Below, in pieces: positions 1-52,671 of a stretch of 52,671 nucleotides of DNA; position 1 is the stretch's first letter; the number at the start of each line of letters is the position of its first letter. Location: contig JBPOJJ010000004.1 in NCBI GenBank assembly GCA_052033715.1, forward strand, positions 1 to 52,671, given 5' to 3'. The notes under the pieces were generated by a model, which was not told the origin of the DNA, searched no databases, and was given only the letters and a program-made list of their open reading frames with translations. Source of the stretch: Patescibacteria group bacterium. Its GTDB lineage: Bacteria; Patescibacteriota; Minisyncoccia; Phycocordibacterales; CSBR16-119. The position numbers were made by a program, and so were the translations under genes.

Positions 1-11
1 CGCAAAATAAT

Positions 12-125
12 ATGTTCACAGTATTATTCGTTATCTTAAAACTTCTCGGCTTTATCGGGTTTTCCTGGTGGTGGATTTTGCTCACGCTTGTGTTGGATAG
101 ATTAATTTTGAGAAGGAGAAAATAA
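12..125 (+). CDS. Small membrane protein, 37 aa (MFTVLFVILKLLGFIGFSWWWILLTLVLDRLILRRRK); may start before the window
   Basis: Hand-translated and below the ORF-track cutoff. Hydrophobic hairpin with SWWW and a basic tail; the stop is 1 nt before the rpiB ATG. Confidence 0.5.
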   Translation: MFTVLFVILKLLGFIGFSWWWILLTLVLDRLILRRRK

Positions 126-126
126 T

Positions 127-567
127 ATGAAAATCTACATCGCGTCCGATCATGCCGGATTTGAAATGAAAAAAGTTTTGGTGAGTCATTTGGAATTGAT
201 GGGTCATGTTGTTACAGACAAAGGACCAGACCACATGGATCCAACTGACGATTACCCAGATTTTGTCGCGCTTGTCGCCGAAGCTGTAACTGGGGGTGAG
301 GCGGATTTTGGGATTGTCCTCGGCGGCTCTGGTACAGGCGAAGCGATAGAAGCCAACAGACTTTTTGGTGTCCGGGCGGCGGTTTACTATGGGGGCAATG
401 AAGAAATTATAAAACTTGCTCGTGAACATAATGATGCAAATATTCTCTCACTCGGCGCCAGATTTATATCTCTAGATGAGGCGAAAAAAGTCGTTGATTT
501 ATTCCTCGAGACGAAATTTTCTGGCGATGAAAGACACAAAAGACGAATTTTGAAATTGGATAATTAA
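127..567 (+). CDS. rpiB: Ribose-5-phosphate isomerase B
   Basis: IYIASDHAGF, DDYPD, GGSGTGEAIEANR, AREHNDANIL and RH-RR motifs. Confidence 0.93.
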   Translation: MKIYIASDHAGFEMKKVLVSHLELMGHVVTDKGPDHMDPTDDYPDFVALVAEAVTGGEADFGIVLGGSGTGEAIEANRLFGVRAAVYYGGNEEIIKLAREHNDANILSLGARFISLDEAKKVVDLFLETKFSGDERHKRRILKLDN

Positions 568-570
568 TTT

Positions 571-1563
571 ATGGACCTACAGAGGCTACACACAATCGCC
601 AATCGTCTTGTCGAGCCAAAGAAAGGAATTTTGGCTGCTGATGAGAGCAATCACACGTGCAATGCGCGTTTTTCGGCGTTAGGAATTCCTGAAACCGAAG
701 AAGCGCGTCAGACGTGGCGTGAATTATTGATCACTACCCCTGATCTCGAACACTTCATCACCGGCGTTATTCTCTATGATGAGACAATTCGACAATCGAC
801 AAAGAAAGGTATCCCATTTCCAAAATATTTGGAGAAAAAGGGAATTTTGGTTGGGATCAAGGTTGATGAAGGTCTCGTTGAATTACCGGGTTCTCCCGAA
901 GAAACTGTGACTCAGGGACTAAACGGTTTACCGGGAAGATTGGCCGAATACAAATCCATGGGTGCCTCGTTCGCCAAGTGGCGCGCGGCTTTTAAAATCG
1001 GTTCTGGTATTCCGACCGATATTGCCATACGAGAAAACTGCGAAATACTCGCTCGTTATGCCAAATGCTGCCAAGATGAAGGAATTGTACCGATGGTAGA
1101 ACCAGAAGTAATGCTTGATGGCGAACATAGTATCGAAAAGTCAAAGATGGTAATAGAGCGAGTGCTCAAAGTTTTATTCGAAGAACTAACAAAACATTTT
1201 GTTAATCCAAAAGGTTTGATACTCAAAACGAGCATGGTCATCTCAGGAAGCAAGGCGCCGATTCGGGCTGATGCCAAAACCGTCGCCAAGTTTACGACCG
1301 AAACTCTCGTAGCTAACGTTCCAAGAGACGTTGCGGGCGTGGTATTTCTCTCGGGCGGACAAACTCCAGACGAGGCGACAAATAATCTGCGTGAAATCGC
1401 CAAACTGGAACCATTGCCGTGGCAGATCGCTTTCTCTTATTCTCGAGCCTTGCAAAACGATGCACTGGTCACATGGGCCGGAAATCCGGACAAGTTCAAA
1501 GAAGCCCAACTTGTTTTCTTGGCTCGTCTAGAATCCAATAGTCTCGCAGACCAAGGTCTCTAA
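571..1563 (+). CDS. Fructose-bisphosphate aldolase class I
   Basis: KGILAADES, GIKVDEG, FAKWRA, PMVEPEV, LILKTSM, VFLSGGQ and FSYSRALQ motifs. Confidence 0.95.
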   Translation: MDLQRLHTIANRLVEPKKGILAADESNHTCNARFSALGIPETEEARQTWRELLITTPDLEHFITGVILYDETIRQSTKKGIPFPKYLEKKGILVGIKVDEGLVELPGSPEETVTQGLNGLPGRLAEYKSMGASFAKWRAAFKIGSGIPTDIAIRENCEILARYAKCCQDEGIVPMVEPEVMLDGEHSIEKSKMVIERVLKVLFEELTKHFVNPKGLILKTSMVISGSKAPIRADAKTVAKFTTETLVANVPRDVAGVVFLSGGQTPDEATNNLREIAKLEPLPWQIAFSYSRALQNDALVTWAGNPDKFKEAQLVFLARLESNSLADQGL

Positions 1564-1580
1564 AATGCTATAATAAATTC

Positions 1581-2258
1581 ATGGAAATAATCCCGGCCAT
1601 CATGCCGAAGAGTTTTGCTGATATTGGAGAACACGTCGAACGTGTTAGTAATTTTGTCTCCGGTGTTCAATTAGATTTGATGGATGGAGAGTTTGTTGAA
1701 GCCAAATCTTGGCCGTTTTTTGATAAAGACAAGCAAAGCATTCGTGAACTTATGGACGGGGAAATCCGTTTACCGTTTTCTGACAAGGTGAAATATGAAT
1801 TTGATTTGATGGTTCGAACTCCAGAAACTGATTTGAAAAAATACGTGAAGCTTGGTGCGAGTCGGCTCATCATTCATGCCAATTCAATCGATAATAGGGA
1901 ATTATTCTTGGAAGAGATTGAAAGATTGGGAATAGAGTGGGGAATTGCTTTTTTGACTACTGACAATTTGGTTGATTCTCGGGATTTGATCATGCGAGCA
2001 AACTTCGTCCAGCTTATGGGAATAGGAAATATTGGCTATCAAGGACAACCATTTGATCCGAGAGTTCTTGATCAGGCTCGAAACATTCGAGAAATGAAGC
2101 CCGATGCTATAATTAGTATCGACGGAGGCGTAAATCTAGATACTGCCCGAGAACTGGCACTTGCCGGCGCAACACGCCTCGTCTCCGGTTCCACAATATT
2201 CGGCGCCAATGCTCCAGAAGTGGCAATCGAAGATTTAAGAAGAATTTCAAATGTCTAA
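1581..2258 (+). CDS. rpe: Ribulose-phosphate 3-epimerase
   Basis: QLDLMDGEFV, DLMV, ISIDGGVN and LVSGSTIF motifs; PPP cluster context. Confidence 0.9.
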   Translation: MEIIPAIMPKSFADIGEHVERVSNFVSGVQLDLMDGEFVEAKSWPFFDKDKQSIRELMDGEIRLPFSDKVKYEFDLMVRTPETDLKKYVKLGASRLIIHANSIDNRELFLEEIERLGIEWGIAFLTTDNLVDSRDLIMRANFVQLMGIGNIGYQGQPFDPRVLDQARNIREMKPDAIISIDGGVNLDTARELALAGATRLVSGSTIFGANAPEVAIEDLRRISNV

Positions 2259-3114
2259 TTTAAATCCCTTAAAAGAAAAAAAGTTGTTGATCAAGGCTAA
2301 CGAAATTCGGGCTAGCATTATCGATATGCTCGAGGACGCCGGCTCAGGACACACAGCTGGGCCCTTGGATATGACCGACGTTTTCACGGCGTTTTATTTT
2401 CATATTCTCAATCACGACCCCAAAAATCCTGAATGGTCGGAGCGTGACAGACTCATCCTCTCAAACGGCCACATCGTGCCTGTCAGATACTCCACGATGG
2501 CGCATGCTGGATATTTTCCGCTCAAAGAACTCTCGACACTTAGAAAATTTGGCTCACGCCTCCAGGGCCACCCGGAGCGCGAGAAGTTGCCGGGGCTTGA
2601 AAATACTTCTGGGCCACTGGGTTCAGGAATTTCTCAGTCAGCCGGGTACGCCTACGCTGCCAGGATGGACGGCAAAAAATTCCGTACGTATTGTTTTATC
2701 TCAGACGGCGAACTCGATGCCGGAAATAGTTGGGAAGGCATTATGTTTGCTGGCGCTAATAAACTTTCGAATCTGACAGTGGTAATTGATCGCAACAATA
2801 TTCAAATAAACGGAATGACGGAAGATATTATGCCTCTCGAGCCATTAGCCGATAAATGGCGAGCGTTTAATTGGCATGTTTTGGAAATTGATGGGCACAA
2901 TATGGAAGCGATCATCGACGCTGTCGAGGAAGCCAAGGCGATCGTCGAGAAGCCGACAGTGATCATCGCTCACACTATTGCCGGTAAAGGCATCAAGGAA
3001 ATCGAATACGATTACAAATGGCATGGAACTCCGCCAAACAAAGAACAGGAACAGAAATGGTTGAAGGAATTGCGAACAATGAAGGGTAAAATAGAAGGAG
3101 GACATTTGGATTAG
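2251..3114 (+). CDS. Transketolase, N-terminal (TPP-binding) subunit
   Basis: GSGHTAG, DRLILSNGH, RLQGHP, SGPLGSG and SDGELDAG...DRNNIQ motifs. Confidence 0.95.
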   Translation: MSNLNPLKEKKLLIKANEIRASIIDMLEDAGSGHTAGPLDMTDVFTAFYFHILNHDPKNPEWSERDRLILSNGHIVPVRYSTMAHAGYFPLKELSTLRKFGSRLQGHPEREKLPGLENTSGPLGSGISQSAGYAYAARMDGKKFRTYCFISDGELDAGNSWEGIMFAGANKLSNLTVVIDRNNIQINGMTEDIMPLEPLADKWRAFNWHVLEIDGHNMEAIIDAVEEAKAIVEKPTVIIAHTIAGKGIKEIEYDYKWHGTPPNKEQEQKWLKELRTMKGKIEGGHLD

Positions 3115-3115
3115 C

Positions 3116-3143
3116 AAGTAGGAAGTAGTAAGTCGTAAGTAGC
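3116..3143 (+). repeat. Four tandem 7-bp repeats AAGT(A/C)GN
   Basis: aagtagg-aagtagt-aagtcgt-aagtagc between the two transketolase genes. Confidence 0.7.
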
Positions 3144-3149
3144 ACGAAA

Positions 3150-4136
3150 ATGATAAATGAAAACTCAAAACTAAATGACAAAGTGTTCTCGAAAGATGTC
3201 GAGATGATTCCGACGAGGGATGGTTTTGGTCATGGATTGGTAGAAGCGGGAGAGATGGATGAGCGGATTGTTGCAGTGTGTGCGGACTTGGCCGAATCTA
3301 CTCGTGCGCACTGGTTCAAAGAAAAGTTTCCGAAAAGATATGTCGAAGTTGGTGTAGCCGAGCAAAACCTCGCAACCGTCGCTTCCGGTATGGCGAATTA
3401 CGGCAAGATTCCATTCATCATGTCGTATGCAACATTTTCACCAGGCAGGAACAACGAACAGATTAGAACAACCATTGCCATCAATAACGTTCCAGTGAAA
3501 ATTGTCGGATGTCACGCCGGGGTCTCGGTTGGCCCTGACGGTGCAACTCACCAAGCCCTCGAGGATATCGGCCTCATGCGGATGATTCCTCGCATGACAG
3601 TAATTAATCCATGCGACTCCGAAGAAGCTCGCAAAGCAACTTTGGCCGCCGCCAAACACGATGGTCCGGTATATATCAGACTCGGACGCGAAAAAACTCC
3701 AGTCATCACGACCAAAAACACGCCGTTTGAGATAGGCAAAGCCGAAATAATGTGGAAGTCCAAAGATCCAGTCGTGGCAATTGTCTCAACTGGCGCGCTA
3801 ACTCATAACGCACTTGTGGCCGCCAAAGAATTGGCAGAAGAAGGAACTCAAACTGTTGTCGTGAATCTCGCGACTATCAAGCCGCTCGATATGAAAATGA
3901 TTGAGTACATCGGCACTATCGGCCGAGTTGTGACAGTGGAGGAACACCAAATCCACGGCGGAATGGGAAGTGCTGTTGCTGAAGCTCTGTCTGCAACGAA
4001 ACCATGTTTTATAGAATTCATCGGCGTCCACGACCAATTCGGCCAATCAGGAAAACCGGACGAACTTATCGCTTATTATGGAATGGATGTGAGTCACATC
4101 AAACTCGCCGTAAAAGAAGTTTTGAAGAGACGTTAG
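3150..4136 (+). CDS. Transketolase, C-terminal subunit
   Basis: CADLAES, EVGVAEQN, GPDGATHQ, YIRLGR and VTVEEHQ motifs. Confidence 0.95.
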   Translation: MINENSKLNDKVFSKDVEMIPTRDGFGHGLVEAGEMDERIVAVCADLAESTRAHWFKEKFPKRYVEVGVAEQNLATVASGMANYGKIPFIMSYATFSPGRNNEQIRTTIAINNVPVKIVGCHAGVSVGPDGATHQALEDIGLMRMIPRMTVINPCDSEEARKATLAAAKHDGPVYIRLGREKTPVITTKNTPFEIGKAEIMWKSKDPVVAIVSTGALTHNALVAAKELAEEGTQTVVVNLATIKPLDMKMIEYIGTIGRVVTVEEHQIHGGMGSAVAEALSATKPCFIEFIGVHDQFGQSGKPDELIAYYGMDVSHIKLAVKEVLKRR

Positions 4137-4648
4137 TTTAGATTTGGACTTGAAGTAGGAATGGTTTCTATCGAAATCAATGTGTCCGTAAGCTCTTCTA
4201 TTTTTTGCTTTAGTTCTTGGGAGTCACTGTCTTCTCTTTCGATTAATCTCGAAAGGCTCTGCGTTGTATTCAAAAGATGAGCGTAGATATCGTCCCTTCT
4301 TTTGTAGTCTTGGGTGTTTTCCAAACTTCTTCCCAGTCTTTCAACTCGGTCTCTAAGATTGTTGATTTTTGCAGTAAAAATAGGATCTTTGTTGTTTTGC
4401 AAATATTGATTTTCTTCTATTTCTTTCTTTAATTTATTTATCTTATTCCAGAGAGTGTCGTCAGTATGTTCGAGTTTTTTACTTAGTAAAGGATTTTCTG
4501 TAAGCTCTTCAATATCCGCCGCATTATTTAGTCTCGCTGTGTAATCGTCTAGACTAGGTTCTTTTTCTAACGATGCAAAATCTATATGTTCATCAATTTT
4601 TTTATCCTCCTTAAAATTCTTTGGTCTAAATTTTTCAAAAAATCCCAT
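4133..4648 (-). CDS. Hypothetical charged/coiled-coil protein
   Basis: 171-aa ORF starting 1 nt after the PfkB stop; fills the gap. Confidence 0.7.
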   Translation of the reverse strand: MGFFEKFRPKNFKEDKKIDEHIDFASLEKEPSLDDYTARLNNAADIEELTENPLLSKKLEHTDDTLWNKINKLKKEIEENQYLQNNKDPIFTAKINNLRDRVERLGRSLENTQDYKRRDDIYAHLLNTTQSLSRLIEREDSDSQELKQKIEELTDTLISIETIPTSSPNLN

Positions 4649-4649
4649 A

Positions 4650-5642
4650 TTATATTTTCCTAGGTTTATAATCCTCCGGTGCGTTTTTTAAGTATTCTTC
4701 CAATTGTTCTCGAGTTAAAAGTCCTTTTTGAGCTCCTACATATTGTACTACGTTCATGGAGTTGATCGGCGCCCAAGTTAGAGCCTCTTCGAGAGACTTG
4801 CCAAGGGCCAAAGCGCTCGTAAATGTCGAAGCAAAAGCGTCTCCAGCACCTGTTCTCGAGACTGGTGGCTTTGGATCAGGGTAAATCGGCATGAACCAGG
4901 CGTTAGTACCGTCTGATGCATAAGCACCTTTGGGCCCGTCTGTGATACAAACGATTTTTGGACCTAGTTCGTGAATCTTGCCCATCAAAACTTTCACATC
5001 AGTTTCTTTGGAATCGAGAATTCTCTGCGACTCCTCGATATTACAAACAAATATTTCAGTTCGAGCGTAAATTCTCGCGAGTCTCTCTGTGCCAAGTTTC
5101 ATCTGGAATGTTCCCGGTTGGAAAGTTAATTTCACTTCCGGATTCGCTTCCAGGTAATCTGCGATCTCGTCATGAAATTTCTCCGTGTGGGCCGCGATAG
5201 AGGAAAGATAGATCCAAGCAGGCGTAGTTTCGAGATTTGGGAATTTACAAGTAAAAGGTTCATGTTTGACGAGAATCGTGCGATCGGCACCGTATTTCAA
5301 TACATAGTGATAATTCGTCTTAACACCGTCTTCAGTTTGGACAAAAGATGTATCGATGTTATTTCCTCGTAAGGTTTCGAGACAATCCTTGCCGTTCTGG
5401 TCATTTCCAACACTCGCAACCAGGGCCGAAGAAAGTCCGAGTCGCGCGGCAGAAGTCGCGGCATTCGGACTATTGCCAACAGCGTTTACCACCGTGACAT
5501 CTTTGTAAGGGATCTTGTCGGCGAATTTCATGCTAATCGTACAGTTCGCATCATTGATATCGCAATGTACATTTGCATCCTCAAGTTCGATAAAAGCATC
5601 AATTGTAATATCTCCGACAGCCAAAAAATCTAGTTTTTTCAT
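4650..5642 (-). CDS. PfkB-family carbohydrate kinase
   Basis: AVGDITID, VGNDQNG and VSRTGAGDAFAS motifs. Start reassigned to ATG 5642, which is preceded by TTGCAG-17-TATAAT and a 6-nt gap. Confidence 0.9.
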   Translation of the reverse strand: MKKLDFLAVGDITIDAFIELEDANVHCDINDANCTISMKFADKIPYKDVTVVNAVGNSPNAATSAARLGLSSALVASVGNDQNGKDCLETLRGNNIDTSFVQTEDGVKTNYHYVLKYGADRTILVKHEPFTCKFPNLETTPAWIYLSSIAAHTEKFHDEIADYLEANPEVKLTFQPGTFQMKLGTERLARIYARTEIFVCNIEESQRILDSKETDVKVLMGKIHELGPKIVCITDGPKGAYASDGTNAWFMPIYPDPKPPVSRTGAGDAFASTFTSALALGKSLEEALTWAPINSMNVVQYVGAQKGLLTREQLEEYLKNAPEDYKPRKI

Positions 5643-5773
5643 AGAATTATTATATTTCCTAGCAAGGATGTCTGCAAGGCAATATCTCTGCATAATATCC
5701 AAGCGACGGAAATATACGGGCGAGCGAGAATATGCGATGCTCTTATAGCAAAGAAACCTTGCTCCAAAACCAA

Positions 5774-5802
5774 TTGACACGCTCGGATTTCAGCAGTACA
5801 CT
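5774..5802 (+). promoter_or_regulatory. Sigma70-type promoter TTGACA-17-TACACT
   Basis: Near-consensus hexamers with a 17-nt spacer upstream of the 60-aa ORF. Confidence 0.7.
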
Positions 5803-5852
5803 ATTTTCCTGTTCTTTAAACGCGTAAAGACCACCAAAACCACTAACCAACC

Positions 5853-6035
5853 ATGGGCAAGACATTCGGTTTCAGGGGCGGAGAAAGGAATAAGCGCAAC
5901 AGCAAACAGTTCCGATCTTCCAACAAGGGCAAAGGGATGGGGCCGCAGGAGAAAGGCTCGCACAAATTCCAAGGTTCCGGTAGGACCGACTTCAGTAACA
6001 TCCTGGGCGATCTGCCACGAGACCGTCGAAAATAG
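5853..6035 (+). CDS. Small basic Gly/Lys/Arg-rich protein, 60 aa
   Basis: Has its own promoter and terminator; A/C-rich leader ending in ccaaccATG. Confidence 0.65.
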   Translation: MGKTFGFRGGERNKRNSKQFRSSNKGKGMGPQEKGSHKFQGSGRTDFSNILGDLPRDRRK

Positions 6036-6069
6036 TCCCGGGCGTGGAAATTGGTCTTCGTGACCGCCA

Positions 6070-6104
6070 AAGGACCAACTCTCGGGTTGGTCCTTCGGTT
6101 TTTT
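6070..6104 (+). terminator. Intrinsic terminator
   Basis: AAGGACCAAC-tctcgg-GTTGGTCCTT followed by cggtttttt. Confidence 0.75.
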
Positions 6105-6138
6105 AGACTAAATGAGTCTGTTTGCTATACTTATGCTT

Positions 6139-6432
6139 ATGAGCGAACAACAACCTGGTAAAAATCCACACTTAAAAATTGTGCCAAAGGAGCCAAGTAA
6201 CCCGGAAGAACTCCGACGTCAAATGCAACAAGAGTCGGAAACTGAAATGGGGCCAACGTTTCGTATTACCCCCTACAATATTGACAATATTACTTTTGAC
6301 GATAATCCAGAAACAGATAACGCCATTAAAATTACCACGCTTGAACGGATGTTAGTCAATGAAGGCTTCGACGGTCCAGAAGAGCACGACATTGCAAAAA
6401 AACTTATCGAGCTTAAAAATCGTAAATTTTAA
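6139..6432 (+). CDS. Hypothetical protein, 97 aa
   Basis: Start reassigned to ATG 6139 (TGcTATACT then 7 nt); abuts the next gene. Confidence 0.65.
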   Translation: MSEQQPGKNPHLKIVPKEPSNPEELRRQMQQESETEMGPTFRITPYNIDNITFDDNPETDNAIKITTLERMLVNEGFDGPEEHDIAKKLIELKNRKF

Positions 6433-8136
6433 ATGCTCAAGAACGAAATCAAAACTTTCTTCAAGGGCGATGTCGAAGATTCTTCGGATACTTTAGAGCG
6501 CTATAGTCACGACTACAGTATTTTTGAAGTTAAACCTGAACTTGTTGTTTTCCCAAAAGACGCGGAGGATATCAAAAATCTTGTTAAGTTTTTAAATAAA
6601 AAAAGGGAAGAGGAAGGCTACGTTTATCTTTCTTTGACTCCTCGCGGTGCTGGCACAGACATGACTGGCGGACCGCTAAATGATTCTATTATTATGGACA
6701 CGTCGCGATACATGGGCGGCGTTTTGGAAATAAAGAAACAAAAACTTGGCAAACAAAAGTCTCCGACAGGACATGATTTTGAAATAAGCGGCCTGGCACG
6801 AGCATTGCCCGGAACTTTCTATCGAGATTTTGAAAAAGAAACCCTGAAAGGGGGTCTAATCATGCCTTGTTATCCAGCCTCACGGGAACTCGCCACAATT
6901 GGCGGAATGGTCGCGAACAACGGGGCGGGGGAGAAGACTCTCAAATACGGTCAGAACAAAGATTTTGTAAAATCTCTCAAAGTTGTTTTGGACGACGGGG
7001 AAGAATACGTAATTGAGCCACTATCGCGTGCCGCACTCGAAGCCATAATTTTGGAGAAGAATCGCTTGGCCGAGATTTATCAAAAAACTTGGGAACTGAT
7101 CAAGAGAAATCTCGATGAAATCCGCGCCGCCAAGCCCAAGACGACCAAGAACTCTTCAGGCTACATGCTTTGGGATGTGTGGGATGTTGGTAATGAAATT
7201 TTCAATCCAATACCGATGTTCGTCGGTGCCCAGGGAACAACCGGGATTATCACCGAAATTACTTACAAACTAGTTGAGAGAGAGACCGATTCGACCCTTC
7301 TTGTCGTTTTTTTGAAAGATTTAAAAACTATTCCGGCTTTGACCAAGGCATTACTCGAAAATGATATCGAAACTCTAGAAATCTACGACGATCACACGCT
7401 TAAGTTTGCTGTAAAATTTTTCAAAAGCTTTTTAAAAGAAAAGGGTGTTTGGGGTTCGATCAAATACGCTTGGCAATTCTTACCAGAATTCCTCATGGTG
7501 CTATCTGGCGGTATGCCCAAAATTATTATTTTGGCTGAATTTGTCTCAAACGACACCTCTGGAATTGCCAGGGAAGCGCGAGTGGCTCAAGACAAGATTG
7601 CCAGATTCCATTTGAGAACTCGATTAACAAAAACTCCACAAGAGCGCGACAAATATTTTGCCATCCGACGCGATAGTTTCAAATTACTTTCAGATCACTC
7701 AAAGGGTCTTCGTACAGCGCCGTTTATTGACGACATTGTTGTACCGGTTGATAAATTGCCCGAGTATTGGCCAGAACTTACGGCCGTTCTAGACGAACAC
7801 AACATTCTCTATACGATTGCGGGACACTTAGGTAATGGTAATTTGCACGTTATACCTTTGATGGATTTTAATGATTCAAAAACCAAGGATTATATTGTTG
7901 AAATCTCCAATAAAATTTATCCGCTCGTTCGAAAATATGGTGGCTCAATGACCGCCGAGCATAACGACGGGCTTGTCCGCACGCCTTTCGTTGAAATAAT
8001 GTTTGGGCAAAAGATCGTTCAAATTTTCCGAGAATTCAAAGACATCGTCGATCCACACAAGATGTTTAACCCGAAGAAAAAAGTTGGCGCAACCCTTGAA
8101 GACTTTTCAAATCACATAATTCGTCCGAAAAAATAA
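6433..8136 (+). CDS. FAD-binding oxidoreductase (GlcD/D-lactate dehydrogenase-like), no Fe-S C-terminal domain
   Basis: TPRGAGTDMTGG, ATIGGMVANN, GAQGTTGII, GHLGNGNLH, AEHNDG and DP-KMFNP motifs. Confidence 0.88.
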   Translation: MLKNEIKTFFKGDVEDSSDTLERYSHDYSIFEVKPELVVFPKDAEDIKNLVKFLNKKREEEGYVYLSLTPRGAGTDMTGGPLNDSIIMDTSRYMGGVLEIKKQKLGKQKSPTGHDFEISGLARALPGTFYRDFEKETLKGGLIMPCYPASRELATIGGMVANNGAGEKTLKYGQNKDFVKSLKVVLDDGEEYVIEPLSRAALEAIILEKNRLAEIYQKTWELIKRNLDEIRAAKPKTTKNSSGYMLWDVWDVGNEIFNPIPMFVGAQGTTGIITEITYKLVERETDSTLLVVFLKDLKTIPALTKALLENDIETLEIYDDHTLKFAVKFFKSFLKEKGVWGSIKYAWQFLPEFLMVLSGGMPKIIILAEFVSNDTSGIAREARVAQDKIARFHLRTRLTKTPQERDKYFAIRRDSFKLLSDHSKGLRTAPFIDDIVVPVDKLPEYWPELTAVLDEHNILYTIAGHLGNGNLHVIPLMDFNDSKTKDYIVEISNKIYPLVRKYGGSMTAEHNDGLVRTPFVEIMFGQKIVQIFREFKDIVDPHKMFNPKKKVGATLEDFSNHIIRPKK

Positions 8137-8276
8137 AACTTTTCCAAGACAAGCCGTCATGCTCTTGTCTTGCAACATCTTTCGAATATCGTGAGCAATT
8201 ATTTTACTCCCGCATCCTCACTTATTGTAATAAAATTTTCTCTGATCCGTCTAAGTTTATGTAGGGAGAAAATTCT

Positions 8277-8378
8277 ATGAACCACGAAGAAAACATAAAA
8301 CTTCATAAAGCTGAAAAGGTCATGTCGACAGTACTAATTATTGCCCTGTCTTGCGTTTTGGTCGTCTTTTCTATATAA
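8277..8378 (+). CDS. Putative 33-aa single-TM peptide (MNHEENIKLHKAEKVMSTVLIIALSCVLVVFSI)
   Basis: Hand-translated; AGGGAG SD upstream; 3' end overlaps the rplY promoter. Confidence 0.4.
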   Translation: MNHEENIKLHKAEKVMSTVLIIALSCVLVVFSI

Positions 8379-8379
8379 T
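8351..8379 (+). promoter_or_regulatory. Promoter of rplY, TTGCGT-17-TATAAT
   Basis: -10 box ends 8 nt before the ATG at 8388. Confidence 0.6.
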
Positions 8380-8387
8380 CCTGCCGT

Positions 8388-9023
8388 ATGACAACACTGA
8401 ATGCTAAATTACGCGATAACGCGACCAAGACCCACCTTATAAGAGAAAACGGTGAAATCCCGGCTGTTTTTTATGGATTTAAGAAGGACGCGACGTCTCT
8501 CGTCGTAAATTCTATTGATTTTATAAAGGTCTTCCGAGAAGCTGGCGAAACGAGCACGATCAAACTCGATACTCCGTCTGGTTCATTTGACGCCCTTATT
8601 CACGAAGTTCAGTACGATCCAATCACAAACCGAGCCATTCACGTAGATTTCCTATCAGTCGACATGACTAAAGAAATTGAGGTGGACGTACCTTTCGAAT
8701 TCGTTGGGGAGGCTCCAGCCGTCAAGGCTGGTGGAATTTTAGTCAAAGTTATGCACGAAGTTAAAGTTTCAGCCCTGCCAAGCAAAATTCCTCACTCTGT
8801 TACCATCGATGTCTCTAGTTTAGAAACAGAAGAATCTCACATCACCCTAAAGGATATTAAATTCCCAGAAGGAGTTAAGGTCCTAGAAGATATGGAAGCG
8901 GTGGTTGCCTCAATTACTGTGGCCAAAGAAGAAGTCGAGGTTGCTCCAGTTGACCTTTCAACTATCGAGGTAGAGGCTAAGGGCAAGAAAGAAGAAGAGG
9001 TATCGGGCGAAGAAGCGAAATAG
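8388..9023 (+). CDS. rplY: 50S ribosomal protein L25 / general stress protein Ctc
   Basis: IPAVFYG, HVDF, V-VPFEFVGEAPAVK-GG and LPSKIP motifs; acidic tail. Confidence 0.93.
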   Translation: MTTLNAKLRDNATKTHLIRENGEIPAVFYGFKKDATSLVVNSIDFIKVFREAGETSTIKLDTPSGSFDALIHEVQYDPITNRAIHVDFLSVDMTKEIEVDVPFEFVGEAPAVKAGGILVKVMHEVKVSALPSKIPHSVTIDVSSLETEESHITLKDIKFPEGVKVLEDMEAVVASITVAKEEVEVAPVDLSTIEVEAKGKKEEEVSGEEAK

Positions 9024-9126
9024 AAGTGGTCACTTCGGCAAAATTCTTTCTTTTCTTCCCTCCAACCTAGCCTCGCCAGACAGTCAGAAAATAAAAATTT
9101 TACTGAGGCTTAAAAAAGAAAAAGGT

Positions 9127-10521
9127 ATGAACTTTTTTTTAAAAAATAAAAAAAATATCGCAAGCAAAAGCATTATCCTTTCGGGGTTAATGCTTTTGTC
9201 TGTTTTGGGGGGACTTCGTGTTGAAGCGGCGGCCTGCGACGGAAACATCGAGGGTAAATCCGATGCCGAACTGAAGATTATTCTAGCTGAGTGTGAAAAG
9301 GAAATTGCCGCTCAGCAAGTCGTCCTTGATGGTCAGAAAACTAAGTCAAAGACTCTTCAAAATGAAATTACCACTCTTCAGGCCAATATCGACGCTGCCA
9401 AAAAGCGTATAAATCAGAAAAATACAGTCATCAAGACACTCGGAAACGATATTAAGTCCAAGAACGAGACAATCGGGGTCTTAAATACTCATATTGATAA
9501 AGGTAGAGAATCTCTAGCCCAACTCATACGTCGGACAAACGAAATTGATAATGTTAGTTTTATAAACGCAGTTCTGACGGCAAAAAGCATTTCAGACTTC
9601 TATTCTGACGTTGATACTTATGCGTCTGTGAAAAAGTCGGTGAAAGAGTCTGTGGACGGTATCAAGACAGACAAAAAGAAGACCGAGGAGGTTAAACAAG
9701 AACTCGAGATTAAACAGAACGAACAGATTGACGCAAAAGCTGAAATCGAACGTCAAAAATCTCTCGTAGAGAAGAGCCAGAAGGATCAAAAAGTTTTACT
9801 AAACATTAGTAAAAATAAAGAAGCCGAATATCAGAAAGTTCTGGCCGATCGAAAGGCCAAGGCTGCTACTGTTCGCGCTGCACTCTTTCGACTTCGAGAT
9901 CAGGGGGCAATTCCTTTCGGCGACGCTTACGAATACGCTAAGATTGCTGGTGAAAAAACCGGAGTAAGGCCAGCGTTTATTTTGGCGATTCTAAAACAAG
10001 AATCTAACCTAGGAGCCAATGTGGGTTCTTGTGTTATTACCGATCTTTCAAGTGGTCAAACCAAAGGAGTAAATTCTGGAACAGTTTTTTCCAACGGAAT
10101 CCATCCGACTCGAGATCTTCCAACCCTTCAAACGGTTCTAAAAGAATTAGGCCGAGACCCACTCCAGACTCGCGTCTCTTGTCCGATTCTTGGTGTTCCG
10201 GGTTACGGTGGAGCTATGGGGCCAGCCCAGTTCATTCCTTCGACATGGAAAATGCTAGCCACTCGAATTGGGGCAGCAGTGGGCAAAAGTACTCCTGATC
10301 CATGGAATCCCGGCGATGCCATCATGGCCAATGCCATTTACGTTAGCGATCTCGGTGCCAAGGCTCAAACCTTTACTGCCGAGAAAAACGCCGCTTGTCG
10401 ATATTATTCTGGCCGTTCTTGTGATGCCGTCGGAGTTAAAAATGCCTTTTATGGTAACGCCGTAATGAGTTTGGCAACCCAAATTCAGAAAGATATCGAT
10501 ATCATTCAATCTGCTGAATAG
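9127..10521 (+). CDS. Secreted coiled-coil protein with a C-terminal lytic murein transglycosylase domain
   Basis: Signal peptide, long heptad region, AILKQES and [13 protein letters not shown] motifs. Confidence 0.85.
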
Positions 10522-10561
10522 GGTCTTGATTGTACGTAATCTTTATGCTAATATCGCTTCT

Positions 10562-10825
10562 ATGAAAAAAGACATTCATCCGCAAAACTACAGAAAAGTT
10601 ATTTTCGAAGACGTCTCTAATGGCGCCCAGTTTTTGATTGGTTCAGTCATCGCGACAACCGAAAAAGGTAAGTGGGAAGACGGCAAAGAATACGACCTCT
10701 ACAAAGTTGAAATTTCTTCTGCTTCTCATCCGTTTTACACAGGAAAGGAGACCGTTCTCGACACTGCCGGTCGTGTCGACAAGTTCAAAAAGCGAGCTGC
10801 CGCTGGTGGTAAGAAGGTCAAATAA
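10562..10825 (+). CDS. rpmE2: 50S ribosomal protein L31 type B (zinc-free)
   Basis: MKKDIHP and [13 protein letters not shown]...GRVDKF motifs, no Cys; promoter TTGATT-17-TAATAT. Confidence 0.93.
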
Positions 10826-10832
10826 ATACTCT

Positions 10833-10867
10833 AAAACAAAAGCGCTTATGGGAAGCGTTTTTGTTTT
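10833..10867 (+). terminator. Intrinsic terminator, probably bidirectional
   Basis: AAAACAAAAGCGCTT-atggg-AAGCGTTTTTGTTTT. Confidence 0.7.
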
Positions 10868-10881
10868 GGTAAAATAAAGCC

Positions 10882-11871
10882 ATGAAATATTCGCTCGAAG
10901 AAATAAAAAGTAACTACAAGACGGCCTATCTGGGAACCCAACTAGACACTCTTTCGGCTGCCGAAAAAGAAGCTAATGATATGCTCTCGAATGATCCGAG
11001 CATGAAAGAGCTAGCCGAAGAAGAACTGAGGCGTCTTGCTCGGGAACGAGCGGTAATCGAGGAACAAATCGAGAGAATTCTAAAGGCCGAAAAAGAAGAA
11101 GAGAAATTTCCAAACGAAGTCGTGCTAGAAGTTCGAGCAGGAGCTGGTGGAGACGAAGCTGCGCTTTTTGCCAGACAATTGGCCGAGATGTACCAAAGAT
11201 ACTGTGACAAAGTCGGTTGGACTTGGAAGAAAGATTATGAGTCTATAAACGATATCGGTGGCTATAAAGAAGCATCTTTTGAGATTCATGGTAAGGATGT
11301 TTACAAACGTCTACGATTTGAAACCGGTGTTCATCGCGTTCAGCGAATTCCAGCGACCGAAAAACAGGGGAGGATTCACACCTCGACGGCCTCAGTAGCC
11401 ATCCTGCCGCTTTTCAAGAAAACGACAATTATTATTCCGGACTCAGATCTAGAAGTTGAAACTTCCCGCGCTGGTGGCGCTGGAGGCCAAAACGTCAACA
11501 AGGTTGAATCCGCAGTTCGCATTATTCACAAACCAACGGGTATTGATGTGCGTTCGACAGTGGAGCGCAGTCAGTTAGCCAACCGCGAGCGCGCCATGAC
11601 TCTACTAAAATCACGTCTTCAGCAAATGAAAGACGAGGAAGAGGCTCGGAAGTATTCAGCCGATCGTTCAGCGCAAATTGGTACAGGAGACCGTTCAGAG
11701 AAAATTCGTACATATAATTTCCCCCAAGACCGTATTACGGATCACCGTATCAAGGAATCTTGGTCAAATATTCCGCTTATCTTAAATGGGGCTATTGAAA
11801 ATGTCCTGGATACTGTCGCCGAAAGGATGGAAAACGGTGCAGTCGGAGAAGCAGAAGGGGACGACGAATAA
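10882..11871 (+). CDS. prfA: Peptide chain release factor 1
   Basis: [22 protein letters not shown] (PxT), [13 protein letters not shown] and [12 protein letters not shown] motifs. Confidence 0.95.
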
Positions 11872-11876
11872 AATTT

Positions 11877-12602
11877 TTAGAAAGAAATTTTTGAATATCT
11901 TTCCACCCCAAACTGATCTTTCAGGGCTTCTATGTTTGGTGACAAAGATTTAATTTTCTCAGTTTGTTCTGGTTCGTGTTCTATATATAGAATTCCTCCT
12001 GGATTTAAATGTTTTGGTGCTTCGAGAATTATTTTTTCGATGATTTCCATGCCGTCTGTTCCTCCGAAGAGAGCAATCTCTGGTTCGTGAGTTTTTACGC
12101 TATTCTGGATCCTCTCGGAAAGCTTCGGATCGATGTACGGCGGATTGGTGAGAATCATGTCGTATTTCTCTGTAATATTTTCAAAAAGATCTCCTCCAAA
12201 TATATTTGTCCGATTCAAATCAATTTCGTTCTCTAAAATATTTTTATAGATAGTTTTGTGATGAATTTTATCTATTTCAACAAAGTCGACAACTGCTTCT
12301 GGAATTGCTTTCAACACAGCAACACCGATACATCCAGAGCCAGCGCAGAGATCGAGAACTTTTGGTTCGCGAATATTTTTCGACTTTAATTCTGAAGTAG
12401 CCTTTTCCACCCAATATTCCGTTTCGGGGCGGGGGATTAGGGGTCTCGAATCAAGCCATATTTTTGTATTGAGAAAGGGCGTCCAACCGATGACGTACGC
12501 CAGAGGCACTCCCGATTTGAGTAGAGATAGATCGGTTTCAAATTCTTCAGTTTTTATACCGGCGTATTTATCCTCTAGAAGCCAGGCTATTTCTTTTTCC
12601 AT
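11877..12602 (-). CDS. prmC: Release factor glutamine methyltransferase
   Basis: PLAYVIG, LIPRPETE, LDLCAGSGCI and TNPPY motifs. Start reassigned to 12602 because the longer ORF call runs through the tRNA. Confidence 0.9.
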   Translation of the reverse strand: MEKEIAWLLEDKYAGIKTEEFETDLSLLKSGVPLAYVIGWTPFLNTKIWLDSRPLIPRPETEYWVEKATSELKSKNIREPKVLDLCAGSGCIGVAVLKAIPEAVVDFVEIDKIHHKTIYKNILENEIDLNRTNIFGGDLFENITEKYDMILTNPPYIDPKLSERIQNSVKTHEPEIALFGGTDGMEIIEKIILEAPKHLNPGGILYIEHEPEQTEKIKSLSPNIEALKDQFGVERYSKISF

Positions 12603-12664
12603 AGATGCTAGAATCTTACACGTTATTGAATTCTCGGCAATCTTCTGGTATATTACAGCACATT

Positions 12665-12736
12665 GCGCGTGTAGTTCAGTGGTAGAACGCTGTCCTGATA
12701 AGACAGAGGTCGTAGGTTCGATTCCTACCACGCGCA
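12665..12736 (+). tRNA. tRNA-Ile (GAU); CCA not encoded
   Basis: Acceptor stem GCGCGTG/CACGCGC, anticodon arm CTGTC-CTGATAA-GACAG, T arm GTAGG-TTCGATT-CCTAC, A73 and C4:G69. Confidence 0.93.
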
Positions 12737-12805
12737 CCCCCTGGAGTTTGGAATTATTTTTTAGTGTATAATACTACAAGCTCTTGTCTGGGCTTTTTGC
12801 GTTTT

Positions 12806-13087
12806 ATGGAAGAAAAAGAACAAGAAAAAAACTTTAAACATACCCCTGAATATCAGAAGATCACTGATAAGGTTTTTCGCGCATCTCTTCTAAATATTCC
12901 GATTCTGGCTATCCCGGCCTTTGGCGCGTTATTTCTAGGGAAATTTCTAGACAACAAATTTGAAACGGGCAAGACGATAACTCTCATACTCCTGCTTCTC
13001 GCTATCGTGTTTTCTTGGATACTTATACTTCGAAAGAACAAGAAAATAAATCAGGAGTTTAAGAAGATCAGAGAAAATGGGCAATAA
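12806..13087 (+). CDS. AtpZ/AtpI-family membrane protein (ATP synthase gene 1)
   Basis: Two TM helices with G-FLD--F-T motif; first gene of the atp operon. Confidence 0.75.
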   Translation: MEEKEQEKNFKHTPEYQKITDKVFRASLLNIPILAIPAFGALFLGKFLDNKFETGKTITLILLLLAIVFSWILILRKNKKINQEFKKIRENGQ

Positions 13088-13092
13088 TTTTT

Positions 13093-13890
13093 ATGGAGGG
13101 AATTTTAAGTTTTAAAAGAGATATATCTACCGTCGGACCGTCAACGATTTTTAATATCGGCAATTTTCCTGTGGCCAATTCCACAATTTTTATACTGCTT
13201 ATAATTCTCATCGTTCTAATTTTTTCATATTTTCTTTTTAGGAACAAAAGTCTCGTTCCGACAAAAGCACAGGCCTTTTTTGAGATAGTGTACGAAGCTG
13301 TTGCCGCACAAATCCGAACCATCGCAGGTAGTGACTATCACGTCAACCGGGTTTTCCCAATCATAGCTTCGATATTCATATTCGTAGGAGTTTCAAATTA
13401 CCTCGGTATGGTTCCGGGACTATCGAGCATCACGTTTGACGGAGAATCGCTTTTTAGAACGGCGACAGGGGACTTCAACACCACATTTGGCCTAGCCTTT
13501 GGCTCGATTGTGGTTCTCCATATCATTTCGATTAAAGATTTTGGTATTTGGGGCCACCTCGGTAAATTCATACCGATAAAACAGCTCAGAAAAGATCTTA
13601 AAATGGGGGCCTTGAGTCCGATCTACATTTTCGTTACAATACTGATTGCTTGTCTTGATATTGTAGGAGAGTTTGCAAAGGTAATATCAATCTCACTTCG
13701 TCTCTTTGGCAACCTGTATGCCGGAGAGGTGATGACAACAATCCTGATAGGAATATTCGCTTTCGTGTTACCATCCTTCTGGATAGCCTTTGGGCTCCTA
13801 GGGTCTCTTATCCAGACCATAGTTTTTGGTTCATTGATCACGGTGTTTTATATGCAGGCTGCCGGCCCAGAACCCGGTAAACAAAGTTAG
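13093..13890 (+). CDS. atpB: ATP synthase Fo subunit a
   Basis: SISLRLFGNLYAGE motif (essential Arg); operon order. Confidence 0.95.
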   Translation: MEGILSFKRDISTVGPSTIFNIGNFPVANSTIFILLIILIVLIFSYFLFRNKSLVPTKAQAFFEIVYEAVAAQIRTIAGSDYHVNRVFPIIASIFIFVGVSNYLGMVPGLSSITFDGESLFRTATGDFNTTFGLAFGSIVVLHIISIKDFGIWGHLGKFIPIKQLRKDLKMGALSPIYIFVTILIACLDIVGEFAKVISISLRLFGNLYAGEVMTTILIGIFAFVLPSFWIAFGLLGSLIQTIVFGSLITVFYMQAAGPEPGKQS

Positions 13891-13920
13891 TTTATAAGTT
13901 ATTAATTAATAAAAAATATT

Positions 13921-14136
13921 ATGGAAGCAGAAGCAGCAAAATACATTGCGAAAGGGCTAATTATCCTATCCATGCTTGGAACAGCGATCGGAGAAGGAAT
14001 TGTGGCAGGAAAGGCACTGGAAGCTATCGGTAGAAACCCGAGCGTAAGTGATTCTATCTTTTCCAAGATGATCGTCGGAATGGCCATCTGTGAATCAACA
14101 GCTATTTACGCGTTGGTCGCATTTTTCATTGTCTAA
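13921..14136 (+). CDS. atpE: ATP synthase Fo subunit c
   Basis: AIGRNP loop and AICESTAIY carboxylate helix. Confidence 0.95.
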   Translation: MEAEAAKYIAKGLIILSMLGTAIGEGIVAGKALEAIGRNPSVSDSIFSKMIVGMAICESTAIYALVAFFIV

Positions 14137-14149
14137 ATAAATATTAATT

Positions 14150-14635
14150 ATGGATGTTTTGGGAAAACTTGGTTTTGATTGGAAAGTCGCGCTTGCGAAC
14201 CTGGTTAACTTCCTAATTATTTATTACCTTCTTCGAAATGTCGTTTTCAAGAAATTGGGCGCGGCTATCAAAGAACGCCGAGAGAAAATCCAAACTGGAC
14301 TCGACGACGCTGAAAAAGCCAAAACGGCTCTCATGATGGCCAATCACGAAAAAGAACGCATCATCGGCGAGGGCCACCAGGAGTCGAAAGGGTTGTTACT
14401 CGAAGCCGAATCAAAGAAGGAGGCTATCGTTGAATCAGCCAAGATTGAGGCTGAGGCTGAGGCGCGCAAAATGAGAGAGTCGGCCATCAAAGAAATCGAG
14501 ATTCTTCGAGAACACCAGAAGAACGAGATCAAGAAAAAGTCCGTTGACTTAATTATTTCTGGCATCGAAAATGTTTTGAAGGAAAAAATAAATCCGAAAA
14601 AAACCGAAGACATTATTGGTGGATTAATCAAATAA
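14150..14635 (+). CDS. atpF: ATP synthase Fo subunit b
   Basis: N-terminal TM (NLVNFLII) followed by a charged coiled coil. Confidence 0.93.
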   Translation: MDVLGKLGFDWKVALANLVNFLIIYYLLRNVVFKKLGAAIKERREKIQTGLDDAEKAKTALMMANHEKERIIGEGHQESKGLLLEAESKKEAIVESAKIEAEAEARKMRESAIKEIEILREHQKNEIKKKSVDLIISGIENVLKEKINPKKTEDIIGGLIK

Positions 14636-14637
14636 TT

Positions 14638-15024
14638 ATGCTAGTTGCTTCAAAACAACTAGCCAACGCTCTGATATCATCGCTCGAAGAAGGTGCGGAA
14701 GTAGAGCCTTTGATAAAAAATTTTAAAGCCTTTGTTACTAAAAACCGTCTAACAGCCCTTGTGCCAAATGTCATAAAAAATCTAGAGAGGATGTCGGTCG
14801 AAGTTGATAGAAAAAACACTGCGCTGATTCGAGTCTCTCACGAAACGAAAGACGCTACGATCAAACTTATTGAAAAATTCATCGACAAGCAAAAGTCCGA
14901 CCAGAGTAAAGTAGAAGTGGACGAATCACTTATCGGAGGGTTCAGGGTAAATTACAGGGGTCGGGTGTTTGATGGAAGTGTCAAAAATTATTTAAAAGAG
15001 CTCCGAGCTAACTTAATGAAATAA
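14638..15024 (+). CDS. atpH: ATP synthase F1 subunit delta (short form)
   Basis: [11 protein letters not shown]...VFDGSVK motif; operon position. Confidence 0.88.
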
Positions 15025-15025
15025 T

Positions 15026-16531
15026 ATGAAAGAAGTTGATCAATTAGTTGCTAGTCTAAAATCAAAAATTGAAGGGGTGTCTCTGAAAGTTTCTTCCGAA
15101 GAAGTCGGAACGGTTGTTTCTGTTTCAGATGGTATTGCGCGCATAGCCGGACTTCCGACGGCTCAAGCCTCGGAGCTTCTTTCGTTTGAATCTGGCGCCA
15201 CCGGCCTTGCTCTCAACCTCGAAGAAGATTTCATTGGAGCCATTATCTTGGGCGAATTCAAGGGCGTCAAAGAGGGTGAGTCAGTCACGAGGACCAAAGA
15301 AATCCTTTCTATTCCAATAGGTAAGGGGATAGTCGGTCGTGTGGTCAACGCTCTCGGTGTTGCTATCGATGGCAAGGGAGATATCAAAACAGAAAAGAAA
15401 GTTTTGGTAGAAAAGGTAGCTCCGGGTGTTATGACTCGTGAGCCAGTTAACCAACCACTTCAAACCGGTATAAAAGCAATAGATGCCATGATTCCAATCG
15501 GCCGCGGTCAGCGTGAACTTATTATCGGCGATCGTCAGACCGGTAAAACCGCAATTGCTATCGATACAATTTTGAACCAGGCAGGTGAAAACATTATCTG
15601 CATATACGTCGCCATCGGCCAGAAACAGTCCAAAGTCGCTCGACTCGTATCGCGACTAGCTGAAGCCGGAGCGATGGATTACACTATCGTTGTTTCTGCG
15701 CCAGCGTCCGACTCTCCAGCCATGCTTTATCTAGCGCCTTATACCGGAGTCGCCATTGCCGAATATTTTATGGACAAGGGCCAAGACGTTCTCATCGTTT
15801 ACGATGATCTTTCTAAACATGCCGTCGCATATCGTGAAATCTCACTTTTGCTTCGACGTCCGCCGGGCCGCGAGGCGTATCCGGGAGACGTTTTCTATTT
15901 GCACTCAAGACTTCTCGAACGCGCTTGCCGCAGAAATGAAAAGTCAGGCGGCGGATCAATCACCGCGCTTCCAATCATCGAAACTCAGGGCGGTGACGTG
16001 TCTGGTTATATTCCGACAAACGTTATTTCGATTACGGACGGACAGATTTTCCTCGAAACAAGTCTCTTCTTCAAGGGTGTTCGTCCTGCAATCAACGCCG
16101 GACTATCAGTGTCGCGAGTCGGTGGATCAGCTCAGATAAAATCCATGAAGAAAAACGCTGGAACATTGAAACTTGCCATGGCACAGTATCGCGAACTTGA
16201 ATCTTTCGCCCAGTTTGACTCAGACCTCGATCCAGAGACGAAAAAAGTCATTGAGCGTGGTAAGAGAGTGACGGAACTTCTCAAACAAGGACAATATTCA
16301 CCGCTTCCAGTCGCGATGCAGGTTGTCTCGATTGTCGCTATCAACTCCGGATTATTCGATGCCTACGAAGTGTCAGAAATTTCGAGCGTTGAAAAAGAAC
16401 TTCATCAATATATGAAATCGTCTCAGGCCAAACTTTTAGAATCCATTAAAAATGATTGGAATGACGACATCAAAGCCGAACTCACAAAGGCACTAGAAAG
16501 TTTCAAGAAGAGTAATACAAAGAAAAAATAA
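15026..16531 (+). CDS. atpA: ATP synthase F1 subunit alpha
   Basis: [23 protein letters not shown] and ITDGQIFL motifs. Confidence 0.98.
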
Positions 16532-16534
16532 TTT

Positions 16535-17425
16535 ATGGGAGCAGATACCAAAGCCATTAGGCAAAAAATGAAATCGATCGGGAATATCAAGAAAATCACC
16601 AAAACAATGGAGATGGTATCGGTCGCGAAAATGAAAAAGGGAACTGAGATGGCCAACCGTGGACGCGCATATTCCAAATACGCCCTCGAGCTCGTTTCTC
16701 ATATTGCCGCCATGCCAGAGATCACACATCCGCTTTTGGCGCGCGAAGCCCTAGAGGGTCGCGAACTTGTCATCGTTATCTCATCGAACAAAGGCTTAGC
16801 CGGATCCTACAACACAAATATTTCCAAAGCTTTGTCTTTGTATACAAAAAATAAATCTGAAAATATCGACTGCATAACCCTCGGTAAGCAATCAGAAAAG
16901 TCAGCTCGCCGAAATAAGCTCAACATCGTAGCAAGTTTCATCACTTTCTCCGAGAAAAGCTCGTCCGATGAATTTCTAGTAATCCGTGACATGATTGTCG
17001 AAAAATATCTAAGCGGTGAATACGTCAAAGTCTCCATCCTTTTTACTGAATTTAAAAACGCCACAACTTACAAGCCATATCTAATGCAACTTCTCCCCGT
17101 CGCGCCGGAAGTTTACAAAAACGTCTTGCTCGAAGAAGAAGCCGGAACGTTCAAAGAAGAAAAGCTGGTTGATTACAAATTTGAACCAAGTGAAGGGGAA
17201 GTTTTAGCCCAAATTATCCCGCAAATTATCGCCACCGCCATTTATCATTCGTTCGTCGAATCGGTCGCTTCTGAACACTCTGCCCGAATGTTTGCGATGA
17301 AAAACGCGAACGACAATGCCGGCGAAATCCTTGATGACCTGACCCTCTTTTATAACCAAGCCCGCCAATCCGCCATCACCCAAGAGATTTCAGAAATTGT
17401 CGGAGGTGCAGCTGCCTTAAGTTAA
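16535..17425 (+). CDS. atpG: ATP synthase F1 subunit gamma
   Basis: KITKTMEMVS and SEHSARMFAMKNA...RQSAITQEI motifs. Confidence 0.97.
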   Translation: MGADTKAIRQKMKSIGNIKKITKTMEMVSVAKMKKGTEMANRGRAYSKYALELVSHIAAMPEITHPLLAREALEGRELVIVISSNKGLAGSYNTNISKALSLYTKNKSENIDCITLGKQSEKSARRNKLNIVASFITFSEKSSSDEFLVIRDMIVEKYLSGEYVKVSILFTEFKNATTYKPYLMQLLPVAPEVYKNVLLEEEAGTFKEEKLVDYKFEPSEGEVLAQIIPQIIATAIYHSFVESVASEHSARMFAMKNANDNAGEILDDLTLFYNQARQSAITQEISEIVGGAAALS

Positions 17426-17440
17426 CATTATCAGTATTAG

Positions 17441-18838
<1,398 letters not shown>

Positions 18839-18841
18839 GAA

Positions 18842-19267
18842 ATGGCCGACAAGACTTTAGAAATTAAAATTGTGACACCGGACAAAGTCGTTTACGACTC
18901 TTTTGGCGTAACGTCTATCACTATCCCGACAATGGACGGCGAAATCACGGTTCTGCCCAACCACATCCCACTAATCACACCAATCAAGACCGGCGAGGCG
19001 CATATTTTGAAAGACGGCGTGACGCTCGGCTTTGCCGTCTCTGGTGGAGTGCTTGAAATTCGCGAGGGTAACACTATCGTAATACTCGCTGAGCGCGGAG
19101 AGCTCGCACATGACATCGACGTCGCTCGCGCGGAGGATGCATACGAACGAGCCAAGCTTGCAATGAAAATGGAAATGGATGTTGCTGATGTCGACTTTGC
19201 GAAATTCCAAGGTCTCATGGAAAAAGAATTAAACCGAATCAATATTGGGAAGAAGTGGAGGAGATAA
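18842..19267 (+). CDS. atpC: ATP synthase F1 subunit epsilon
   Basis: IVTPDK, GEITVLPNHIP and FAVSGGVLE motifs. Confidence 0.95.
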   Translation: MADKTLEIKIVTPDKVVYDSFGVTSITIPTMDGEITVLPNHIPLITPIKTGEAHILKDGVTLGFAVSGGVLEIREGNTIVILAERGELAHDIDVARAEDAYERAKLAMKMEMDVADVDFAKFQGLMEKELNRINIGKKWRR

Positions 19268-19278
19268 AATTGGTAGCG

Positions 19279-19303
19279 AAAAAAGCCCGGGTGACCGGGC
19301 TTT
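19279..19303. terminator. Bidirectional terminator
   Basis: AAAGCCCGG-gtga-CCGGGCTTT with an A6 run on the left (U tract on the minus strand). Confidence 0.7.
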
Positions 19304-19322
19304 CCTGCTTTCGGCGGATGTT

Positions 19323-19484
19323 CTAGTCCTTGGTGTCATAAATCACCTTAATGGCTATGCCACTGACCAACGACCAGATTCCTACGATTAGGATGTATTG
19401 GTCGTGTTCAATGAGACCAAGGAGGCAAACGAACGTCCCTGCGAGAGAAAGAAGTGTCGCTAGGAATTGAAAGAAGTTCTTCAT
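19323..19484 (-). CDS. Small two-TM membrane protein, 53 aa (MKNFFQFLATLLSLAGTFVCLLGLIEHDQYILIVGIWSLVSGIAIKVIYDTKD)
   Basis: Hand-translated; has its own promoter and terminator. Confidence 0.7.
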   Translation of the reverse strand: MKNFFQFLATLLSLAGTFVCLLGLIEHDQYILIVGIWSLVSGIAIKVIYDTKD

Positions 19485-19505
19485 CTGAGGTTTTCTTTTT
19501 TTGTA

Positions 19506-19541
19506 TTTATACTAGACAAACCTTTAAAAGTCAAGTACTAT
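19506..19541. promoter_or_regulatory. Overlapping divergent promoters: minus TTGACT-17-TATAAA and plus TAGACA-17-TACTAT (rsmI)
   Basis: Both spacers counted as 17 nt; the plus -10 box ends 7 nt before the rsmI ATG. Confidence 0.65.
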
Positions 19542-19548
19542 AAACTTT

Positions 19549-20229
19549 ATGAAAAACGGCATTTTATACGTTATAGCCACTCCTATCGGAAATCTGGGGG
19601 ATATGACCATCCGAGCCATAGAAACGCTTAAAAGCGTAGATTTGGTGCTCTGTGAGGACACCAGAGTGACCAAACACCTCCTAAAACACTATGAAATCGA
19701 GGCTGCTACCATGAGCTACCACGCCAACAGCACGATCCAAAAACATGACAAAATTATCGAACTTTTACGTGAAGGAAAAAATCTAGCCCTGGTCTCGGAC
19801 GCCGGCACACCGACCATTTCTGATCCCGGGGTAATGCTCATCCAAATTATTAAAAAAGAATTACCAGACGTTAAAGTTATTGCAATTCCTGGAGCCTCGG
19901 CTCTGACTGCCGCGCTATCGATCTCTGGAATCCCAAGCCCACAATTTACGTTCTACGGATTCCTGCCGCACAAGAAGGGCAGGGAAACAATCTTTAAAGA
20001 AATCTCTGTAAGCGAACGAACTTCTGTCTTCTACGAATCACCTCATCGTATCGAAAAGACTCTTGAGTCGCTAAACAAACACCTACCGGAGACGAAGAAG
20101 GTCGTCCTGGCTCGAGAACTGACAAAACTTTTTGAAGAAATCGTCGAGGGATCGGCGACCGAAGTCCTAAACTATTTCAAATCCAATCCGGACAAAGTCC
20201 GAGGTGAGTTCGTCGTCATAATTTCCTAA
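19549..20229 (+). CDS. rsmI: 16S rRNA (cytidine1402-2'-O)-methyltransferase
   Basis: LYVIATPIGNLGD, CEDTRVT, VSDAGTPTISDPG, FYESPHR and ARELTK motifs. Confidence 0.96.
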   Translation: MKNGILYVIATPIGNLGDMTIRAIETLKSVDLVLCEDTRVTKHLLKHYEIEAATMSYHANSTIQKHDKIIELLREGKNLALVSDAGTPTISDPGVMLIQIIKKELPDVKVIAIPGASALTAALSISGIPSPQFTFYGFLPHKKGRETIFKEISVSERTSVFYESPHRIEKTLESLNKHLPETKKVVLARELTKLFEEIVEGSATEVLNYFKSNPDKVRGEFVVIIS

Positions 20230-20305
20230 AAGTTTCCCACAGGTTCACGTTTTTGTCCTTTCGGCGCTATACTAAGGGTATTAAAAGATAGCGAATTCCG
20301 AAATC

Positions 20306-20617
20306 ATGAGCCGAGAAAAGATACTTTTTTTGATTGCGATATTGATGATTGTTTTGCCGCATTTGGGACTGACAAACTTGATGGAGCAGATAACTTTCTT
20401 CGTTCTCGGACTGATAGTCATTATTTTTGCTTACGGAATTTACTTTGAAAGGAGAAGTAAGGAGACGAAGCCAGTCGCTACGCCGACCAGAAAATCTCAA
20501 GCACCAGTTCATCGTGAGCCAAGCTTCCGACCAATCGCTCAGAATGAAGAAACGAACGGTTTCAAGATCGTAAAGAAAGATTCACCAAAAATCGAAGAAA
20601 ATAATTTCCATATTTAA
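20306..20617 (+). CDS. Hypothetical membrane protein (two N-terminal TMs)
   Basis: 103-aa ORF; stop is 1 nt before the next ATG. Confidence 0.7.
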   Translation: MSREKILFLIAILMIVLPHLGLTNLMEQITFFVLGLIVIIFAYGIYFERRSKETKPVATPTRKSQAPVHREPSFRPIAQNEETNGFKIVKKDSPKIEENNFHI

Positions 20618-20618
20618 A

Positions 20619-21785
20619 ATGCCAGGGAAACATCACATAACAATCGTCGCCATCGGCATTTTTGTTGTGGTGGGAATTTATTTTTACGCGCCGTACAAAG
20701 ACCAAGTCCAAAACGTCAAAGCCGAAGACTCTTTTGTCGACGGCGCCAGCATAAAACTTCCTGACGATTATGTTCGTGTTACTCATATCAAGACTCCGCA
20801 GCCAATGAAAGCTATTTATATGACTTCGTGGGTTGCTGGGACCCCATCGCTTCGCCAAAAAGTGATAAAAATAATTGATGAAACAGAAGTGAACGCGGTG
20901 GTAATAGATATCAAAGACGATACGGGCAAGGTATCTTTTTTGATTGAAAACGAGCCATTTGCATCGCTTGGTTCTTCGGAAAGTCGTATTTCAGACATAA
21001 GAGAATTGATATCTGAGCTTCATTCAAAAAATATTTACGTTATCGGAAGAATCTCGACCTTCCAAGATCCTTATTTGATAAAAAAATGGCCCGAGGAGGC
21101 GGTTAAAACAGCCTCTGATAAAAATGTTTTGTGGCGTGATCGCAAAGGTATAGGCTGGTTCGACGCTGGTTCAGAAAAAGTCTGGGGTTATGTAACGACT
21201 CTCGCTCGTGAATCATACAATGTCGGCTTCGACGAAATAAACTTTGATTATATTCGTTTTCCATCAGACGGTAACATGAAAGATATTTATTTCCCATACA
21301 GTGAAGGTAAATCGAAATCTGACACTCTGGAATCTTTCTTTAAGCACATCGATCAAGAATTTCGTAAGTCTGAAAATCCGATTCCTATCTCCGCAGATTT
21401 ATTCGGTATGGTTACTACCAACACTGACGACCTGGGTATAGGCCAAGTTCTAGAACGCGCCGCACCATATGTCGACTTCATCTATCCAATGGTCTATCCA
21501 TCTCATTTTCCTGATACCTGGAACGGTTACGGCAATCCAGCTGAAAAACCTTATGAGGTTATCAAGATCACAATGGATTCAGCGGTAAATAAATTAAAGG
21601 CGATAGGCGAAGACCCTGACAAGATTCGTCCGTGGCTTCAGGACTTCAATCTGGGAGCAACTTACACCGCTGAGATGGTCCAAGCGCAGATCAAGGCAAC
21701 TTATGATGCCGGACTTACTTCTTGGCTCATCTGGGATCCGCGCAACATCTATTCTAAAGGCGCGTTTTTACCAGAAGGAGTTTAA
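20619..21785 (+). CDS. Putative glycoside hydrolase (DUF4015-like TIM barrel), membrane-anchored
   Basis: NAVVIDIKDDTG, GFDEINFDYIRFP, PMVYPSH and RPWLQDF motifs. Confidence 0.82.
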   Translation: MPGKHHITIVAIGIFVVVGIYFYAPYKDQVQNVKAEDSFVDGASIKLPDDYVRVTHIKTPQPMKAIYMTSWVAGTPSLRQKVIKIIDETEVNAVVIDIKDDTGKVSFLIENEPFASLGSSESRISDIRELISELHSKNIYVIGRISTFQDPYLIKKWPEEAVKTASDKNVLWRDRKGIGWFDAGSEKVWGYVTTLARESYNVGFDEINFDYIRFPSDGNMKDIYFPYSEGKSKSDTLESFFKHIDQEFRKSENPIPISADLFGMVTTNTDDLGIGQVLERAAPYVDFIYPMVYPSHFPDTWNGYGNPAEKPYEVIKITMDSAVNKLKAIGEDPDKIRPWLQDFNLGATYTAEMVQAQIKATYDAGLTSWLIWDPRNIYSKGAFLPEGV

Positions 21786-21801
21786 ATGTTAAAATCTTAA
21801 T

Positions 21802-23019
21802 ATGCAAACCAGAAAAATATTTCTTTCAGTTTTGGCTTTGGCGATAACCCTTGGAATCGGATTTTGGGTGGGGGCCAAAAGTAACATCGTTTCAAGCGGC
21901 GCCCTCGGCGCCAGCGCGGCTTCTTATGTGCCAACAGATTTGGCTGCGGAAAATATCGACATGGAACAATTCTGGGAGGCTTGGCGGATTATCGACTCTC
22001 GACACCCGGACGGAAAAACAATCACGAGCGAGGAAAAACTTTGGGGAGCCATCGATGGTTTAGCTGGATCGCTCGACGATCCCTACACCACATTCCTTCC
22101 GCCAAAAGAAAATGAAAATCTAAATATTGATTTATCTGGAGAATTTTCAGGTGTCGGTATGGAAGTCGGCATGAAGAACGATAACCTTATCGTCATTGCA
22201 CCACTCAAAGATTCACCAGCCGAAAAAGCTGGGATTGAATCCGGTGATGTAATTCTAAAAATTGATGACGCAACTGTGGCCGGACTAAGTGTTGATCAGG
22301 CCGTCGAAAAGATCCGTGGCGAAAAGGGGACAACAGTGATCATTACTATTGCTCGGAAAGGTTTAACTGAGGCTAAAGACATCAGTATTACTCGAGAGAT
22401 AATTAAAATTCCGGTTATTGAAACCGAATATCTGGAGAAAGACAAAGTTTTTGTAATCAGATTTTTCCAGTTCGGCGAAAATTCCAATCGTGAGTTTGAA
22501 AAAGCTCTAGAAGAATTCCGCGACTCTGACTCCAAACACCTGATAGTTGATCTTCGTAATAATCCAGGCGGGTATCTATCTTCAGCAATTAACATCACGA
22601 GCTGGTTTTTGCCAGAAGGTAAAGTAATCGTAAGTGAACAATCACGCGACGAGAAGTACAACAAGACTTACGAAAGCTATGGCCACTTCCTAAGTGGAAC
22701 CTACAAAATGGTAATCCTGGTAAATGGTGGCTCGGCCTCAGCGTCCGAGATCATGGCCGGAGCTCTCCAAGAACATGGTGTGGCCAAGCTCGTCGGAACC
22801 CAAACTTTCGGCAAAGGTTCAGTCCAGGAATTGGTACCAATGAAAGGGAAAACTGCCCTTAAGATGACGGTCGCCAAATGGTACACTCCGAAAGGACTTT
22901 CTATCTCCAAACAAGGCTTGAAACCTGACGTGGTGGTGGAATTTGACGAAGCAAAGTATCTAAAAGATAAAACCGATACCCAGTTGCAAAAGGCCATAGA
23001 AACGGTAAAATCGCTGTAA
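21802..23019 (+). CDS. S41 C-terminal processing peptidase (CtpA-like) with PDZ domain
   Basis: DLRNNPGG, SASASEI and QTFGKGSVQ motifs. Confidence 0.93.
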   Translation: MQTRKIFLSVLALAITLGIGFWVGAKSNIVSSGALGASAASYVPTDLAAENIDMEQFWEAWRIIDSRHPDGKTITSEEKLWGAIDGLAGSLDDPYTTFLPPKENENLNIDLSGEFSGVGMEVGMKNDNLIVIAPLKDSPAEKAGIESGDVILKIDDATVAGLSVDQAVEKIRGEKGTTVIITIARKGLTEAKDISITREIIKIPVIETEYLEKDKVFVIRFFQFGENSNREFEKALEEFRDSDSKHLIVDLRNNPGGYLSSAINITSWFLPEGKVIVSEQSRDEKYNKTYESYGHFLSGTYKMVILVNGGSASASEIMAGALQEHGVAKLVGTQTFGKGSVQELVPMKGKTALKMTVAKWYTPKGLSISKQGLKPDVVVEFDEAKYLKDKTDTQLQKAIETVKSL

Positions 23020-23022
23020 TGA

Positions 23023-23152
23023 ATCCGGTAGTAGAAAATGGCATTAAAGGATTCTCAGAAATTTAAAGAAAGCAAAGCAGATGGGGTTTGATAAATTTTA
23101 ATTAGAAGTGACACAGCTCCTTAAGAGCGATGCCATTTTTCACTAACCGGAT
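23023..23152 (+). ncRNA. Candidate structured RNA: 130-nt rod, either a rplI leader or a 6S-like RNA
   Basis: About 22-bp closing stem ATCCGGTAGTAGAAAATGGCAT / ATGCCATTTTTCACTAACCGGAT and inner stems; upstream TTGCAA-16-TAAAAT at 22984-23011. Confidence 0.45.
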
Positions 23153-23585
23153 GAAAGTCATATTTTTGCAGAACGTCAAAAAGGTTGGTCAGAAAGACCA
23201 GATCAAAGAGATTAATAGTGGCTATGCCATGAACTTTCTCATTCCACAGAAACTCGCCGTTGAAGCAACTCCGACCATGATCAAAAACCTCGAGAAAAAG
23301 CTTGCCGAGAAAGCTAGTGGGATAGAGAAGGGAACGGCTCAATTTCGAGAAACGGTAGGGAAGTTGGAGGGCTTTACCCTGGTTATAAAAAAGAAAGCCA
23401 ACGCCGAAGGACATTTGTTTTCGTCCGTCACACTCAAAGATATCGTGACGACTCTCCAATCACAAAATTTTAATCTTCATGATAAAGATTTGGATTTACG
23501 CAGTCCGATCAAGGTGATAGGGAAGTTGAATATTCCAATCAAAAATACTGACAAGCTTCTTTCAATCGATATCCAGCCAGAATAG
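23151..23585 (+). CDS. rplI: 50S ribosomal protein L9
   Basis: MKVIFLQNVK...GYAMNFLIPQKLA and GHLFSSV motifs. Confidence 0.93.
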   Translation: MKVIFLQNVKKVGQKDQIKEINSGYAMNFLIPQKLAVEATPTMIKNLEKKLAEKASGIEKGTAQFRETVGKLEGFTLVIKKKANAEGHLFSSVTLKDIVTTLQSQNFNLHDKDLDLRSPIKVIGKLNIPIKNTDKLLSIDIQPE

Positions 23586-23613
23586 CAAAAGACCCCGAAA
23601 CGGGGTCTTTTGC
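23585..23613. terminator. Bidirectional terminator between rplI and rpmA
   Basis: GCAAAAGACCCCG-aaa-CGGGGTCTTTTGC. Confidence 0.85.
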
Positions 23614-23624
23614 ATTTTAAGCGA

Positions 23625-23906
23625 TTATTTTGAGGGAACGATGTGAACTATTTTCTTGGAAACTGTTCGGTTATCAAATCCGGTTTTGCGAGTTCGGCCG
23701 AGTTTTACTGTGCCACTAACGAGAGCGTGGATAGTGTGATCCTTGCCCATATCAGTGTTCTGTCCTGGCATAAAATCAGTTCCTCGTTGTCGTACGATAA
23801 TAGAGCCCGCATTGGCTTTCTGGCCATCTGCGATCTTTACCCCTAGGTATTTAGGGTTTGAATCTCTTAAATTTCTAGCTGTTCCGCCGGCTTTTCTATG
23901 TGCCAT
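23625..23906 (-). CDS. rpmA: 50S ribosomal protein L27
   Basis: MAHRKAGG...[11 protein letters not shown] and GKDHTIHA motifs. Confidence 0.96.
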
Positions 23907-24008
23907 ATTTGTATATGAATAAACGTTTTAAAGAGCCCACATTATAGGATATTCCGGGGGAAAATGCAATGGCCTACTCGGCCATCTTCGATATGGTAGA
24001 ATGAGACT

Positions 24009-24797
24009 ATGAAAAAACTACCTTGGGTCATGGTTATCGTGCTTTTGGGGGTAATCGGGTTTATGGCTTTTGGGTCTAAAAAGGATACGGTCGTAGAAGA
24101 CGATAGAGGTACTCCGGTGGCGCCCATTTTAGATGAAGTACCTCAAAGTTCCGGCCATATATTTGATGGGGAAGAAGAAAAAGCTATAACTGAGTCTAAC
24201 CAGTATCTGAAAGTTGACGCCAAGTATCCGGCGTTTGAAAATAAGGATATTAGTGAAATTGTCGAGGATTTCGTCCAGACACAACTTGCACAGTTCAAGT
24301 CTGAAACTAATATAGATGACATGTCACAGTCCGAAAAAGACTTCCTGTTCCAGAATGGTTCCAAATATGAATTCAGTACGACGTACAAAATTTATGAGAC
24401 TGAAAATCTCTCGACGGTTTTGTTTTCTATCTCGACATATACCGGTGGGGCACACAACAGTTTGGTTCTCCGAAGCCTTAATTTCAATGACCAGGGTAAG
24501 ACAATAACCATTGGGGATTTGTTCCAGCCAGAATCCAATTATCTATCGGAGCTCTCGACTCTTTCGAGAACCAAACTCAAAGCAAGCCTCAAAGATAATT
24601 CCGCTGAATGGTTTACCGACGGCACAACACCAATCACGTCAAACTTCGAAACGTTCTATCTGACCGACGAAAACATACTTCATATAGTATTCCAACCATA
24701 CCAAGTCGCGGCGTGGGTCGCTGGCGCGCCAGAAATAACTATTGATATCAAAACTGAATTGAAGGATGTTATAAGTTCAGATTTTGTAAATGAATAG
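24009..24797 (+). CDS. Membrane-anchored DUF3298/DUF4163 (RsiV/PdaC-like) protein
   Basis: N-terminal TM; YTGGAHN and F-PYQVAAW-AG motifs. Confidence 0.78.
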   Translation: MKKLPWVMVIVLLGVIGFMAFGSKKDTVVEDDRGTPVAPILDEVPQSSGHIFDGEEEKAITESNQYLKVDAKYPAFENKDISEIVEDFVQTQLAQFKSETNIDDMSQSEKDFLFQNGSKYEFSTTYKIYETENLSTVLFSISTYTGGAHNSLVLRSLNFNDQGKTITIGDLFQPESNYLSELSTLSRTKLKASLKDNSAEWFTDGTTPITSNFETFYLTDENILHIVFQPYQVAAWVAGAPEITIDIKTELKDVISSDFVNE

Positions 24798-25113
24798 GTT
24801 TAAAAATATCGACAAAAAATCTCTTGCCCTCATTGCCATAATTATTTTGACCTCTACGGCGTCTTTTGGGCTAGGTAGACTATCAATAATTGAGCAAGTT
24901 CGCGCCAAAGATGACGTAGAGATCATAATACCGAGACTTTCTAATCTAAAAGTCGATGAATCGAAGTTCAAATATTTGGCATCTAAAAGCGGGACGAAAT
25001 ATTATCCAATGGGCTGTAAATCGGCAAATCGCATAAAACCTGAAAATCGAGTTTATTTTAATACAGTAGATGAAGCAGAGGAGAGCGGTCTAACTTTGGC
25101 GTCCGGGTGCTAG
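24790..25113 (+). CDS. Membrane protein with a C-terminal Ada-metal-binding-like motif
   Basis: ASKSGTKYY..GC...RI..EN..YF....EAE motif. Confidence 0.7.
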   Translation: MNRFKNIDKKSLALIAIIILTSTASFGLGRLSIIEQVRAKDDVEIIIPRLSNLKVDESKFKYLASKSGTKYYPMGCKSANRIKPENRVYFNTVDEAEESGLTLASGC

Positions 25114-25178
25114 AAACAGGGGATAAAAGTAGAAAAATACTAAAATTATTATTTGTTGAAGTTTGACCAAATTTGCCG

Positions 25179-25257
25179 AGGGAAGTGCAATCTCTCTTAT
25201 AGAACCACGTCGCACAATATATCTTTTACGACGCTTGGCTCTAAGGAGGACTTCCCT
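25179..25257. other. 79-nt intergenic rod hairpin
   Basis: AGGGAAGT/ACTTCCCT outer stem, bulged middle stem and CGTCG/CGACG inner stem. Confidence 0.45.
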
Positions 25258-25405
25258 ATAAACAACTAAGAATTTAAGGGGTTGATCCGAAATTTTATCT
25301 ACATCCCTACTCTGGGCTCCTGGGTTAATATAAGTCGAGTCTGACTTCATCTCGAAATCTATATCCTCCCCCTATTCCTATTCTCCACATCTCTACTTTC
25401 AGTTA

Positions 25406-25433
25406 TTGACTTATCTTACGCAAACCGTAAAGT
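25406..25433 (+). promoter_or_regulatory. Promoter TTGACT-16-TAAAGT
   Basis: 20 nt upstream of ATG 25454. Confidence 0.55.
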
Positions 25434-25453
25434 TGGTCTCAAAAGGTACACTC

Positions 25454-26095
25454 ATGGTAAAACAATCAGCTCAGAAAGACTGGCTGATCTTGCCAGTCCA
25501 CAACCATCCGACACTCAACCGTTGGACGAGAAAGAAGCTTCTTCGACGCAAGCTGATGACCGTTGGAGATGTAGTGAAGATCTGCCTGACCAAGGATGGG
25601 TACTTCATACCGATCCGATCTCGCGGTTTCGGCACTGCAATCAATTACGATATCGCCAAGCTTCTGTACCGCACTGGTTTTCTTACCAAGGACAAGCTTG
25701 CGAAAGTAAGCACTCCGGACTGGGTTCTTCGCAAGCCAACCGATAAAGAAATCGGTGCGGCGGGTAAGAAACTCATTTCAAAGTTCACGTGGTCTGAAGC
25801 AGCGCACATCGTCATCAAGCACACCTGCAACATCGGCAACAGAGGTTTACCATGCACTCCCCGACTCAGAACGTGGAAAGGAATCACTGTGGGTGATGTG
25901 GTGAAGCGATTCATCAGGATGAACAATGAAGGGAAACCGTACTTTTGGAGAACAGGACATCTCGGTTCCCATTGGTACTCCCGAGACGAAGCACTTATTG
26001 ACGCCCTCCAAGAATGTTTGCCGGAGATCGAAAGATTTCTATACGACAACCATTTTCTGGAGACTACCACAAAGCCCGAAAAGGAAGAGCCTTAG
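25454..26095 (+). CDS. Orphan protein with two repeats resembling the RNA polymerase alpha C-terminal domain
   Basis: Duplicated TVGDVVK motif; alignment by eye to alpha-CTD. Confidence 0.6.
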   Translation: MVKQSAQKDWLILPVHNHPTLNRWTRKKLLRRKLMTVGDVVKICLTKDGYFIPIRSRGFGTAINYDIAKLLYRTGFLTKDKLAKVSTPDWVLRKPTDKEIGAAGKKLISKFTWSEAAHIVIKHTCNIGNRGLPCTPRLRTWKGITVGDVVKRFIRMNNEGKPYFWRTGHLGSHWYSRDEALIDALQECLPEIERFLYDNHFLETTTKPEKEEP

Positions 26096-26109
26096 CGGGC
26101 TTTTCCTTT
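26080..26109 (+). terminator. Intrinsic terminator
   Basis: AAAGGAAGAGCC-ttagcg-GGCTTTTCCTTT. Confidence 0.65.
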
Positions 26110-26112
26110 ATA

Positions 26113-26141
26113 TTGACACCCCACATTCTATAACGTATAAA
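26113..26141 (+). promoter_or_regulatory. Promoter TTGACA-17-TATAAA
   Basis: Near consensus; directly after the preceding terminator. Confidence 0.75.
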
Positions 26142-26199
26142 TAAACCGAATTCGGTCATTAGCGACCAGTCCCTTCCCACAAAACAAAACCCCCTTCAC

Positions 26200-26607
26200 A
26201 TGAAAAAGTTCCTCATCGCATTCTTGATCTTGGCTGGAGCCGTGGTCATGATACTTACTTTCTTCAACGCCGCCAATGCGTTTGCATTAGAGGGAGCAGG
26301 CGATGACGTGCAACGCATTCCGAAAGTCTACGCACTCATGGCGACTACGCTCGCTTGCCTTGGATGGATAACAGCTAAAGGGACATGGTCTCGCTTGGCA
26401 GTATTACTCGCCATCGCCATAGTGGCCATGGCGCCCATCAAAATGTCCTGGAGATTCTATCCAAAAAACGATGGTGGCATCTCCCTACTAGATTGGATGA
26501 CCATCGCCAACTCTTTGGCTGGAGCACTCCTCGGCATCGCTACCTACTACGTGATAAAGTACTTATTCGCGAAGGACGCGAAGAACTGTTCAGCCGTGAT
26601 GGACTAA
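26200..26607 (+). CDS. Orphan membrane protein (signal peptide plus about 3 TMs)
   Basis: 135 aa, hydrophobic; has its own promoter and terminator. Confidence 0.75.
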   Translation: MKKFLIAFLILAGAVVMILTFFNAANAFALEGAGDDVQRIPKVYALMATTLACLGWITAKGTWSRLAVLLAIAIVAMAPIKMSWRFYPKNDGGISLLDWMTIANSLAGALLGIATYYVIKYLFAKDAKNCSAVMD

Positions 26608-26629
26608 GAACATACCACGACAACGTGGA

Positions 26630-26662
26630 AGCCCCGGCGCGATGCCGGGGCTCCTTCTTTTT
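26630..26662 (+). terminator. Intrinsic terminator
   Basis: AGCCCCGGC-gcgat-GCCGGGGCT followed by ccttcttttt. Confidence 0.75.
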
Positions 26663-27133
26663 AAAAAGGAAATTCTGCGACGATTTTGTATTCTTGAACA
26701 GGCGGTTCAAAGTCTGGAGAACCTTCGTCAAATTCTTGTTTCATTACGAGATATGAATTCTCTCCTTTTGTAATTTTAAAAACAAAACCGAATCCCGCGC
26801 CGTAGCATTGAACATTTTTCGTACCGGCCAAGCTATCCGTTTCAACATCCGGCAACTCATTACAACTTCCGTGTGACACCTGGATTAATTTGCTCGTCAC
26901 TTCCCCGCTAGAATATTTTGCATCGAGCAAAACATTCGTATTTGGATTACCGTCACCGTTTAATGTCTCGGCCTTTTTAAATCTCCATGTAAAAAAGTTG
27001 GCACTCCCATCGAAACAATCGGCGCCGGAGCCTCGGCCTGCTTTTCGTTATAAATGTAATTATTCAACGCGTAAAAACCGACAATAAGCACACCGATAAC
27101 AACAATCACGATAAGAAGGTTTTTTATATTCAT
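26661..27133 (-). pseudogene. Membrane-anchored protein gene split by a -1 frameshift at a T6 run (about 157 aa if joined)
   Basis: The N-terminal TM ORF from ATG 27133 stops at 26960. The -1 frame continues FTWRFKKAETLNGDGNPNTNVLLDAKY into track ORF 26661..26930. Confidence 0.65.
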
Positions 27134-27137
27134 AAAT

Positions 27138-27563
27138 TTATTTAACCACAAATCGATTTTGGACGGCCAAGATTGCCAAAACAAGAATGTAAACGATGTG
27201 ATCATCGATGATTGGATTATTCTCTGGCGGAAACAATGCCAAATACATAAGGAGCATCAAAATAATTCCGGCGATACTTGCCCATGTACGATACTGGCGG
27301 AAAAGCAGTCCTAGCCCGATTCCCAAAAGACCAATCATAAAAAGCCAGTCTACGATGGGCTTCCCCGCCAAGCTTTGAAAAAATGAAGCAAAAGGACCAT
27401 GCGTCCCATGGAGCAGAAACCCGCTCGTCGGCGACCCGCCACGAATCCAGGCGCTGGTGGACGTTGTTGCAAATCCCAGACCGAATGTTTTATCAGCAAA
27501 AGCCCAGAGGAAGATGAAGGCCATGATGACTCGAAGACTGGTTAAAAGTTTCTGAAAATTCAT
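27138..27563 (-). CDS. DoxX/DoxD-family membrane protein
   Basis: LRVIMAFIFLWAFADK, WIRGGSPT-GFL and NNPIIDDH motifs. Confidence 0.82.
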   Translation of the reverse strand: MNFQKLLTSLRVIMAFIFLWAFADKTFGLGFATTSTSAWIRGGSPTSGFLLHGTHGPFASFFQSLAGKPIVDWLFMIGLLGIGLGLLFRQYRTWASIAGIILMLLMYLALFPPENNPIIDDHIVYILVLAILAVQNRFVVK

Positions 27564-27572
27564 ATCTGAATT

Positions 27573-27902
27573 TTAATTCTTCGCGTTGTAGTTATCAATC
27601 AGGCCTGGTACCGTCGGCCAATCCTCGAGATTGGGATTCGTAAAGTCTGTCGGCGTCTGACCATCACGCAGACGTTCCATGTTTCGAGCAAAAGTTTCCC
27701 AGAGGATACCAACGATGAGTTCTTCCCAAAGCCACCTAGCGGGCTGTGCCAGATAAGTGTTCCAAAAACCAACGGCCCCGGTCGAGACGTAAGAAACATT
27801 TTCTTGCACACCGTCGTTTTCAACGACGTCATGCTGAACGGATACGCCCATGAGTCCGAGCGCCACAAGTATAAGCACGATAACAAACAGAGTTTTAATC
27901 AT
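27573..27902 (-). CDS. Hypothetical secreted or membrane protein
   Basis: N-terminal hydrophobic segment; tight operon packing. Confidence 0.7.
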   Translation of the reverse strand: MIKTLFVIVLILVALGLMGVSVQHDVVENDGVQENVSYVSTGAVGFWNTYLAQPARWLWEELIVGILWETFARNMERLRDGQTPTDFTNPNLEDWPTVPGLIDNYNAKN

Positions 27903-27920
27903 GGCTTAATAATAACAAAT

Positions 27921-28181
27921 TCATTTAATCGCACCTTCAGTTCTCAACAGTTTCTCTTTGGCCGCTTCTCCGCCCCGATTATAGTTACCAATTCGTCCGT
28001 CAGAGCGAATCACCCGATGACACGGCACATCTGATCGAAAATTCTGCGCCATGACCGTACCAACCACACGCGAAGCGCCCGGGTTGCCGGCTTTGGTTGC
28101 AACTTGTTTGTATGTCATCGTCTTCCCTCTCGGGATTTTGCGCACAACGTCTAGAACTTTTTCGATAAAAGTCTTCTTCAT
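27921..28181 (-). CDS. MGMT/Ogt-family alkylguanine DNA-binding/methyltransferase domain protein
   Basis: IPRGKTMTY, SRVVGT and VPCHRVIRSDG motifs. Confidence 0.9.
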   Translation of the reverse strand: MKKTFIEKVLDVVRKIPRGKTMTYKQVATKAGNPGASRVVGTVMAQNFRSDVPCHRVIRSDGRIGNYNRGGEAAKEKLLRTEGAIK

Positions 28182-29495
28182 TTATTTAAACATCACATCG
28201 GTCGCTTGTGGTAGATAATCAAGTGGATTTAGATAGAACGAATTCGCCACAACCGGCGTCGTGTAATTCTTGCCCGGACATCCGGCCGAGGCCCATGTCG
28301 TCACAGAAACGGCTTGCGCCGGCATCACGCCGACGTGAAGGTGCGGAGCGGTTGAATATCCAGTATTCCCGCTGTAAGCGATCAGATCGCCAGTTTTGAC
28401 CCTTTGACCGGTCTTTACAAGCGTTTGAGAAAGGTGAAAATACGTACTCGCTAGTCCGTTATCGTATTTCAAAAGTACCCAGATGCCCGTCGAAGCCTTT
28501 GGACAGACAGTATCAGTATTGCCCGCACCCAAAACCACTCCGTCCGCCATAGCCAAAACTTTGTCAGAATTCGCACGGAAATCTACCCCGGCATGACGAC
28601 CCTTGAATGGTCCGGTTCGATATGAATAAAGTCGATAAGAGCTTTCGGTTAGACCGAATCCTTGTGTTATCAAGACGTGTTCAAGCGGCCATGCCAAAAT
28701 TCCATGTTTAGGTTTTGGATATTCCGCCGAGCCACTATCAAAGTTTAGTTTGGCCTCGAGAGCTGCCAAATCAGACTCGAACTGCGCTTGAAGTTTCTTT
28801 TTTTCCTCAACAATTTTTTTATAAGCCGCCTCTTGGCTTTTGGTTTGATTTAAAAGAACGGTCTTGTCTTTCTTGTTTGCCTCAACAACTTTTTGCTGAA
28901 CAACAACCTCTACTTTATATTCTTCCAAATCTTGTTTTTTGACCTCTCGATCTTTTTTATCTTTGTCCAACCTTTCCGTTTCCGTCATGAGACCGTAAAT
29001 ACTCTCGCCTATTTTTTTATTCAGATTTCGATTTTCTTCAGTTACATTCAATGCTTCTGTCATCGATCCTTCGGCCAAAACAAGCATGACAAAAGGTCTG
29101 GTGTCAGCTTCATTTAACTCTTTAATATTTTGACCAATAGCGACTTTCAAATTATCGATTCTCTGCAAACGATCAGAAATGTTTTGATTTAGATTTTTGA
29201 TATTACTTTCGACGACACCGATTTTGGATTGGGTCAGTTTAACTTCTGTTCCAAGTTTCTTGCCGGTCAGATCAAGCTCTTTGACTGTTTTATCCAAAGT
29301 ATTTTTCTCGGCGCTAATAGCGTCGAGCTTGGCCTGATCTTGTCGAAGTTGTTCGTCGAGTTCAGCTTTGGCGCGGGCCTTGGCTTCGAGCTCGGCCTGG
29401 ATGTCAGAAGAAGTTTGAGCGAAAACATTTGTCGTGCCAATAGCAAAAAAACAAATTATTACCACTAAAAAGATTTTAGTCAGAAACTGCCTCAT
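28182..29495 (-). CDS. Secreted coiled-coil M23 peptidoglycan endopeptidase (EnvC-like)
   Basis: HAGVD, YFHLS and PHLH zinc motifs. Start reassigned to MRQFL (TATTAT then 6 nt). Confidence 0.88.
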   Translation of the reverse strand: MRQFLTKIFLVVIICFFAIGTTNVFAQTSSDIQAELEAKARAKAELDEQLRQDQAKLDAISAEKNTLDKTVKELDLTGKKLGTEVKLTQSKIGVVESNIKNLNQNISDRLQRIDNLKVAIGQNIKELNEADTRPFVMLVLAEGSMTEALNVTEENRNLNKKIGESIYGLMTETERLDKDKKDREVKKQDLEEYKVEVVVQQKVVEANKKDKTVLLNQTKSQEAAYKKIVEEKKKLQAQFESDLAALEAKLNFDSGSAEYPKPKHGILAWPLEHVLITQGFGLTESSYRLYSYRTGPFKGRHAGVDFRANSDKVLAMADGVVLGAGNTDTVCPKASTGIWVLLKYDNGLASTYFHLSQTLVKTGQRVKTGDLIAYSGNTGYSTAPHLHVGVMPAQAVSVTTWASAGCPGKNYTTPVVANSFYLNPLDYLPQATDVMFK

Positions 29496-29558
29496 CTCCA
29501 TATAATACATCATTTTTACCGCCTTTTCTGTGGGTAAAAATTAGGCATATTTTAATAC

Positions 29559-29587
29559 TTGACATATGCAGTGTATTGTGGTACTCT
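29559..29587 (+). promoter_or_regulatory. Promoter TTGACA-17-TACTCT
   Basis: 23 nt upstream of ATG 29611. Confidence 0.7.
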
Positions 29588-29610
29588 ATACACATAAAGC
29601 ACCCAACGCC

Positions 29611-29760
29611 ATGAAAAAGCACCTCATCCTCTTCGCCGGCACGATCATCCTGTTCCTCGCTTCCTGCGCCTCCAGCATGGGTACCCACCACCGCGCCGGT
29701 TCCGACCGGAACCCCAGCGCCTCCCAGAACCCCCGGAGCCCCTGCTACTACAAGCGCTGA
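29611..29760 (+). CDS. Small putative lipoprotein, 49 aa (lipobox LASC)
   Basis: MKKHLILFAGTIILFLAS-C; 96/150 nt G+C (64%); has its own promoter and terminator. Confidence 0.72.
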   Translation: MKKHLILFAGTIILFLASCASSMGTHHRAGSDRNPSASQNPRSPCYYKR

Positions 29761-29785
29761 TCACCGACAAGGTGACGAAGAGCAT

Positions 29786-29820
29786 CTAGGCCATCCTCCA
29801 AGGGTGGCCTAGTCTTTTTT
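29786..29820. terminator. Intrinsic terminator
   Basis: CTAGGCCATCC-tccaa-GGGTGGCCTAG followed by tctttttt. Confidence 0.78.
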
Positions 29821-29828
29821 ATTTAAAA

Positions 29829-31124
29829 TTATTGGAGTTTATTTACGGCAACATCGATTCTTCTCAGGGTTTCCTCTTTTCCAAAAATATAAGCCAAAGC
29901 AAAAGGGTCCGGAGATTTATCTTTGCCCGAAAGTGCGAAACGAATTGGCCACAACACATCGCCTTTGCCATTCGCTTCAACATAGTCCCAAATCGCAGAT
30001 TTGATTGATTCCATGGAACTAAAATCAGCATTCGAAAGAAGTTGTTTGGCTTTTTCTAGGTGAATTAATGTTTTTTCTTTGTCAGACTTTTTCCAAATCA
30101 GATTTTCTGGTGAATACTCTCCCAACGTTTTATAAAATCCAAATTCCGCTTCGTCCTGGAGATCCGCGAACTTATTAATGCGTTCAATCAACGCATCCTT
30201 GGCGCGAACAATCATGTCCTCTGGCCAATCTAGGAATTTCTCTATTTCAGAAATCAAAACATCTTCTGGCATTTTCTTGATGTACTCCTTGTTGTACCAA
30301 TTCAACTTCTCGATATTGAAAACTCCACCAGATTTCTGAACTTTTTCAAGTGAGAATTCTTTGACCAGTTCATCAAGCGTAAAGAGTTCTTGTTCGGTAC
30401 CAGGATTCCAGCCGAGGAACGCCAGGAAGTTCAAAACCGCTTCCGGCAAATACCCCATGTCACGAAAATCGAGTAGTGCCGTGGCACCATGACGTTTAGA
30501 CATCTTGGTCTTATCCGGGGCCAAAACAAGCGGTATATGGGCATAAATCGGCCTCTGGAAGCCCAAAGCCTCGAGAATAAGAATTTGCCGGGGCGTGTTT
30601 GAAAGATGTTCCTGAGCACGGATAACATGACTTACTTCCATAAAGCCATCGTCTACGACAACTGTCAGATGATATAGTGGGGTTTGTAGATCTTTGGCAA
30701 TGACGAAATCTTTGAGATCGGTGGTGTCGAACTCAATCTCACCCAAAACCACATCAGTGAACTTAATTTTTATATTTGGATTTTTGAAACGAATCACTTC
30801 CCCACGTTTCCCCTCCTCGGCAACTTCCTGAGATACATAAGCGGCACCAGAATCGAGAAGCTTTTTTAATTGCTCTTTGTAAATTTCAGTACGCTCAGAC
30901 TGTCGATAAAACTCGTCGTATTTGAGTCCGAGCCATTTAAATGATTCGATTATATTTTCTTCAAATTCTAGTTTAGATCTTTCTTTGTCTGTGTCTTCGA
31001 TACGCAAGATAAATTTACCATCGTGTTTTCTAGAAAATAAATATGAAAAAAGCGCAGTTCTGGCAGAACCGATATGAAATTTCCCTGTCGGGGACGGCGC
31101 CATTCTCGTGATTACATTATTCAT
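29829..31124 (-). CDS. gltX: Glutamate-tRNA ligase
   Basis: APSPTGKFHIG, LRIEDTD, HVIRAQEH and KMSKR motifs; ATG overlaps the murG stop. Confidence 0.94.
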   Translation of the reverse strand: MNNVITRMAPSPTGKFHIGSARTALFSYLFSRKHDGKFILRIEDTDKERSKLEFEENIIESFKWLGLKYDEFYRQSERTEIYKEQLKKLLDSGAAYVSQEVAEEGKRGEVIRFKNPNIKIKFTDVVLGEIEFDTTDLKDFVIAKDLQTPLYHLTVVVDDGFMEVSHVIRAQEHLSNTPRQILILEALGFQRPIYAHIPLVLAPDKTKMSKRHGATALLDFRDMGYLPEAVLNFLAFLGWNPGTEQELFTLDELVKEFSLEKVQKSGGVFNIEKLNWYNKEYIKKMPEDVLISEIEKFLDWPEDMIVRAKDALIERINKFADLQDEAEFGFYKTLGEYSPENLIWKKSDKEKTLIHLEKAKQLLSNADFSSMESIKSAIWDYVEANGKGDVLWPIRFALSGKDKSPDPFALAYIFGKEETLRRIDVAVNKLQ

Positions 31125-32244
31125 GAGACAATCCAATATTTATTATTTCCTGCGCAACCTTATCTTCAGCGTCTGGAAAAACAAATTCTTTGGTCGCTTC
31201 ACTCATTGATTTCATGATCTCCGAATTTGCAAAAAGTCGATCAATTTCTTCGATCAAGACATGTGGCTTAAGATTCGACTCCTCGATGACGAGACATGCT
31301 CCTGTTCGAGCATAATTGAAAGCGTTGTTTCTCTGGTGATCGCCGTTGGTTTTAGTAATTGGTACGATAATCGATGGTATGCCCCATGAGGCAATTTCAG
31401 AAATCGAATTAGCTCCGGCGCGCGACACGACGAGTCCCGCCACTCCGGCACACATCCGAATCGCGAGTTTGTTGAGATAAGGATATGGATAATAATTTTG
31501 TTTTTGTTCAGATTCCTTGAGTACCAAGTCAGAAATCGTTTTGACTTCTTCAAAATTTTTCACTCCTGTCTGATGAATTACTTGATAGCGTGTGACAAGT
31601 TCTGGCAGAGCGTCGAGCACGGTATTGTTTATAAATTTGGCGCCCTGAGATCCACCGAGAATAAACACCACCGGAAAAGCAGACCTCAATTTCAAATATT
31701 CAAACGCGCCCTCTTTCAAAGGTGTACGAACTTCTTTGCGAACAATGTGTCCGACAAAAGCTGTCTTGTCAGCCGGAAAATGTTCTATCGCCTCTTTAAA
31801 CGAAATAGCAATTTTACTAGCCCACTTCCCCGCCATTTTATTGGCGCGACCCGGGACTGAATCAGACTCATGAATAATTAGTGGGATATTCAAAACTCGC
31901 GCGGCAATAGTAACTGGAACGGCTGGATAACCGCCTTTGGAGAAAACTACGTCTGGAAAAATTCGGTAGAGCATAAAAATTGCTCGAATAGTTGCGAAGA
32001 AGGTTTTGAAAACGTCAAAGAAATTCTGAATCGAAAAATAAACTCGTTGCTTGCCAGTTTCAAGTTTGGTGAATTGGATGTGGTTATCGTCGAGCGCGCG
32101 TTGATCGTATGGCGTATCGGAAATATAAAAAAGTTCCATGTCGAGAATCTTTTGCTCGACCGCCATTTCGTTTAATTTTTCAGCGACAGCAACGATCGGA
32201 TAGAAATGTCCCCCAGTTCCTCCTCCCGTAAATAAAACTTTCAT
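31117..32244 (-). CDS. murG: UDP-GlcNAc:lipid I N-acetylglucosamine transferase
   Basis: GGGTGGHFYP, HESDSVPGRAN, GGSQGA and SRAGA motifs. Confidence 0.96.
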   Translation of the reverse strand: MKVLFTGGGTGGHFYPIVAVAEKLNEMAVEQKILDMELFYISDTPYDQRALDDNHIQFTKLETGKQRVYFSIQNFFDVFKTFFATIRAIFMLYRIFPDVVFSKGGYPAVPVTIAARVLNIPLIIHESDSVPGRANKMAGKWASKIAISFKEAIEHFPADKTAFVGHIVRKEVRTPLKEGAFEYLKLRSAFPVVFILGGSQGAKFINNTVLDALPELVTRYQVIHQTGVKNFEEVKTISDLVLKESEQKQNYYPYPYLNKLAIRMCAGVAGLVVSRAGANSISEIASWGIPSIIVPITKTNGDHQRNNAFNYARTGACLVIEESNLKPHVLIEEIDRLFANSEIMKSMSEATKEFVFPDAEDKVAQEIINIGLSHE

Positions 32245-32255
32245 AATTCCTAGTG

Positions 32256-32329
32256 AGGAGCATTTGCAAGCTTGCTTGTATGATATCCGAACGACGGAAT
32301 TATACGAGACGAGCGAAGCGAGTGCTCTT
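32256..32329 (+). repeat. 74-nt near-perfect rod hairpin (REP-like element or antisense RNA)
   Basis: About 31 bp of pairing with several G-U pairs that form only on the plus strand. Confidence 0.55.
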
Positions 32330-32341
32330 ATAATTTATAAT

Positions 32342-33445
32342 TTATCTGTTTTGTAATTGATATCTAGAAACATTAAGCACAATTCCAGTAGCTGCCATGG
32401 CAATCATAAGCGCCGTTCCTCCGTGACTAACGAAAACGAGAGGCACGCCCGTAAGTGGGAAAAGCCCTGTAATAGAGGCGATGTTTAGGAAGGATTGGGC
32501 CAGAAGTAGTATAACAATTCCAGCGACCATTAGTCTACCGAAAGAATCCGGCGCTCGATAAGCAATTCGAAGTCCTCTAAGACCGAAAAGTAGGTACAAA
32601 ATAACGAAGGCAAAAGTCCCAATCAATCCAAACTCTTCTCCAATAACGGCAAAAATTGAGTCTCCTTGTGGTTCTGGTAGATAAGTAAATTTCTGAACGC
32701 TTTGTCCCAGGCCTCGTCCAAAAACTCCCCCTGATCCAATAGCGATAATCGAATGATCGAGCTGGTACGACGAACCAAGTCTATCGTGCGCCGGATTAAT
32801 AAAAGTTTTAACACGAGCGAGCAAGTACGATTTTGAAAAAACTAAAACACCGAACATCAGCACGGCGACCAAGAACCCATAAAAGAAATATTTCCAAGAG
32901 ATTCCCGAGAGCAATAACATCGAAGCTCCAGCTGCAGCCATCAGGATGATACTTTTGGTGTCGGGTTGTTGCAAAAGTATGGCGGCAATAACGCCGAGCA
33001 TTATAACAAGCGGCAACGCACCGTACTTCACTTCTTTGGCTCGCGCTTTGACCCAGGACAACCAACCTGCGAAATATATGACAAATGCGATTTTCAAAAA
33101 TTCTACCGGTTGGAAAGAAATCGGTCCGAGTGAAATCCAACGACGCGCACCACCGTGCTCAAAACTAATCGCTGGAACAAAAACCAAGAGCGTGAGAAGT
33201 ATGGAGGCGAGAAAAAGAAAAAAAGCGTATTTACGCCAGACTTTGTAATCAATCCGCGAAAACCAATACATCAAAAATCCACCGAGTCCGAGTCCGATCG
33301 TTTGTGAAATCATCATGCTCCAGAACTTGGAAGAACTTCTGGCGAGAACTCCAAAAGAGGCAGAGATGAAACTCACATATCCGAGAACCAAAAGGATGAT
33401 GATGGTATAAAGAAAAAACTTGTCGACTTTTCCGAGCGATGACAT
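32342..33445 (-). CDS. ftsW: SEDS peptidoglycan glycosyltransferase (FtsW/RodA family)
   Basis: GARRWI, FQPVEF, QPD, SYQL, LPEPQGDSIFAVIGEE and TGVPL..VSHGG motifs; murG context. Confidence 0.9.
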   Translation of the reverse strand: MSSLGKVDKFFLYTIIILLVLGYVSFISASFGVLARSSSKFWSMMISQTIGLGLGGFLMYWFSRIDYKVWRKYAFFLFLASILLTLLVFVPAISFEHGGARRWISLGPISFQPVEFLKIAFVIYFAGWLSWVKARAKEVKYGALPLVIMLGVIAAILLQQPDTKSIILMAAAGASMLLLSGISWKYFFYGFLVAVLMFGVLVFSKSYLLARVKTFINPAHDRLGSSYQLDHSIIAIGSGGVFGRGLGQSVQKFTYLPEPQGDSIFAVIGEEFGLIGTFAFVILYLLFGLRGLRIAYRAPDSFGRLMVAGIVILLLAQSFLNIASITGLFPLTGVPLVFVSHGGTALMIAMAATGIVLNVSRYQLQNR

Positions 33446-33457
33446 GAGTAGATTATA

Positions 33458-34528
33458 CTACAGTAGCGCTACAATGACCCCGACGACGGCAAACATGAGA
33501 GATAGAATCCAGTACCTCATGGTTATTTTTTCACGAGACCAGCCGAGAGCTTCAAAATGATGATGGAGCGGTGCTATGCGGAATACTTTGCCAGAAGGCC
33601 CACGTAATTTTTTCGAAATGATTTGAATGAAGGAAGATGCCGAAGTTATGACAAGCGGAAATCCGATAATCGGAAGTATAAGCACCGTATCAGTCAAAAA
33701 TACTATGACAACAAGAGCAAACATGAGTCCGAGCATCCCCGTTTCCCCCATCCAAAACCTGGCTGGCGGGATATTGAACCATAGAAAGGCCAGAATCGCC
33801 CCAGAAATGACGAGCGAAAAAGCTGCAATGTCGATTTGATTTTGGAAATATGCGATAGCTGAAAGTGCGGCGAAAATTATCGCCATCACCCCCCCTGCAA
33901 GTCCATCAATACCATCGATTACGCCAGACGAGAACGTCGACAAAAATATAAAAATAAAAAACGGGATAAACCAAATTCCTAGAAACGCATAGTGATGAGT
34001 CATTGGCAACATCACATAATCCACTCCGAGTTTGAAATAAAACCACGATGCGAAGACAAATCCCGCCACCGTCACGAAACTTATCATATAAGATCTCGGA
34101 AAACCGTTTACAAAAATTCCTTTTTTGACATAAATCGTCATTAAATCATTTATGAGTCCAAAGACTGCGCCGACGAGGAGTGCCACAAACGGCAAGTAAG
34201 TCTGATTCTTACTAACGAAGTTTAATTTAGTTGTGACATAGGTTGGATGAAATTTCGCAACCAATAGAAGCAAGAGAGTGGACAGAACAACCGACACCCA
34301 GATAATGAGTCCGCCGACTCTGGGCGTTCGTGTCTCGGCGTCGTGAGTGCCAAGCGCCTTGAAAGCTGGAGACATCGTATCATTTTTAGTCTCGCCGTCG
34401 ACATTACGTGCAACCTTCTTCCACATTTTATACTTGTAAAAAATACCCGTAAAAATAGGCGTAATTAAAATACCGATTATAAACGTCAGAACTACTGGTA
34501 AAGAAATTTTTATCAGATCGAGTATCAT
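33458..34528 (-). CDS. mraY: Phospho-MurNAc-pentapeptide transferase
   Basis: TPRVGG, DGIDGL, WFN.PPARFWMGETG and APLHHHFE motifs. Confidence 0.94.
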   Translation of the reverse strand: MILDLIKISLPVVLTFIIGILITPIFTGIFYKYKMWKKVARNVDGETKNDTMSPAFKALGTHDAETRTPRVGGLIIWVSVVLSTLLLLLVAKFHPTYVTTKLNFVSKNQTYLPFVALLVGAVFGLINDLMTIYVKKGIFVNGFPRSYMISFVTVAGFVFASWFYFKLGVDYVMLPMTHHYAFLGIWFIPFFIFIFLSTFSSGVIDGIDGLAGGVMAIIFAALSAIAYFQNQIDIAAFSLVISGAILAFLWFNIPPARFWMGETGMLGLMFALVVIVFLTDTVLILPIIGFPLVITSASSFIQIISKKLRGPSGKVFRIAPLHHHFEALGWSREKITMRYWILSLMFAVVGVIVALL

Positions 34529-35472
34529 AAATTATTTTGAGTTTGGACAACTGCGCCAGTTAGAGTTTTCATATCAGTGAAGCGGTCATCATAGGTCGAC
34601 CCCATAACTATTATAATGCGCGTTGATTTGAAATCAGGTGTTGTGGCCACGACCAAGTTTCCACCAGAAATTGTAGTAAATCCTGTTTTGGACGCTGTAA
34701 TGTTGGGAATTTCTTCAACAACAGTGTTGGTGTTATCGATGTTGTGAACTTTATTAAGAGATGAAACAGTTGCGATCTTGTTATTTGTAATAGAAAAAAT
34801 TTCTGGATAAGTTTTTACCGCATAAGCAAAAAGTTTAGCTATGTCGCGAGCTGATCCATAAGCACCATTTTCTGTGTCAGTTATATCGAGCCCAGATTCA
34901 TTTTTAAAAACCAGACTCTTCAATCCTAGCTCCGATGCTCGTATATTCATTTGAGAGACAAAAACCTGGATCGGGTCTGTTGTTTCAGGATTTATAATTT
35001 TGCCAGTTCCAAGCGCGAGTTCATGCACCGCGTCGTTCGAAGAAACAAATAACGCAAATTTCAAAAGCTCGTCTCTTGTCCATTTTTCGTTTAACAAAAG
35101 CCCGTGATCGGCGGATTGACCCAGAGACTCTTTGGAAATTTGGAAGACCTTATCAGGTGGCGCGTTCTCCATCACGACAATCGCACTCATGACTTTTGCC
35201 AGAGACGCTAGCGGCATAACACTTTCCGCATTTTTCTTATAAACAAAATTATTTTCATCTGCATCATAAATAGCAAAAGACCTGGCTTCAAGCGCCAAAT
35301 TTAAAAAAGGTTTAATGCTGTCTTCGTAAGCAATAATTTCTTTCTCGGCAATATCGTTTGCAAGAATTTCTTGGTTTATCGCGCGGCCATAGAAAAAACT
35401 AACGATTCCTAAAAATATCATTATAGCGATTATTTGTTTTTCCGAATCTTTTAAATTAATTTTCATTTTCAT
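34525..35472 (-). CDS. D-alanyl-D-alanine carboxypeptidase (S11)
   Basis: SLAK (SxxK), SSN (SxN) and KTG motifs. Confidence 0.9.
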   Translation of the reverse strand: MKMKINLKDSEKQIIAIMIFLGIVSFFYGRAINQEILANDIAEKEIIAYEDSIKPFLNLALEARSFAIYDADENNFVYKKNAESVMPLASLAKVMSAIVVMENAPPDKVFQISKESLGQSADHGLLLNEKWTRDELLKFALFVSSNDAVHELALGTGKIINPETTDPIQVFVSQMNIRASELGLKSLVFKNESGLDITDTENGAYGSARDIAKLFAYAVKTYPEIFSITNNKIATVSSLNKVHNIDNTNTVVEEIPNITASKTGFTTISGGNLVVATTPDFKSTRIIIVMGSTYDDRFTDMKTLTGAVVQTQNNL

Positions 35473-36004
35473 CTTGAGGTTGGCCGGATAGTTTCGTTTC
35501 GAGGGTTTTTTGGATTACTTCGAATTGCGGCAGATCCTTAACACTCGAAACTCCCAGGTATGATAGCAACTCTAGGGACGGCCTGTAAACATACATCCTG
35601 GCGTCAGATTTGTGCGTAATTCGCTCGACAAGCCCACGAATTTCCAGGTTACGTAAAATATATCCAGAATTTACTCCACGGATAAAGTTTATCTCGCTTC
35701 GGGTCACAGAATCTTTGTAGAGAATTATAGAGAGGGTCTCGAGAGCGGCTTTGGATAAATCTTTGTTCAGTTCTTCTTTACGCAATTCTTCGAAGAACTG
35801 TGACATCTCTGGCGAGGTGCCAAGCATAATTTTGTCGCCGTGACGTACAAGAGTCACCCCGCGGCCAGCCAAAGATTTTTCAAGTAACTCAAGCGCCGGT
35901 GGAACTTCGGCCGGATCAATGCGCATCGCAACAGCGATTTCCCACTCGGTCTGAGGTTCGCCCTTCCAAAACAAAAAAGATTCGATTTTTGATTCTAATT
36001 CCAT
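35456..36004 (-). CDS. scpB: SMC-ScpAB subunit ScpB
   Basis: LSKAALETLSII.Y, TRSEINFIRGV and L.IRGLVE motifs. Confidence 0.93.
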   Translation of the reverse strand: MELESKIESFLFWKGEPQTEWEIAVAMRIDPAEVPPALELLEKSLAGRGVTLVRHGDKIMLGTSPEMSQFFEELRKEELNKDLSKAALETLSIILYKDSVTRSEINFIRGVNSGYILRNLEIRGLVERITHKSDARMYVYRPSLELLSYLGVSSVKDLPQFEVIQKTLETKLSGQPQDENEN

Positions 36005-36732
36005 TAAATTATTTTCTCTAGATTAATATCCTGGAAGTCCCCTTCCTGTTCGGCGTGCATAAATCCGTTACGCACCAATTCTAACATGGCCAGGAACGAT
36101 ACAATAACGCCGACTTTGCGCTCCTTGCCCTCGCCAGGGATACTCGAAGAAATTTCTTTGAAACTCATTTTGAGTTTGGAGGTGACGCGTTCGATGACAT
36201 CATTGATCGTATCTTCAAGACTGCGAATTTTCATGACGGCGACTTCGGGTTTGACTGGTTCTGGCTCAGGAATCGCTTGGATGACATCCTGCATGTTCGA
36301 AAACATGGATTGTAAAGTTATAGCCTGGTCTGGAGTAAAAACTTTCATCTCGATTTTAGTTTCGAGACGCGGAAAAATAATTTGTTTACCAAATTGCTCT
36401 GCGATCTCAACACCGATGTCTTTGATGATTTTATAAAGTTCGAGTCGACGCTCCAAAGCCGAGATGTCTTGTTCCTCGTCGGCAGATAATTCCATGTTTG
36501 GAATAAGCGATCGAGATTTGATCAGAATCAAAGTGGCAGCTATAGAAATAAAAGAAGCGTATGAATCCAAATCTGTTTTCGGCAGACTTTTGACATACGT
36601 GATGAAATCATCCGTAATTGAGGCAAGCGAAATTTCATTGATGAAAAGTTTACGCTTTTCTATGAGACCCAAAAGAATCTCAAGGGGCCCCTCAAAATTG
36701 AGTGTTTTTACTTGATAAGAAGTTTCGGTCAT
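36004..36732 (-). CDS. scpA: SMC-ScpAB subunit ScpA
   Basis: FEGPLEILL.LI and SFLAMLEL motifs. Confidence 0.93.
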   Translation of the reverse strand: MTETSYQVKTLNFEGPLEILLGLIEKRKLFINEISLASITDDFITYVKSLPKTDLDSYASFISIAATLILIKSRSLIPNMELSADEEQDISALERRLELYKIIKDIGVEIAEQFGKQIIFPRLETKIEMKVFTPDQAITLQSMFSNMQDVIQAIPEPEPVKPEVAVMKIRSLEDTINDVIERVTSKLKMSFKEISSSIPGEGKERKVGVIVSFLAMLELVRNGFMHAEQEGDFQDINLEKII

Positions 36733-36762
36733 TGTGGATATTTTAACACAAAAACGACTCTC

Positions 36763-37986
36763 TTATAGAGTAAATTGTCCGTCCTGATAAATTATTTTTT
36801 CTTTGCCGCCAGGTAGATATGCCGTCACTGTTCTGTCTGTTGTGGAAATTATATCCGTATGAACTGATGAGTCATTGTAACCGAGTTTGTCCCAAGTTGC
36901 TTTTGAAACTTTCGATGGATCACCTTTGTAACAATCGTGATAGGATTTTCCAAGCGCGAGATGAGTGTTACCAAAACGTCCGCCAATATTTTCATCGTAC
37001 AAAGTCTCAGCCATAAATTTCGTGATTTCGGAAAATCGTCTATCGGTCAGAGAATATTCACCCACCTTGTCGGCATTTTTTGTCGCAATCATTTCTTTGA
37101 GCACGTTGTGATTTTTTGTCGCAAAACTTTTGACGACTTTGCCATCTTTAAACCACAGCTCTATGCCGGTAATAAGGTTGCCGTAAATATAGAGCGGCTG
37201 ATTGAATTTGATCCAGCCTTCAGTTCCCCGCCAATCAGGACTGGTGAAAATTTCAAAACTCGGTACGTTGTGACCGGTACCTCCCACCCATTTACTCTTT
37301 GGTGATAGTTTTATCCATAGATCAGCGTCAGCTCCGACAACATGTAATTTCTCGATCGACAGATCGTTCAACTTCTTCACTGAACTCTGAATCATTTGTG
37401 AAGTCGCGCGCCATTTCTTCTTGGGATCTGGATAATTCAAGTAACAGGCTTTTATGATTTGATCCCAGTATTCTTTCAAAGTCATTTGAGCTTCTTTGGC
37501 CATAGCTTCTGTTCCATAGAGAGCAAGCGTCCAAGTAAATTTACCGGCGCTCTCTTTCTTGCTACGCAAATCAAAGACGAATTTCGTGGCTTCTCCACGA
37601 GCCATAATCTTCTTTGGATCAACGCCTTCCAGAGGATTTTTCATCGATTCGCTTATGACAAATATCTGATGATCAATGTCTTTGACCATACCCACCATCG
37701 CGTTTTTGTTTACGTATTTGATTTGCTCATCGCTCGCTAGATTGTAAAACTCTTTGGAGAAATTAAATTCTTTAGTAGCGTCGGGAAGAAAAAACATTAC
37801 CGGATTACCACCTGATCTCAGAACGGCATTGTGAATTTCAAATAGTAGTGGCTTGGTAGATTCTTCGCCGATAATTCTAACCGTTTCGCCTTTCTTTATC
37901 CCCTCTTTGGTGCCAAGAGCAAAATTAACCAACACATCCGCGTACTTTTCGAGAATTTTTTTAGAAGGTTTATAGATTTTTTTCAT
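36763..37986 (-). CDS. M29 aminopeptidase (AmpS/aminopeptidase II)
   Basis: NVPSFEIFTSP, GEYSLTD, LYDENIG..HLALG and VHTD motifs. Confidence 0.92.
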   Translation of the reverse strand: MKKIYKPSKKILEKYADVLVNFALGTKEGIKKGETVRIIGEESTKPLLFEIHNAVLRSGGNPVMFFLPDATKEFNFSKEFYNLASDEQIKYVNKNAMVGMVKDIDHQIFVISESMKNPLEGVDPKKIMARGEATKFVFDLRSKKESAGKFTWTLALYGTEAMAKEAQMTLKEYWDQIIKACYLNYPDPKKKWRATSQMIQSSVKKLNDLSIEKLHVVGADADLWIKLSPKSKWVGGTGHNVPSFEIFTSPDWRGTEGWIKFNQPLYIYGNLITGIELWFKDGKVVKSFATKNHNVLKEMIATKNADKVGEYSLTDRRFSEITKFMAETLYDENIGGRFGNTHLALGKSYHDCYKGDPSKVSKATWDKLGYNDSSVHTDIISTTDRTVTAYLPGGKEKIIYQDGQFTL

Positions 37987-38005
37987 ATTTCTTGGTGGGG
38001 ATATA

Positions 38006-38731
38006 TTAGTTTAATGGCAACTCACCCCTTAGACCCGCCCAGAAATTTCTAGCCCGCTCAAGGATGTCTGAATTTCTTTTAAAATGTTCTTCGTGGGCCT
38101 TTTCTACGGTTGTTCTTAATCGTGCGCTTATTTCTTCGAAACGTAGTTCTCCTGTTTTTCGCACTCCATCGATTCTATCCGCTAGATTTGTTTTTGTTTC
38201 TAGCACATGAGCTCTTTTGAGTTCACTGATTATATTCTCAAGAAAAAATACTCTCTCAACGTAAATACCATACAATTTCTCATGGAGCTCTTTTATCTTT
38301 CCTTCCGGAACACCGTTGTCGGCTAAGGTATCCAGAATTGATTTCATTTCGTCATGCTCAGGCGTGTAATATTTTTCAACCCTGTCAGATTGACCATCCA
38401 GTGTTTCCATTACATTTTTGTGTAAACGATCCATAAAATCGCGCTGTTCAGCAAACGCCTGATCAATCATGTCTTTGTCTACAAATTCTCTTGCCCCCAT
38501 AGCGGCCGACTGTTCTTCGGCAACTTTATCTAAATCTTTTTTATAAACCTCCAAAGAATTATCCAGATCGACTATGAATTTTTGGTACGATTCTTCTTGG
38601 CCTTCGAATCTGAAACGATTGTCCGTTAGAATTTCAATAAACTTGGCTTTGATTTCCTCACCACCCTTTTTGAGCTCTTTGAGCCAGCCAGTTGGGTCTT
38701 GTTCTGGATTATTAGGCACTGATTCATTCAT
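38006..38731 (-). CDS. Hypothetical alpha-helical charged protein
   Basis: 241-aa ORF filling the gap between aspS and the aminopeptidase. Confidence 0.75.
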   Translation of the reverse strand: MNESVPNNPEQDPTGWLKELKKGGEEIKAKFIEILTDNRFRFEGQEESYQKFIVDLDNSLEVYKKDLDKVAEEQSAAMGAREFVDKDMIDQAFAEQRDFMDRLHKNVMETLDGQSDRVEKYYTPEHDEMKSILDTLADNGVPEGKIKELHEKLYGIYVERVFFLENIISELKRAHVLETKTNLADRIDGVRKTGELRFEEISARLRTTVEKAHEEHFKRNSDILERARNFWAGLRGELPLN

Positions 38732-38740
38732 ACAAATTAA

Positions 38741-40156
38741 TTATTTCTTAACGATGTTAATACTTAACTCCGCCAACTGTTTGTCAGAAACCTGTGACGG
38801 TGATTGCATCATTGGATCCCTGCCCTCGCGAGTCTTTGGGAAAGCGATAACTTCACGGATGTTTGGTTCGTTTTGCAAGATCATCATCAAGCGATCAAAG
38901 CCCCAAGCAATTCCTCCGTGCGGTGGCGTTCCGGAGGCAAGCGCGCGAAGCATGTGGCCATAATCAGTTTCGATTTTCTCCGGCGTGTAGCCGAGAATTC
39001 CCAAAATATTTTTCAAAATTTCTGGATCATGCGCGCGGATAGATCCGCCACCAATTTCGTAACCATTTAGGACAATGTCATATTGCGCCGCCAAAACGTC
39101 GGCAATATTTTCTTTGTTTATTACGTTCGGCAAATACTCTGGTTTACAGAGTGAAAACGGGTTGTGAGTAAACGTCCACTCACCCTCCGCCTGCGGATTG
39201 TCAGATTTGTCGGTTCGTTCAAAGAATGGAAAATCCACGACCCAGCAGAACGCGAGCAAATCTTTATCTTCCTTGTCTTCACGAATATCTGGTCGATCTG
39301 ATCCGTATTTTTCCATCGCTTCCTTATAAGGAATTCTCGGGAAAGGAATTGATTGAATTTTCTTTTCCGGATAAAGTTCTGTGACAATTTTAATGAGGAG
39401 ATTTTCTGTTACCGACATCACGTCATCCTCTTCGACAAAAGACATTTCCATATCGAGCTGAGTAAATTCTGGCTGTCGATCACCGCGAAGATCTTCATCC
39501 CGCATACAACGCGCGAATTGATAATACCGCTCAATTCCTCCAGCCATCAAAAGCTGCTTGTATTGCTGAGGTGATTGTGGAAGCGCATAAAAGTTTCCTG
39601 GATAGATTCGAGACGGCACGACGTAATCGCGGGCGCCTTCGGGGGTTGATTTAGTGAAAATGGGAGTTTCAACTTCGATAAAATTTTGTCCATCTAAATT
39701 CTGTCGAACAAAATTTTGAACTCTGTGTCGCATACGCAAATTTTTATGAAGTCTCTCGGAACGAATATCAATGTAACGATTTGTCAGTCGTGATTCTTCG
39801 TTGATCTCACGAGTGTCAGAAAGAATATCAAACGGCGGAGTTTCAGCCTTGTTCAAAACTTCCATGCCGAGTACTTCAAGCTCAATGTCGCCATTTAGAA
39901 CACCGGCTTTGATATTTTTCTCCGGTCGGCCATTTACTTTACCAGTAACAGCGACAACCCACTCAGAACGAGTTTCTTTGGCTGTATCCATGGCAGCAGA
40001 TCCTGGTAGGACCACGCCCTGAACGACACCAGTAGCGTCACGAAAATCGAAGAAAATCATTTTTCCCTGGTCTCGGCGAATCTGAATCCAGCCTTTTATA
40101 ACGACCTCTTCCCCTGCGCGACCCGAAAGATCACGAATATAAGTTCTTGATTGCAT
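38741..40156 (-). CDS. aspS: Aspartate-tRNA ligase, bacterial type, lacking the GAD insert
   Basis: ALPQSPQQYKQLLM, RDEDLRGDRQPEFTQLD and PPHGGIAWGFDR motifs; promoter TTGAAA-17-TAAAAT then 7 nt. Confidence 0.95.
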   Translation of the reverse strand: MQSRTYIRDLSGRAGEEVVIKGWIQIRRDQGKMIFFDFRDATGVVQGVVLPGSAAMDTAKETRSEWVVAVTGKVNGRPEKNIKAGVLNGDIELEVLGMEVLNKAETPPFDILSDTREINEESRLTNRYIDIRSERLHKNLRMRHRVQNFVRQNLDGQNFIEVETPIFTKSTPEGARDYVVPSRIYPGNFYALPQSPQQYKQLLMAGGIERYYQFARCMRDEDLRGDRQPEFTQLDMEMSFVEEDDVMSVTENLLIKIVTELYPEKKIQSIPFPRIPYKEAMEKYGSDRPDIREDKEDKDLLAFCWVVDFPFFERTDKSDNPQAEGEWTFTHNPFSLCKPEYLPNVINKENIADVLAAQYDIVLNGYEIGGGSIRAHDPEILKNILGILGYTPEKIETDYGHMLRALASGTPPHGGIAWGFDRLMMILQNEPNIREVIAFPKTREGRDPMMQSPSQVSDKQLAELSINIVKK

Positions 40157-40194
40157 AAAGAGTATTTTAGTATAAAAACGTTTTTTTTTCAACG

Positions 40195-40216
40195 AAAAAG
40201 GCCCGGTGTCCGGGCC
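40195..40216 (-). terminator. Intrinsic terminator
   Basis: GGCCCGG-aca-CCGGGCC-TTTTT on the minus strand. Confidence 0.7.
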
Positions 40217-40236
40217 CTCTTCTCAACGTTGTGGTG

Positions 40237-40908
40237 CTAATGATCATAAGGGAAGGTCTGCCGATGACGAGGCTTCCGATTTCCAAAACCCTTACCTCGT
40301 GGACTCTTACGCCTCGGATCTTTTCGATCTCTGTCACGCGCCTTCCTTTCAGCAAAGGCATATGCGCGCATTTCTTCCGACAGACCGCTATCGATACTTG
40401 CGGTTGGACCTTTCGCGCGTCCATGCAGGGCGTCGTTGAGGCAGGCGTACATCAAACCCTTACCGCCACGGCCCGGCACAATATGCATGAACTGACGACA
40501 CTCGGGATCCGGACAAGGTTCCGAACCCTGGACCACCTGCTTGCACTTCTTGGCCAACATTAACAGGTTGTCTGTGAAGTTCTTGGTGCGACGCAGCACT
40601 TTGCCCCAATAAGCAACGTAATTGTCACTATTGCGTACAATGAGGACGAATCCGTTGTCATGCTCCTTGTAGCTGTTCGTAGCCTTCACGAAGCTGGTCC
40701 AGACCCTTACCGTATAGAGGTTAAGGGTGTACCGAAAACCCTCCTCTCGTCCAGGGTCCACGGACTTGGACACGAGACCATATCGGTATCGGTCGGCCCG
40801 GCTCTCCCTTGGCAGAATAGGCAGGAATTCCTCCGCGACCATGCTTTTTTCCAGACAAAGGAAGTCCTGCGCGTCTGGCTTTGTCTTGGGTGCAGTTTTC
40901 GTCTCCAC
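40237..40908 (-). CDS. Orphan protein with a putative zinc ribbon and a basic tail
   Basis: CPDPEC..M....G.GG...Y.C...H motif; GTG start; terminator downstream. Confidence 0.7.
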   Translation of the reverse strand: METKTAPKTKPDAQDFLCLEKSMVAEEFLPILPRESRADRYRYGLVSKSVDPGREEGFRYTLNLYTVRVWTSFVKATNSYKEHDNGFVLIVRNSDNYVAYWGKVLRRTKNFTDNLLMLAKKCKQVVQGSEPCPDPECRQFMHIVPGRGGKGLMYACLNDALHGRAKGPTASIDSGLSEEMRAYAFAERKARDRDRKDPRRKSPRGKGFGNRKPRHRQTFPYDH

Positions 40909-40974
40909 TGTTCTCTCTTTTTTCGTTTAACGTTAAGTTGCTCTGCGAAGTATAAAAACAGAATTTGGACCAAA

Positions 40975-41001
40975 AGTAAAGACCGGCGCAAAACGCCGGT
41001 C
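40975..41001 (-). terminator. Intrinsic terminator
   Basis: GACCGGCG-ttttg-CGCCGGTC-TTTACT on the minus strand. Confidence 0.7.
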
Positions 41002-41027
41002 TCCACTCTTCCAAAGAACGCTGTCGA

Positions 41028-41453
41028 TCAGGCGGCCCAATTCAGTGGTATCCGTCGATCGACCAAGGTGGGGTTCTCTGCTCGGCAGAGTATCTCCCAA
41101 AGGTCAACGAACTCGTCGTCTTCGTGCCAGTCTCGCCGGTCACGCAGGATCTGCCACCCAGACCATATCGAAGCGATGGTTCGGATGTCCTGATAGCCAC
41201 GCTCACAGAGCAAAGTAGCTACGTGGTCGGCGCATTGGTCCAAACCGTTCAGGCCGGACATCTTGCCGAAGCCTTGCCTCACATATACGGTTGCGAAGCG
41301 GATTGTGAGTTCGCCCACATCTTTTCCGTCACGTATCAGAGGCTTTCCTTGGTCGATCAAGGACTTCCTCCGTTCGACGAAGGCGTCGAGGATACGGTTC
41401 AGTGGTCCTGTCGCAGAAATGGGTATTGTCGGAAGTTCCTGGTTACTGGTCAT
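41028..41453 (-). CDS. Orphan protein, 141 aa, weakly alpha-CTD-like
   Basis: Has its own promoter and terminator; start reassigned to MTSNQ. Confidence 0.65.
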   Translation of the reverse strand: MTSNQELPTIPISATGPLNRILDAFVERRKSLIDQGKPLIRDGKDVGELTIRFATVYVRQGFGKMSGLNGLDQCADHVATLLCERGYQDIRTIASIWSGWQILRDRRDWHEDDEFVDLWEILCRAENPTLVDRRIPLNWAA

Positions 41454-41472
41454 GGTGAAGAGGTTTGTCCAT

Positions 41473-41501
41473 AAAATAACACAACTCACTTCCCTGGTCA
41501 A
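41473..41501 (-). promoter_or_regulatory. Promoter TTGACC-17-TATTTT with extended TG
   Basis: Spacer counted as 17 nt; 19 nt upstream of ATG 41453. Confidence 0.55.
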
Positions 41502-41513
41502 ACCCTCAAAAAC

Positions 41514-41548
41514 AAAGAGGGCCCCGGCAAATGCCAGGGCCCCTTTTC
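41514..41548 (-). terminator. Probable intrinsic terminator
   Basis: GC-rich imperfect inverted repeat (GGGCCC/GGCA arms) with a U-rich tail on the minus strand. Confidence 0.5.
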
Positions 41549-41590
41549 TTCGCTACCCATCTCATGGATGGGCCGTGCATGCCTAGTTGC

Positions 41591-42226
41591 CTAGGCTTCC
41601 ACCTCAATGCCGTTCTGCTCGAGAACGGTCTCGGCGGACTTCACCTCGGAGGCCATGTAATTGGCGACCGCGCGGTAGTGGCTCTCGAGCGCCTGCCAGG
41701 TCGTGGCGGCATTGCGAGTGCCGATCGCGTAGTAGACCTCCTCGCTGATCTCCTTCTTCTCGTCGGAGATGTCGAGGAAGGCCTCGAGCTGGTCCACGTT
41801 GGTCATCGGGATGCGCCCACCTTGGATGGCCTTGCTCAAGGCGTCGGTGATGTTGTGGCTCACCGTCTTGTCCTCGAGACCGTCCGTCATGCGCTCCAGT
41901 TCAGTGAAGACCACATGGATCGTGCTGTCCTTCGGCAGCTTGACCAGGTCCTCCGTCGTGGTTGCCGTGATAGCCTCCACCAGATTGGTCGGCAGGCCGG
42001 TCTTCGGGTACATCAGGAGGTTCTTCATGAGCTGGTCATCGAAGGCCTTCACTTTGATGCCCTTGCTCTTCAGCTCTTCCGCCAACCGCTTCGATCCGCG
42101 GATCACCAGGCCCTTGTCGCTTGCGCGCTTGATCTGGTCGATCGCGTTCTCGGAGAGGCTCACGCCGAGCACCAGGAGGTTCATACCGACGAACTTCACA
42201 TTACCTACGCTTGCTTTCTTCCGCAT
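41591..42226 (-). CDS. GC-rich orphan protein, 211 aa
   Basis: Strong G/C-ending codon bias; has its own promoter and terminator. Confidence 0.8.
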   Translation of the reverse strand: MRKKASVGNVKFVGMNLLVLGVSLSENAIDQIKRASDKGLVIRGSKRLAEELKSKGIKVKAFDDQLMKNLLMYPKTGLPTNLVEAITATTTEDLVKLPKDSTIHVVFTELERMTDGLEDKTVSHNITDALSKAIQGGRIPMTNVDQLEAFLDISDEKKEISEEVYYAIGTRNAATTWQALESHYRAVANYMASEVKSAETVLEQNGIEVEA

Positions 42227-42274
42227 TGGAACTGTTGTTTTTGGGCCTTTGTTTGGTAGGGCCCGAGGTTTAGG

Positions 42275-42302
42275 ATAATAGCACGGTTTAAAAACCTGTC
42301 AA
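42275..42302 (-). promoter_or_regulatory. Promoter TTGACA-16-(TGc)TATTAT
   Basis: Upstream of the 211-aa orphan. Confidence 0.65.
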
Positions 42303-42338
42303 GCAAAAATCCCCAGAACCTAATCTGGGGATTTTTGC
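42303..42338. terminator. Bidirectional terminator
   Basis: GCAAAAATCCCCAGA-acctaa-TCTGGGGATTTTTGC. Confidence 0.85.
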
Positions 42339-42344
42339 TCTAAA

Positions 42345-42407
42345 TTACGCCTTTACTTTCTTTGGTTTCTTCTTCTCCTTCCTTTCTCTATGGTCTCCTT
42401 TTCCCAT
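42345..42407 (-). CDS. 20-aa basic micro-protein MGKGDHRERKEKKKPKKVKA
   Basis: Hand-translated; AT-rich start context; followed directly by a terminator. Confidence 0.55.
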   Translation of the reverse strand: MGKGDHRERKEKKKPKKVKA

Positions 42408-42431
42408 ACAATTTATTTACTAAATTAATAA

Positions 42432-42968
42432 TTAATCCATTGCCTCGTCACCACAATCCGTATCCGTCAGATTCGGTGCAAAAGAAAGTTTGGTCGGATC
42501 TGCATAAACCCATCGCCCCTCCGCGTCTTCTTTCATCTCGCCAAATCCGACAGCCGCGTTACCCTCGCCGAATTTGATGATGAGTTGCTCAGTGTTTGTC
42601 ATGCCCTCGCCAGAAGTTTCCCACCAGGCGTTAATCGTTCGTCCCATTGCGTACGGATCAACAGCGCTAACGGTTCCCTTGAAAATACCCGTCTTTTTAT
42701 CCTTCTCGGCTGGCAACCAGTTGAACTCGCCGATTACGTTTGGTCCACGCAGATCCATGCTGAGTTGCGCTTTATCACCTGCTTCGGTATTCCAGATGAA
42801 GCAAAGTTGTATAGCATTCACATTTGGATCTTCGACAATTGAATTATCGTACTCTCCCGGCATTTGTTGCTCCTCTTTGGCTGGTCGATATATCCAAATC
42901 ACGGCCAATATCGCGATAATGATGAATCCCAAAATTACTTGCCAAACTTTTGTTGTATTTGTTTCCAC
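42432..42968 (-). CDS. Hypothetical membrane-anchored protein
   Basis: N-terminal TM; GTG start 6 nt after TGtTAAAAT. Confidence 0.78.
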   Translation of the reverse strand: METNTTKVWQVILGFIIIAILAVIWIYRPAKEEQQMPGEYDNSIVEDPNVNAIQLCFIWNTEAGDKAQLSMDLRGPNVIGEFNWLPAEKDKKTGIFKGTVSAVDPYAMGRTINAWWETSGEGMTNTEQLIIKFGEGNAAVGFGEMKEDAEGRWVYADPTKLSFAPNLTDTDCGDEAMD

Positions 42969-43078
42969 GATTTTATTTTAACACATTATAAGGACAACCC
43001 AACGAAGCTTGGAATAAAATTGTTTTTATGTAAAATATCTCCGAACAGCTCACGAATCACAACCAAAACCGCAACGCC

Positions 43079-44368
43079 ATGCCTAGCAACTTGATGGATT
43101 TACTGATACCGGCGATCTTCGTCCTGGGATATGCCGCTATCGCCTTTGAGCATCCACTCCGGATAAACAAGGCCGCCTCTGCTCTACTGACAGGATTCTT
43201 GGTGTGGACATTCTGCGCCATCAACATGGGGGGCGAACTTGCCTCCAAACACCTGGTAGAACACATGGGCGACATTTCAAGCATCCTGTTCTTCTTGCTG
43301 GGTGCCATGACTATAGTAGAGATGATCGACGTTCATGACGGTTTTCAGGTTCTTACTGACCGGACCAACGTCCGAAACAAGATCAAGCTCTACTGGTTTG
43401 TCGGCCTTGTCACCTTTTTCCTCTCAGCGGTGCTAGACAACATGACCACGGCAATCGTCATGTCAGCACTGCTTCGAAAGCTGATCAAGAATAAAGAGGA
43501 TCTGTGGAAACTGGCCGGCGTAGTCATCCTCGCGGCAAACGCTGGTGGTGCTTGGTCACCGATTGGTGACGTGACCACCATCATGCTGTGGATCGGTGGA
43601 CAGGTAAGCACGTGGAACATCATCCTGAAGCTTCTCTTGCCAAGCCTGGCCTGCCTAGTCGTACCGCTCTTGTGGTTGACCGCCACATCCCGAGGCAACC
43701 TTGAGCTAAACGCAAAAGAAGCGAGCGGGTTGAATAAGAACGGACTCAGTAAACGAGAAAAGTACCTAGTGCTTTCTCTCGGACTCGGAGCCCTACTTTT
43801 CGTGCCGGTGTTCAAGTCGTACACTGATCTGCCGCCGTTTGTTGGACTACTTGGTGGTTTGGGAATCATGTGGATCACCACGGAACTACTCCACCAACGT
43901 CATCCCAACTTTAGCGAAACCCGCCACCAGTTAGTGGTTACCTCGATCTTGCGGAGAGTGGACGTTCCGAGCGTCATCTTCTTCCTAGGAATCCTCATGG
44001 CTGTTGCCGGACTAGAAACCGCCGGATATCTCGAGAGCCTAGCAAGTTTCCTCGATAGCCGGATCGACAACGTCTATGCGGTCAATGTTCTGATTGGTGG
44101 TTTATCGGCCGTCGTAGACAATGTTCCGCTCGTCGCAGCATCTATGGGAATGTACCCTCTCGATGTTTACCCGACAGACCACATCTTTTGGGAGCTTTTG
44201 GCGCTCTGTGCTGGAACAGGTGGAAGCATGCTCATTATTGGTTCAGCTGCTGGTGTCGCCGTTATGGGCATCTTGGGGATTGACTTCGTGTGGTACATGA
44301 AGAAAATCGGACCCCTGGCTATCCTTGGCTACTTGGCTGGGATCGCGACATTTTGGTTGATGAACTGA
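43079..44368 (+). CDS. nhaD: NhaD-family Na+/H+ antiporter
   Basis: FEHPLRINKAASALL, LSAVLDNMTT, GGAWSPIGDVTT, SAVVDNVPLVA and GTGGSMLIIGSAAG motifs. Confidence 0.92.
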   Translation: MPSNLMDLLIPAIFVLGYAAIAFEHPLRINKAASALLTGFLVWTFCAINMGGELASKHLVEHMGDISSILFFLLGAMTIVEMIDVHDGFQVLTDRTNVRNKIKLYWFVGLVTFFLSAVLDNMTTAIVMSALLRKLIKNKEDLWKLAGVVILAANAGGAWSPIGDVTTIMLWIGGQVSTWNIILKLLLPSLACLVVPLLWLTATSRGNLELNAKEASGLNKNGLSKREKYLVLSLGLGALLFVPVFKSYTDLPPFVGLLGGLGIMWITTELLHQRHPNFSETRHQLVVTSILRRVDVPSVIFFLGILMAVAGLETAGYLESLASFLDSRIDNVYAVNVLIGGLSAVVDNVPLVAASMGMYPLDVYPTDHIFWELLALCAGTGGSMLIIGSAAGVAVMGILGIDFVWYMKKIGPLAILGYLAGIATFWLMN

Positions 44369-44387
44369 CGAACCTGCTGAAAAGCAA

Positions 44388-44415
44388 CGGGCCCGCACTG
44401 GAAAGTGCGGGCCCG
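44388..44415. terminator. Terminator hairpin between convergent genes
   Basis: CGGGCCCGCACT-ggaa-AGTGCGGGCCCG. Confidence 0.75.
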
Positions 44416-44431
44416 AGCTATTTTAAATATA

Positions 44432-44713
44432 TTAAATTTTTATTCTTTTTAAATCAGGATATTTTATTTTACGCTCTGGCGTATAAAACCACCACGGAGT
44501 TTTAGGCGCGCCATTGGCATAATCAACCACGGCCATAAACACATCGAGTAGACAAAGGTCGTGTCTCGCTTTGGTCTTCTTGCAGAGATCGAGATACATC
44601 TTGTAAGGATCTTTTTTCTTCAAATCATAAATTTTTTTAATCCCGAGCATCAACAAGTCCCGCTCAACCCTCTTGCCTACGTTTGGAATATCCGTTAGTT
44701 TCTCTTTCCGCAT
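44432..44713 (-). CDS. Helix-hairpin-helix protein (Cdd1/pathogenicity-locus-like)
   Basis: LTDIPNVGK, DP..MY..LC......HD.CLLDVF and PWW.YT motifs. Confidence 0.8.
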   Translation of the reverse strand: MRKEKLTDIPNVGKRVERDLLMLGIKKIYDLKKKDPYKMYLDLCKKTKARHDLCLLDVFMAVVDYANGAPKTPWWFYTPERKIKYPDLKRIKI

Positions 44714-44871
44714 TATTGAGGAAGCACGTCGGCATTCTCACCGCCGATGTTTTGTTCGCTTATACCATCAGGATTAGCTAAAATCTCATCGTTACCGCTT
44801 ATTCTTTTTACAATAACAACAAGGGCAATAATTACCAAGATAACAACGAGCCCAACAACAAAATTTTTCAT
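44713..44871 (-). CDS. Small single-TM protein, 52 aa (MKNFVVGLVVILVIIALVVIVKRISGNDEILANPDGISEQNIGGENADVLPQ)
   Basis: Hand-translated; TAATG overlap with the next gene. Confidence 0.7.
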   Translation of the reverse strand: MKNFVVGLVVILVIIALVVIVKRISGNDEILANPDGISEQNIGGENADVLPQ

Positions 44872-44889
44872 CGATTTAAAAATTAATTT

Positions 44890-45864
44890 CTAACTTCGCA
44901 GGCCAGTGAGCTTGCGAACTGTTTCCATTTTTTTCTCAGCGAGCTTGCGCATTTTCTTCTCGCCTTTGGCTAAAATATTATACACCTTTTTTGGATTGGC
45001 TTGGAACTTGTCATAAACTTTCCTCATCGGTCCAAAATATTCCAAAGTTTTAGAGAGAAGCATCTTCTTGGCCTCGCCATAACCTAAACCGCCCCCCTCA
45101 AAACCTTTTTTCATAACTTCGCGTTCTTCGTCTGTAGCGAAAAGTTTGTAGATTCTATAAATATTGTTTTCTTCGGCAACTTTCTTATCGGCTGGAGATT
45201 TGGAATCAGTCACAATTCCCATGACGGCTTTTTCGATCTCCGCATCAGTGCCAAACAAAGGAATTACGTTGCCGTAACTTTTCGACATTTTCTGTCCGTC
45301 AGTTCCTGGTACGATTTCGACTTCTTTGACCAAAAGCTCTTTTGGCATTTTAAAAGTCTCGCCAAAAGTGTTATTGAATTTGTTGGCAATCTCTCGGGCC
45401 ATTTCGACATGCTGAACCTGGTCTTTGCCAACCGGCACGACTTCCCCGTCATACATGAGGATGTCAGCAGCCATGAGAACTGGGTAATCAAAAGTCCCAA
45501 CATTTATTTCTGATTTTTTGGCCTGGGCGTCCTTGAAAGCATGCGCTCTTTCAAGCCACGGGACACTTACGAGACAATTAAAAATCCAAGCGAGTTCGGT
45601 GTGTTCTGGAAGAGCTGATTGACGATATAAAACAACGTTTTTTGGATTAAGGCCGATTGCCAAATAAGCACAAATTAAATCGAAAGAAAGCTTCTGCATT
45701 TCCGGACCATTGTGAATACTCGTAAGTCCGTGATAGTCAGCCAAAAAAATATGCACTCTGTACTCTTTCTGTAAATCCACGAATTGCTTCAATGCGCCAA
45801 AATAATTTCCGATATGAAGTCGTCCTGTAGGCTTAGCGCCCGAAACTAGAATCTTTTTTTCCAT
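44890..45864 (-). CDS. trpS: Tryptophan-tRNA ligase
   Basis: KPTGRLHIGN, YPVLMAADIL, VPVGKDQ and KMSKS motifs. Confidence 0.97.
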   Translation of the reverse strand: MEKKILVSGAKPTGRLHIGNYFGALKQFVDLQKEYRVHIFLADYHGLTSIHNGPEMQKLSFDLICAYLAIGLNPKNVVLYRQSALPEHTELAWIFNCLVSVPWLERAHAFKDAQAKKSEINVGTFDYPVLMAADILMYDGEVVPVGKDQVQHVEMAREIANKFNNTFGETFKMPKELLVKEVEIVPGTDGQKMSKSYGNVIPLFGTDAEIEKAVMGIVTDSKSPADKKVAEENNIYRIYKLFATDEEREVMKKGFEGGGLGYGEAKKMLLSKTLEYFGPMRKVYDKFQANPKKVYNILAKGEKKMRKLAEKKMETVRKLTGLRS

Positions 45865-45894
45865 CGCCTAATTTTAGCAGAAATTTTTTTATAT

Positions 45895-46025
45895 AAAAAT
45901 GACAAGAGCCGGAGGACGTCCGGCTCTTGGGAGGGTGTTCCTTCTCCACGGCTTCCTGTTCACCTGAACAAGGCTTGGAATGCAGCTTCCATGACGTGTG
46001 TGGGTTGGTGGATGATGAGCAATGT
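45895..46025 (-). ncRNA. Candidate sRNA of about 130 nt, optionally encoding the 10-aa peptide MEAAFQALFR (45960..45992)
   Basis: Promoter at 46032-46060; terminator CAAGAGCCGGA/TCCGGCTCTTG at 45903-45929; internal hairpins. Confidence 0.55.
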
Positions 46026-46031
46026 GAGAAC

Positions 46032-46060
46032 ATCCTAACATGGATAAAAATATTTGTCAA
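46032..46060 (-). promoter_or_regulatory. Promoter TTGACA-17-(TGt)TAGGAT
   Basis: Near consensus with a 17-nt spacer. Confidence 0.7.
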
Positions 46061-46146
46061 GCATCCCACCCTTATCCCCTTTCTCCACACAATCCCCACA
46101 AAATTGTCTATATTTTTGGAGAGCGTCAACATGCTAGAATCTCTCT

Positions 46147-47541
46147 ATGTCAGAAGTTAAAAAACACGTTCGAATACCTCCTCACGATCTCGATGCCGAG
46201 CAGGCAACTTTGGGCTCGATCATGCTTAACCCTCAAGCCCTAAACGAAATCATCGACATCGTTCAGGCTGAAACGTTCTACTCCGAAAAACATCGCATAA
46301 TTTTCAAGGCGATGATTGATCTCTTTTCCAAAAACGAACCGATCGATCTCTTGTCACTTTCAACCAGCCTCAAGAATCGAGGACAACTCGAACAAATCGG
46401 CGGACGTACATATCTCACGGATCTAACAAACTCTGTTCCCGCTTCAACCAATGTCAAACATTACGCACGAATTGTTTACAAAAAGAATTTAATGCGTCGT
46501 CTAATCGAGGCAGGAGAACATTTGGCCAATGTCGGCTTTTCTGAGTCTGACTCACCCGTCGAAGACTTGATGGACGAGGCAGAGAAAAAGGTTTTTGCCA
46601 TTACAGGAGATCCAAAAGGTCAAAACTTTGTTAGTTTGAAACAAAGCTTGCACGAAACCTGGGAAAACCTCGAGAAACTTCATGATGCCAAAGGAGGACT
46701 GGGTGGGGTCACGACAGGCTTTGCGAGTTTGGATAATTTACTCGGCGGTCTTCATAAATCAGACTTGATAATTCTCGCCGCCAGGCCATCCGTCGGTAAA
46801 ACAACACTGGCGCTCGACATTGCTCGAAACGCCGCCGTCAAAACTAACGTTCCAGTTGGAATATTTTCTCTAGAAATGTCAGCCCAACAATTAACCCAAA
46901 GAATGCTTTCGGCCCAAGCCCACGTCGACGCATGGAAACTTCGAACAGGAAAACTCACAGCCGAAACAGATTTCAGTAAAATTCGTGACGCCCTAAACGA
47001 ACTTTCAAAAGCGCCAATCTATATCGATGACCAAGCAGGAAACTCTATTATTAAAATGAAGTCGGTCGCTCGTCGTTGGAAAACAGAATTTGGTTTGGGT
47101 CTAATCGTTGTCGACTACCTACAACTTATGAACACAAGCAAAAATTATGACTCGATGGTCAATCAGGTTACCGAGATTTCGCGCTCTCTAAAAAGCTTGG
47201 CTCGCGAATTGAATGTTCCTGTTTTGGCGCTTTCTCAACTTTCTCGCGCGGTCGAATCACGTGGTGGCAAACCAAGGCTTTCTGACCTTCGAGATTCCGG
47301 TTCTATCGAGCAAGATGCCGACGTCGTTATGTTTATCCACCGCGAAGATCGGTCCGGAACTCGCACAGAAACTGAATCGACCGGTATTGCCGAAATTTTG
47401 GTCGAAAAACATCGAAATGGTCCTGTTGGTAAGGTTGATTTGTATTTCGATGAAAAGAATTCAACCTTTTTACCAATTGAGAAAAATGCTGGTTACGCTG
47501 GTGGTGATATCGGAGCAGACGAAGCATTTGAAAGTTTTTAA
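46147..47541 (+). CDS. dnaB: Replicative DNA helicase
   Basis: AARPSVGKT, FSLEMS, VDYLQLM, QLSR and DLRDSGSIEQDAD motifs. Confidence 0.97.
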   Translation: MSEVKKHVRIPPHDLDAEQATLGSIMLNPQALNEIIDIVQAETFYSEKHRIIFKAMIDLFSKNEPIDLLSLSTSLKNRGQLEQIGGRTYLTDLTNSVPASTNVKHYARIVYKKNLMRRLIEAGEHLANVGFSESDSPVEDLMDEAEKKVFAITGDPKGQNFVSLKQSLHETWENLEKLHDAKGGLGGVTTGFASLDNLLGGLHKSDLIILAARPSVGKTTLALDIARNAAVKTNVPVGIFSLEMSAQQLTQRMLSAQAHVDAWKLRTGKLTAETDFSKIRDALNELSKAPIYIDDQAGNSIIKMKSVARRWKTEFGLGLIVVDYLQLMNTSKNYDSMVNQVTEISRSLKSLARELNVPVLALSQLSRAVESRGGKPRLSDLRDSGSIEQDADVVMFIHREDRSGTRTETESTGIAEILVEKHRNGPVGKVDLYFDEKNSTFLPIEKNAGYAGGDIGADEAFESF

Positions 47542-47544
47542 AAA

Positions 47545-48162
47545 ATGAACAGTATCGAAAAACTAGCAGAAATATTTGAAAAGTTCCCTGGCGTCGGCAA
47601 GCGCCAAGCCAAGCGTTTCGTTTATTATTTATTGCGGAAGAATCAGAACTTTGCCCGAGATCTATCACAAGCGGTTCTGAAACTCAAAGATAACATTCAT
47701 CTTTGTCAGGAATCTTTCCAGTATTTTTATTCAGACAATCCCAACGAAGCTCTTTCCCCCATCTCTCGTGATCCAAATCGCGACAGAAGCCTACTGCTCG
47801 TAGTCGAAAAAGATTCCGATCTGGAAAACCTGGAATCAATGCATTTTTATCGCGGACTTTATTTCGTCCTCGGCGGCTCAATTCCGGTGTTGGCGAAAGA
47901 CCCCGAAAACCTGATCAGAATAAATGAATTGAAAAACATTATTGAGAAAAAAATTGCCGCGGGTGAATTGAAAGAAATTATCTTGGGACTCTCGGTCAAC
48001 CCTCAAGGCGAATACACCTTGGAATATTTAAAAGAAAGGTTGGCTGATTTTGAAAAACAAGGAATCCGAATTTCAATTCTCGGGCGTGGACTTTCAACTG
48101 GCACCGAACTCGAATACTCTGACAAAGAAACTTTCGAATCGGCATTTGAAAACCGCAGATAA
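47545..48162 (+). CDS. recR: Recombination mediator RecR (degenerate zinc finger)
   Basis: FPGVGKRQAKR, VVEKDSDL, YFVLGG and RGLSTGTELEYSD motifs. Confidence 0.92.
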   Translation: MNSIEKLAEIFEKFPGVGKRQAKRFVYYLLRKNQNFARDLSQAVLKLKDNIHLCQESFQYFYSDNPNEALSPISRDPNRDRSLLLVVEKDSDLENLESMHFYRGLYFVLGGSIPVLAKDPENLIRINELKNIIEKKIAAGELKEIILGLSVNPQGEYTLEYLKERLADFEKQGIRISILGRGLSTGTELEYSDKETFESAFENRR

Positions 48163-48197
48163 AAAAACAAATCCGCTATTTAGGCGGATCTGTTTTT
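48163..48197. terminator. Bidirectional terminator between recR and rplU
   Basis: AAAAACAAATCCGC-tatttag-GCGGATCTGTTTTT. Confidence 0.7.
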
Positions 48198-48199
48198 CT

Positions 48200-48517
48200 T
48201 TACGCTATTTTTCCGATTTTTACTTTAACAAATGGTTGTCGATGGCCTCGTTTTTTGTAGTAGTTTGATTTGGCTCGGTACTTGATAACATCAATAGTCT
48301 TATTTCGTCCAGCTGACTCAAAAGTGGCGTCAATTTTCTTGCCAGACAGAACTGGAGAACCAACTTCGATCTTGTCTCCATCGATAAGAGCCATAACTTG
48401 ATTAAAAGTTACCGTATCTCCTTTTTGGAAATCGCCTGAAAGCTTTTCTATCTTTAAGACCTCGCCTTCAGCGACTTTATATTGCTTTCCACCGGTTTTG
48501 ATTACAGCAAATTTCAT
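48200..48517 (-). CDS. rplU: 50S ribosomal protein L21
   Basis: FAVIKTGGKQYKV and KKRGHRQP motifs. Confidence 0.97.
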   Translation of the reverse strand: MKFAVIKTGGKQYKVAEGEVLKIEKLSGDFQKGDTVTFNQVMALIDGDKIEVGSPVLSGKKIDATFESAGRNKTIDVIKYRAKSNYYKKRGHRQPFVKVKIGKIA

Positions 48518-48615
48518 AACGGAAGTATTCTATATTAAATCCAAAAAATTGCAATACCCTGGGAATTCCCCATATTTTTGACGTTTTTTCGGGTATTAGG
48601 TGTTATAATTTTTCT

Positions 48616-49539
48616 GTGATTTTCAAATATAAATACAAAAATACGACCTGGATCGACCTCGAATCTCCAACCCAAGCCGAGATAATCAATATTGTCGAAG
48701 AATACAAGCTCCCCGACATTATGGCCGAGGAAATTGGCAATCCTGATCTACGCTCTAAAGTCGATTATTACGACAAGCTCGGTCTCATTTACCTGGTCCT
48801 TCACTTCCCGATTATCTCTGGTGTTGAGGATTCTGTTGAACAAGAGGTAGACTTTATTATTGGTCGTGATTTTCTCATCACGACTCATTATGAAAAGATT
48901 GATCCTCTTCACGACTTCTCCAGACTCTTTGAGAGAAATGCGTTTCTCGACAAAAGCAATATTGGGGAACATGCTGGATATCTTTTTGTCCACCTGATGC
49001 GCGAAATCTACAAACACTCCCTCGATAATTTAGAAAACATCAACGACTCTTTAAAAACCATCGAAAAAGATATTTTCCGCGAGAAAAAACAAGTAAATGC
49101 TGTTACGACCATTTCCGAAACCAACCGCAAATACCTAAACTTCAAACAAGCATTGCGACATCATGGTGAAATTTTCCGATCGTTCGAAGCCGCGTCGGTC
49201 GAGATGTTCGGCCAAAGTTTTTTCTATCTTCTCGGCACAGTTTCTTCCGAATACAATCGTGTCAAAAACACCCTTGAGGTTGGAAAAGAAATTCTCGACG
49301 ATTTGCGTGATACCAACGACTCGCTTTTGACCACTCGCACAAACAACGTCATCGGTCGACTCACCGTCATGACCTCGATACTCCTTCCTATTACGCTTAT
49401 CACTGGTATCTTCGGCATGAACACTTCGGACGAAATTCTATTTATTCAAAACGCTGAAGACTTTCTGCTTGTTTTAGTGCTCATGTTTATCGTCGGACTT
49501 ACAATGGTGGTCTATTTCAAGGGTAAAAAGTGGCTATGA
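48616..49539 (+). CDS. corA: CorA-family Mg2+/Co2+ transporter
   Basis: WIDLESPT and LPITLITGIFGMN motifs followed by two C-terminal TMs. Confidence 0.9.
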   Translation: MIFKYKYKNTTWIDLESPTQAEIINIVEEYKLPDIMAEEIGNPDLRSKVDYYDKLGLIYLVLHFPIISGVEDSVEQEVDFIIGRDFLITTHYEKIDPLHDFSRLFERNAFLDKSNIGEHAGYLFVHLMREIYKHSLDNLENINDSLKTIEKDIFREKKQVNAVTTISETNRKYLNFKQALRHHGEIFRSFEAASVEMFGQSFFYLLGTVSSEYNRVKNTLEVGKEILDDLRDTNDSLLTTRTNNVIGRLTVMTSILLPITLITGIFGMNTSDEILFIQNAEDFLLVLVLMFIVGLTMVVYFKGKKWL

Positions 49540-49551
49540 TAGAATAGTGGG

Positions 49552-50946
49552 ATGCTAAAGATTTACAACACCCTGACGAAAAAAGAAGAAGTCGTAGAAC
49601 CGATTACTCCAGGCAAAATCGGAATCTATACATGTGGTCCTACCGTCTATGACTATGTGACGATTGGCAATTGGCGGACCTACACGCTCGGCGATCTCGT
49701 GAATCGCGTACTTCGTTATGGCGGAACACCAACTAACTACATCATGAACATTACCGATGTCGGACATCTCACAGGTGACAACTTGGGCGATGCAGATACC
49801 GGAGAGGACAGAATGGAAAAAGCGAAAAAACGCGAAGGCAAAACTGCTTGGGATATAGCCCTATTTTACGCGAACGATTTCCTCGACGGATACAAGAAAC
49901 TCAATCTCACGGAGCCTGAGAAATTCGTCAAAGCAACCGATCATATCGCTGAACAGATTCGTCTGGTGCAAAAGCTCGTGGACAAAGGTTTAGCTTATAC
50001 GATATCCGACGGAATATATTTTGATACAAAAGCTTATGAATCTGCTGGATTCATCTATGGCGAACTCTCGAATTTGGAAAGCATCAAAGAAGGCGCGCGC
50101 GTGGAAATAAATCCAGAGAAGAAAAATCCGCGAGACTTTGCGCTCTGGAAATTCAGTCCAAAAGGCGAGAAACGCGATATGGAATGGGAATCGCCGTGGG
50201 GCATTGGTTTCCCCGGCTGGCACATCGAATGTTCGGCCATGAGTGAGAAATATCTCGGCGAGCAATTTGATATTCATCTTGGTGGTGAAGATCTCAAGAG
50301 TACGCATCATCCAAATGAAATCGCTCAGTCACAAGGAGCGTCTGGCAAAAAACCTTTTGTAAAATATTGGATTCATGGAGCATTTCTACAAGTAGCTGGC
50401 GGCAAGATGGGCAAAAGTCTTGGCAACGCTTATAACCTCCACGACATCGAGAAAAAAGGTTTCTCCCCAACCACGCTTCGATATTTTTATTTAACGGCGA
50501 ATTACGGATCTCACCTGAACTTCACTTGGGAAAGTCTGGAGGCTGCCCAAAACGCGCTAAAAAAACTCAAAAATCTATTCCTAGATCTGGGAACTGACAT
50601 TGGAGCCGTGAGTGCGCATTACAGACAAGAATTTACCGAAGCCCTCGAAGATAACTTGAACACCCCGGAAGCATTAGCGGTTCTGTGGACTCTGGCGCAT
50701 GACAAAGAAACTCTTCTCGCCGACAAGAAAGCTACACTTCTCGACTTCGACAAAGTATTGGGGCTTGGAATGGACACATGGGCCCATGATGAAATCCCGG
50801 CCGAAGTCATCGATCTCGCTCGCTCTCGCAACGCCGCTCGCCTTTCCAAAGACTGGGCAAAATCCGACGAACTCCGCGATAAAATAAAATCTCTCGGTTA
50901 TGAAATCAAGGATTTGGGTGAAGATTTTGAGGTTAGGAAAACATGA
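49552..50946 (+). CDS. cysS: Cysteine-tRNA ligase
   Basis: YTCGPTVY, DFALWK, PGWHIECS, HHPNE and KMGKS motifs. Confidence 0.97.
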   Translation: MLKIYNTLTKKEEVVEPITPGKIGIYTCGPTVYDYVTIGNWRTYTLGDLVNRVLRYGGTPTNYIMNITDVGHLTGDNLGDADTGEDRMEKAKKREGKTAWDIALFYANDFLDGYKKLNLTEPEKFVKATDHIAEQIRLVQKLVDKGLAYTISDGIYFDTKAYESAGFIYGELSNLESIKEGARVEINPEKKNPRDFALWKFSPKGEKRDMEWESPWGIGFPGWHIECSAMSEKYLGEQFDIHLGGEDLKSTHHPNEIAQSQGASGKKPFVKYWIHGAFLQVAGGKMGKSLGNAYNLHDIEKKGFSPTTLRYFYLTANYGSHLNFTWESLEAAQNALKKLKNLFLDLGTDIGAVSAHYRQEFTEALEDNLNTPEALAVLWTLAHDKETLLADKKATLLDFDKVLGLGMDTWAHDEIPAEVIDLARSRNAARLSKDWAKSDELRDKIKSLGYEIKDLGEDFEVRKT

Positions 50947-50975
50947 TTGACCAAAAAGCATTTTGGGAGTACAAA
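50947..50975 (+). promoter_or_regulatory. Promoter TTGACC-17-TACAAA
   Basis: Begins directly after the cysS stop; spacer counted as 17 nt. Confidence 0.55.
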
Positions 50976-51001
50976 GATAGTAAACCAATCTGAAGCCCAC
51001 C

Positions 51002-51166
51002 ATGCGATCCAAGTTTCACCACCAGACAAGTGAGTCGGGAACCTCGGATGACCCAGAAAACTACGACCCAGATCGGGGTTGGGGTTGGGGTCTTCTGAAC
51101 GGCGGAGGCATCTTCCTCCTATTATGCCTAGCGGCCTATTTGTTCTACCGCGCCTACTCTGGCTAG
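51002..51166 (+). CDS. Small C-terminally anchored membrane protein, 54 aa
   Basis: Hand-translated MRSKFHHQTSESGTSDDPENYDPDRGWGWGLLNGGGIFLLLCLAAYLFYRAYSG; has its own promoter and terminator. Confidence 0.68.
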   Translation: MRSKFHHQTSESGTSDDPENYDPDRGWGWGLLNGGGIFLLLCLAAYLFYRAYSG

Positions 51167-51169
51167 GCC

Positions 51170-51212
51170 AAACGAGTGTTTTTCTTACCGGAGGCACTCG
51201 TTTTGATTTTTT
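51170..51212 (+). terminator. Intrinsic terminator
   Basis: AAACGAGTG...CACTCGTTT followed by a T-rich tail. Confidence 0.6.
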
Positions 51213-51222
51213 CCTCTTTTCG

Positions 51223-51256
51223 CTGCTTATAATTTACATATGTTTAAGATAGGCGT
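51223..51256. repeat. 34-bp palindromic repeat, copy 1 (downstream of the PaaX-like gene)
   Basis: ctgcttataatttacatatgtttaagataggcgt; 26/34 identical to copy 2. Confidence 0.7.
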
Positions 51257-51268
51257 CTCAGATCACTT

Positions 51269-51838
51269 CTAAATTTGAAAATGTTTCCGAAGGTCTTTGT
51301 CATTCTCCAAATGTTCCGCCACGATATACATCACTTCTTTTCCAAACTTAAAATACGATTTCATCATGATAATAATTTCCTCACAATCGTACGGATGAAT
51401 CCAAATACTTTTTTGGTATTGCACAAATCCAAGTCTTTTTAAATGATGCCGGAAAATATTTCGCAAAGGTGTTCTAGTATTTTTGATATCAAAACTTACA
51501 ATCCGCCATTTTTTGTCCCACTTTTTCGGTTTTTTAATCTGTAAATCGCCGAGCAAATATTTATCAATTTCTTTCTTACCTTTAGGTGTCAGTGTCGCAA
51601 ACTTTTGCCCATTTCTAGTAACAAAATAAATATAGCCTTGTTTTTGTAATAAAAAGATTTTCTTGTTTATTCTATAACGTAAATCCTGGGACCTTTTTCC
51701 AACACCAAAAATCTTTAACATCTGAAGGGCGTTAGGCGCAACCACAGCAACAGAAACAAGCCCCACCGCCATAATTGATTTTAGGGCTATTTCTTTATAA
51801 TCGATTCTTTTATTTCTTTTTATATACTCCTTACCCAC
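51269..51838 (-). CDS. PaaX-like transcriptional regulator with wHTH and Cas2-like domains
   Basis: LT.KG wing and KKWDKKWRIVSFDI...LKRLGFVQYQKSIWIHPY motif. GTG start 6 nt after TATAAT; ATG 51853 is an alternative. Confidence 0.85.
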   Translation of the reverse strand: MGKEYIKRNKRIDYKEIALKSIMAVGLVSVAVVAPNALQMLKIFGVGKRSQDLRYRINKKIFLLQKQGYIYFVTRNGQKFATLTPKGKKEIDKYLLGDLQIKKPKKWDKKWRIVSFDIKNTRTPLRNIFRHHLKRLGFVQYQKSIWIHPYDCEEIIIMMKSYFKFGKEVMYIVAEHLENDKDLRKHFQI

Positions 51839-51870
51839 GCTTAAATTATACATATGGTTACGATAAGCGT
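51837..51870. repeat. 34-bp palindromic repeat, copy 2 (overlaps the promoter and start of the PaaX-like gene)
   Basis: acgcttaaattatacatatggttacgataagcgt; outer arms ACGCTTA/TAAGCGT, centre CATATG. Confidence 0.7.
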
Positions 51871-51904
51871 AGCATTCCAATTATAAAAATAATGTGGAAA
51901 AGTC

Positions 51905-52671
51905 TTATAAACCGGATTTTTGGAGGTCTTCGATGAGACGCTTTTGTTCACGAGAAAGCGAGTCGGGGATTTCGACTTCGACAACGACGAGTAGATCGCC
52001 ATGTTGGAATCGGCCGGCTTGGATGCCCGCGCCTTTGACGCGGAGGATTTTGCCGGTGTTTATGCCTTTTGGAATTTTTATTTTGATTGGACCGTCGACT
52101 CCTTCGACATCATACATCGCGCCGAGGATGGCGTCGGTGAGTTTGACTCGCAAATTCGTGACAAGATGAATTCCTTCTTTGCGCAAAGATTTGTGCGATT
52201 CGACGTACATTTTGAGCAAGAGATCGCCTGGATGTCCTTCTTCGCCCGGCTCACCATAGCCATGGAGCTTCATCATCTGGCCGGATTCGATTCCGGCTGG
52301 GACTTTGATACTGACTTCTTTTTGACCCTTTTGGGCGCTATTTTCTGGGACTTTGATCGTCTTGTCCGTACCCTGGACCGACTCCTTGAAGCTTATATTG
52401 AGGGAGAGAACGATATCCCGACCCTTTCTGACCCTTCGCCCGAAACCTCCTCCAAAAGCCGAGAAAATGTCGTTTAAATCGAACTCCTGGCCTCCTTGGA
52501 AGCCCTCGAAGTTAAACCCGCCGAAATCAAATCCTCCAAAGCCTGCTCCTCCGCCCTGCCCACCAAACTGCGGACCGTTAGAGCCGAAGCGGTCATATTG
52601 GGCGCGTTTCTGATCGTCAGAAAGAACCTGGTAAGCCTCGTTCACTTCTTTGAATTTGGCTTCGTTGCCAG
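51905..52671 (-). CDS. dnaJ: DnaJ-family chaperone without a zinc finger (class B / CbpA-like), 5'-truncated by the window edge
   Basis: KFKEVNEAYQVLSD..KR..YD, G/F-rich linker, KVPAGIESG and GDLL motifs; no CxxCxGxG. Confidence 0.88.
   Translation of the reverse strand, partial: GNEAKFKEVNEAYQVLSDDQKRAQYDRFGSNGPQFGGQGGGAGFGGFDFGGFNFEGFQGGQEFDLNDIFSAFGGGFGRRVRKGRDIVLSLNISFKESVQGTDKTIKVPENSAQKGQKEVSIKVPAGIESGQMMKLHGYGEPGEEGHPGDLLLKMYVESHKSLRKEGIHLVTNLRVKLTDAILGAMYDVEGVDGPIKIKIPKGINTGKILRVKGAGIQAGRFQHGDLLVVVEVEIPDSLSREQKRLIEDLQKSGL

Follow-up and report, generated by a model that had tools for sequence, protein, structure and literature searches.

Putative lineage-specific expression cassettes resembling phage morons at operon boundaries of a Patescibacteria chromosome

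Results

Promoter-leader-ORF-terminator units lie beside core operons

We analyzed a window of 52,671 nt (the whole stretch of DNA; GCA_052033715.1 JBPOJJ010000004.1) from a Patescibacteria group bacterium (CPR), labeled G000 in the genome comparisons below. Units flanked by atp, murG/ftsW/mraY, gltX and trpS genes, together with neighboring features, were located as follows.

5774-6104, plus strand: unit 1; promoter TTGACA-17-TACACT (5774-5802), 50-nt A/C-rich leader, ORF of 60 aa, basic (5853-6035), terminator (6070-6104)
19279-19534, minus strand: unit 2; promoter (19506-19534), 21-nt leader, two-TM ORF of 53 aa (19323-19484)
19513-19551, plus strand: leaderless promoter TAGACA-17-TACTAT, 7 nt 5' of the ATG of a methylase gene (19549-20229)
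25406-26109, plus strand: unit 3; promoter, 20-nt leader, ORF of 213 aa (25454-26095), terminator
26113-26662, plus strand: unit 4; promoter (26113-26141), palindrome ACCGAATTCGGT (26145-26156), ORF for a 135-aa membrane protein with two predicted TM segments (26200-26607), terminator (26628-26662)
29559-29820, plus strand: unit 5; promoter, 23-nt leader, lipoprotein-like ORF of 49 aa with 64% GC (29611-29760), terminator
40195-40908, minus strand: GC-rich ORF of 223 aa (40237-40908) with a terminator and without a TTGAC promoter
40975-41501, minus strand: unit 6; promoter (41473-41501), 19-nt leader, ORF of 141 aa (41028-41453), terminator
41514-42302, minus strand: unit 7; promoter (42275-42302), 48-nt leader, ORF of 211 aa with 60% GC (41591-42226), terminator
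43000-44368, plus strand: NhaD/CitMHS-type transporter gene; promoter TTGGAA..TGTAAAAT, A/C-rich leader ending GCC-ATG
45895-46060, minus strand: promoter (46032-46060) and terminator around a 10-aa ORF only
50947-51212, plus strand: unit 9; promoter, 26-nt leader, C-terminally anchored ORF of 54 aa (51002-51166), weak terminator

Promoter-leader-ORF-terminator units are real at these sites. They carry sigma-70-type features, namely a TTGACA-like -35 box, a 16-18-nt spacer and a TAnnnT -10 box, and past the stop codon they terminate with a G+C-rich hairpin and a T-run. A sequence-only reading of this DNA had proposed at least nine orphan cassettes with the promoter pattern TTGAC-16/17-TAnnn(T/A), which direct reading confirmed as TTGAC-16/18-TAnnn(T/A). 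In eight of the nine listed, a promoter and a short leader rich in A and C precede an ORF that congeners lack, and a hairpin terminator follows it. The unit at 45895-46060 contains no true ORF and 5774-6104 holds a decayed resident gene, so that neither is an acquired orphan gene. Two further loci had been described as partial fits: 40195-40908 is GC-rich and terminated but lacks the TTGAC promoter, and the transporter gene has the leader behind a promoter of the TTGGAA type. This gene is accessory, being present among syntenic relatives only in G007, and the 223-aa ORF has a weak syntenic homologue in G002 (30%).

The hairpin terminator of unit 2 is common to the end of the atp operon, its promoter is opposed by and interleaved with the leaderless methylase promoter, and the unit 9 promoter begins 1 nt past the preceding stop codon. 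Searches of the unit ORFs in the window against Pfam and PHROG returned no family match.

Promoters are ordinary, whereas orphan genes differ in composition

The bare promoter motif is not above chance in the window (10 found against 10.3 +/- 3.0 expected). Its placement is non-random, with 9 of 10 occurrences in intergenic DNA, which makes up 7.9% of bases (P=1e-9), and genome-wide its intergenic density is 12 times the coding density. When TTGAC promoters were counted on orphan and core genes, they proved not to be orphan-specific: 49 of 100 genome-wide drive conserved genes such as rpoB, tuf and ftsZ. Half of them thus serve core genes, and the promoter itself is ordinary.

Using a home-made gene caller, and defining an orphan as a gene without a tblastn match in one complete congener, we obtained 39 TTGAC-driven orphans genome-wide. 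Their GC content is 0.52 compared with 0.465 for TTGAC-driven conserved genes (p=1e-4), and their GC3 is 0.60 compared with 0.49 for the latter and 0.44 for all conserved genes; they depart likewise from the surrounding genome, where both values are 0.44. Terminators follow 25/39 orphans and 16/46 TTGAC-driven conserved genes (p=0.009). The higher GC content and the more frequent terminator bracket supposed for the orphans therefore hold across the genome. Their leaders consist of A 0.37, C 0.33, G 0.14 and T 0.16; in 20/39 the -10 box lies 16-24 nt 5' of the ATG, accompanied by 'AAAC' at +7 to +10 and frequently by CC-ATG.

Leaders poor in G and without a Shine-Dalgarno (SD) sequence, taken at first for a cassette feature, are indeed present in the units but occur throughout the genome. 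The lack of an SD is a trait of the lineage, since the 16S rRNA tail lacks the CCUCC anti-SD; for the same reason, a genome-wide search found no gene with an SD. This state matches the SD-independent translation of a Parcubacteria subgroup for which loss of the anti-SD motif has been reported (PMC9297842). In comparison with leaderless mRNAs, cassette genes mostly have a 10-20-nt A/C-rich leader, whereas core genes show a TAnAAT box peaking at -12 relative to the ATG. The literature searched held no description of such a difference between a leadered cassette class and a leaderless core class.

Slots are kept in relatives while their content changes

Core genes are collinear in six relatives with 50-95% amino acid identity. 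The cassette ORFs have no match in those six, where the corresponding gaps are occupied by different ORFs that have TTGAC promoters and terminators of their own. The units thus constitute a layer that is variable, specific to the lineage and located where synteny breaks, and they are not conserved in place like core genes, as the sequence-only reading had anticipated. G000 and G004 have 93 slots of at least 250 nt in common; 44 bear TTGAC in G000, and in 40 of these 44 the same slot is also TTGAC-bearing in G004 (Fisher 4e-10), with only 31% of the slot DNA alignable and unrelated ORFs behind 12 of 15 positional promoter pairs.

Slot length ranges from 45 nt to >5 kb. The atpC-methylase gap is empty at 45 nt in L138 and measures 281 nt with the cassette in G000, and slot 3 spans 280 nt in G001 and 2459 nt in G000. 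All of G001-G005 and G007 have kept the unit 2 promoter; four of these have another ORF downstream of it, and G001 and G007 have no ORF of at least 35 aa there. Unit 7 has homologues (79-82%) on short metagenome contigs and divergent positional counterparts in G003 and G007. In several slots the alleles are nearly equal in length (49/49, 135/132, 362/367, 80/83 and 53/54 aa), which could point to extreme in-place divergence.

Two slots show decayed or absent genes. The 60-aa ORF at 5774 is the decayed remnant of a DksA-like gene: G001, G002 and G004 have DksA-like ORFs of 161-229 aa with a homologous promoter, leader and ATGGGCAAG start (MGK), and the distance to the flank agrees (131 vs 132 nt). 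The slot at 45895-46060 has either been emptied or encodes a small RNA. It holds a 152-aa ORF in G001 and a 111-aa ORF in G007, its promoter-to-flank distance matches that in G004 (86 vs 85 nt), and trpS downstream has a leaderless promoter of its own.

The unit without a real ORF, the missing Pfam and PHROG matches and the long ORFs on both strands of GC-rich stretches (e.g., 41.5-42.3 kb) would suit the idea that the units are ncRNA genes or annotation noise, with ORFs that are chance open frames in GC-rich DNA. We regard this as very improbable, given that most ORFs begin 16-24 nt past the -10 box and have their stop codons about 20 nt 5' of the hairpin, that 42 columns are invariant in the 213-aa family and its substitutions are biased to position 3, and that an Rfam search gave no family match; an AlphaFold prediction (pLDDT 72, pTM 0.68) also speaks for proteins.

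One cassette moved as a whole unit

Cassette 25406-26109 has homologues in L138 (79.7%) and L139 (84.5%). Homology starts at the -35 box in both; in L138 it stops past the T-run, and in L139 it continues into the adjoining 26113 promoter. The left flank differs in both and the right flank in L138, and in the L139 comparison identity falls from 84.5% in the cassette to 66% in the flank, with the breakpoint at the -35 box. Third-codon divergence is 0.38 (L138) and 0.30 (L139) for the cassette compared with 0.41-0.68 for core genes (17 comparisons), a difference that could partly reflect codon-bias constraint. Differing flanks and divergence below that of core genes indicate that 25406-26109 moved as a whole, in exact agreement with the proposal of a complete transferable transcription unit, with one breakpoint at the -35 box and the other past the terminator.

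These data also bear on de novo gene birth, in which spare or divergent promoters and the bidirectional terminators of neighbors would transcribe spacer DNA, and proto-genes would arise and die. The arrangement of the slots is compatible with it: 4/9 promoters are back-to-back with a core gene promoter, several terminators also serve a neighbor, short, TM-like or low-complexity ORFs without family are numerous, and slot 46060 is predicted to be transcribable without an ORF. However, in the 213-aa ORF changes at codon position 3 far exceed those at positions 1 and 2, the pattern of purifying selection; homologues of 79-85% occur in distant backgrounds, ORFs of 200-500 aa fill their frames exactly, and local spacer DNA with 44% GC in the genome would not easily give rise to a GC3 of 0.60. 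We consider de novo birth improbable.

Coding sequences are also exchanged within a staying frame

Acquisition as complete units accounts for part of the cases. For roughly one in four to one in three of those tested, the promoter and leader and/or the terminator stay and the CDS alone differs. The promoter, leader and terminator of 26113 are ~79-84% identical to those of G005, L139 and L142 around unrelated CDSs (z = -0.44 for the alignment with the G005 CDS), and the promoter element, present at 7 loci, precedes no fewer than 6 unrelated CDSs. Compared with G005, 5-7 of ~20 informative units have kept promoter and leader without the CDS, and the proteins behind them are unrelated (z < 1.1) in 6/8 pairs.

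Such slots could alternatively hold positional orthologues that have lost similarity in place under relaxed or diversifying selection, with promoter and terminator staying because they are constrained. Several observations lean this way: near-equal allele lengths in several slots, orphan promoter spacers more alike between G000 and G004 than in random pairs (0.61 vs 0.49, p=4e-5), codon position 1 changes almost equal to those at position 3 in the 135-aa and 211-aa ORFs, the orthologue in decay in slot 1, and the C12_3476 pair, a diverged orthologue behind a conserved promoter (z 9.5), with C2_68026 borderline (z 2.8). On the other hand, alleles belong to different protein classes (e.g., membrane with predicted TM segments and soluble), slot lengths vary over the range given above, and cassette 25406 lies between different neighbors and is less diverged than core genes. 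Moreover, each of the two 26113 alleles is clearly related, at 60-83% identity, to sequences elsewhere, and thus evolves at an ordinary rate. In-place divergence is unlikely in our judgment, although somewhat less so than gene birth.

Breakpoints cluster at module borders without an associated recombinase

Left breakpoints cluster at the -35 box (n=8) and the ATG (n=5), and right breakpoints at the hairpin start (n=5) and 1-28 nt past the hairpin end (n=6). In the tandem array that forms L142, a terminator-promoter junction of ~85 nt is repeated, and the L139 breakpoint is the center of a palindrome, ACCGAA|TTCGGT. These positions would be expected if the hairpin or the terminator-promoter junction were an attC-like site for a trans-acting recombinase, for example, the single Xer-like enzyme. 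Against such dedicated exchange, the breakpoints fall into several types, the slots and their surroundings contain no integrase, motif discovery at the boundaries in G000 found nothing conserved 5' of the -35 box or among terminators, and a promoter pattern scan of JGI metagenome contigs gave chance matches only. We think it about as improbable as de novo birth.

The statement that the units come with no obvious integrase or attC was correct. None adjoins them, no phage signal was found, and a PHROG search of the units was uninformative; the only tyrosine recombinase (PF00589) of the genome is on another contig (C9:170941-171456), outside the window. Unit hairpins within G000, compared by sequence, have nothing in common beyond GC-rich stems. 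No promoter or terminator sequence occurs twice within G000, and evidence for repeat-mediated recombination thus comes from relatives alone.

Discussion

The explanation that we favor, with a probability of roughly 0.6, is that each unit is an autonomous, monocistronic expression cassette and that together they make up the flexible genome of this streamlined, SD-less CPR bacterium. They would sit at operon boundaries in about 45 'expression slots' that are fixed in position and whose content changes between species. Turnover between species is quick and exchange breakpoints lie at module borders. Exchange takes two modes: the whole unit from -35 box to T-run, as in morons, or the CDS within a staying promoter/terminator frame.

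From their sequence, the cassettes would depend on the housekeeping sigma factor, which would recognize a near-consensus -35/-10 promoter; they would be translated independently of an SD from a short unstructured A/C-rich leader and insulated from neighbors by the intrinsic terminator. Natural competence has been shown in Saccharibacteria, according to two reports (PMC10633639, PMC10187176). As ComEC is encoded in the genome, turnover may proceed via DNA uptake from related populations, and recombination may be aided by the repeated terminator-promoter junctions of tandem arrays. Selection would retain only insertions in expressed, insulated and harmless positions, and a gene pool that recombines separately would be consistent with the elevated GC3.

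Minimal mobile elements (MMEs) of Neisseria are recombination hotspots of naturally competent bacteria. As in MMEs, alternative genes lie between conserved flanking genes without transposase or integrase, and the organism encodes ComEC. Unlike in MMEs, breakpoints fall at the -35 box, ATG or hairpin and not inside conserved flanking genes; at 25406, in contrast to flank-mediated replacement, divergence is far greater in the flank than in the cassette and no tract extends into the flank.

Integron cassettes are likewise small, mostly orphan, single-gene units with no mobility gene inside, and the tandem array of L142 with its hairpin-containing repeated junction recalls them. However, no IntI, attI or recognizable attC was seen here, each unit has its own TTGAC promoter whereas integron cassettes are promoterless and rely on Pc, and the units are scattered over the slots and not gathered in one array.

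The closest likeness is to the phage 'moron' (the Hendrix/Juhala concept; criteria summarized in PMC2920897). The present units differ in lying on a bacterial chromosome between atp, mur and tRNA-synthetase operons with no phage or prophage, in having no phage-family matches, and in that some slots keep promoter and terminator and swap the CDS only. They agree in being one extra gene between genes adjacent in relatives (as at the atpC-methylase gap of L138), in a GC content unlike the surroundings, and in the occurrence of different units at one hotspot and the same unit in different backgrounds. A promoter and terminator of their own, a further moron trait, are predicted here from non-randomly placed motifs. 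In relatives these gaps are filled by unrelated genes, some of them downstream of the same promoter, and the ~40 small GC-rich species-specific genes therefore look like the chromosomal counterpart of phage morons rather than a new mobile element.

Promoters and composition of the cassettes

Direct reading of the sequence found the nine TTGAC promoters, ORFs and hairpins of the proposed orphan cassettes (promoter, A/C-rich leader, ORF and terminator) where the sequence-only reading had placed them:

5774-6104 (+), cassette 5774, with a 60-aa ORF at 5853
19279-19534 (-), cassette
25406-26109 (+), cassette 25406, with a 213-aa ORF (25454-26095)
26113-26662 (+), cassette 26113, with a 135-aa ORF
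29559-29820 (+), cassette
40975-41501 (-), cassette
41514-42302 (-), cassette
45895-46060 (-), unit whose only coding capacity is MEAAFQALFR
50947-51212 (+), cassette

Ten copies of the motif TTGAC-N17-19-TANNNW are present in the window, where 10.3 +/- 3.0 would be expected. The count taken alone carries no meaning and the placement does: 9 of the 10 hits fall within the intergenic 7.9% of the bases (P = 1e-9), and genome-wide the motif is 12 times as dense in intergenic as in coding DNA. The source genome (606 kb in 12 contigs, with the window as contig C11; 96.8% complete, 44% GC) belongs by its AtpD to the Patescibacteria (CPR); among public MAGs the closest one, 89% identical, carries the label Ca. 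Saccharibacteria, and further close matches are labelled Minisyncoccia or Patescibacteria.

Genes were called, and classed as orphan or conserved by homology to the fully fetched congener G004, with our own scripts on one complete and several partial congeners. Outside conserved CDSs lie 109 promoters, 49 before conserved genes (including rpoB, tuf, ftsZ, infC and ribosomal protein genes), 51 before orphans and 9 before nothing. Since orphans make up about 23% of genes, the expected preference for orphans holds at about twofold and is not exclusive. The bracket of promoter plus terminator is not equally common around core genes; it surrounds 25 of ~162 orphans and 16 of 483 conserved genes, about a fivefold difference (p = 5e-7). 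TTGAC-driven orphans are also more GC-rich, as had been claimed (GC 0.52, GC3 0.60, against a GC3 of 0.44 in conserved genes and 0.46 in the most conserved ones), and A and C dominate their leaders. Of 39 such orphans, 20 have the -10 box 16-24 nt upstream of the ATG, with AAAC at +7 to +10 and frequently CC-ATG. Enrichment of TM segments in these orphans was not significant (20/39 vs 191/483), and neither Pfam nor PHROG gave a usable match for any cassette ORF.

Translation signals are a property of the genome

The absence of a Shine-Dalgarno (SD) sequence and the G-poor leader, which had been read as marks of the cassettes, proved to be genomic traits. A 4-mer SD precedes only 7% of 433 long genes, upstream of which G falls to about 10% at -12 to -2. 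CCUCC is absent from the 16S rRNA tail ...GCTGCTCGTGGAATAATTCAATTT in both the source genome and G004; with GGAATAATTCAATTT at the 3' end in place of the E. coli GGATCACCTCCTTA (contig C4:1-60, outside the window; G004 C6:~165-275), the anti-SD is missing, which matches the genome-wide scarcity of SD sequences. Loss of the anti-SD motif has been reported for a Parcubacteria subgroup (PMC9297842). Alternative motifs complementary to the tail, GAATTA and AATTAT, showed no positional enrichment. A TAnAAT box peaks sharply before the ATG, at -12 (50 genes), -13 (20) and -14 (10), together 80 of 477 conserved genes, suggesting that many core genes are leaderless. Such starts occur in the window at 19506-19551 and 45865-45890; at 19506-19541 the -35 and -10 boxes of a leaderless (+) promoter and a cassette (-) promoter are interleaved. 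SD-less leaders and TTGAC promoters are thus whole-genome properties, which corrects the impression that either marks foreign genes.

Fixed slots with changing content

For the synteny comparison we used 60-kb regions from five relatives (40 kb for G009), which represent three genera of the family. The order of core genes is conserved, with 50-95% amino acid identity, and the cassette ORFs have no match in these regions, as the presence/absence prediction required. The corresponding gaps in the relatives, from 45 nt to more than 10 kb long, hold other ORFs, each with its own TTGAC promoter, short leader and terminator.

The source genome and G004 have 93 gaps of at least 250 nt in common. A TTGAC promoter lies in 44 of them in the source genome, and 40 of these 44 have one in G004 as well (Fisher 4e-10), while only 31% of the gap DNA aligns. 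Many promoters stand at identical or near-identical distances from the flank in the two genomes (38/38, 39/39, 29/29, 14/14, 131/132 and 86/85 nt), and behind 12 of 15 position-matched pairs the ORFs have no detectable similarity (z < 3) and often belong to another protein class. Spacer identity in matched pairs is 0.61, compared with 0.49 in random pairs and 0.85 in core-gene promoters. The units are modular, with conserved slots and content that is not conserved; the relatives compared are different species, at about 80% nucleotide identity or less.

Other variable places were seen. An M29 aminopeptidase gene (36763-37986) occurs among the syntenic relatives only in G003, and the adjoining 241-aa ORF (38006-38731) has no homologue, making 36763-38731 another variable slot, one without a TTGAC promoter. 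G005, the closest relative, carries about 5.9 kb extra (L098, G005:C9, 4949-10816) between an 86-aa gene and an M23 peptidase gene, with none in the source genome (window 27921-28210).

Transfer of a whole unit

Cassette 25406 was compared with two homologous contigs from other genomes, the syntenic 26-kb L138 and L139. Homology of both to the window starts no more than 3 nt from the -35 box, and in L138 it stops beyond the T-run of the terminator at 26109. No two of the three genomes have the same left neighbour, and L138 has a different right neighbour as well. Third-codon divergence of the 213-aa gene is 0.38 against L138 (0.41-0.67 for 15 core genes) and 0.30 against L139 (0.65-0.68 for adjacent core genes). 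As these values are below those of core genes, sharing of the cassette probably postdates the split of the genomes; at least one unit has, on this comparison, moved between lineages, and as a complete transcription unit.

Substitutions in this gene fall far more often at codon position 3 than at positions 1 and 2, which argues for a real, constrained protein. Homologues share 53-85% identity, 42 columns are invariant among 6 homologues, and an internal repeat (..TVGDVVK..) occurs twice. The AlphaFold model (pLDDT 72, pTM 0.68) matched no PDB fold at E <= 0.001, leaving the idea of an alpha-CTD-like fold unsupported.

Exchange of the coding sequence alone

Cassette 26113 behaves differently. 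In G005 (~80% nucleotide identity) the promoter, the terminator and the whole leader as far as the ATG are the same as in the source genome, and the frame encloses a 132-aa soluble protein unrelated to the 135-aa membrane protein of the source genome (global CDS alignment z = -0.44). A third CDS, of 108 aa, occupies this frame in L139. The orthologue of the 135-aa gene stands at the end of an array of four or more single-gene cassettes arranged in tandem in L142:200-2270 (a Logan contig, SRR21677132), with a repeated terminator-promoter junction of ~85 nt, GAAGCCCCGG..CCGGGGCTTCTTCTTTTC-TTGACCC..CGTATAAATAACCCGAA, as spacer; three of the four cassettes have copies of one promoter element. The ~45-nt element of the 26113 type was found in seven copies, with at least six unrelated CDSs behind them. 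We dropped the notion that the 26113 promoter is a hybrid of L142 copies A and D, as the seven copies differ by indels that leave such a reading ambiguous. A search of JGI metagenome contigs with the promoter pattern gave two hits, both due to chance.

Arrays with repeated junctions exist in relatives, in L142 and in slot 2 of G002 (L085 ~16130-18260). The latter has three tandem TTGAC-driven cassettes (87, 76 and 92 aa) against one in the source genome, two of their terminators having a 21-nt core in common.

A perfect 12-bp palindrome, ACCGAATTCGGT, lies directly 3' of the 26113 -10 box (26145-26156) and is conserved in G005; in L139 the homology is interrupted at its midpoint. The palindrome may serve as an operator or as a point of recombination.

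Across 481 kb of G005, 24 orphan units had a findable flank. The CDS is kept in 4 and the DNA differs from the -35 box onward in 15; in 5-7 the promoter and leader are kept and the CDS is not. Among eight promoter-sharing pairs, six encode unrelated proteins, one encodes orthologues that have diverged, and one falls on the borderline. On the left side, breakpoints concentrate between -37 and +6 of the -35 box (8) or close to the ATG, no more than a few nt away (5); on the right side they lie at the first hairpin base (5) or 1-28 nt beyond the hairpin end (6), suggesting that exchange breaks at the borders of regulatory modules. The proposal that the units travel as complete transcription units stands for 25406, and is not supported for 26113 and these 5-7 of 24, where only the CDS differs within a retained promoter and leader.

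Units that are not acquired genes

Of the nine units, two do not qualify as acquired orphan genes. The 45895-46060 unit lacks an ORF of note. A T-box or attenuator for trpS, which lies downstream, was rejected there, since Rfam returned nothing at the unit (one tRNA only over the window) and trpS has its own leaderless promoter, TGCTAAAAT-6 nt-ATG. The 60-aa ORF of cassette 5774 has its promoter position, leader and ATGGGCAAG start in common with DksA-like genes of 161-229 aa in G001, G002 and G004, and by these features is a decayed resident gene. This slot (5642-6433) holds the DksA-like gene (C-terminal ..NKTYGICRVTGRLISKERLR..) in those three relatives and only short remnants in the source genome and G003, with promoter and leader conserved.

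A possible route of exchange

The units would be transcribed by the housekeeping sigma factor and translated independently of SD sequences from short, unstructured leaders. New DNA may enter through uptake; ComEC is present in the source genome, and members of the Saccharibacteria have been shown to be naturally competent (PMC10633639, PMC10187176). Recombination may then be followed by selection that keeps only insertions in an expressed, insulated position, and the high GC3 might come from a separately recombining gene pool. The claim that no obvious integrase or attC accompanies the units agrees with the searches: the genome has one Xer-like gene, outside the window, and no attC-like motif shared among units was found. 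An all-against-all search found no repeated promoter or terminator families inside the source genome, and PHROG gave no phage signal in the cassette ORFs.

A stronger proposal is that the promoter/terminator frames are designed landing pads, at which hairpin- or junction-directed recombination swaps ready-to-express CDSs or whole units into and out of ~45 fixed chromosomal slots, either without an integrase or through the single Xer-like recombinase acting on incoming single-stranded DNA. We regard this as improbable; if true, CPR bacteria would have a counterpart of the integron that is dispersed over the chromosome and comes with its own promoters.

Overall, the sequence-only reading was right in what it observed and partly supported in its interpretation.

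Significance and relation to known systems

CPR/Patescibacteria genomes are tiny, highly syntenic and full of unannotated small genes, and to our knowledge the ways in which they gain and test new genes are poorly understood. Our comparisons suggest a stable set of insulated slots with strong promoters, filled from a pool of small and often membrane-anchored proteins that turns over fast and is distinct in composition. Should populations bear this out, it would provide a concrete, testable model of flexible-genome dynamics in reduced genomes, point to genes that may act in host interaction or in defence against phages, and supply natural expression sites with which the few Patescibacteria that can be cultured might be engineered. 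Horizontal gene transfer and genomic islands are documented in Patescibacteria (PMC12455944), a study silent on promoters, cassettes and hotspots.

Of the four features by which phage morons are defined (quoted in PMC2920897), insertion between otherwise adjacent genes and deviating GC recur here, a third, transcriptional control of their own, is predicted from the promoter and terminator motifs, and the hotspots match too; being chromosomal, the units are moron-like in their working and are not morons. They differ from integron cassettes in having their own promoters, in lacking IntI and a recognisable attC and in occupying dispersed slots, and their breakpoints, which coincide with regulatory borders instead of falling inside the flanks, set them apart from flank-mediated replacement.

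What the first reader, a model, noticed from the sequence alone, without database searches (positions are those of the whole stretch)
13921..14136. ATP synthase c subunit carries a two-carboxylate Na+-binding signature
Seen: E25 (IGEG) and E58-S59-T60-x-x-Y63 (CESTAIY), with the glutamates 33 residues apart. Known: the Na+ site of the Ilyobacter tartaricus and Propionigenium modestum c ring is Q32/E65/S66/T67/Y70, and Fusobacterium nucleatum has E32 instead of Q32. Inference: this is a Na+-coupled F-ATPase in a respiration-poor, probably episymbiotic cell. This fits the AtpZ/I gene at the operon head and the NhaD antiporter in the window.
Basis: partly seen in the sequence, partly recalled or inferred. 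Interest (0 to 1): 0.65.

Follow-up and report, generated by a model that had tools for sequence, protein, structure and literature searches.

The report
Sodium-type ATP synthase rotor subunit
The rotor subunit of this tiny bacterium's ATP synthase carries the full sodium-binding site known from Fusobacterium, so the enzyme probably runs on sodium; that enzyme type is already known, but two species of the same genus carry a proton-type membrane part on the same enzyme head, so the ion-handling part is exchanged as a cassette.

Summary
ORF 13921-14136 is the only ATP synthase c subunit of a 0.6-Mb Patescibacteria (Paceibacteria) genome. E25, E58, S59, T60 and Y63 align without gaps to E32/E65/S66/T67/Y70 of the Fusobacterium nucleatum Na+ ring, at 48% identity.

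The motif is held as a unit. 116 of the 120 closest homologues and 16 of 18 genomes of the same family have it. Across 103 Patescibacteria c subunits the extra ligands are almost all-or-none.

It is a new member of a known kind. A 70%-identical Parcubacteria protein is already named "sodium ion specific" in public records. Na+ coupling is inferred, not shown. With low external Na+ the enzyme may carry H+.

An addition: two species of the same genus carry H+-type a and c subunits (32-33% and 42% identity). Their alpha and beta (beta for G452 only) are 82-93% identical to the window's. The switch lies inside atpF, at about window 14285-14345. So the membrane module (AtpZ-like, a, c, b anchor) is exchanged as a cassette.

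NhaD is real. Its link to Na+-type rotors rests mainly on this one family. I found no respiratory complex or other primary ion pump. This favours an ATP-driven Na+ pump.

The parts
12664..12739 (+). tRNA-Ile(GAT). It is the conserved left landmark of the variable Fo membrane module.
   Evidence: ARAGORN and Rfam tRNA at 78 bits. The same tRNA-Ile lies upstream of the atp operon in same-genus genomes G452 and G521. It is 95-99% identical at DNA level in G521 and G522.
12764..13087 (+). Small two-helix AtpZ/AtpI-like protein at the operon head. The true start is probably the ATG at 12806.
   Evidence: PF09527 gives 26.0 bits against a cut-off of 26.6, E = 9e-6. Two hydrophobic helices are predicted. 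A homologue is present in 18 of 18 Na+-type loci and 5 of 26 H+-type loci. It is absent from the H+-type sister operons. A hairpin plus T-run at 12778-12795 follows the tRNA.
13093..13890 (+). F-type ATP synthase a subunit of the Na+-type module lineage.
   Evidence: PF00119 at 126 bits. R203, N207 and Q241 align with E. coli R210, N214 and Q252. All a subunits next to Na+-type c subunits score at least 189 bits to it. All those next to H+-type c subunits score at most 136 bits.
13921..14136 (+). F-type c subunit with a complete two-carboxylate Na+-site motif. Codons: E25 at 13993-13995, E58 at 14092-14094, S59 at 14095-14097, T60 at 14098-14100, Y63 at 14107-14109.
14150..14635 (+). b subunit (atpF), a mosaic gene. 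Residues 1-48 (membrane anchor) belong to the Na+-type module. The rest groups with the H+-type sister species.
   Evidence: PF00430. Identity in 16-residue bins: Na+-type relatives are 88-100% identical over residues 1-48, then 30-60%. H+-type G523 and G452 are 12-38% identical over residues 1-48, then 81-94%.
14285..14345 (+). Crossover zone inside atpF (codons about 46-65), a stretch conserved in all species of the genus.
   Evidence: In a sliding 30-nt DNA comparison, identity to G523 and G452 rises from 0.3-0.5 to 0.8-0.93 here. Identity to Na+-type relatives falls after about 14345-14375. The blastn match to G523 starts at 14288.
14638..15024 (+). Delta (OSCP) subunit, short at 128 aa. 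It matches only positions 51-172 of the 172-position Pfam profile.
   Evidence: and NCBIfam. It is 70% identical to H+-type G523 and 40-47% identical to same-genus Na+-type genomes.
15026..19267 (+). F1 genes: alpha (15026-16531), gamma (16535-17425), beta (17450-18838), epsilon (18842-19267).
   Evidence: Pfam. Alpha, gamma, beta and epsilon are 83, 72, 91 and 76% identical to H+-type G452. They are 80-81, 59-69, 89-91 and 63-73% identical to Na+-type G521 and G520.
43079..44368 (+). NhaD-family Na+/H+ antiporter, 429 aa with about 10 TM helices.
   Evidence: NF038006 at 166 bits against a cut-off of 80. TIGR00775 at 380 bits, below its equivalog cut-off of 577. PF03600 at 115 bits.

Best explanation
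This is the c (rotor) subunit of a canonical F1Fo ATP synthase whose ion site is of the Na+-binding, two-carboxylate type.

In the assembled ring, each site between neighbouring hairpins would hold one Na+. By homology to F. nucleatum, the ligands would be:
- E58 and E25, with E25 staying protonated and behaving like the Gln of Ilyobacter;
- the S59 hydroxyl;
- the backbone carbonyl of I56;
- a water held by T60;
- Y63, which locks E58.

R203 of the a subunit would strip the ion as the ring turns.

I found no respiratory chain and no other primary ion pump in the genome. The enzyme therefore most likely hydrolyses fermentation-derived ATP to expel Na+. This would build a membrane potential and a sodium-motive force. 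NhaD could convert that force into a pH gradient or use it for pH and Na+ homeostasis.

What is shown: gene identity, operon, residue equivalence, conservation, module exchange and gene inventory. What is inferred: Na+ binding, ion choice in vivo and direction of operation.
For: 1. All five side-chain positions are identical to the crystallographically defined Na+ site of F. nucleatum, in an ungapped alignment with 30 of 62 residues identical.
2. The motif meets the published rule of helix-1 E/Q plus E[STQ][STQ]xxY.
3. The best solved-structure matches are the Na+ rings of A. woodii (71 bits), F. nucleatum (51.8) and I. tartaricus (47). The H+-type c of the sister species instead matches best a c subunit with an H+-type site (9itj; Ile in helix 1, E-A-L-A-I-F in helix 2). 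Its next single-hairpin matches are the cyanobacterial ring 2wie and chloroplast rings, though A. woodii c1 ranks second in its list.
4. The motif is conserved: 116 of 120 nearest homologues and 16 of 18 family genomes. The ligands are all-or-none across 103 Patescibacteria c subunits.
5. The a subunit co-varies perfectly with the c type and keeps the essential Arg.
6. There is one rotary ATPase in the genome. Of 61 predicted proteins with at least 4 TM helices, 44 were scanned, including every one with at least 6. None is a respiratory complex, Rnf/Nqr, decarboxylase pump, PPase or P-type ATPase.
7. Pentose-phosphate and glycolytic genes lie in the window.
8. NhaD is present. In this family it occurs in 9 of 16 Na+-type genomes and in neither of the 2 H+-type genomes.
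Against: There are no biochemical data.

All c rings, including that of F. nucleatum, are intrinsically H+-selective. They use Na+ only when it is in large excess. Record titles of relatives point to river water and wastewater.

Sequence-based prediction has failed before. The B. pseudomallei N-type ring was predicted to be Na+-coupled and found to be H+-coupled. However, it has T-M at +1/+2, not S-T.

Two positions next to the ligands differ from the solved rings: C57 for Ala and A61 for Gly.

The direction of operation is inferred only from failing to find other pumps. Pfam can miss novel ones. One membrane cytochrome b5 / d1-like protein is unexplained.
Confidence: 0.6

Rival explanations
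1. The site can bind Na+, but in the organism's habitat (low Na+, neutral or acidic pH) the enzyme carries H+ most of the time, or switches between the two ions. It would be a promiscuous Na+/H+ rotor.
For: Even the F. nucleatum ring is H+-selective and depends on a large Na+ excess. Relatives carrying this module come from river-water and wastewater metagenomes, judging by record titles. From memory, not checked here: the Propionigenium modestum enzyme pumps H+ below about 1 mM Na+. Promiscuity has been reported for Synechocystis and Methanosarcina enzymes.
Against: The four extra polar ligands are kept all-or-none across lineages. They are replaced wholesale when an H+-type module is installed. 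That pattern is hard to explain if they were not used. The reported promiscuous rings lack one ligand, whereas this one has the full set.
Confidence: 0.25
2. The enzyme works mainly as a Na+-driven ATP synthase. It would harvest a sodium gradient made by something else, for example a host cell, the environment, or NhaD running on an external pH gradient.
For: The epsilon subunit keeps its C-terminal inhibitory helix domain (PF00401), typical of enzymes that restrain hydrolysis. Helix 1 has Ala/Met in place of two Gly of the GxGxGxG packing motif, and some family members have all-Ala versions. This may give larger rings suited to low driving force (inference). A 2026 preprint links short delta subunits in CPR to large rings and low potentials.
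Against: No Na+-generating primary pump was found among the membrane proteins scanned. NhaD is missing from 7 of 16 Na+-type family genomes.
Confidence: 0.2
3. The motif is phylogenetic inheritance without present function. The ring would be an H+ rotor that merely retains ancestral Na+ ligands.
For: Mulkidjanian et al. regard the Na+ ligand set as ancestral and repeatedly lost. One order-level relative (G178) of the same c lineage has lost the S/T ligands: Q...E-A-I-A-I-Y.
Against: That same example shows the ligands decay when not needed. Here they are intact in 116 of 120 homologues, down to 66% identity. Only 1 of 103 c subunits is intermediate.
Confidence: 0.07

Closest known systems
Fusobacterium nucleatum F1Fo c11 ring with two-carboxylate Na+ site (PDB 3ZK1/3ZK2; Schulz et al. 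2013, PMC3692424)
   Same: It has the identical ligand set, E (helix 1) / E-S-T / Y, at the same spacing of 33. The alignment is ungapped with 48% identity over 62 residues. It sits in a canonical F-type operon of an anaerobe without proton-pumping respiration.
   Different: The window's c subunit is 71 aa rather than 89 aa, with no C-terminal extension. Next to the site it has C57 and A61 in place of Ala and Gly. The helix-1 packing motif is M-x-G-x-A-x-G-x-G instead of G-x-G-x-G-x-G-x-G, so ring size may differ from 11. No Na+-generating decarboxylase was found. Nothing has been measured.
Ilyobacter tartaricus / Propionigenium modestum Na+ c11 ring (PDB 1YCE)
   Same: E-S-T and Y in helix 2, and the same spacing. 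An atpI-type gene stands at the operon head (the operon layout is from memory).
   Different: It has Gln, not Glu, in helix 1. Identity is 39%.
Acetobacterium woodii Na+ F-ATP synthase, c1/c2/c3 hybrid ring (PDB 4BEM)
   Same: It is the best-scoring solved relative, at 71 bits for c1. It is a Na+-type F-ATPase.
   Different: A. woodii mixes a double-hairpin c1 with single hairpins, and uses Q and E-T-S/E-T-T. This genome has one single-hairpin c gene.
Burkholderia pseudomallei N-type ATPase c17 ring (Schulz et al. 2017, PMC5376962) and other H+-coupled two-carboxylate rings (Mycobacterium, Streptococcus pneumoniae)
   Same: A second Glu in helix 1 together with the helix-2 Glu and Tyr.
   Different: Those rings lack the S/T pair. 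B. pseudomallei has E61-T62-M63. They are H+-selective. The window has S59-T60. The operon here is not N-type.
Public annotation 'ATP synthase C chain, sodium ion specific' for Parcubacteria protein KKR39108.1/KKR47590.1, and the 2026 preprint on rotary ATPase evolution (10.64898/2026.10.01.756066)
   Same: The annotated protein is a 70%-identical homologue of the same clade. The preprint applies the same motif rule across F-ATPases and notes short delta subunits in CPR.
   Different: I found no text in either that describes within-genus exchange of the a-c-b(anchor) module. Other pipelines label these same proteins 'H+-transporting'.

Membership tests
F-type ATP synthase subunit c (PF00137 / TIGR01260) | Profile match above the curated cut-off | tested here: met
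   PF00137 gives 62.8 bits against 24. TIGR01260 gives 53.5 bits against 43.95.
F-type ATP synthase subunit c (PF00137 / TIGR01260) | Two-helix hairpin with a polar R-N/Q-P loop and a carboxylate in mid helix 2, encoded between atpB and atpF | tested here: met
   Two hydrophobic helices, loop GRNP at 37-40 and E58. Gene order is a-c-b-delta-alpha-gamma-beta-epsilon.
Na+-binding c ring (Ilyobacter/Fusobacterium type) | Glu or Gln in mid helix 1, 33 residues before the helix-2 Glu | tested here: met
   E25 aligns to E32 of F. nucleatum and Q32 of I. tartaricus.
Na+-binding c ring (Ilyobacter/Fusobacterium type) | E[STQ][STQ]xxY in helix 2 | tested here: met
   E58-S59-T60-A-I-Y63. The rule is quoted from the preprint.
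Na+-binding c ring (Ilyobacter/Fusobacterium type) | Na+ protects the ring from DCCD/NCD-4, and ATPase and ion transport are Na+-dependent | not testable with these tools
   This needs biochemistry.
Two-carboxylate subtype (F. nucleatum) | Glu rather than Gln in helix 1 | tested here: met
   E25. Among the 120 nearest homologues, 107 have Glu, 12 have Gln and 1 has Ile at this position.
Two-carboxylate subtype (F. nucleatum) | The helix-1 Glu is constitutively protonated and is not a second transported charge | not testable with these tools
   For F. nucleatum this was shown by structure, simulation and transport assays.
N-ATPase (Dibrova et al. 2010) | A separate operon (atpDCQRBEFAG) with AtpQ/AtpR and no delta, present in addition to a normal F- or A-type operon | tested here: not met
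   The F-type gene order is canonical and includes delta. There is only one c gene in the genome. The 'alternate F1F0' models score far below their cut-offs: TIGR03322 at 40.9 against 130.85, and TIGR03306 at 63.6 against 302.1.
NhaD Na+/H+ antiporter | Curated family model above its cut-off | tested here: met
   NF038006 gives 166.2 bits against 80. The stricter TIGR00775 equivalog gives 380 bits against 577 and is not reached.
AtpZ/AtpI (PF09527) | Profile match above the gathering score | tested here: inconclusive
   26.0 bits against 26.6, E = 9e-6. The position at the operon head and the two helices fit.

The most novel reading that the evidence does not exclude
In this Paceibacteria family the membrane half of Fo (AtpZ-like protein, a, c and the membrane anchor of b) behaves as a recombining cassette. 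It is exchanged between close relatives through a conserved stretch inside atpF and the tRNA-Ile upstream. This flips the coupling ion between Na+ and H+ while the stalk and F1 head stay in place. The window's operon would itself be such a mosaic: its stalk and F1 are sister to an H+-type species, and its membrane module matches Na+-type species of three genera. If so, phylogenies of catalytic subunits cannot be used to trace ion specificity, and coupling-ion choice is a fast, ecologically tuned trait.
Probability: 0.5. Interest if true: 0.7.

Novelty: new member of a known kind. Interest (0 to 1): 0.45.

Why it matters
How ultra-small, non-respiring Patescibacteria energise their membrane is an open question. 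A Na+-pumping F-ATPase gives a concrete and testable answer for this lineage, and shows that the generic label 'H+-transporting' may be wrong for it.

The within-genus swap provides a natural matched pair: the same F1 and stalk with a Na+-type or an H+-type a-c-b(anchor) module. That pair could be used to ask what else, besides the c-ring ligands, sets ion specificity, and which habitats select each type. It also cautions against mapping ion specificity onto trees of catalytic subunits, as was done in the 'sodium first' argument.

Tried and rejected
1. A degenerate DNA pattern for the motif was run over 401 genomes of the phylum. It gave about as many chance hits as its reversed control. Only the 9 hits that overlapped PF00137 sites were usable, so 9 of 256 is a lower bound.
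I therefore have no habitat, Na+ or expression data.
3. I searched solved structures with the a subunit, hoping to compare it with a Na+ enzyme. The type-specific a-subunit columns remain uninterpreted.
4. The NhaD co-occurrence looks strong in raw counts (p = 2e-5), but it collapses outside the family (p = 0.22). I do not count it as independent support.
5. N-ATPase membership was rejected.
6. GC content shows no clear foreign signature for the module.
7. Assembly chimerism as the cause of the mosaic was rejected. Two H+-type and five Na+-type genomes of the genus independently show the two arrangements on contigs of up to 328 kb. The crossover stretch is only 80-93% identical, too divergent for an assembler to join.
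8. A look-up of earlier scan notes by sequence found nothing.
9. I made no structure prediction. A monomer cannot show a site that lies between subunits.

Full report
**1.

Window 13921-14136 (+) is an ATG-started 71-codon ORF. It is preceded by the a subunit and followed by b, delta, alpha, gamma, beta and epsilon. All match their Pfam families above cut-off.

The protein matches PF00137 at 62.8 bits (cut-off 24). It is the only c-subunit gene in the 606,241-bp, 12-contig, about 97%-complete genome.

**2. Comparison with characterised rings**

Among all solved structures, the best matches are three Na+ rings:
- Acetobacterium woodii c1, 71 bits;
- Fusobacterium nucleatum 3ZK1, 51.8 bits;
- Ilyobacter tartaricus 1YCE, 47 bits.

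The alignments to the last two have no gaps. They place E25/I56/E58/S59/T60/Y63 on E32(Q32)/V63/E65/S66/T67/Y70. Identity is 30 of 62 residues to F. nucleatum.

In the F. nucleatum crystal structure:
- Na+ is bound by E32, E65, the S66 hydroxyl, the V63 carbonyl and a water held by T67;
- Y70 and S66 hydrogen-bond to E65;
- E32 is constitutively protonated, so only Na+ is transported.

The window's protein also meets the sequence rule used in a 2026 preprint: helix-1 E/Q plus E[STQ][STQ]xxY.

H+-coupled rings that also have two carboxylates lack the S/T pair. The Burkholderia pseudomallei N-type ring has E30/E61-T62-M63/Y66. It was predicted to use Na+ but proved H+-selective. The motif here therefore does not group with demonstrated H+ rings.

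The operon is not an N-ATPase. Its gene order is canonical, delta is present, it is the sole operon, and the 'alternate F1F0' models score far below their cut-offs.

**3. Conservation and distribution**

| Sample | Result |
|---|---|
| 120 closest homologues (66-100% identity) | 116 keep the full motif: 105 with Glu and 11 with Gln in helix 1 |
| Same GTDB family (20 genomes, 4 genera) | 16 of the 18 with a c gene have E...E-S-T-A-I-Y |
| Same order (121 genomes) | 59 have any c subunit: 7 full Na+ motif, 1 of the same lineage with S/T lost (Q...E-A-I-A-I-Y), 46 H+-type (G-I-G ... E-A-[LIV]-A-I-[FY]), 5 only a V-type double hairpin |
| Phylum (401 genomes) | 256 have a c subunit; at least 9 carry the strict motif |

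- Distant a-subunit relatives in genomes titled Candidatus Peribacteria and Nomurabacteria also sit next to G-E-G...E-S-T c subunits.
- Over 103 collected c subunits, 50 have all four extra ligands, 52 have none or one, and 1 is intermediate. The site therefore behaves as one selected unit.

**4. Novelty of the Na+ reading**

A 70%-identical Parcubacteria homologue (KKR39108.1/KKR47590.1) is already named 'ATP synthase C chain, sodium ion specific' in public records. Other pipelines call the same clade 'F-type H+-transporting ATPase subunit c'.

Full-text searches found no paper that discusses Na+-type F-ATPases in Parcubacteria or Paceibacteria. The Vampirococcus paper looked for the motif in Absconditabacteria and did not find it. 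The 2026 preprint maps predicted ion specificity on F-ATPase trees that include CPR.

Earlier notes of this scan, which are AI leads and not evidence, had already flagged Na+-type and H+-type Fo cassettes in other Patescibacteria. The c subunit is therefore a new member of a known kind.

**5. What the surroundings add: a swapped membrane module**

Two species of the same GTDB genus, G452 and G523, carry an H+-type c subunit (G-L-G ... T-E-A-V-A-I-Y). The table gives percent identity to the window's proteins. For G523 the alpha value covers the N-terminal 200 residues only.

| Protein | G452 (H+) | G523 (H+) | Na+-type congeners G519-G522 |
|---|---|---|---|
| a | 32 | 33 | 75-78 |
| c | 42 (over 38 residues) | 42 | 76-93 |
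| AtpZ-like | absent | absent | 47-83 |
| delta | 49 | 70 | 40-47 |
| alpha | 83 | 93 | 77-81 |
| gamma | 72 | not held | 59-69 |
| beta | 91 | not held | 89-91 |
| epsilon | 76 | not held | 63-73 |

Flanking genes of G452 are 58-84% identical to the window's.

The b subunit is a mosaic:
- Residues 1-48 (the membrane anchor) are 88-100% identical to Na+-type relatives and 12-38% identical to G523 and G452.
- From residue 49 onward, identity is 81-94% to G523 and G452 and 30-60% to the Na+-type relatives.
- At DNA level the switch lies at window 14285-14345, a stretch conserved in all species of the genus.
- The left landmark is tRNA-Ile(GAT), present in the window, G452 and G521.

The a subunits sort perfectly by the type of the neighbouring c: at least 189 bits against at most 136 bits to the window's a.

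Trees give the same picture:
- A tree of b(soluble) + delta + alpha(1-200) recovers the genera and makes the window sister to H+-type G523 (SH-aLRT 99).
- The a-subunit tree puts G452 and G523 on a very long branch outside all Na+-type sequences. It also mixes Na+-type sequences of three genera.
- AU tests on the stalk/F1 alignment reject a clade of all Na+-type congeners (p = 0.0004). They also reject an H+-only clade that excludes the window (p = 0.02, a group named after seeing the tree).

At least two module exchanges must therefore have occurred within this genus. I could not fix their direction.

Assembly artefact is unlikely. Seven independent genomes show one or the other arrangement, and the crossover stretch is not identical between the types.

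**6. Physiological context**

A hydropathy screen predicted 61 proteins with at least 4 TM helices. I scanned 44 of them, including every one with at least 6 helices. They are mostly housekeeping proteins:
- SecY, SecDF, YidC, FtsW/RodA, MraY-like, MurJ;
- flippases, ComEC, a ZIP transporter, an MFS transporter, an AI-2E transporter, ABC transporters, peptidases.

Four gave no family match, and one is an unexplained membrane cytochrome b5 / d1-like protein (section 8). I found no respiratory complex, Rnf/Nqr, decarboxylase pump, pyrophosphatase or P-type ATPase. The window also encodes RpiB, class-I aldolase, Rpe and a split transketolase. This favours an enzyme that spends fermentation ATP to pump ions.

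The gene at 43079-44368 is a NhaD-family antiporter: NF038006 at 166 bits against a cut-off of 80.

NhaD is rare in the order, at 5 of 121 genomes, one of them a weak match. In the family it occurs in 10 of 20 genomes. Nine of those have Na+-type c subunits, none has the H+ type, and one has no detected c gene. The raw contrast is 10/22 against 1/47, p = 2e-5. It falls to 1/6 against 1/45, p = 0.22, outside the family. It is suggestive only.

The AtpZ/AtpI-like ORF scores just below Pfam's cut-off. It accompanies 18 of 18 Na+-type modules and 5 of 26 H+-type modules. From memory, not checked here: AtpI assists assembly of the Na+ c-rings of P. modestum and A. woodii.

**7. Mechanism, rivals and limits**

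Most likely (0.6): a Na+-coupled F-ATPase acting mainly as an ATP-driven Na+ pump, with NhaD interconverting Na+ and H+ gradients where it is present.

Main caveat: Na+-type rings remain intrinsically H+-selective and need a large Na+ excess. Record titles of relatives point to river water and wastewater. H+ use or mixed use is therefore plausible (0.25).

Operation in the synthesis direction on an external or host-made gradient cannot be excluded (0.2).

Only biochemistry can settle the question: Na+ protection from NCD-4/DCCD, Na+-stimulated ATPase and 22Na+ transport.

**8. Seen in passing**

- Delta has only 128 residues and lacks the N-terminal third, as in the sister species. The 2026 preprint notes short deltas in CPR.
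- Some family members replace the helix-1 Gly motif with A-T-A-P-A-E-A.
- A 717-aa membrane protein with cytochrome b5 and cytochrome d1-like domains lies on another contig.

Noticed in passing
window 14638-15024: The delta (OSCP) subunit has only 128 aa and matches only positions 51-172 of the 172-position Pfam profile, so the N-terminal domain that normally caps alpha is missing. The H+-type sister species G452 also has a 128-aa delta. A 2026 preprint links short deltas in CPR to large c-rings and possibly extra stalks.
   Followed up: partly
G000 contig C3:64192-66342 (-), locus L005: A 717-aa protein with about 6 N-terminal TM helices, a cytochrome b5-like haem domain and a cytochrome d1 (NirS-like) eight-bladed propeller (239 bits). 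It is the only candidate membrane redox protein seen in a genome where I found no respiratory chain.
   Followed up: no
loci L108 (G519), L106 (G530), L107 (G525): In three family members the helix-1 packing motif G-T-A-I-G-E-G is replaced by A-T-A-P-(A/S)-E-A-W, while E and E-S-T-A-I-Y are kept. All-alanine versions of this motif are associated with larger rings in alkaliphilic Bacillus (from memory).
   Followed up: no
locus L064 (G178, same order): This c subunit belongs to the Na+-type lineage by overall similarity (120 bits to the clade profile). It has Q in helix 1 but E-A-I-A-I-Y in helix 2. It looks like a natural case of ligand loss within the Na+ lineage.
   Followed up: no
family loci L092-L108 (a-subunit tree): Na+-type a subunits do not follow genus boundaries. 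Five genomes of genus g436 and one of g435 carry a module 72-77% identical to the window's. Three other g436 genomes carry a 48%-identical Na+-type variant. Na+-type modules too seem to be exchanged between genera.
   Followed up: partly
order and phylum samples: 62 of 121 genomes of the order and 145 of 401 of the phylum have no F- or V-type c subunit at all. About half of these organisms therefore lack a rotary ATPase.
   Followed up: no
window 11877-12737 (-) and 12664-12739 (+): The mechanical ORF for the PrmC-like methyltransferase runs through the tRNA-Ile gene on the opposite strand. The real gene probably starts near 12602 or earlier. The methyltransferase is missing at this position in G452, which instead has a VanY/M15 peptidase, a beta-lactamase-family gene and two ORFs of unknown function between prfA and atpB.
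   Followed up: partly
window 12778-12795: A hairpin plus T-run directly after tRNA-Ile overlaps the first codons of the GTG-started AtpZ-like ORF. This suggests the protein starts at the ATG at 12806 (93 aa).
   Followed up: no
locus L029 and L065 (G476, same order): One genome carries two different single-hairpin H+-type c genes on separate contigs.
   Followed up: no

Follow-up and report, generated by a model that had tools for sequence, protein, structure and literature searches.

A rare, free-standing basic protein from an ultra-small Patescibacteria genome with repeated modules of the RNA polymerase alpha-CTD fold type

The 52,671-nucleotide stretch of a Patescibacteria group bacterium contig that we analysed (hereafter the window) encodes P0001, a cytoplasmic and strongly basic protein of 213 aa (pI 9.8) made up of diverged copies of a module that derives from the (HhH)2 fold of the RNA polymerase (RNAP) alpha subunit C-terminal domain (alpha-CTD). 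The fold itself is already known, and what is new is a very rare family of proteins in which helix-hairpin-helix (HhH) modules of the alpha-CTD type have been duplicated and remodelled. Judging from sequence conservation and predicted structure, we see about an even chance that P0001 is a free nucleic-acid-binding accessory factor, most likely acting on DNA, that is built from repeated alpha-CTD-derived (HhH)2 modules, and the protein appears to be neither a detached RNA polymerase subunit nor a faithful alpha-CTD mimic. The source genome (606 kb in 12 contigs, 96.8% complete) is of the ultra-small candidate-phyla-radiation/Patescibacteria type.

Comparison of P0001 with its orthologue at locus L001 in a related genome (79% amino-acid identity, no gaps) gave a dN/dS of 0.14, which rules out that the frame is not a gene and indicates a real gene under purifying selection. 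In the open reading frame listing the frame opens at a TTG codon at 25406 and runs to 26095 (229 aa); this TTG was not borne out as a start codon, since all homologues start at the ATG at 25454 (M-x-K-x-S-A-Q-K-D-W...) and the TTG at 25406 opens a conserved −35 hexamer. A search of the whole genome likewise placed residues 1–213 at 25454–26092, with the stop codon following (Table 1). The promoter reached 9 of 12 matches in a consensus scan, and its TTGACT-16-TAAAGT arrangement is identical in L001. There the TTGACTTATCTTA...AAACCGTAAAGTT block is kept in the alignment, while the surrounding and further-upstream intergenic DNA is unrelated, and the promoter can therefore be read as a phylogenetic footprint. 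Downstream, the terminator-like hairpin (MFE −18.3 kcal/mol, z = −4.1, reached by 0 of 200 shuffles) is also kept in L001, where it is followed by a long T-tract. The preliminary description had credited the gene with its own promoter and its own terminator; both were found and both are conserved in L001, and on these grounds we regard the gene as monocistronic. An Rfam scan of 24700–26700 returned nothing credible.

Table 1 Features of the P0001 gene and protein in window coordinates, and examples of canonical stand-alone alpha-CTD ORFs in related genomes.
Feature	Position	Strand	Remarks
Promoter	25406..25433	+	−35 TTGACT 25406-25411, 16-nt spacer, −10 TAAAGT 25428-25433
Probable Shine-Dalgarno sequence AAAAGG	25441..25446	+	7 nt before ATG; read from sequence
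CDS of P0001	25454..26095	+	213 aa plus stop; start common to homologues; dN/dS 0.14
D1, residues 8-87	25475..25714	+	alpha-CTD-like (HhH)2 domain; pI 10.5
TVGDVVK, first copy, residues 36-42	25559-25579	+	within D1
Middle segment, residues 88-137	25715..25864	+	motif P-T-[DE]-x-E-[IL]-G-x-x-G and helix WSEAAHIVIKH
D2, residues 138-202	25865..26059	+	diverged partial D1 copy: hairpin, helix B, beta-hairpin, C-terminal helix
TVGDVVK, second copy, residues 145-151	25886-25906	+	within D2
Terminator-like hairpin	26080..26109	+	13 bp, 4-nt loop; overlaps stop codon
Stand-alone alpha-CTD ORF	G008:C4:56563-56736		related genome
Stand-alone alpha-CTD ORF	G007:C3:41519-41692		related genome
Stand-alone alpha-CTD ORF	G001:C7:18422-18562		related genome
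Stand-alone alpha-CTD ORF	G011:C17:3859-3984		related genome

The first repeat (D1) is, by its model and its profiles, a well-preserved copy of an alpha-CTD-type (HhH)2 domain. Modelling of residues 6–92 with AF2, using a 32-row alignment of D1 pieces and of D0 pieces (the extra N-terminal region of longer relatives, see below), gave a pLDDT of 92.2 and a pTM of 0.84, with hairpins at T36-V-G-D39 and G58-F-G60 between helices. When this model was superposed on solved structures with Foldseek, its best matches in the PDB were the RNAP alpha-CTDs of Caulobacter, E. coli, Synechococcus, B. subtilis, and Thermus (probability 0.84–0.89, TMq 0.58–0.61, TMt 0.64–0.80, rmsd ~3 Å over 66–70 columns), at E-values of ~1, which are usual for a helical domain of 70 residues. 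Alpha-CTD chains made up ~22 of the best 50 PDB matches, NusA was not among these 50, and the other credible fold matches were also HhH proteins, namely BAF, Y-family polymerases (Dpo4/Dbh), and AF1548. In the viral fold library BFVD, the best matches of D1 were phage proteins annotated with an RNA polymerase alpha C-terminal domain.

The profile comparisons pointed to the same family. Aligned with hhalign to the RpoA CTDs of the window genome and 11 related genomes, the D1 profile scored 28.3 (78%, about 30 columns), a score reached by none of 200 column-shuffled controls (mean 9.4, sd 2.1, maximum 17.5), and among the 23 PDB sequences that a D1/D0 profile retrieved at E < 10, 17 were RpoA CTDs, all in one register. 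Both searches reproduced the register against alpha-CTD that had previously been drawn by eye. P0001 and its D1 piece had no match to the Pfam alpha-CTD profile PF03118 at E ≤ 1 (gathering threshold 23.8 bits), and scanning the whole genome with this profile gave no signal at the P0001 locus, so a Pfam check on each repeat, as had been proposed, left D1 below threshold and D2 without a match. A transitive link to Pfam exists through a second subfamily (B), which aligns with that of P0001 (subfamily A) over its full length (hhalign 99.1%, E 7e-19, 179 columns): the D1 of its member P0024 passes PF03118 with 27.6 bits against the cut-off of 23.8 (E 2.3e-6), and P0021 reaches E 0.014. With the match to alpha-CTD found in the D1 model as well as in the profiles, the claim that the first repeat is alpha-CTD-like stands.

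The likeness to alpha-CTD (PF03118; PDB 3K4G, 1Z3E, 1DOQ, 9ZUM) lies in the predicted (HhH)2 topology, in a first helix-hairpin-helix that is in register (L262...I-G279-D-L-V), and in a second glycine hairpin followed by a long C-terminal helix. It does not extend to the DNA-contact residues. The alpha-CTD contacts UP-element DNA through R265, N268, C269, G296, K298, and S299 (E. coli numbering), and in our alignments their D1 equivalents are W24, K27, K28, G60, A62, and I63, so that G296 alone of the six contacts is kept and R265, N268, C269, K298, and S299 are replaced. The UP-element-binding residues, which the preliminary description had singled out for inspection, thus weigh against the decoy or adaptor role suggested there; the contact arginine is confined to P0004 and subfamily B (V-R). 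Helix 3 of alpha-CTD carries the '287 determinant' for activator contact, and DSSP assigned bridge or strand residues and a loop to residues about 45–60 of the D1 model, where alpha-CTD has this helix. The region has the consensus K-D-G-x-F-x-P, and the model suggests that helix 3 has been replaced by a beta-hairpin. More generally, HhH modules bind the DNA backbone or minor groove in a non-sequence-specific manner, and D1, as modelled, has the two helix-hairpin-helix motifs with G-h-G type glycine hairpins that characterise the superfamily, its second hairpin (G-F-G-T-A) fitting the general G-h-G signature. Two further differences concern architecture: the alpha-CTD is part of RpoA, attached by a flexible linker to the alpha-NTD, whereas P0001 is stand-alone and monocistronic, and in the P0001 family the module is repeated two to three times.

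Free copies of alpha-CTD are not restricted to P0001-like proteins. Besides RpoA, about half of 20 related genomes carry canonical stand-alone alpha-CTD ORFs in open frames of 140–289 aa (examples in Table 1), although the window genome (G000) has none. Proteins of this stand-alone type occur in Patescibacteria and phages. As with P0001, they are free forms of the module whose genes are small accessory ones in genomes of a similar type; unlike P0001, they hold a single canonical copy scoring 25–72 bits on PF03118. Seven such ORFs of related genomes all match an RpoA-CTD HMM (E 7e-31 to 2e-4), and none of the seven matches the full-length, D1 or D2 HMMs of the P0001 family, so by sequence the canonical stand-alone ORFs appear to be a separate family. 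The RpoA of the window genome is a 339-aa open frame elsewhere in the genome with a normal CTD (65.8 bits); this intact RpoA rules out P0001 as a replacement, supplied in trans, for a lost alpha-CTD.

These observations bear directly on the role first suggested for P0001, that of a decoy or adaptor whose free modules would rival the alpha-CTD of the polymerase itself in binding UP elements, activators or NusA, or would link RNAP to other factors. Among solved folds alpha-CTD comes closest to D1, and the frequency of stand-alone alpha-CTD ORFs in related genomes and phages demonstrates that free copies recur. A faithful alpha-CTD decoy is nevertheless not supported, since P0001 fails the PF03118 threshold, has lost every UP-contact residue but G296, and coexists with an RpoA whose CTD is intact; the predicted loss of helix 3 with its 287 determinant and the failure of the family HMMs to find the canonical stand-alone ORFs count further against it. 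P0001 also has no signal peptide, which argues against this role and against that of a host effector. Taken with its supporting points, we rate the decoy or adaptor as unlikely.

The second repeat (D2) is a diverged, partial copy of D1, as indicated by one profile comparison and by the order of secondary-structure elements. Hhalign of D1 against D2 gave 76% with a score of 27.8 over 47–49 columns (D1 positions 23–71), compared with a mean of 9.0 in column shuffles, 1 in 200 of which reached the observed score, and the aligned part takes in the hairpin, helix B, the beta-hairpin, and the C-terminal helix ending in [FL]-L. A combined D1 and D0 profile (A4) gave 77.6% against D2, while HMMER detected the repeat at only about 10 bits. 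In the full-length model, which is of moderate quality (pLDDT 72, pTM 0.68) and gave only noise in Foldseek against the PDB, the D2 elements H146–153, E154–156, E162–164, and H179–198 follow the same order as in D1, and the first helix of D2 appears degenerate. The second TVGDVVK copy that had been noted by eye is indeed present (Table 1). BLASTP between the two halves of the protein aligned this stretch only (E 0.014), and the nucleotide sequences of the two copies differ, which means that they do not stem from a recent duplication. Against alpha-CTD directly, D2 reached 6% with hhalign, and it had no match in PDB sequences or Pfam. The label of tandem alpha-CTD-like repeats therefore holds in that there are two copies and the first is alpha-CTD-like, but not in the sense of a direct alpha-CTD match for the second, for which the term applies only by descent. 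Module duplication is a feature of the family, since the extra N-terminal region (D0) of the relatives of 262–291 aa is clearly another copy of D1 (hhalign 98%), which gives relatives of 270–290 aa a third copy of the module. The middle segment between D1 and D2, whose motif corresponds to invariant columns of alignment A1, has no detectable relative (hhalign below 1% against D1 and against alpha-CTD), and its residues 101–120 have the highest pLDDT of the full-length model (89–93).

The P0001 family is very rare and unnamed. P0001 had no match in Pfam, NCBIfam, PADLOC or PDB sequences, and a single weak one in PHROGs (phrog_3949, 'transcriptional repressor', E 0.0046, residues 60–100). Five close relatives, each unnamed or labelled 'hypothetical', came out of a word-indexed search, and word-indexed expansion of the family gained only one cluster, while an exhaustive search with a profile, run over 1.84 billion representatives, retrieved 20 proteins at E ≤ 1e-3. 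These form four groups: a 213-aa type; a 262–291-aa type (P0007–P0019) with about 90 extra N-terminal residues; a 193–225-aa type, which is subfamily B (P0021, P0022, P0024); and two giants, P0013 (2685 aa) and P0023 (1794 aa). The giants are false positives. The profile search assigned 10 and 5 N-domain 'repeats' to them, respectively, which are identical coiled-coil units of 6–9 bits each whose scores were summed, and a wider D1 HMM matches neither protein. That near-identical coiled-coil repeats of 204 residues reached E 1e-20 by summing weak matches calls for caution with repeat-rich hits in general.

Of 41 close relatives 1 has a family member, as does 1 of the 401 genomes searched from the phylum. 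Among 201 genomes from the order there was likewise 1, a second match there being a 17.8-bit fragment interrupted by two stop codons. Pattern scans of GTDB representative genome contigs with alignment A1 and with P0025 detected no relatives, and no family member was found in phage records (tblastn) or in viral contigs (pattern scan). No neighbour gene is conserved across the neighbourhoods of other members that we compared. Nothing relevant to stand-alone or alpha-CTD-like proteins turned up in literature searches.

The interval that carries the P0001 gene is a hypervariable accessory hot spot. It spans window positions 25113–27570, between a conserved gene for a 107-aa protein and the gene at 27573–27902, and conserved core genes lie on both flanks (ATP synthase epsilon, S41 peptidase, L9, L27, a PdaC/DUF3298 protein, and the 107-aa protein on one; an MGMT-like 85-aa protein, M23 peptidase, and GltX on the other). 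In L001 the orthologue has the same relative place, with 4 kb of other cargo upstream of it, and the gene that follows it differs. The P0001 gene is absent from all four genomes of the same genus (G002–G005), whose interval holds unrelated cargo (nuclease-like, GNAT-like, and membrane proteins, and unknowns), and it is because L001 and each of these four carry different cargo that we call the locus hypervariable. Two of the four are nearer to the window genome than L001 is, as judged from the 107-aa protein (88% vs 69% identity). The divergence between P0001 and its L001 orthologue resembles that of the flanking core genes (49–85% in tblastx), and the gene is a vertically maintained yet patchily distributed accessory gene. 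No tRNA was found near the locus, and no integrase was seen among the genes scanned there.

Several other features of this region were recorded. Across L001 and the four same-genus genomes, the hot-spot cargo includes secreted nuclease-like, GNAT-like, and membrane proteins as well as DUF4145 and TspO. Just past the stop codon of the 107-aa gene, ~150 bp at 25113–25270 are kept in the two closest genomes, G004 and G005 (65–66% in tblastx), and overlap an unconserved 86-aa minus-strand ORF (25090–25350); this stretch may hold a small gene or a small RNA, or else be a 3′ UTR or terminator element. The flanking 85-aa MGMT-like protein (27921–28181, minus strand) consists of the MGMT/Ogt DNA_binding_1 domain only (101.7 bits) with the PCHRV active-site motif, and is a minimal methyltransferase that has no N-terminal domain.

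L71 and G168 are the only residues that never vary in the family as a whole, and F51, A68, V85, F153, R155, and L196 are nearly invariant. As this conservation is of the structural-core kind and no invariant residue is of catalytic type, P0001 would be a binding module and not an enzyme. What it binds is less constrained. One alternative holds that the HhH-derived modules have lost nucleic-acid binding and become protein–protein interaction domains of a scaffold, in the manner of NusA AR1 and AR2, which are likewise two consecutive HhH-derived modules in one chain. Consistent with this, the DNA-contact residues of alpha-CTD are not kept, conservation is highest in the linker motif PTDxEIG and in the D2 core F-x-R...G-H, and the pTM of the full-length model suggests a compact two-domain body. 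The high positive charge of P0001 is, however, at odds with a scaffold, and no conserved gene neighbour offers itself as a candidate partner. We hold this alternative to be improbable, to much the same degree as the decoy. The NusA repeats themselves are acidic protein-interaction domains that end a large protein, whereas P0001 is basic and free-standing.

Less probable still, at well under the likelihood of a scaffold, is an RNA-binding or ribosome-associated small basic protein. The basic composition would suit such a role, and the best PDB-sequence matches of the D2 profile were to mitochondrial bL35 (KRF-x-R...G-K...G-H), but their E-values of 0.3–0.7 are not significant and the likeness is probably due to chance; Pfam Ribosomal_L35p matches 0 of 22 D2 sequences, and a patchy accessory distribution is unlike that of a ribosomal component. 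Weakest is the idea that the alpha-CTD resemblance is convergent or fortuitous and the family an unrelated small helical fold, which is slightly less probable again: the values obtained for P0001 directly are all modest (Foldseek E ~1; hhalign 78% over about 30 columns; HMMER E 0.15–1.3), but four independent lines, namely the PDB fold, the viral fold, the shuffle-controlled profile–profile comparison, and the transitive Pfam match through a 99%-related subfamily, converge on the same family and register.

We therefore favour a free nucleic-acid-binding role for P0001, which is suggested by the core-type conservation, the basic charge, the HhH hairpins, and the lack of a signal peptide, membrane segment or conserved partner gene. 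Under this nucleic-acid-binding reading, P0001 would act alone on nucleic acid, most likely DNA; the two glycine hairpins of D1 and its Arg/Lys-rich first helix may grip the backbone or minor groove, and D2, along with the conserved structured linker, could supply a second contact or a surface for a partner. A bolder version, which we think unlikely, is that the family represents unrecognised, Patescibacteria-restricted free transcription/nucleoid factors in which the alpha-CTD module has been doubled or tripled and remodelled (helix 3 to beta-hairpin, and a new N-Y signature). A single chain would in that case present several minor-groove readers to AT-rich, UP-like DNA, occupying or bridging it and competing or cooperating with the alpha-CTDs of the polymerase.

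Since the family is very rare, its present value is mainly that of an annotation and of a structural lead. It adds a small, readily expressible candidate DNA-binding protein to a setting of ultra-small bacteria and phages in which free RNA polymerase modules recur, and does so from a lineage in which the regulation of transcription is hardly explored. It also shows that tandem copies of the alpha-CTD module can drift out of Pfam's detection range and yet keep the fold.

What the first reader, a model, noticed from the sequence alone, without database searches (positions are those of the whole stretch)
51223..51870. PaaX/Cas2-like regulator gene bracketed by two 34-bp palindromic direct repeats
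Seen: 51223-51256 and 51837-51870 align without gaps at 26/34 nt. Both are centred exactly on CATATG and have symmetric outer arms (perfect ACGCTTA/TAAGCGT in the upstream copy). One copy covers the -10 box and likely GTG start, and the other sits 12 nt past the stop. Known: PaaX-family repressors bind palindromic operators, and the central domain has a Cas2-like ferredoxin fold. Inference: this is either a paired-operator autoregulation or looping unit, or a self-contained mobile or excisable module. The 34-bp length matches tyrosine-recombinase sites such as loxP and FRT. The repeat-gene-repeat geometry could explain how such genes spread as paralogs in CPR genomes.
Basis: partly seen in the sequence, partly recalled or inferred. 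Interest (0 to 1): 0.75.

Follow-up and report, generated by a model that had tools for sequence, protein, structure and literature searches.

The report
Mini-PaaX repressor flanked by own operators
A small DNA-binding protein gene of an ultra-small (Patescibacteria) bacterium sits between two copies of a palindrome that the protein most likely binds to control itself, and this layout recurs, with a private palindrome for each gene copy, across a large protein family for which I found no publication.

Summary
51223-51256 and 51837-51870 match at 26/34, both centred on CATATG, and they occur nowhere else in the 606-kb genome. No shuffle reached this score.

The gene between them (minus strand, 51269-51838) encodes a "mini-PaaX": a PaaX-type winged helix plus a Cas2-fold PaaX_M domain, with no PaaX_C domain.

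The layout is family-wide. In about 80% of 157 homologous loci the gene's own two flanks share a roughly 38-bp palindrome. Arms are locus-specific and the core is shared (CGRYCG, CTATAG, rarely CATATG). One 700-kb genome has ten paralogs, each with its own pair.

Constraint falls in two blocks one helical turn apart. Mismatches show no G:U excess. Outer arms covary with winged-helix residues, and the core covaries with Cas2-domain residues 120 and 143. The upstream copy overlaps a -10 box placed for a leaderless start.

Best reading: paired cognate operators of an autorepressor. The job of the downstream copy is not settled.

I found no support for lox-like or mobile behaviour: no recombinase, no solo sites, no relatives on viral contigs, and vertical inheritance within the genus.

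A paralog with a single operator faces grpE-dnaK-dnaJ, the operon that this cassette terminates.

The parts
51835..51872 (.). Upstream operator-like palindrome. Dyad between 51853 and 51854, core CATATG 51851-51856, outer blocks ACGCTTA (51837-51843) and TAAGCGT (51864-51870).
   Evidence: Family profile of constraint out to +/-18-19 from the dyad.
51221..51258 (.). Downstream operator-like palindrome. Dyad between 51239 and 51240, core CATATG 51237-51242. Outer blocks, read outward from the dyad, are TAAGCAG and TAGGCGT. It ends 12 nt past the stop codon.
   Evidence: Orthologous copies in three genus relatives.
51269..51838 (-). Mini-PaaX gene: 189 aa from GTG 51838-51836, stop TAG 51271-51269. 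A gene caller used the ATG at 51853-51851, giving 194 aa. Residues ~14-95 form a PaaX-type winged helix. Residues ~105-187 form the Cas2-fold PaaX_M domain. There is no PaaX_C.
   Evidence: Pfam PaaX_M 65 bits against a cut-off of 24. AlphaFold2 model with pLDDT 80. Foldseek best hits PaaX 8a39, Rv0674 3kfw, then Cas2/VapD. The 194-aa call is P0001.
51845..51850 (-). -10-like TATAAT inside the upstream palindrome, 6 nt before the GTG. This implies a leaderless or near-leaderless mRNA.
   Evidence: Sequence. In 29 of 80 homologous loci a -10-like hexamer lies 5-8 nt before the start codon, with the mode at 6. The simple promoter scan found no full -35/-10 pair here.
51905..52671 (-). 3' part of dnaJ, the last gene of grpE-dnaK-dnaJ. 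It is co-directional with the mini-PaaX gene and ends 32 nt before the 38-bp upstream operator (51835-51872).
51170..51203 (+). Terminator hairpin with a T-run on the plus strand, serving the convergent cysS and small-ORF unit. It lies just beyond the downstream palindrome and marks the cassette's outer boundary.

Best explanation
The two repeats are the two cognate operators of the protein encoded between them.

The protein is a mini-PaaX: a PaaX-type winged helix plus a Cas2-fold middle domain, without the ligand-binding PaaX_C domain. I infer that it binds as a symmetric dimer to a duplex site of about 38 bp. The two winged helices would read the outer blocks, here TAAGCGT at positions 11-17 from the dyad. 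The paired Cas2-fold domains would sit over the dyad and read the core, here CATATG.

The upstream site covers the -10 box and the leaderless GTG start, so occupancy would shut off the gene (negative autoregulation). It would also block read-through from dnaJ.

The downstream site, 614 bp away, would be bound by the same protein. Its job is inferred, not shown. It most likely cooperates with the upstream site (a loop between two bound dimers) or acts as a roadblock or insulator that closes the transcription unit.

Operator-gene-operator is inherited as one self-contained unit. The family has multiplied in this class (Paceibacteria, going by the names on the MAG records), and each paralog has evolved a private site.

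Shown: the repeat pair, its family-wide recurrence, the two-block constraint, the protein-site covariation and the promoter overlap.

Inferred: binding itself, the dimer geometry, repression, and the role of the downstream copy.
For: 1. Family-wide pairing. In 79 homologous loci the gene's own upstream and downstream flanks share 22 or more of 30 nt in 66 cases and 24 or more in 55 cases. Mismatched flank pairs reach these levels in 18/469 and 3/469. A second sample drawn across the class gave 62/78.

2. Paralogs have private pairs. The C6 paralog of this genome has its own pair, GTAACATT...ACGGTCGT...AATGTTAC. All ten paralogs of genome G041 have private pairs.

3. Shape of the constraint. 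Both palindromy and up/down identity are 0.8-1.0 at positions 2-6 and 11-18 from the dyad, dip to 0.64-0.78 at positions 7-10, and collapse beyond 19. That is two contact blocks one helical turn apart.

4. No RNA wobble signature. Arm mismatches are G:T 55, A:C 38 and other 171.

5. Two-fold symmetric degeneracy at the dyad. With E at residue 120, the central dinucleotide is purine-pyrimidine in 91/94 upstream and 91/94 downstream copies.

6. Covariation.
   - Outer-arm similarity tracks winged-helix similarity given Cas2-domain similarity (partial r 0.24, 0 of 2000 permutations as high). The converse does not hold (r 0.04, p 0.2).
   - The top mutual-information pairs are helix and wing residues 49, 53, 55, 61, 70, 72 and 74 with site positions 16-18, and Cas2-domain residues 120, 123, 127, 140 and 143 with core positions 1, 2, 4 and 6.
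   - Residue 143: N goes with C at position 2 in 30/34, and D goes with A in 22/26.
   - Residue 120: E goes with canonical cores in 92/94. Non-E, including this protein's N120, goes with odd cores such as CATATG in 16/17. The non-E rows are not one clade (AU p 9e-10).

7. Promoter overlap. The upstream dyads cluster at about -17, -36 and -46 from the start. A -10-like box lies 5-8 nt before the start in 29/80 loci. Here the arrangement is TATAAT-6 nt-GTG, inside the palindrome.

8. Known relative. The E. coli PaaX binding sequence is reported as TGATTC(N27)GAATCA, 39 bp, and PaaX represses its own promoter (PMC9493321).

9. A sister paralog with a host target. The C3-type gene faces grpE-dnaK in 17 genomes, and the shared promoter region holds one conserved palindrome-like element (11 or more of 14 pairs in 11 of the 17).

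10. Each palindrome occurs only beside its own gene in this genome.
Against: - No binding, footprint or expression data exist.
- In the genus orthologs the outer arms can differ between the two copies of one locus while each copy stays palindromic. G004 has GGTGGT..ACCACC upstream and GCTTAT..ATAAGC downstream. G001 has GGTGAT..ATCACC and ACGTA..TACGT. This is awkward for one protein with one specificity. It would fit selection for, or a mechanism that makes, intrastrand pairing.
- In PaaX itself the Cas2-like domain is described as a dimerisation motif, not as a DNA reader.
- The phylogenetically independent-pair tests of the residue-base links are underpowered: 3-4 well-supported pairs, none contrary. 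The residue groups were also chosen after looking at the data.
- No selective reason is established for a downstream operator. It is not a general intrinsic terminator. In this window it has no co-directional neighbour to regulate.
- The simple promoter scan finds no -35 element here.
Confidence: 0.62

Rival explanations
1. Mobile or excisable cassette. The palindromes are the ends or recombination sites of a self-contained element. The Cas2-fold domain keeps Cas2's Asp (D117), Arg and Phe positions, and would nick or cut at the dyad so that the unit is excised, inserted or shuffled.
For: - The cassette is AT-rich (GC 0.32-0.35) against flanks of 0.45-0.55.
- Neighbours of the 80 homologous loci are unrelated housekeeping genes in mixed orientation.
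- The dnaJ/cysS gap is a variable hotspot.
- G004 and G005 keep a decayed second dnaJ 3' end just after the downstream palindrome. This implies an old insertion into dnaJ with replacement of its end.
- Genome G041 has third copies bracketing extra genes, and solo palindromes side by side.
- D117, R126, R130 and F138 align with residues I recall as needed for Cas2 nuclease activity. D117, R126 and F138 are invariant in the family and R130 is nearly so. The Cas2 residue list is from my own knowledge.
- Arm types appear to have been exchanged between the two copies within the genus.
Against: - There is no recombinase or transposase.
- There are no target-site duplications and no near-identical copies within a genome. 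The ten G041 paralogs are all diverged and each has different arms.
- There are only two copies here, and no solo site in genus genomes that lack the cassette.
- No relatives were found on viral contigs.
- Cassette and dnaJ have diverged to a similar degree across the genus, so inheritance is vertical.
- The one solo site that could be matched (C, beside L117) keeps its core and outer blocks intact and differs only in the unconstrained linker. It matches the operator of the living paralog L121, so it looks like a working remote operator rather than a scar.
Confidence: 0.12
2. Structural hairpins or cruciforms. The palindromes are selected for intrastrand pairing in RNA (5' and 3' stem-loops that stabilise or terminate the mRNA) or in single-stranded DNA, not as duplex protein sites.
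For: - Many copies are perfect palindromes of 36-48 nt.
- In genus orthologs each copy keeps its own palindromy even when the two copies differ.
- Some downstream copies are followed by T-runs: 10/57, against 4/58 upstream copies.
Against: - Mismatches show no G:U excess (55 G:T, 38 A:C, 171 other).
- Pairing is relaxed in the middle of the would-be stem (positions 7-10) but strict at the would-be loop (positions 2-3 at 95-98%). The two central bases obey a two-fold symmetric R|Y rule.
- Many upstream copies lie upstream of the -10 box and so are not in the gene's own transcript.
- The two copies of a locus match each other, which a structure alone does not need.
- Site letters covary with protein residues.
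Confidence: 0.08
3. The downstream copy is not part of a pair. It is simply the operator of a neighbouring promoter, giving an ordinary small regulon of a regulator plus an adjacent target.
For: - Some downstream copies are followed by -10-like boxes and a co-directional gene.
- In L015/L117 a cargo gene follows the second copy.
- The C3-type paralog clearly serves a neighbouring operon.
Against: - Downstream neighbours are unrelated to each other and are on the opposite strand in 30 of 75 loci.
- In this window the next genes are convergent and lie behind a terminator.
- The downstream copy is nevertheless conserved in about 80% of loci.
Confidence: 0.05
4. Chance similarity of two AT-rich flanks.
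For: The region is AT-rich and the local copies are imperfect (26/34).
Against: Shuffles and genomic controls do not reach 26/34. Three genus orthologs have the same CATATG-centred pairs. The pattern is family-wide.
Confidence: 0.01

Closest known systems
PaaX, the phenylacetyl-CoA-responsive repressor of the paa operons (E. coli W, PDB 8a39; TIGR02277; Pfam PaaX, PaaX_M, PaaX_C). Also Rv0674 (3kfw) and the Jannaschia homolog (3l09).
   Same: - N-terminal winged helix followed by the Cas2-like PaaX_M domain. This is the best sequence match (profile E 0.0015) and the best fold match.
- It represses its own promoter.
- Its binding sequence is two inverted hexamers spanning 39 bp, TGATTC(N27)GAATCA (PMC9493321). 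The span here is about 38 bp.
   Different: - There is no PaaX_C domain, so no known ligand.
- The protein is about 190 aa, against about 310.
- TIGR02277 scores 28 bits against a cut-off of 264.
- The Cas2-type Asp (D117) is invariant here but absent from the aligned E. coli PaaX sequence.
- The site is palindromic throughout, with a conserved core at the dyad that covaries with the Cas2-fold domain.
- A second copy lies behind the gene.
- There are up to ten or more paralogs per genome, each with a private site.
- No paa genes are involved.
Cas2 (CRISPR adaptation protein) and VapD toxins
   Same: - Ferredoxin-like fold of the C-terminal domain (Foldseek probability 0.9-1.0, target TM-score 0.45-0.67).
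- The motif FD(I/V)..E...R...R..L...GF..LQ.SVW parallels Cas2's YD(V/I)...R...L...G..vQ.SVF (own knowledge).
- Databases often name these proteins 'Cas2'.
   Different: - Scores are below the Cas2 family cut-offs: PF09827 16.2 against 23.8, and TIGR01573 16.4 against 24.5.
- The domain is fused to a winged helix.
- No cas1 or CRISPR array is adjacent.
- The 'repeats' are two full palindromes around a 570-bp gene, not an array of repeats and spacers.
HrcA/CIRCE control of grpE-dnaK-dnaJ
   Same: The C3-type paralog sits beside grpE-dnaK-dnaJ. A conserved palindrome overlaps the promoter region. The genome has no HrcA match.
   Different: The protein fold is unrelated. This applies to the sister paralog, not to the focal cassette, which lies at the 3' end of the same operon. 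The regulatory link is inferred from synteny only.
Site-specific recombination sites (loxP/FRT, dif and pdif modules, integron attC cassettes)
   Same: Genes are bracketed by palindromes of about 30-40 bp that have a short central region.
   Different: No tyrosine or serine recombinase is encoded nearby. The core is symmetric. Arms are locus-specific rather than shared genome-wide. There are no solo sites and no arrays in this genome.
REP/REPIN elements with RAYT genes
   Same: A gene is flanked by copies of a palindrome that its product is thought to recognise. Earlier notes of this scan report dispersed copies in other genomes (not checked here).
   Different: This genome has exactly two copies and no dispersal. 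The protein is not an HUH/Y1 transposase.

Membership tests
PaaX family (TIGR02277 / COG3327) | PaaX_M (Cas2-like middle) domain | tested here: met
   PF20803: 65 bits against a cut-off of 24, residues 119-195
PaaX family (TIGR02277 / COG3327) | N-terminal PaaX-type winged helix | tested here: inconclusive
   No Pfam hit to the PaaX N-terminal model at E<=1. However, the profile aligns to PaaX residues 56-143, which include the wing. The AlphaFold2 model shows three helices plus a beta-hairpin, with helices 1-2 at low confidence.
PaaX family (TIGR02277 / COG3327) | C-terminal PaaX_C ligand-binding domain and full-length equivalog score | tested here: not met
   The protein ends after the PaaX_M domain. 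TIGR02277 scores 28 bits against a cut-off of 264.55.
PaaX family (TIGR02277 / COG3327) | Autorepression through a wide inverted-repeat operator (about 39 bp) | tested here: inconclusive
   The geometry matches: a 38-bp dyad site overlapping the -10 box and the start. Binding and repression were not tested.
Cas2 (PF09827 / TIGR01573) | Family score over the curated cut-off | tested here: not met
   16.2 against 23.8 bits, and 16.4 against 24.5 bits
Cas2 (PF09827 / TIGR01573) | Cas2 ferredoxin-like fold with a conserved Asp at the end of strand 1 | tested here: met
   Foldseek hits to Cas2 and VapD chains. D117 is invariant in 77 sequences.
Cas2 (PF09827 / TIGR01573) | Association with cas1 and a CRISPR array | tested here: not met
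   The neighbours are dnaJ and cysS. The flanks of 80 homologous loci are unrelated housekeeping genes.
Tyrosine-recombinase sites (loxP/FRT type) | A cognate recombinase, and inverted arms around an asymmetric spacer that gives the site a direction | tested here: not met
   No recombinase ORF lies in the cassette or its flanks. The core CATATG is symmetric. In the family the central pair is R|Y in either order.
Tyrosine-recombinase sites (loxP/FRT type) | Excision products: empty sites with one copy, or circle junctions | tested here: not met
   No solo CATATG-type site in 7 genomes of the genus.
REP/RAYT-like dispersed palindromes | Many dispersed copies of the palindrome in the genome | tested here: not met
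   Only the two flanking copies reach 24/34 or more. A generic scan finds only the paralogs' own sites and two GC-rich terminators.
Intrinsic terminator | GC-rich stem followed by a T-run | tested here: not met
   No T-run follows the local downstream copy. In the family 10/57 downstream copies and 4/58 upstream copies have 6 or more T in 8 nt.

The most novel reading that the evidence does not exclude
The Cas2 fold is used here as a sequence-reading module, and possibly a catalytic one, that sits on the dyad of a palindromic repeat.

Residues next to the invariant Cas2-type Asp (D117, with position 120) and in the LQxSVW strand (position 143) would specify the central base pairs. The protein might also nick or cut there.

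If so, palindrome-gene-palindrome units could be excised, converted or shuffled. That would account for the arm exchange between copies, the third copies bracketing cargo genes, the solo sites, and the old insertion into dnaJ. It would also provide a living example of a Cas2-like protein that recognises repeats on its own, which bears on where Cas2 and repeat recognition in CRISPR adaptation came from.
Probability: 0.12. Interest if true: 0.9.

Novelty: new variant of a known kind. Interest (0 to 1): 0.6.

Why it matters
Patescibacteria have tiny genomes and few recognisable regulators. Yet 60% of 301 sampled genomes of this class carry this family, with 1 to at least 10 copies per 0.5-1 Mb. 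It is annotated as "hypothetical", "PaaX" or, wrongly, "Cas2".

If the reading is right, three things follow.

1. The family is a natural set of dozens of orthogonal repressor-operator pairs with a partly readable code: the winged helix reads the outer block and the Cas2-fold domain reads the core. That would interest people working on transcription-factor specificity and on synthetic biology.
2. It shows a DNA-reading use of the Cas2 fold.
3. One branch probably controls the grpE-dnaK-dnaJ operon in organisms that lack HrcA. That would be a concrete physiological role that can be tested.

The unexplained need for a second site behind the gene is a small open puzzle in gene regulation.

I found no paper on this in six full-text searches.

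Tried and rejected
- Lox-like or integron-like reading: rejected. No recombinase, a symmetric core, private arms and no solo sites.
- RNA hairpin: the G:U test was negative.
- Downstream copy as an intrinsic terminator: the T-run excess is not significant.
- N-terminal hydrophobic stretch as a membrane anchor: rejected. It aligns with helices 1-2 of the PaaX winged helix by eye (sequence from my own knowledge), and the model gives two short helices there at low confidence.
- A conserved downstream target gene: none.
- Viral carriage: none.
- First association scan: unreliable, because undefined z-scores broke the sort. Redone.
- Sign tests on phylogenetically independent pairs for residue 143 with core position 2 and for residue 120 with core type: underpowered, with only 3-4 well-supported pairs and none contrary.
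- Orientation bias of the asymmetric core in downstream copies: 21 GT to 4 AC in the first set, weakening to 24:11 (p 0.04) in the larger set. Left unexplained.
- Correction to my notebook entry 2: the null gives 22 or more of 30 in 18 of 469 pairs, not 7.
Full report
**1. The observation**

The window is a whole contig (C11) of a 606-kb, 12-contig Patescibacteria genome. They match at 26/34 without gaps, both are centred on CATATG, and the gene-proximal upstream copy has perfect ACGCTTA/TAAGCGT outer arms.

The gene lies on the minus strand, 51269-51880 as an open frame.

- The upstream copy contains TATAAT (51850-51845) and overlaps the GTG at 51838-51836.
- The stop is TAG at 51271-51269, and the downstream copy ends 12 nt beyond it.

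The pair is not chance.

- The consensus occurs twice in the window and never in 100 shuffles.
- The next best match in the genome is 23/34.
- 2000 shuffles of the flanks never exceeded 24/34.
- Only 2 of 3000 AT-rich genomic segment pairs at the same spacing reached 26 or more.

The cassette is AT-rich, with GC 0.32-0.35 against 0.45-0.55 in the flanks.

**2. The protein**

- Pfam finds PaaX_M at 65 bits against a cut-off of 24. Cas2 scores below its cut-off.
- TIGR02277 (PaaX) scores 28 bits against a cut-off of 264.
- A 77-sequence profile finds E. coli PaaX (8a39) as the best solved relative. The alignment covers the wing of the winged helix and the first half of the Cas2-like domain.
- An AlphaFold2 model has mean pLDDT 80, and over 90 from residue 60 onward. 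It shows helix-helix-helix-hairpin, then a beta-alpha-beta-beta-alpha-beta domain.
- Foldseek ranks PaaX 8a39 first, Rv0674 second, then many Cas2 and VapD chains for the C-terminal domain.

So the protein is a "mini-PaaX": the DNA-binding domain and the middle domain, without the ligand-binding PaaX_C domain.

Public sources call its relatives "PaaX", "Cas2" or "hypothetical".

The residues invariant across the family are W107, D108, D117, R126, F138, S144, W146 and P149. They lie in the Cas2-fold domain, and D117 is in the register of Cas2's catalytic Asp (the register is from my own knowledge of Cas2).

**3. The layout is a property of the family**

This genome has three paralogs.

- The C6 paralog is bracketed by its own, different pair: GTAACATTTAAGTAGACGGTCGTCCACTAAAATGTTAC and GTAACATTTATTCTAACGGTCGTAGATAAGAATGTTAC. 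Neither is found anywhere else in the genome.
- The C3 paralog has one palindrome, upstream.

A scan of species-representative genomes found at least 545 relatives, and I kept 80 loci. In 79 of them I compared the gene's own upstream flank with its own downstream flank.

| Best 30-nt match | Own flanks (n=79) | Mismatched flank pairs (n=469) |
|---|---|---|
| 22 or more | 66 | 18 |
| 24 or more | 55 | 3 |

A second sample, drawn evenly over the class, gave 62 of 78 at 22 or more.

The repeats are palindromes of about 36-40 bp.

- The arms are locus-specific.
- The core is shared: mostly CGRYCG or CTATAG, rarely CATATG, CGTACG or CCATGG.

Genome G041 (700 kb) has ten paralogs, each with a private pair. 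Across the class, 182 of 301 genomes (142 of 221 genera) carry the family, with 1 to at least 10 copies each.

**4. What kind of element the palindrome is**

*Shape of the constraint.* Over 58 non-redundant loci, both palindromy and identity between the two copies behave the same way.

- They are high at positions 2-6 and 11-18 from the dyad.
- They dip at positions 7-10.
- They fall to background beyond 19-20.

That is a 38-bp site with two constrained blocks one helical turn apart. This is expected for a protein contacting one face of duplex DNA. It is odd for a hairpin, whose stem should pair throughout and whose loop should be free.

*Mismatches.* Mismatches in the arms are G:T 55, A:C 38 and other 171. 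These are the proportions random mismatches would give, so RNA wobble pairs have not been favoured.

*The central pair.* The two central bases obey a two-fold symmetric rule. With E at residue 120, the central pair is purine-pyrimidine in 91 of 94 upstream copies and in 91 of 94 downstream copies.

*Position relative to the promoter.* Upstream dyads cluster near -17, -36 and -46 from the start codon. A -10-like hexamer lies 5-8 nt before the start in 29 of 80 loci, with the mode at 6 nt. Many of these genes are therefore leaderless, and the palindrome overlaps the -10 or the -35. In this window the arrangement is TATAAT, 6 nt, GTG, all inside the palindrome. Where the dyad is at -46, the palindrome lies upstream of the transcription start and cannot be part of the gene's own mRNA.

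**5. Protein and site change together**

*Whole-region comparison.*

- Similarity of the outer arms tracks similarity of the winged-helix region after controlling for the Cas2-fold region. Partial Mantel r is 0.24, and 0 of 2000 permutations were as high.
- The converse does not hold (r 0.04, p 0.2).

*Residue-by-position scan.*

- Helix and wing residues 49, 53, 55, 61, 70, 72 and 74 pair with site positions 16-18.
- Cas2-fold residues 120, 123, 127, 140 and 143 pair with core positions 1, 2, 4 and 6.

*Two residues in 111 loci.*

| Residue | State | Site feature | Count |
|---|---|---|---|
| 143 (x in LQxSVW) | N | C at core position 2 (CG-type core) | 30 of 34 |
| 143 | D | A at core position 2 (CTATAG) | 22 of 26 |
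| 120 (DIxE) | E | canonical core | 92 of 94 |
| 120 | not E | unusual core | 16 of 17 |

The 17 proteins without E120 do not form one clade (AU test p 9e-10; 8 changes on the tree). The focal protein has N120 and K143 and the rare CATATG core, which fits this pattern.

*Caveats.*

- The residue groups were named after seeing the data.
- Sign tests on phylogenetically independent pairs have only 3-4 well-supported pairs. None goes the wrong way.
- An earlier scan of mine was faulty and should be ignored.

**6. How it most likely works**

The E. coli PaaX binding sequence is given as TGATTC(N27)GAATCA, a 39-bp span, and PaaX represses its own promoter (PMC9493321).

By analogy I propose a symmetric dimer on a 38-bp duplex site. 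The winged helices would lie on the outer blocks and the paired Cas2-fold domains over the dyad. Occupancy of the upstream site would block RNA polymerase at the leaderless promoter, and here it would also block read-through from dnaJ.

The downstream site would be bound by the same protein. Its job is not established.

- It is not a general intrinsic terminator.
- It does not serve a conserved neighbour. Neighbours are unrelated, and the downstream gene is on the other strand in 30 of 75 loci.
- Here it faces convergent genes behind a terminator.

Looping between two bound dimers, or a roadblock or insulator at the end of the unit, are the two readings I consider most likely. Both are inference.

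**7. Mobility**

*Points in favour of a horizontally acquired unit.*

- The low GC content.
- The variable content of the dnaJ/cysS gap among relatives.
- A decayed second dnaJ 3' end just after the downstream palindrome in G004 (GKIEIPESLSREQKKLVKEV*) and in G005 (SEISDSLSKEQKKLIE).
- Apparent exchange of arm types between the two copies within the genus. G004 has GGTGGT upstream and GCTTAT downstream. This genome has GCTTAT at both. G005 has GGTGAT at both.
- Third copies bracketing cargo genes, and adjacent solo palindromes, in G041.

*Points against an active mobile or lox-like element.*

- No recombinase is encoded.
- The core is symmetric.
- This genome has no further copies.
- Genus genomes that lack the cassette have no solo CATATG-type site.
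- No relatives were found on viral contigs.
- Paralogs within a genome are never near-identical.
- The cassette's divergence is similar to that of dnaJ across the genus.
- The one solo site I could match (C, beside L117) differs from the operators of the living paralog L121 only in the unconstrained linker. It looks like a working remote operator.

The read test for excision junctions could not be run.

**8. Context found on the way**

The end of contig C11 and the start of contig C3 both encode the dnaJ stretch GNEAKFKE. The locus therefore reads:

- cysS and a small ORF, running towards the cassette
- the focal cassette, then dnaJ, dnaK and grpE, all on the opposite strand
- the C3-type mini-PaaX, diverging from grpE

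The focal cassette thus sits at the 3' end of the chaperone operon.

The C3-type paralog is divergent from grpE-dnaK in all 17 loci examined from the taxonomic family (54-84% identity to the C3 protein). The shared intergenic region holds one conserved palindrome-like element, TTGACAAGTTTTTCACGNNCGTGGAAAACTTG, which overlaps the -35 regions. My palindrome filter (11 or more of 14 pairs) passed it in 11 of the 17. The sequence is visibly conserved in the rest.

The genome has no HrcA match. That paralog is therefore a good candidate for the chaperone-operon repressor. This independently supports the view that the family consists of operator-binding repressors.

**9. Comparison with what is known, and novelty**

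The protein is PaaX-like in its first two domains. It fails PaaX membership on the C-terminal domain and on the equivalog score. It fails Cas2 membership on score and on genomic context.

Four features were absent from the papers I could search:

- the self-bracketing operator-gene-operator unit
- the private sites of paralogs
- the covariation of the Cas2-fold domain with the dyad
- the family's abundance in the class

Earlier AI notes of this scan reach the same reading in other genomes. I treated them as leads only. One of them prompted the residue-core test, which I ran independently.

I rate this a new variant of a known kind. Confidence in the operator reading is about 0.6. Interest is 0.6.

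Noticed in passing
L002:1157-1249 (G000 contig C3, about 2982-3074); relatives L205-L220: A third paralog (172 aa, shorter N-terminus) is transcribed divergently from grpE-dnaK. This arrangement holds in all 17 loci examined from the taxonomic family. The shared promoter region has one conserved palindrome-like element, TTGACAAGTTTTTCACGNNCGTGGAAAACTTG, overlapping the -35 regions (11 or more of 14 pairs in 11 of the 17). There is no downstream copy. The genome has no HrcA match. It is a candidate chaperone-operon repressor.
   Followed up: partly
window 52645-52671 and the start of contig C3: The end of contig C11 and the start of contig C3 both encode the dnaJ stretch GNEAKFKE, in the same orientation, with 4 differences in 27 nt. 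The contigs are therefore neighbours, and the break is probably due to strain variation. The focal cassette then lies at the 3' end of grpE-dnaK-dnaJ.
   Followed up: partly
L004:2100-2170 (G004); L095 (G005), just after the downstream palindrome: A decayed second copy of the dnaJ 3' end follows the cassette: GKIEIPESLSREQKKLVKEV* in G004 and SEISDSLSKEQKKLIE in G005. The cassette seems to have entered inside the dnaJ 3' end long ago, together with a replacement end.
   Followed up: partly
L084-L099 (the gap between dnaJ and cysS in relatives): The convergent dnaJ/cysS gap is a variable spot. Four of seven genomes of the genus hold the mini-PaaX cassette. The others, and neighbouring genera, hold unrelated genes: a cold-shock-like gene, a membrane ion-channel-like gene, a nucleotidyltransferase-like gene and unknowns. 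These labels are from reading the translations only.
   Followed up: partly
L015:2113-3278 (the same region as L117), and L116:590-2067, genome G041: In a genome with ten paralogs, two cassettes have a third copy of their palindrome, which brackets an extra gene with no Pfam match. Next to one of them lie two solo palindromes, B and C. C matches the operator pair of another paralog (L121) except in the unconstrained linker. No partner was found for B.
   Followed up: partly
G000 contig C6:20414-21089: The second paralog of this genome has its own 38-bp palindrome pair, with GTAACATT/AATGTTAC arms and an ACGGTCGT core. Its downstream copy overlaps the stop codon.
   Followed up: yes
family-wide (111 loci): Where the central pair is asymmetric, downstream copies read GT more often than AC on the gene's sense strand (24:11, p 0.04). 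The first set gave 21:4. Upstream copies show no bias (17:16). This is unexplained.
   Followed up: partly
window 51002-51166 (+): A 54-aa ORF with a hydrophobic C-terminal stretch lies between cysS and the cassette and is followed by the terminator at 51170-51203. It has no significant family match.
   Followed up: no
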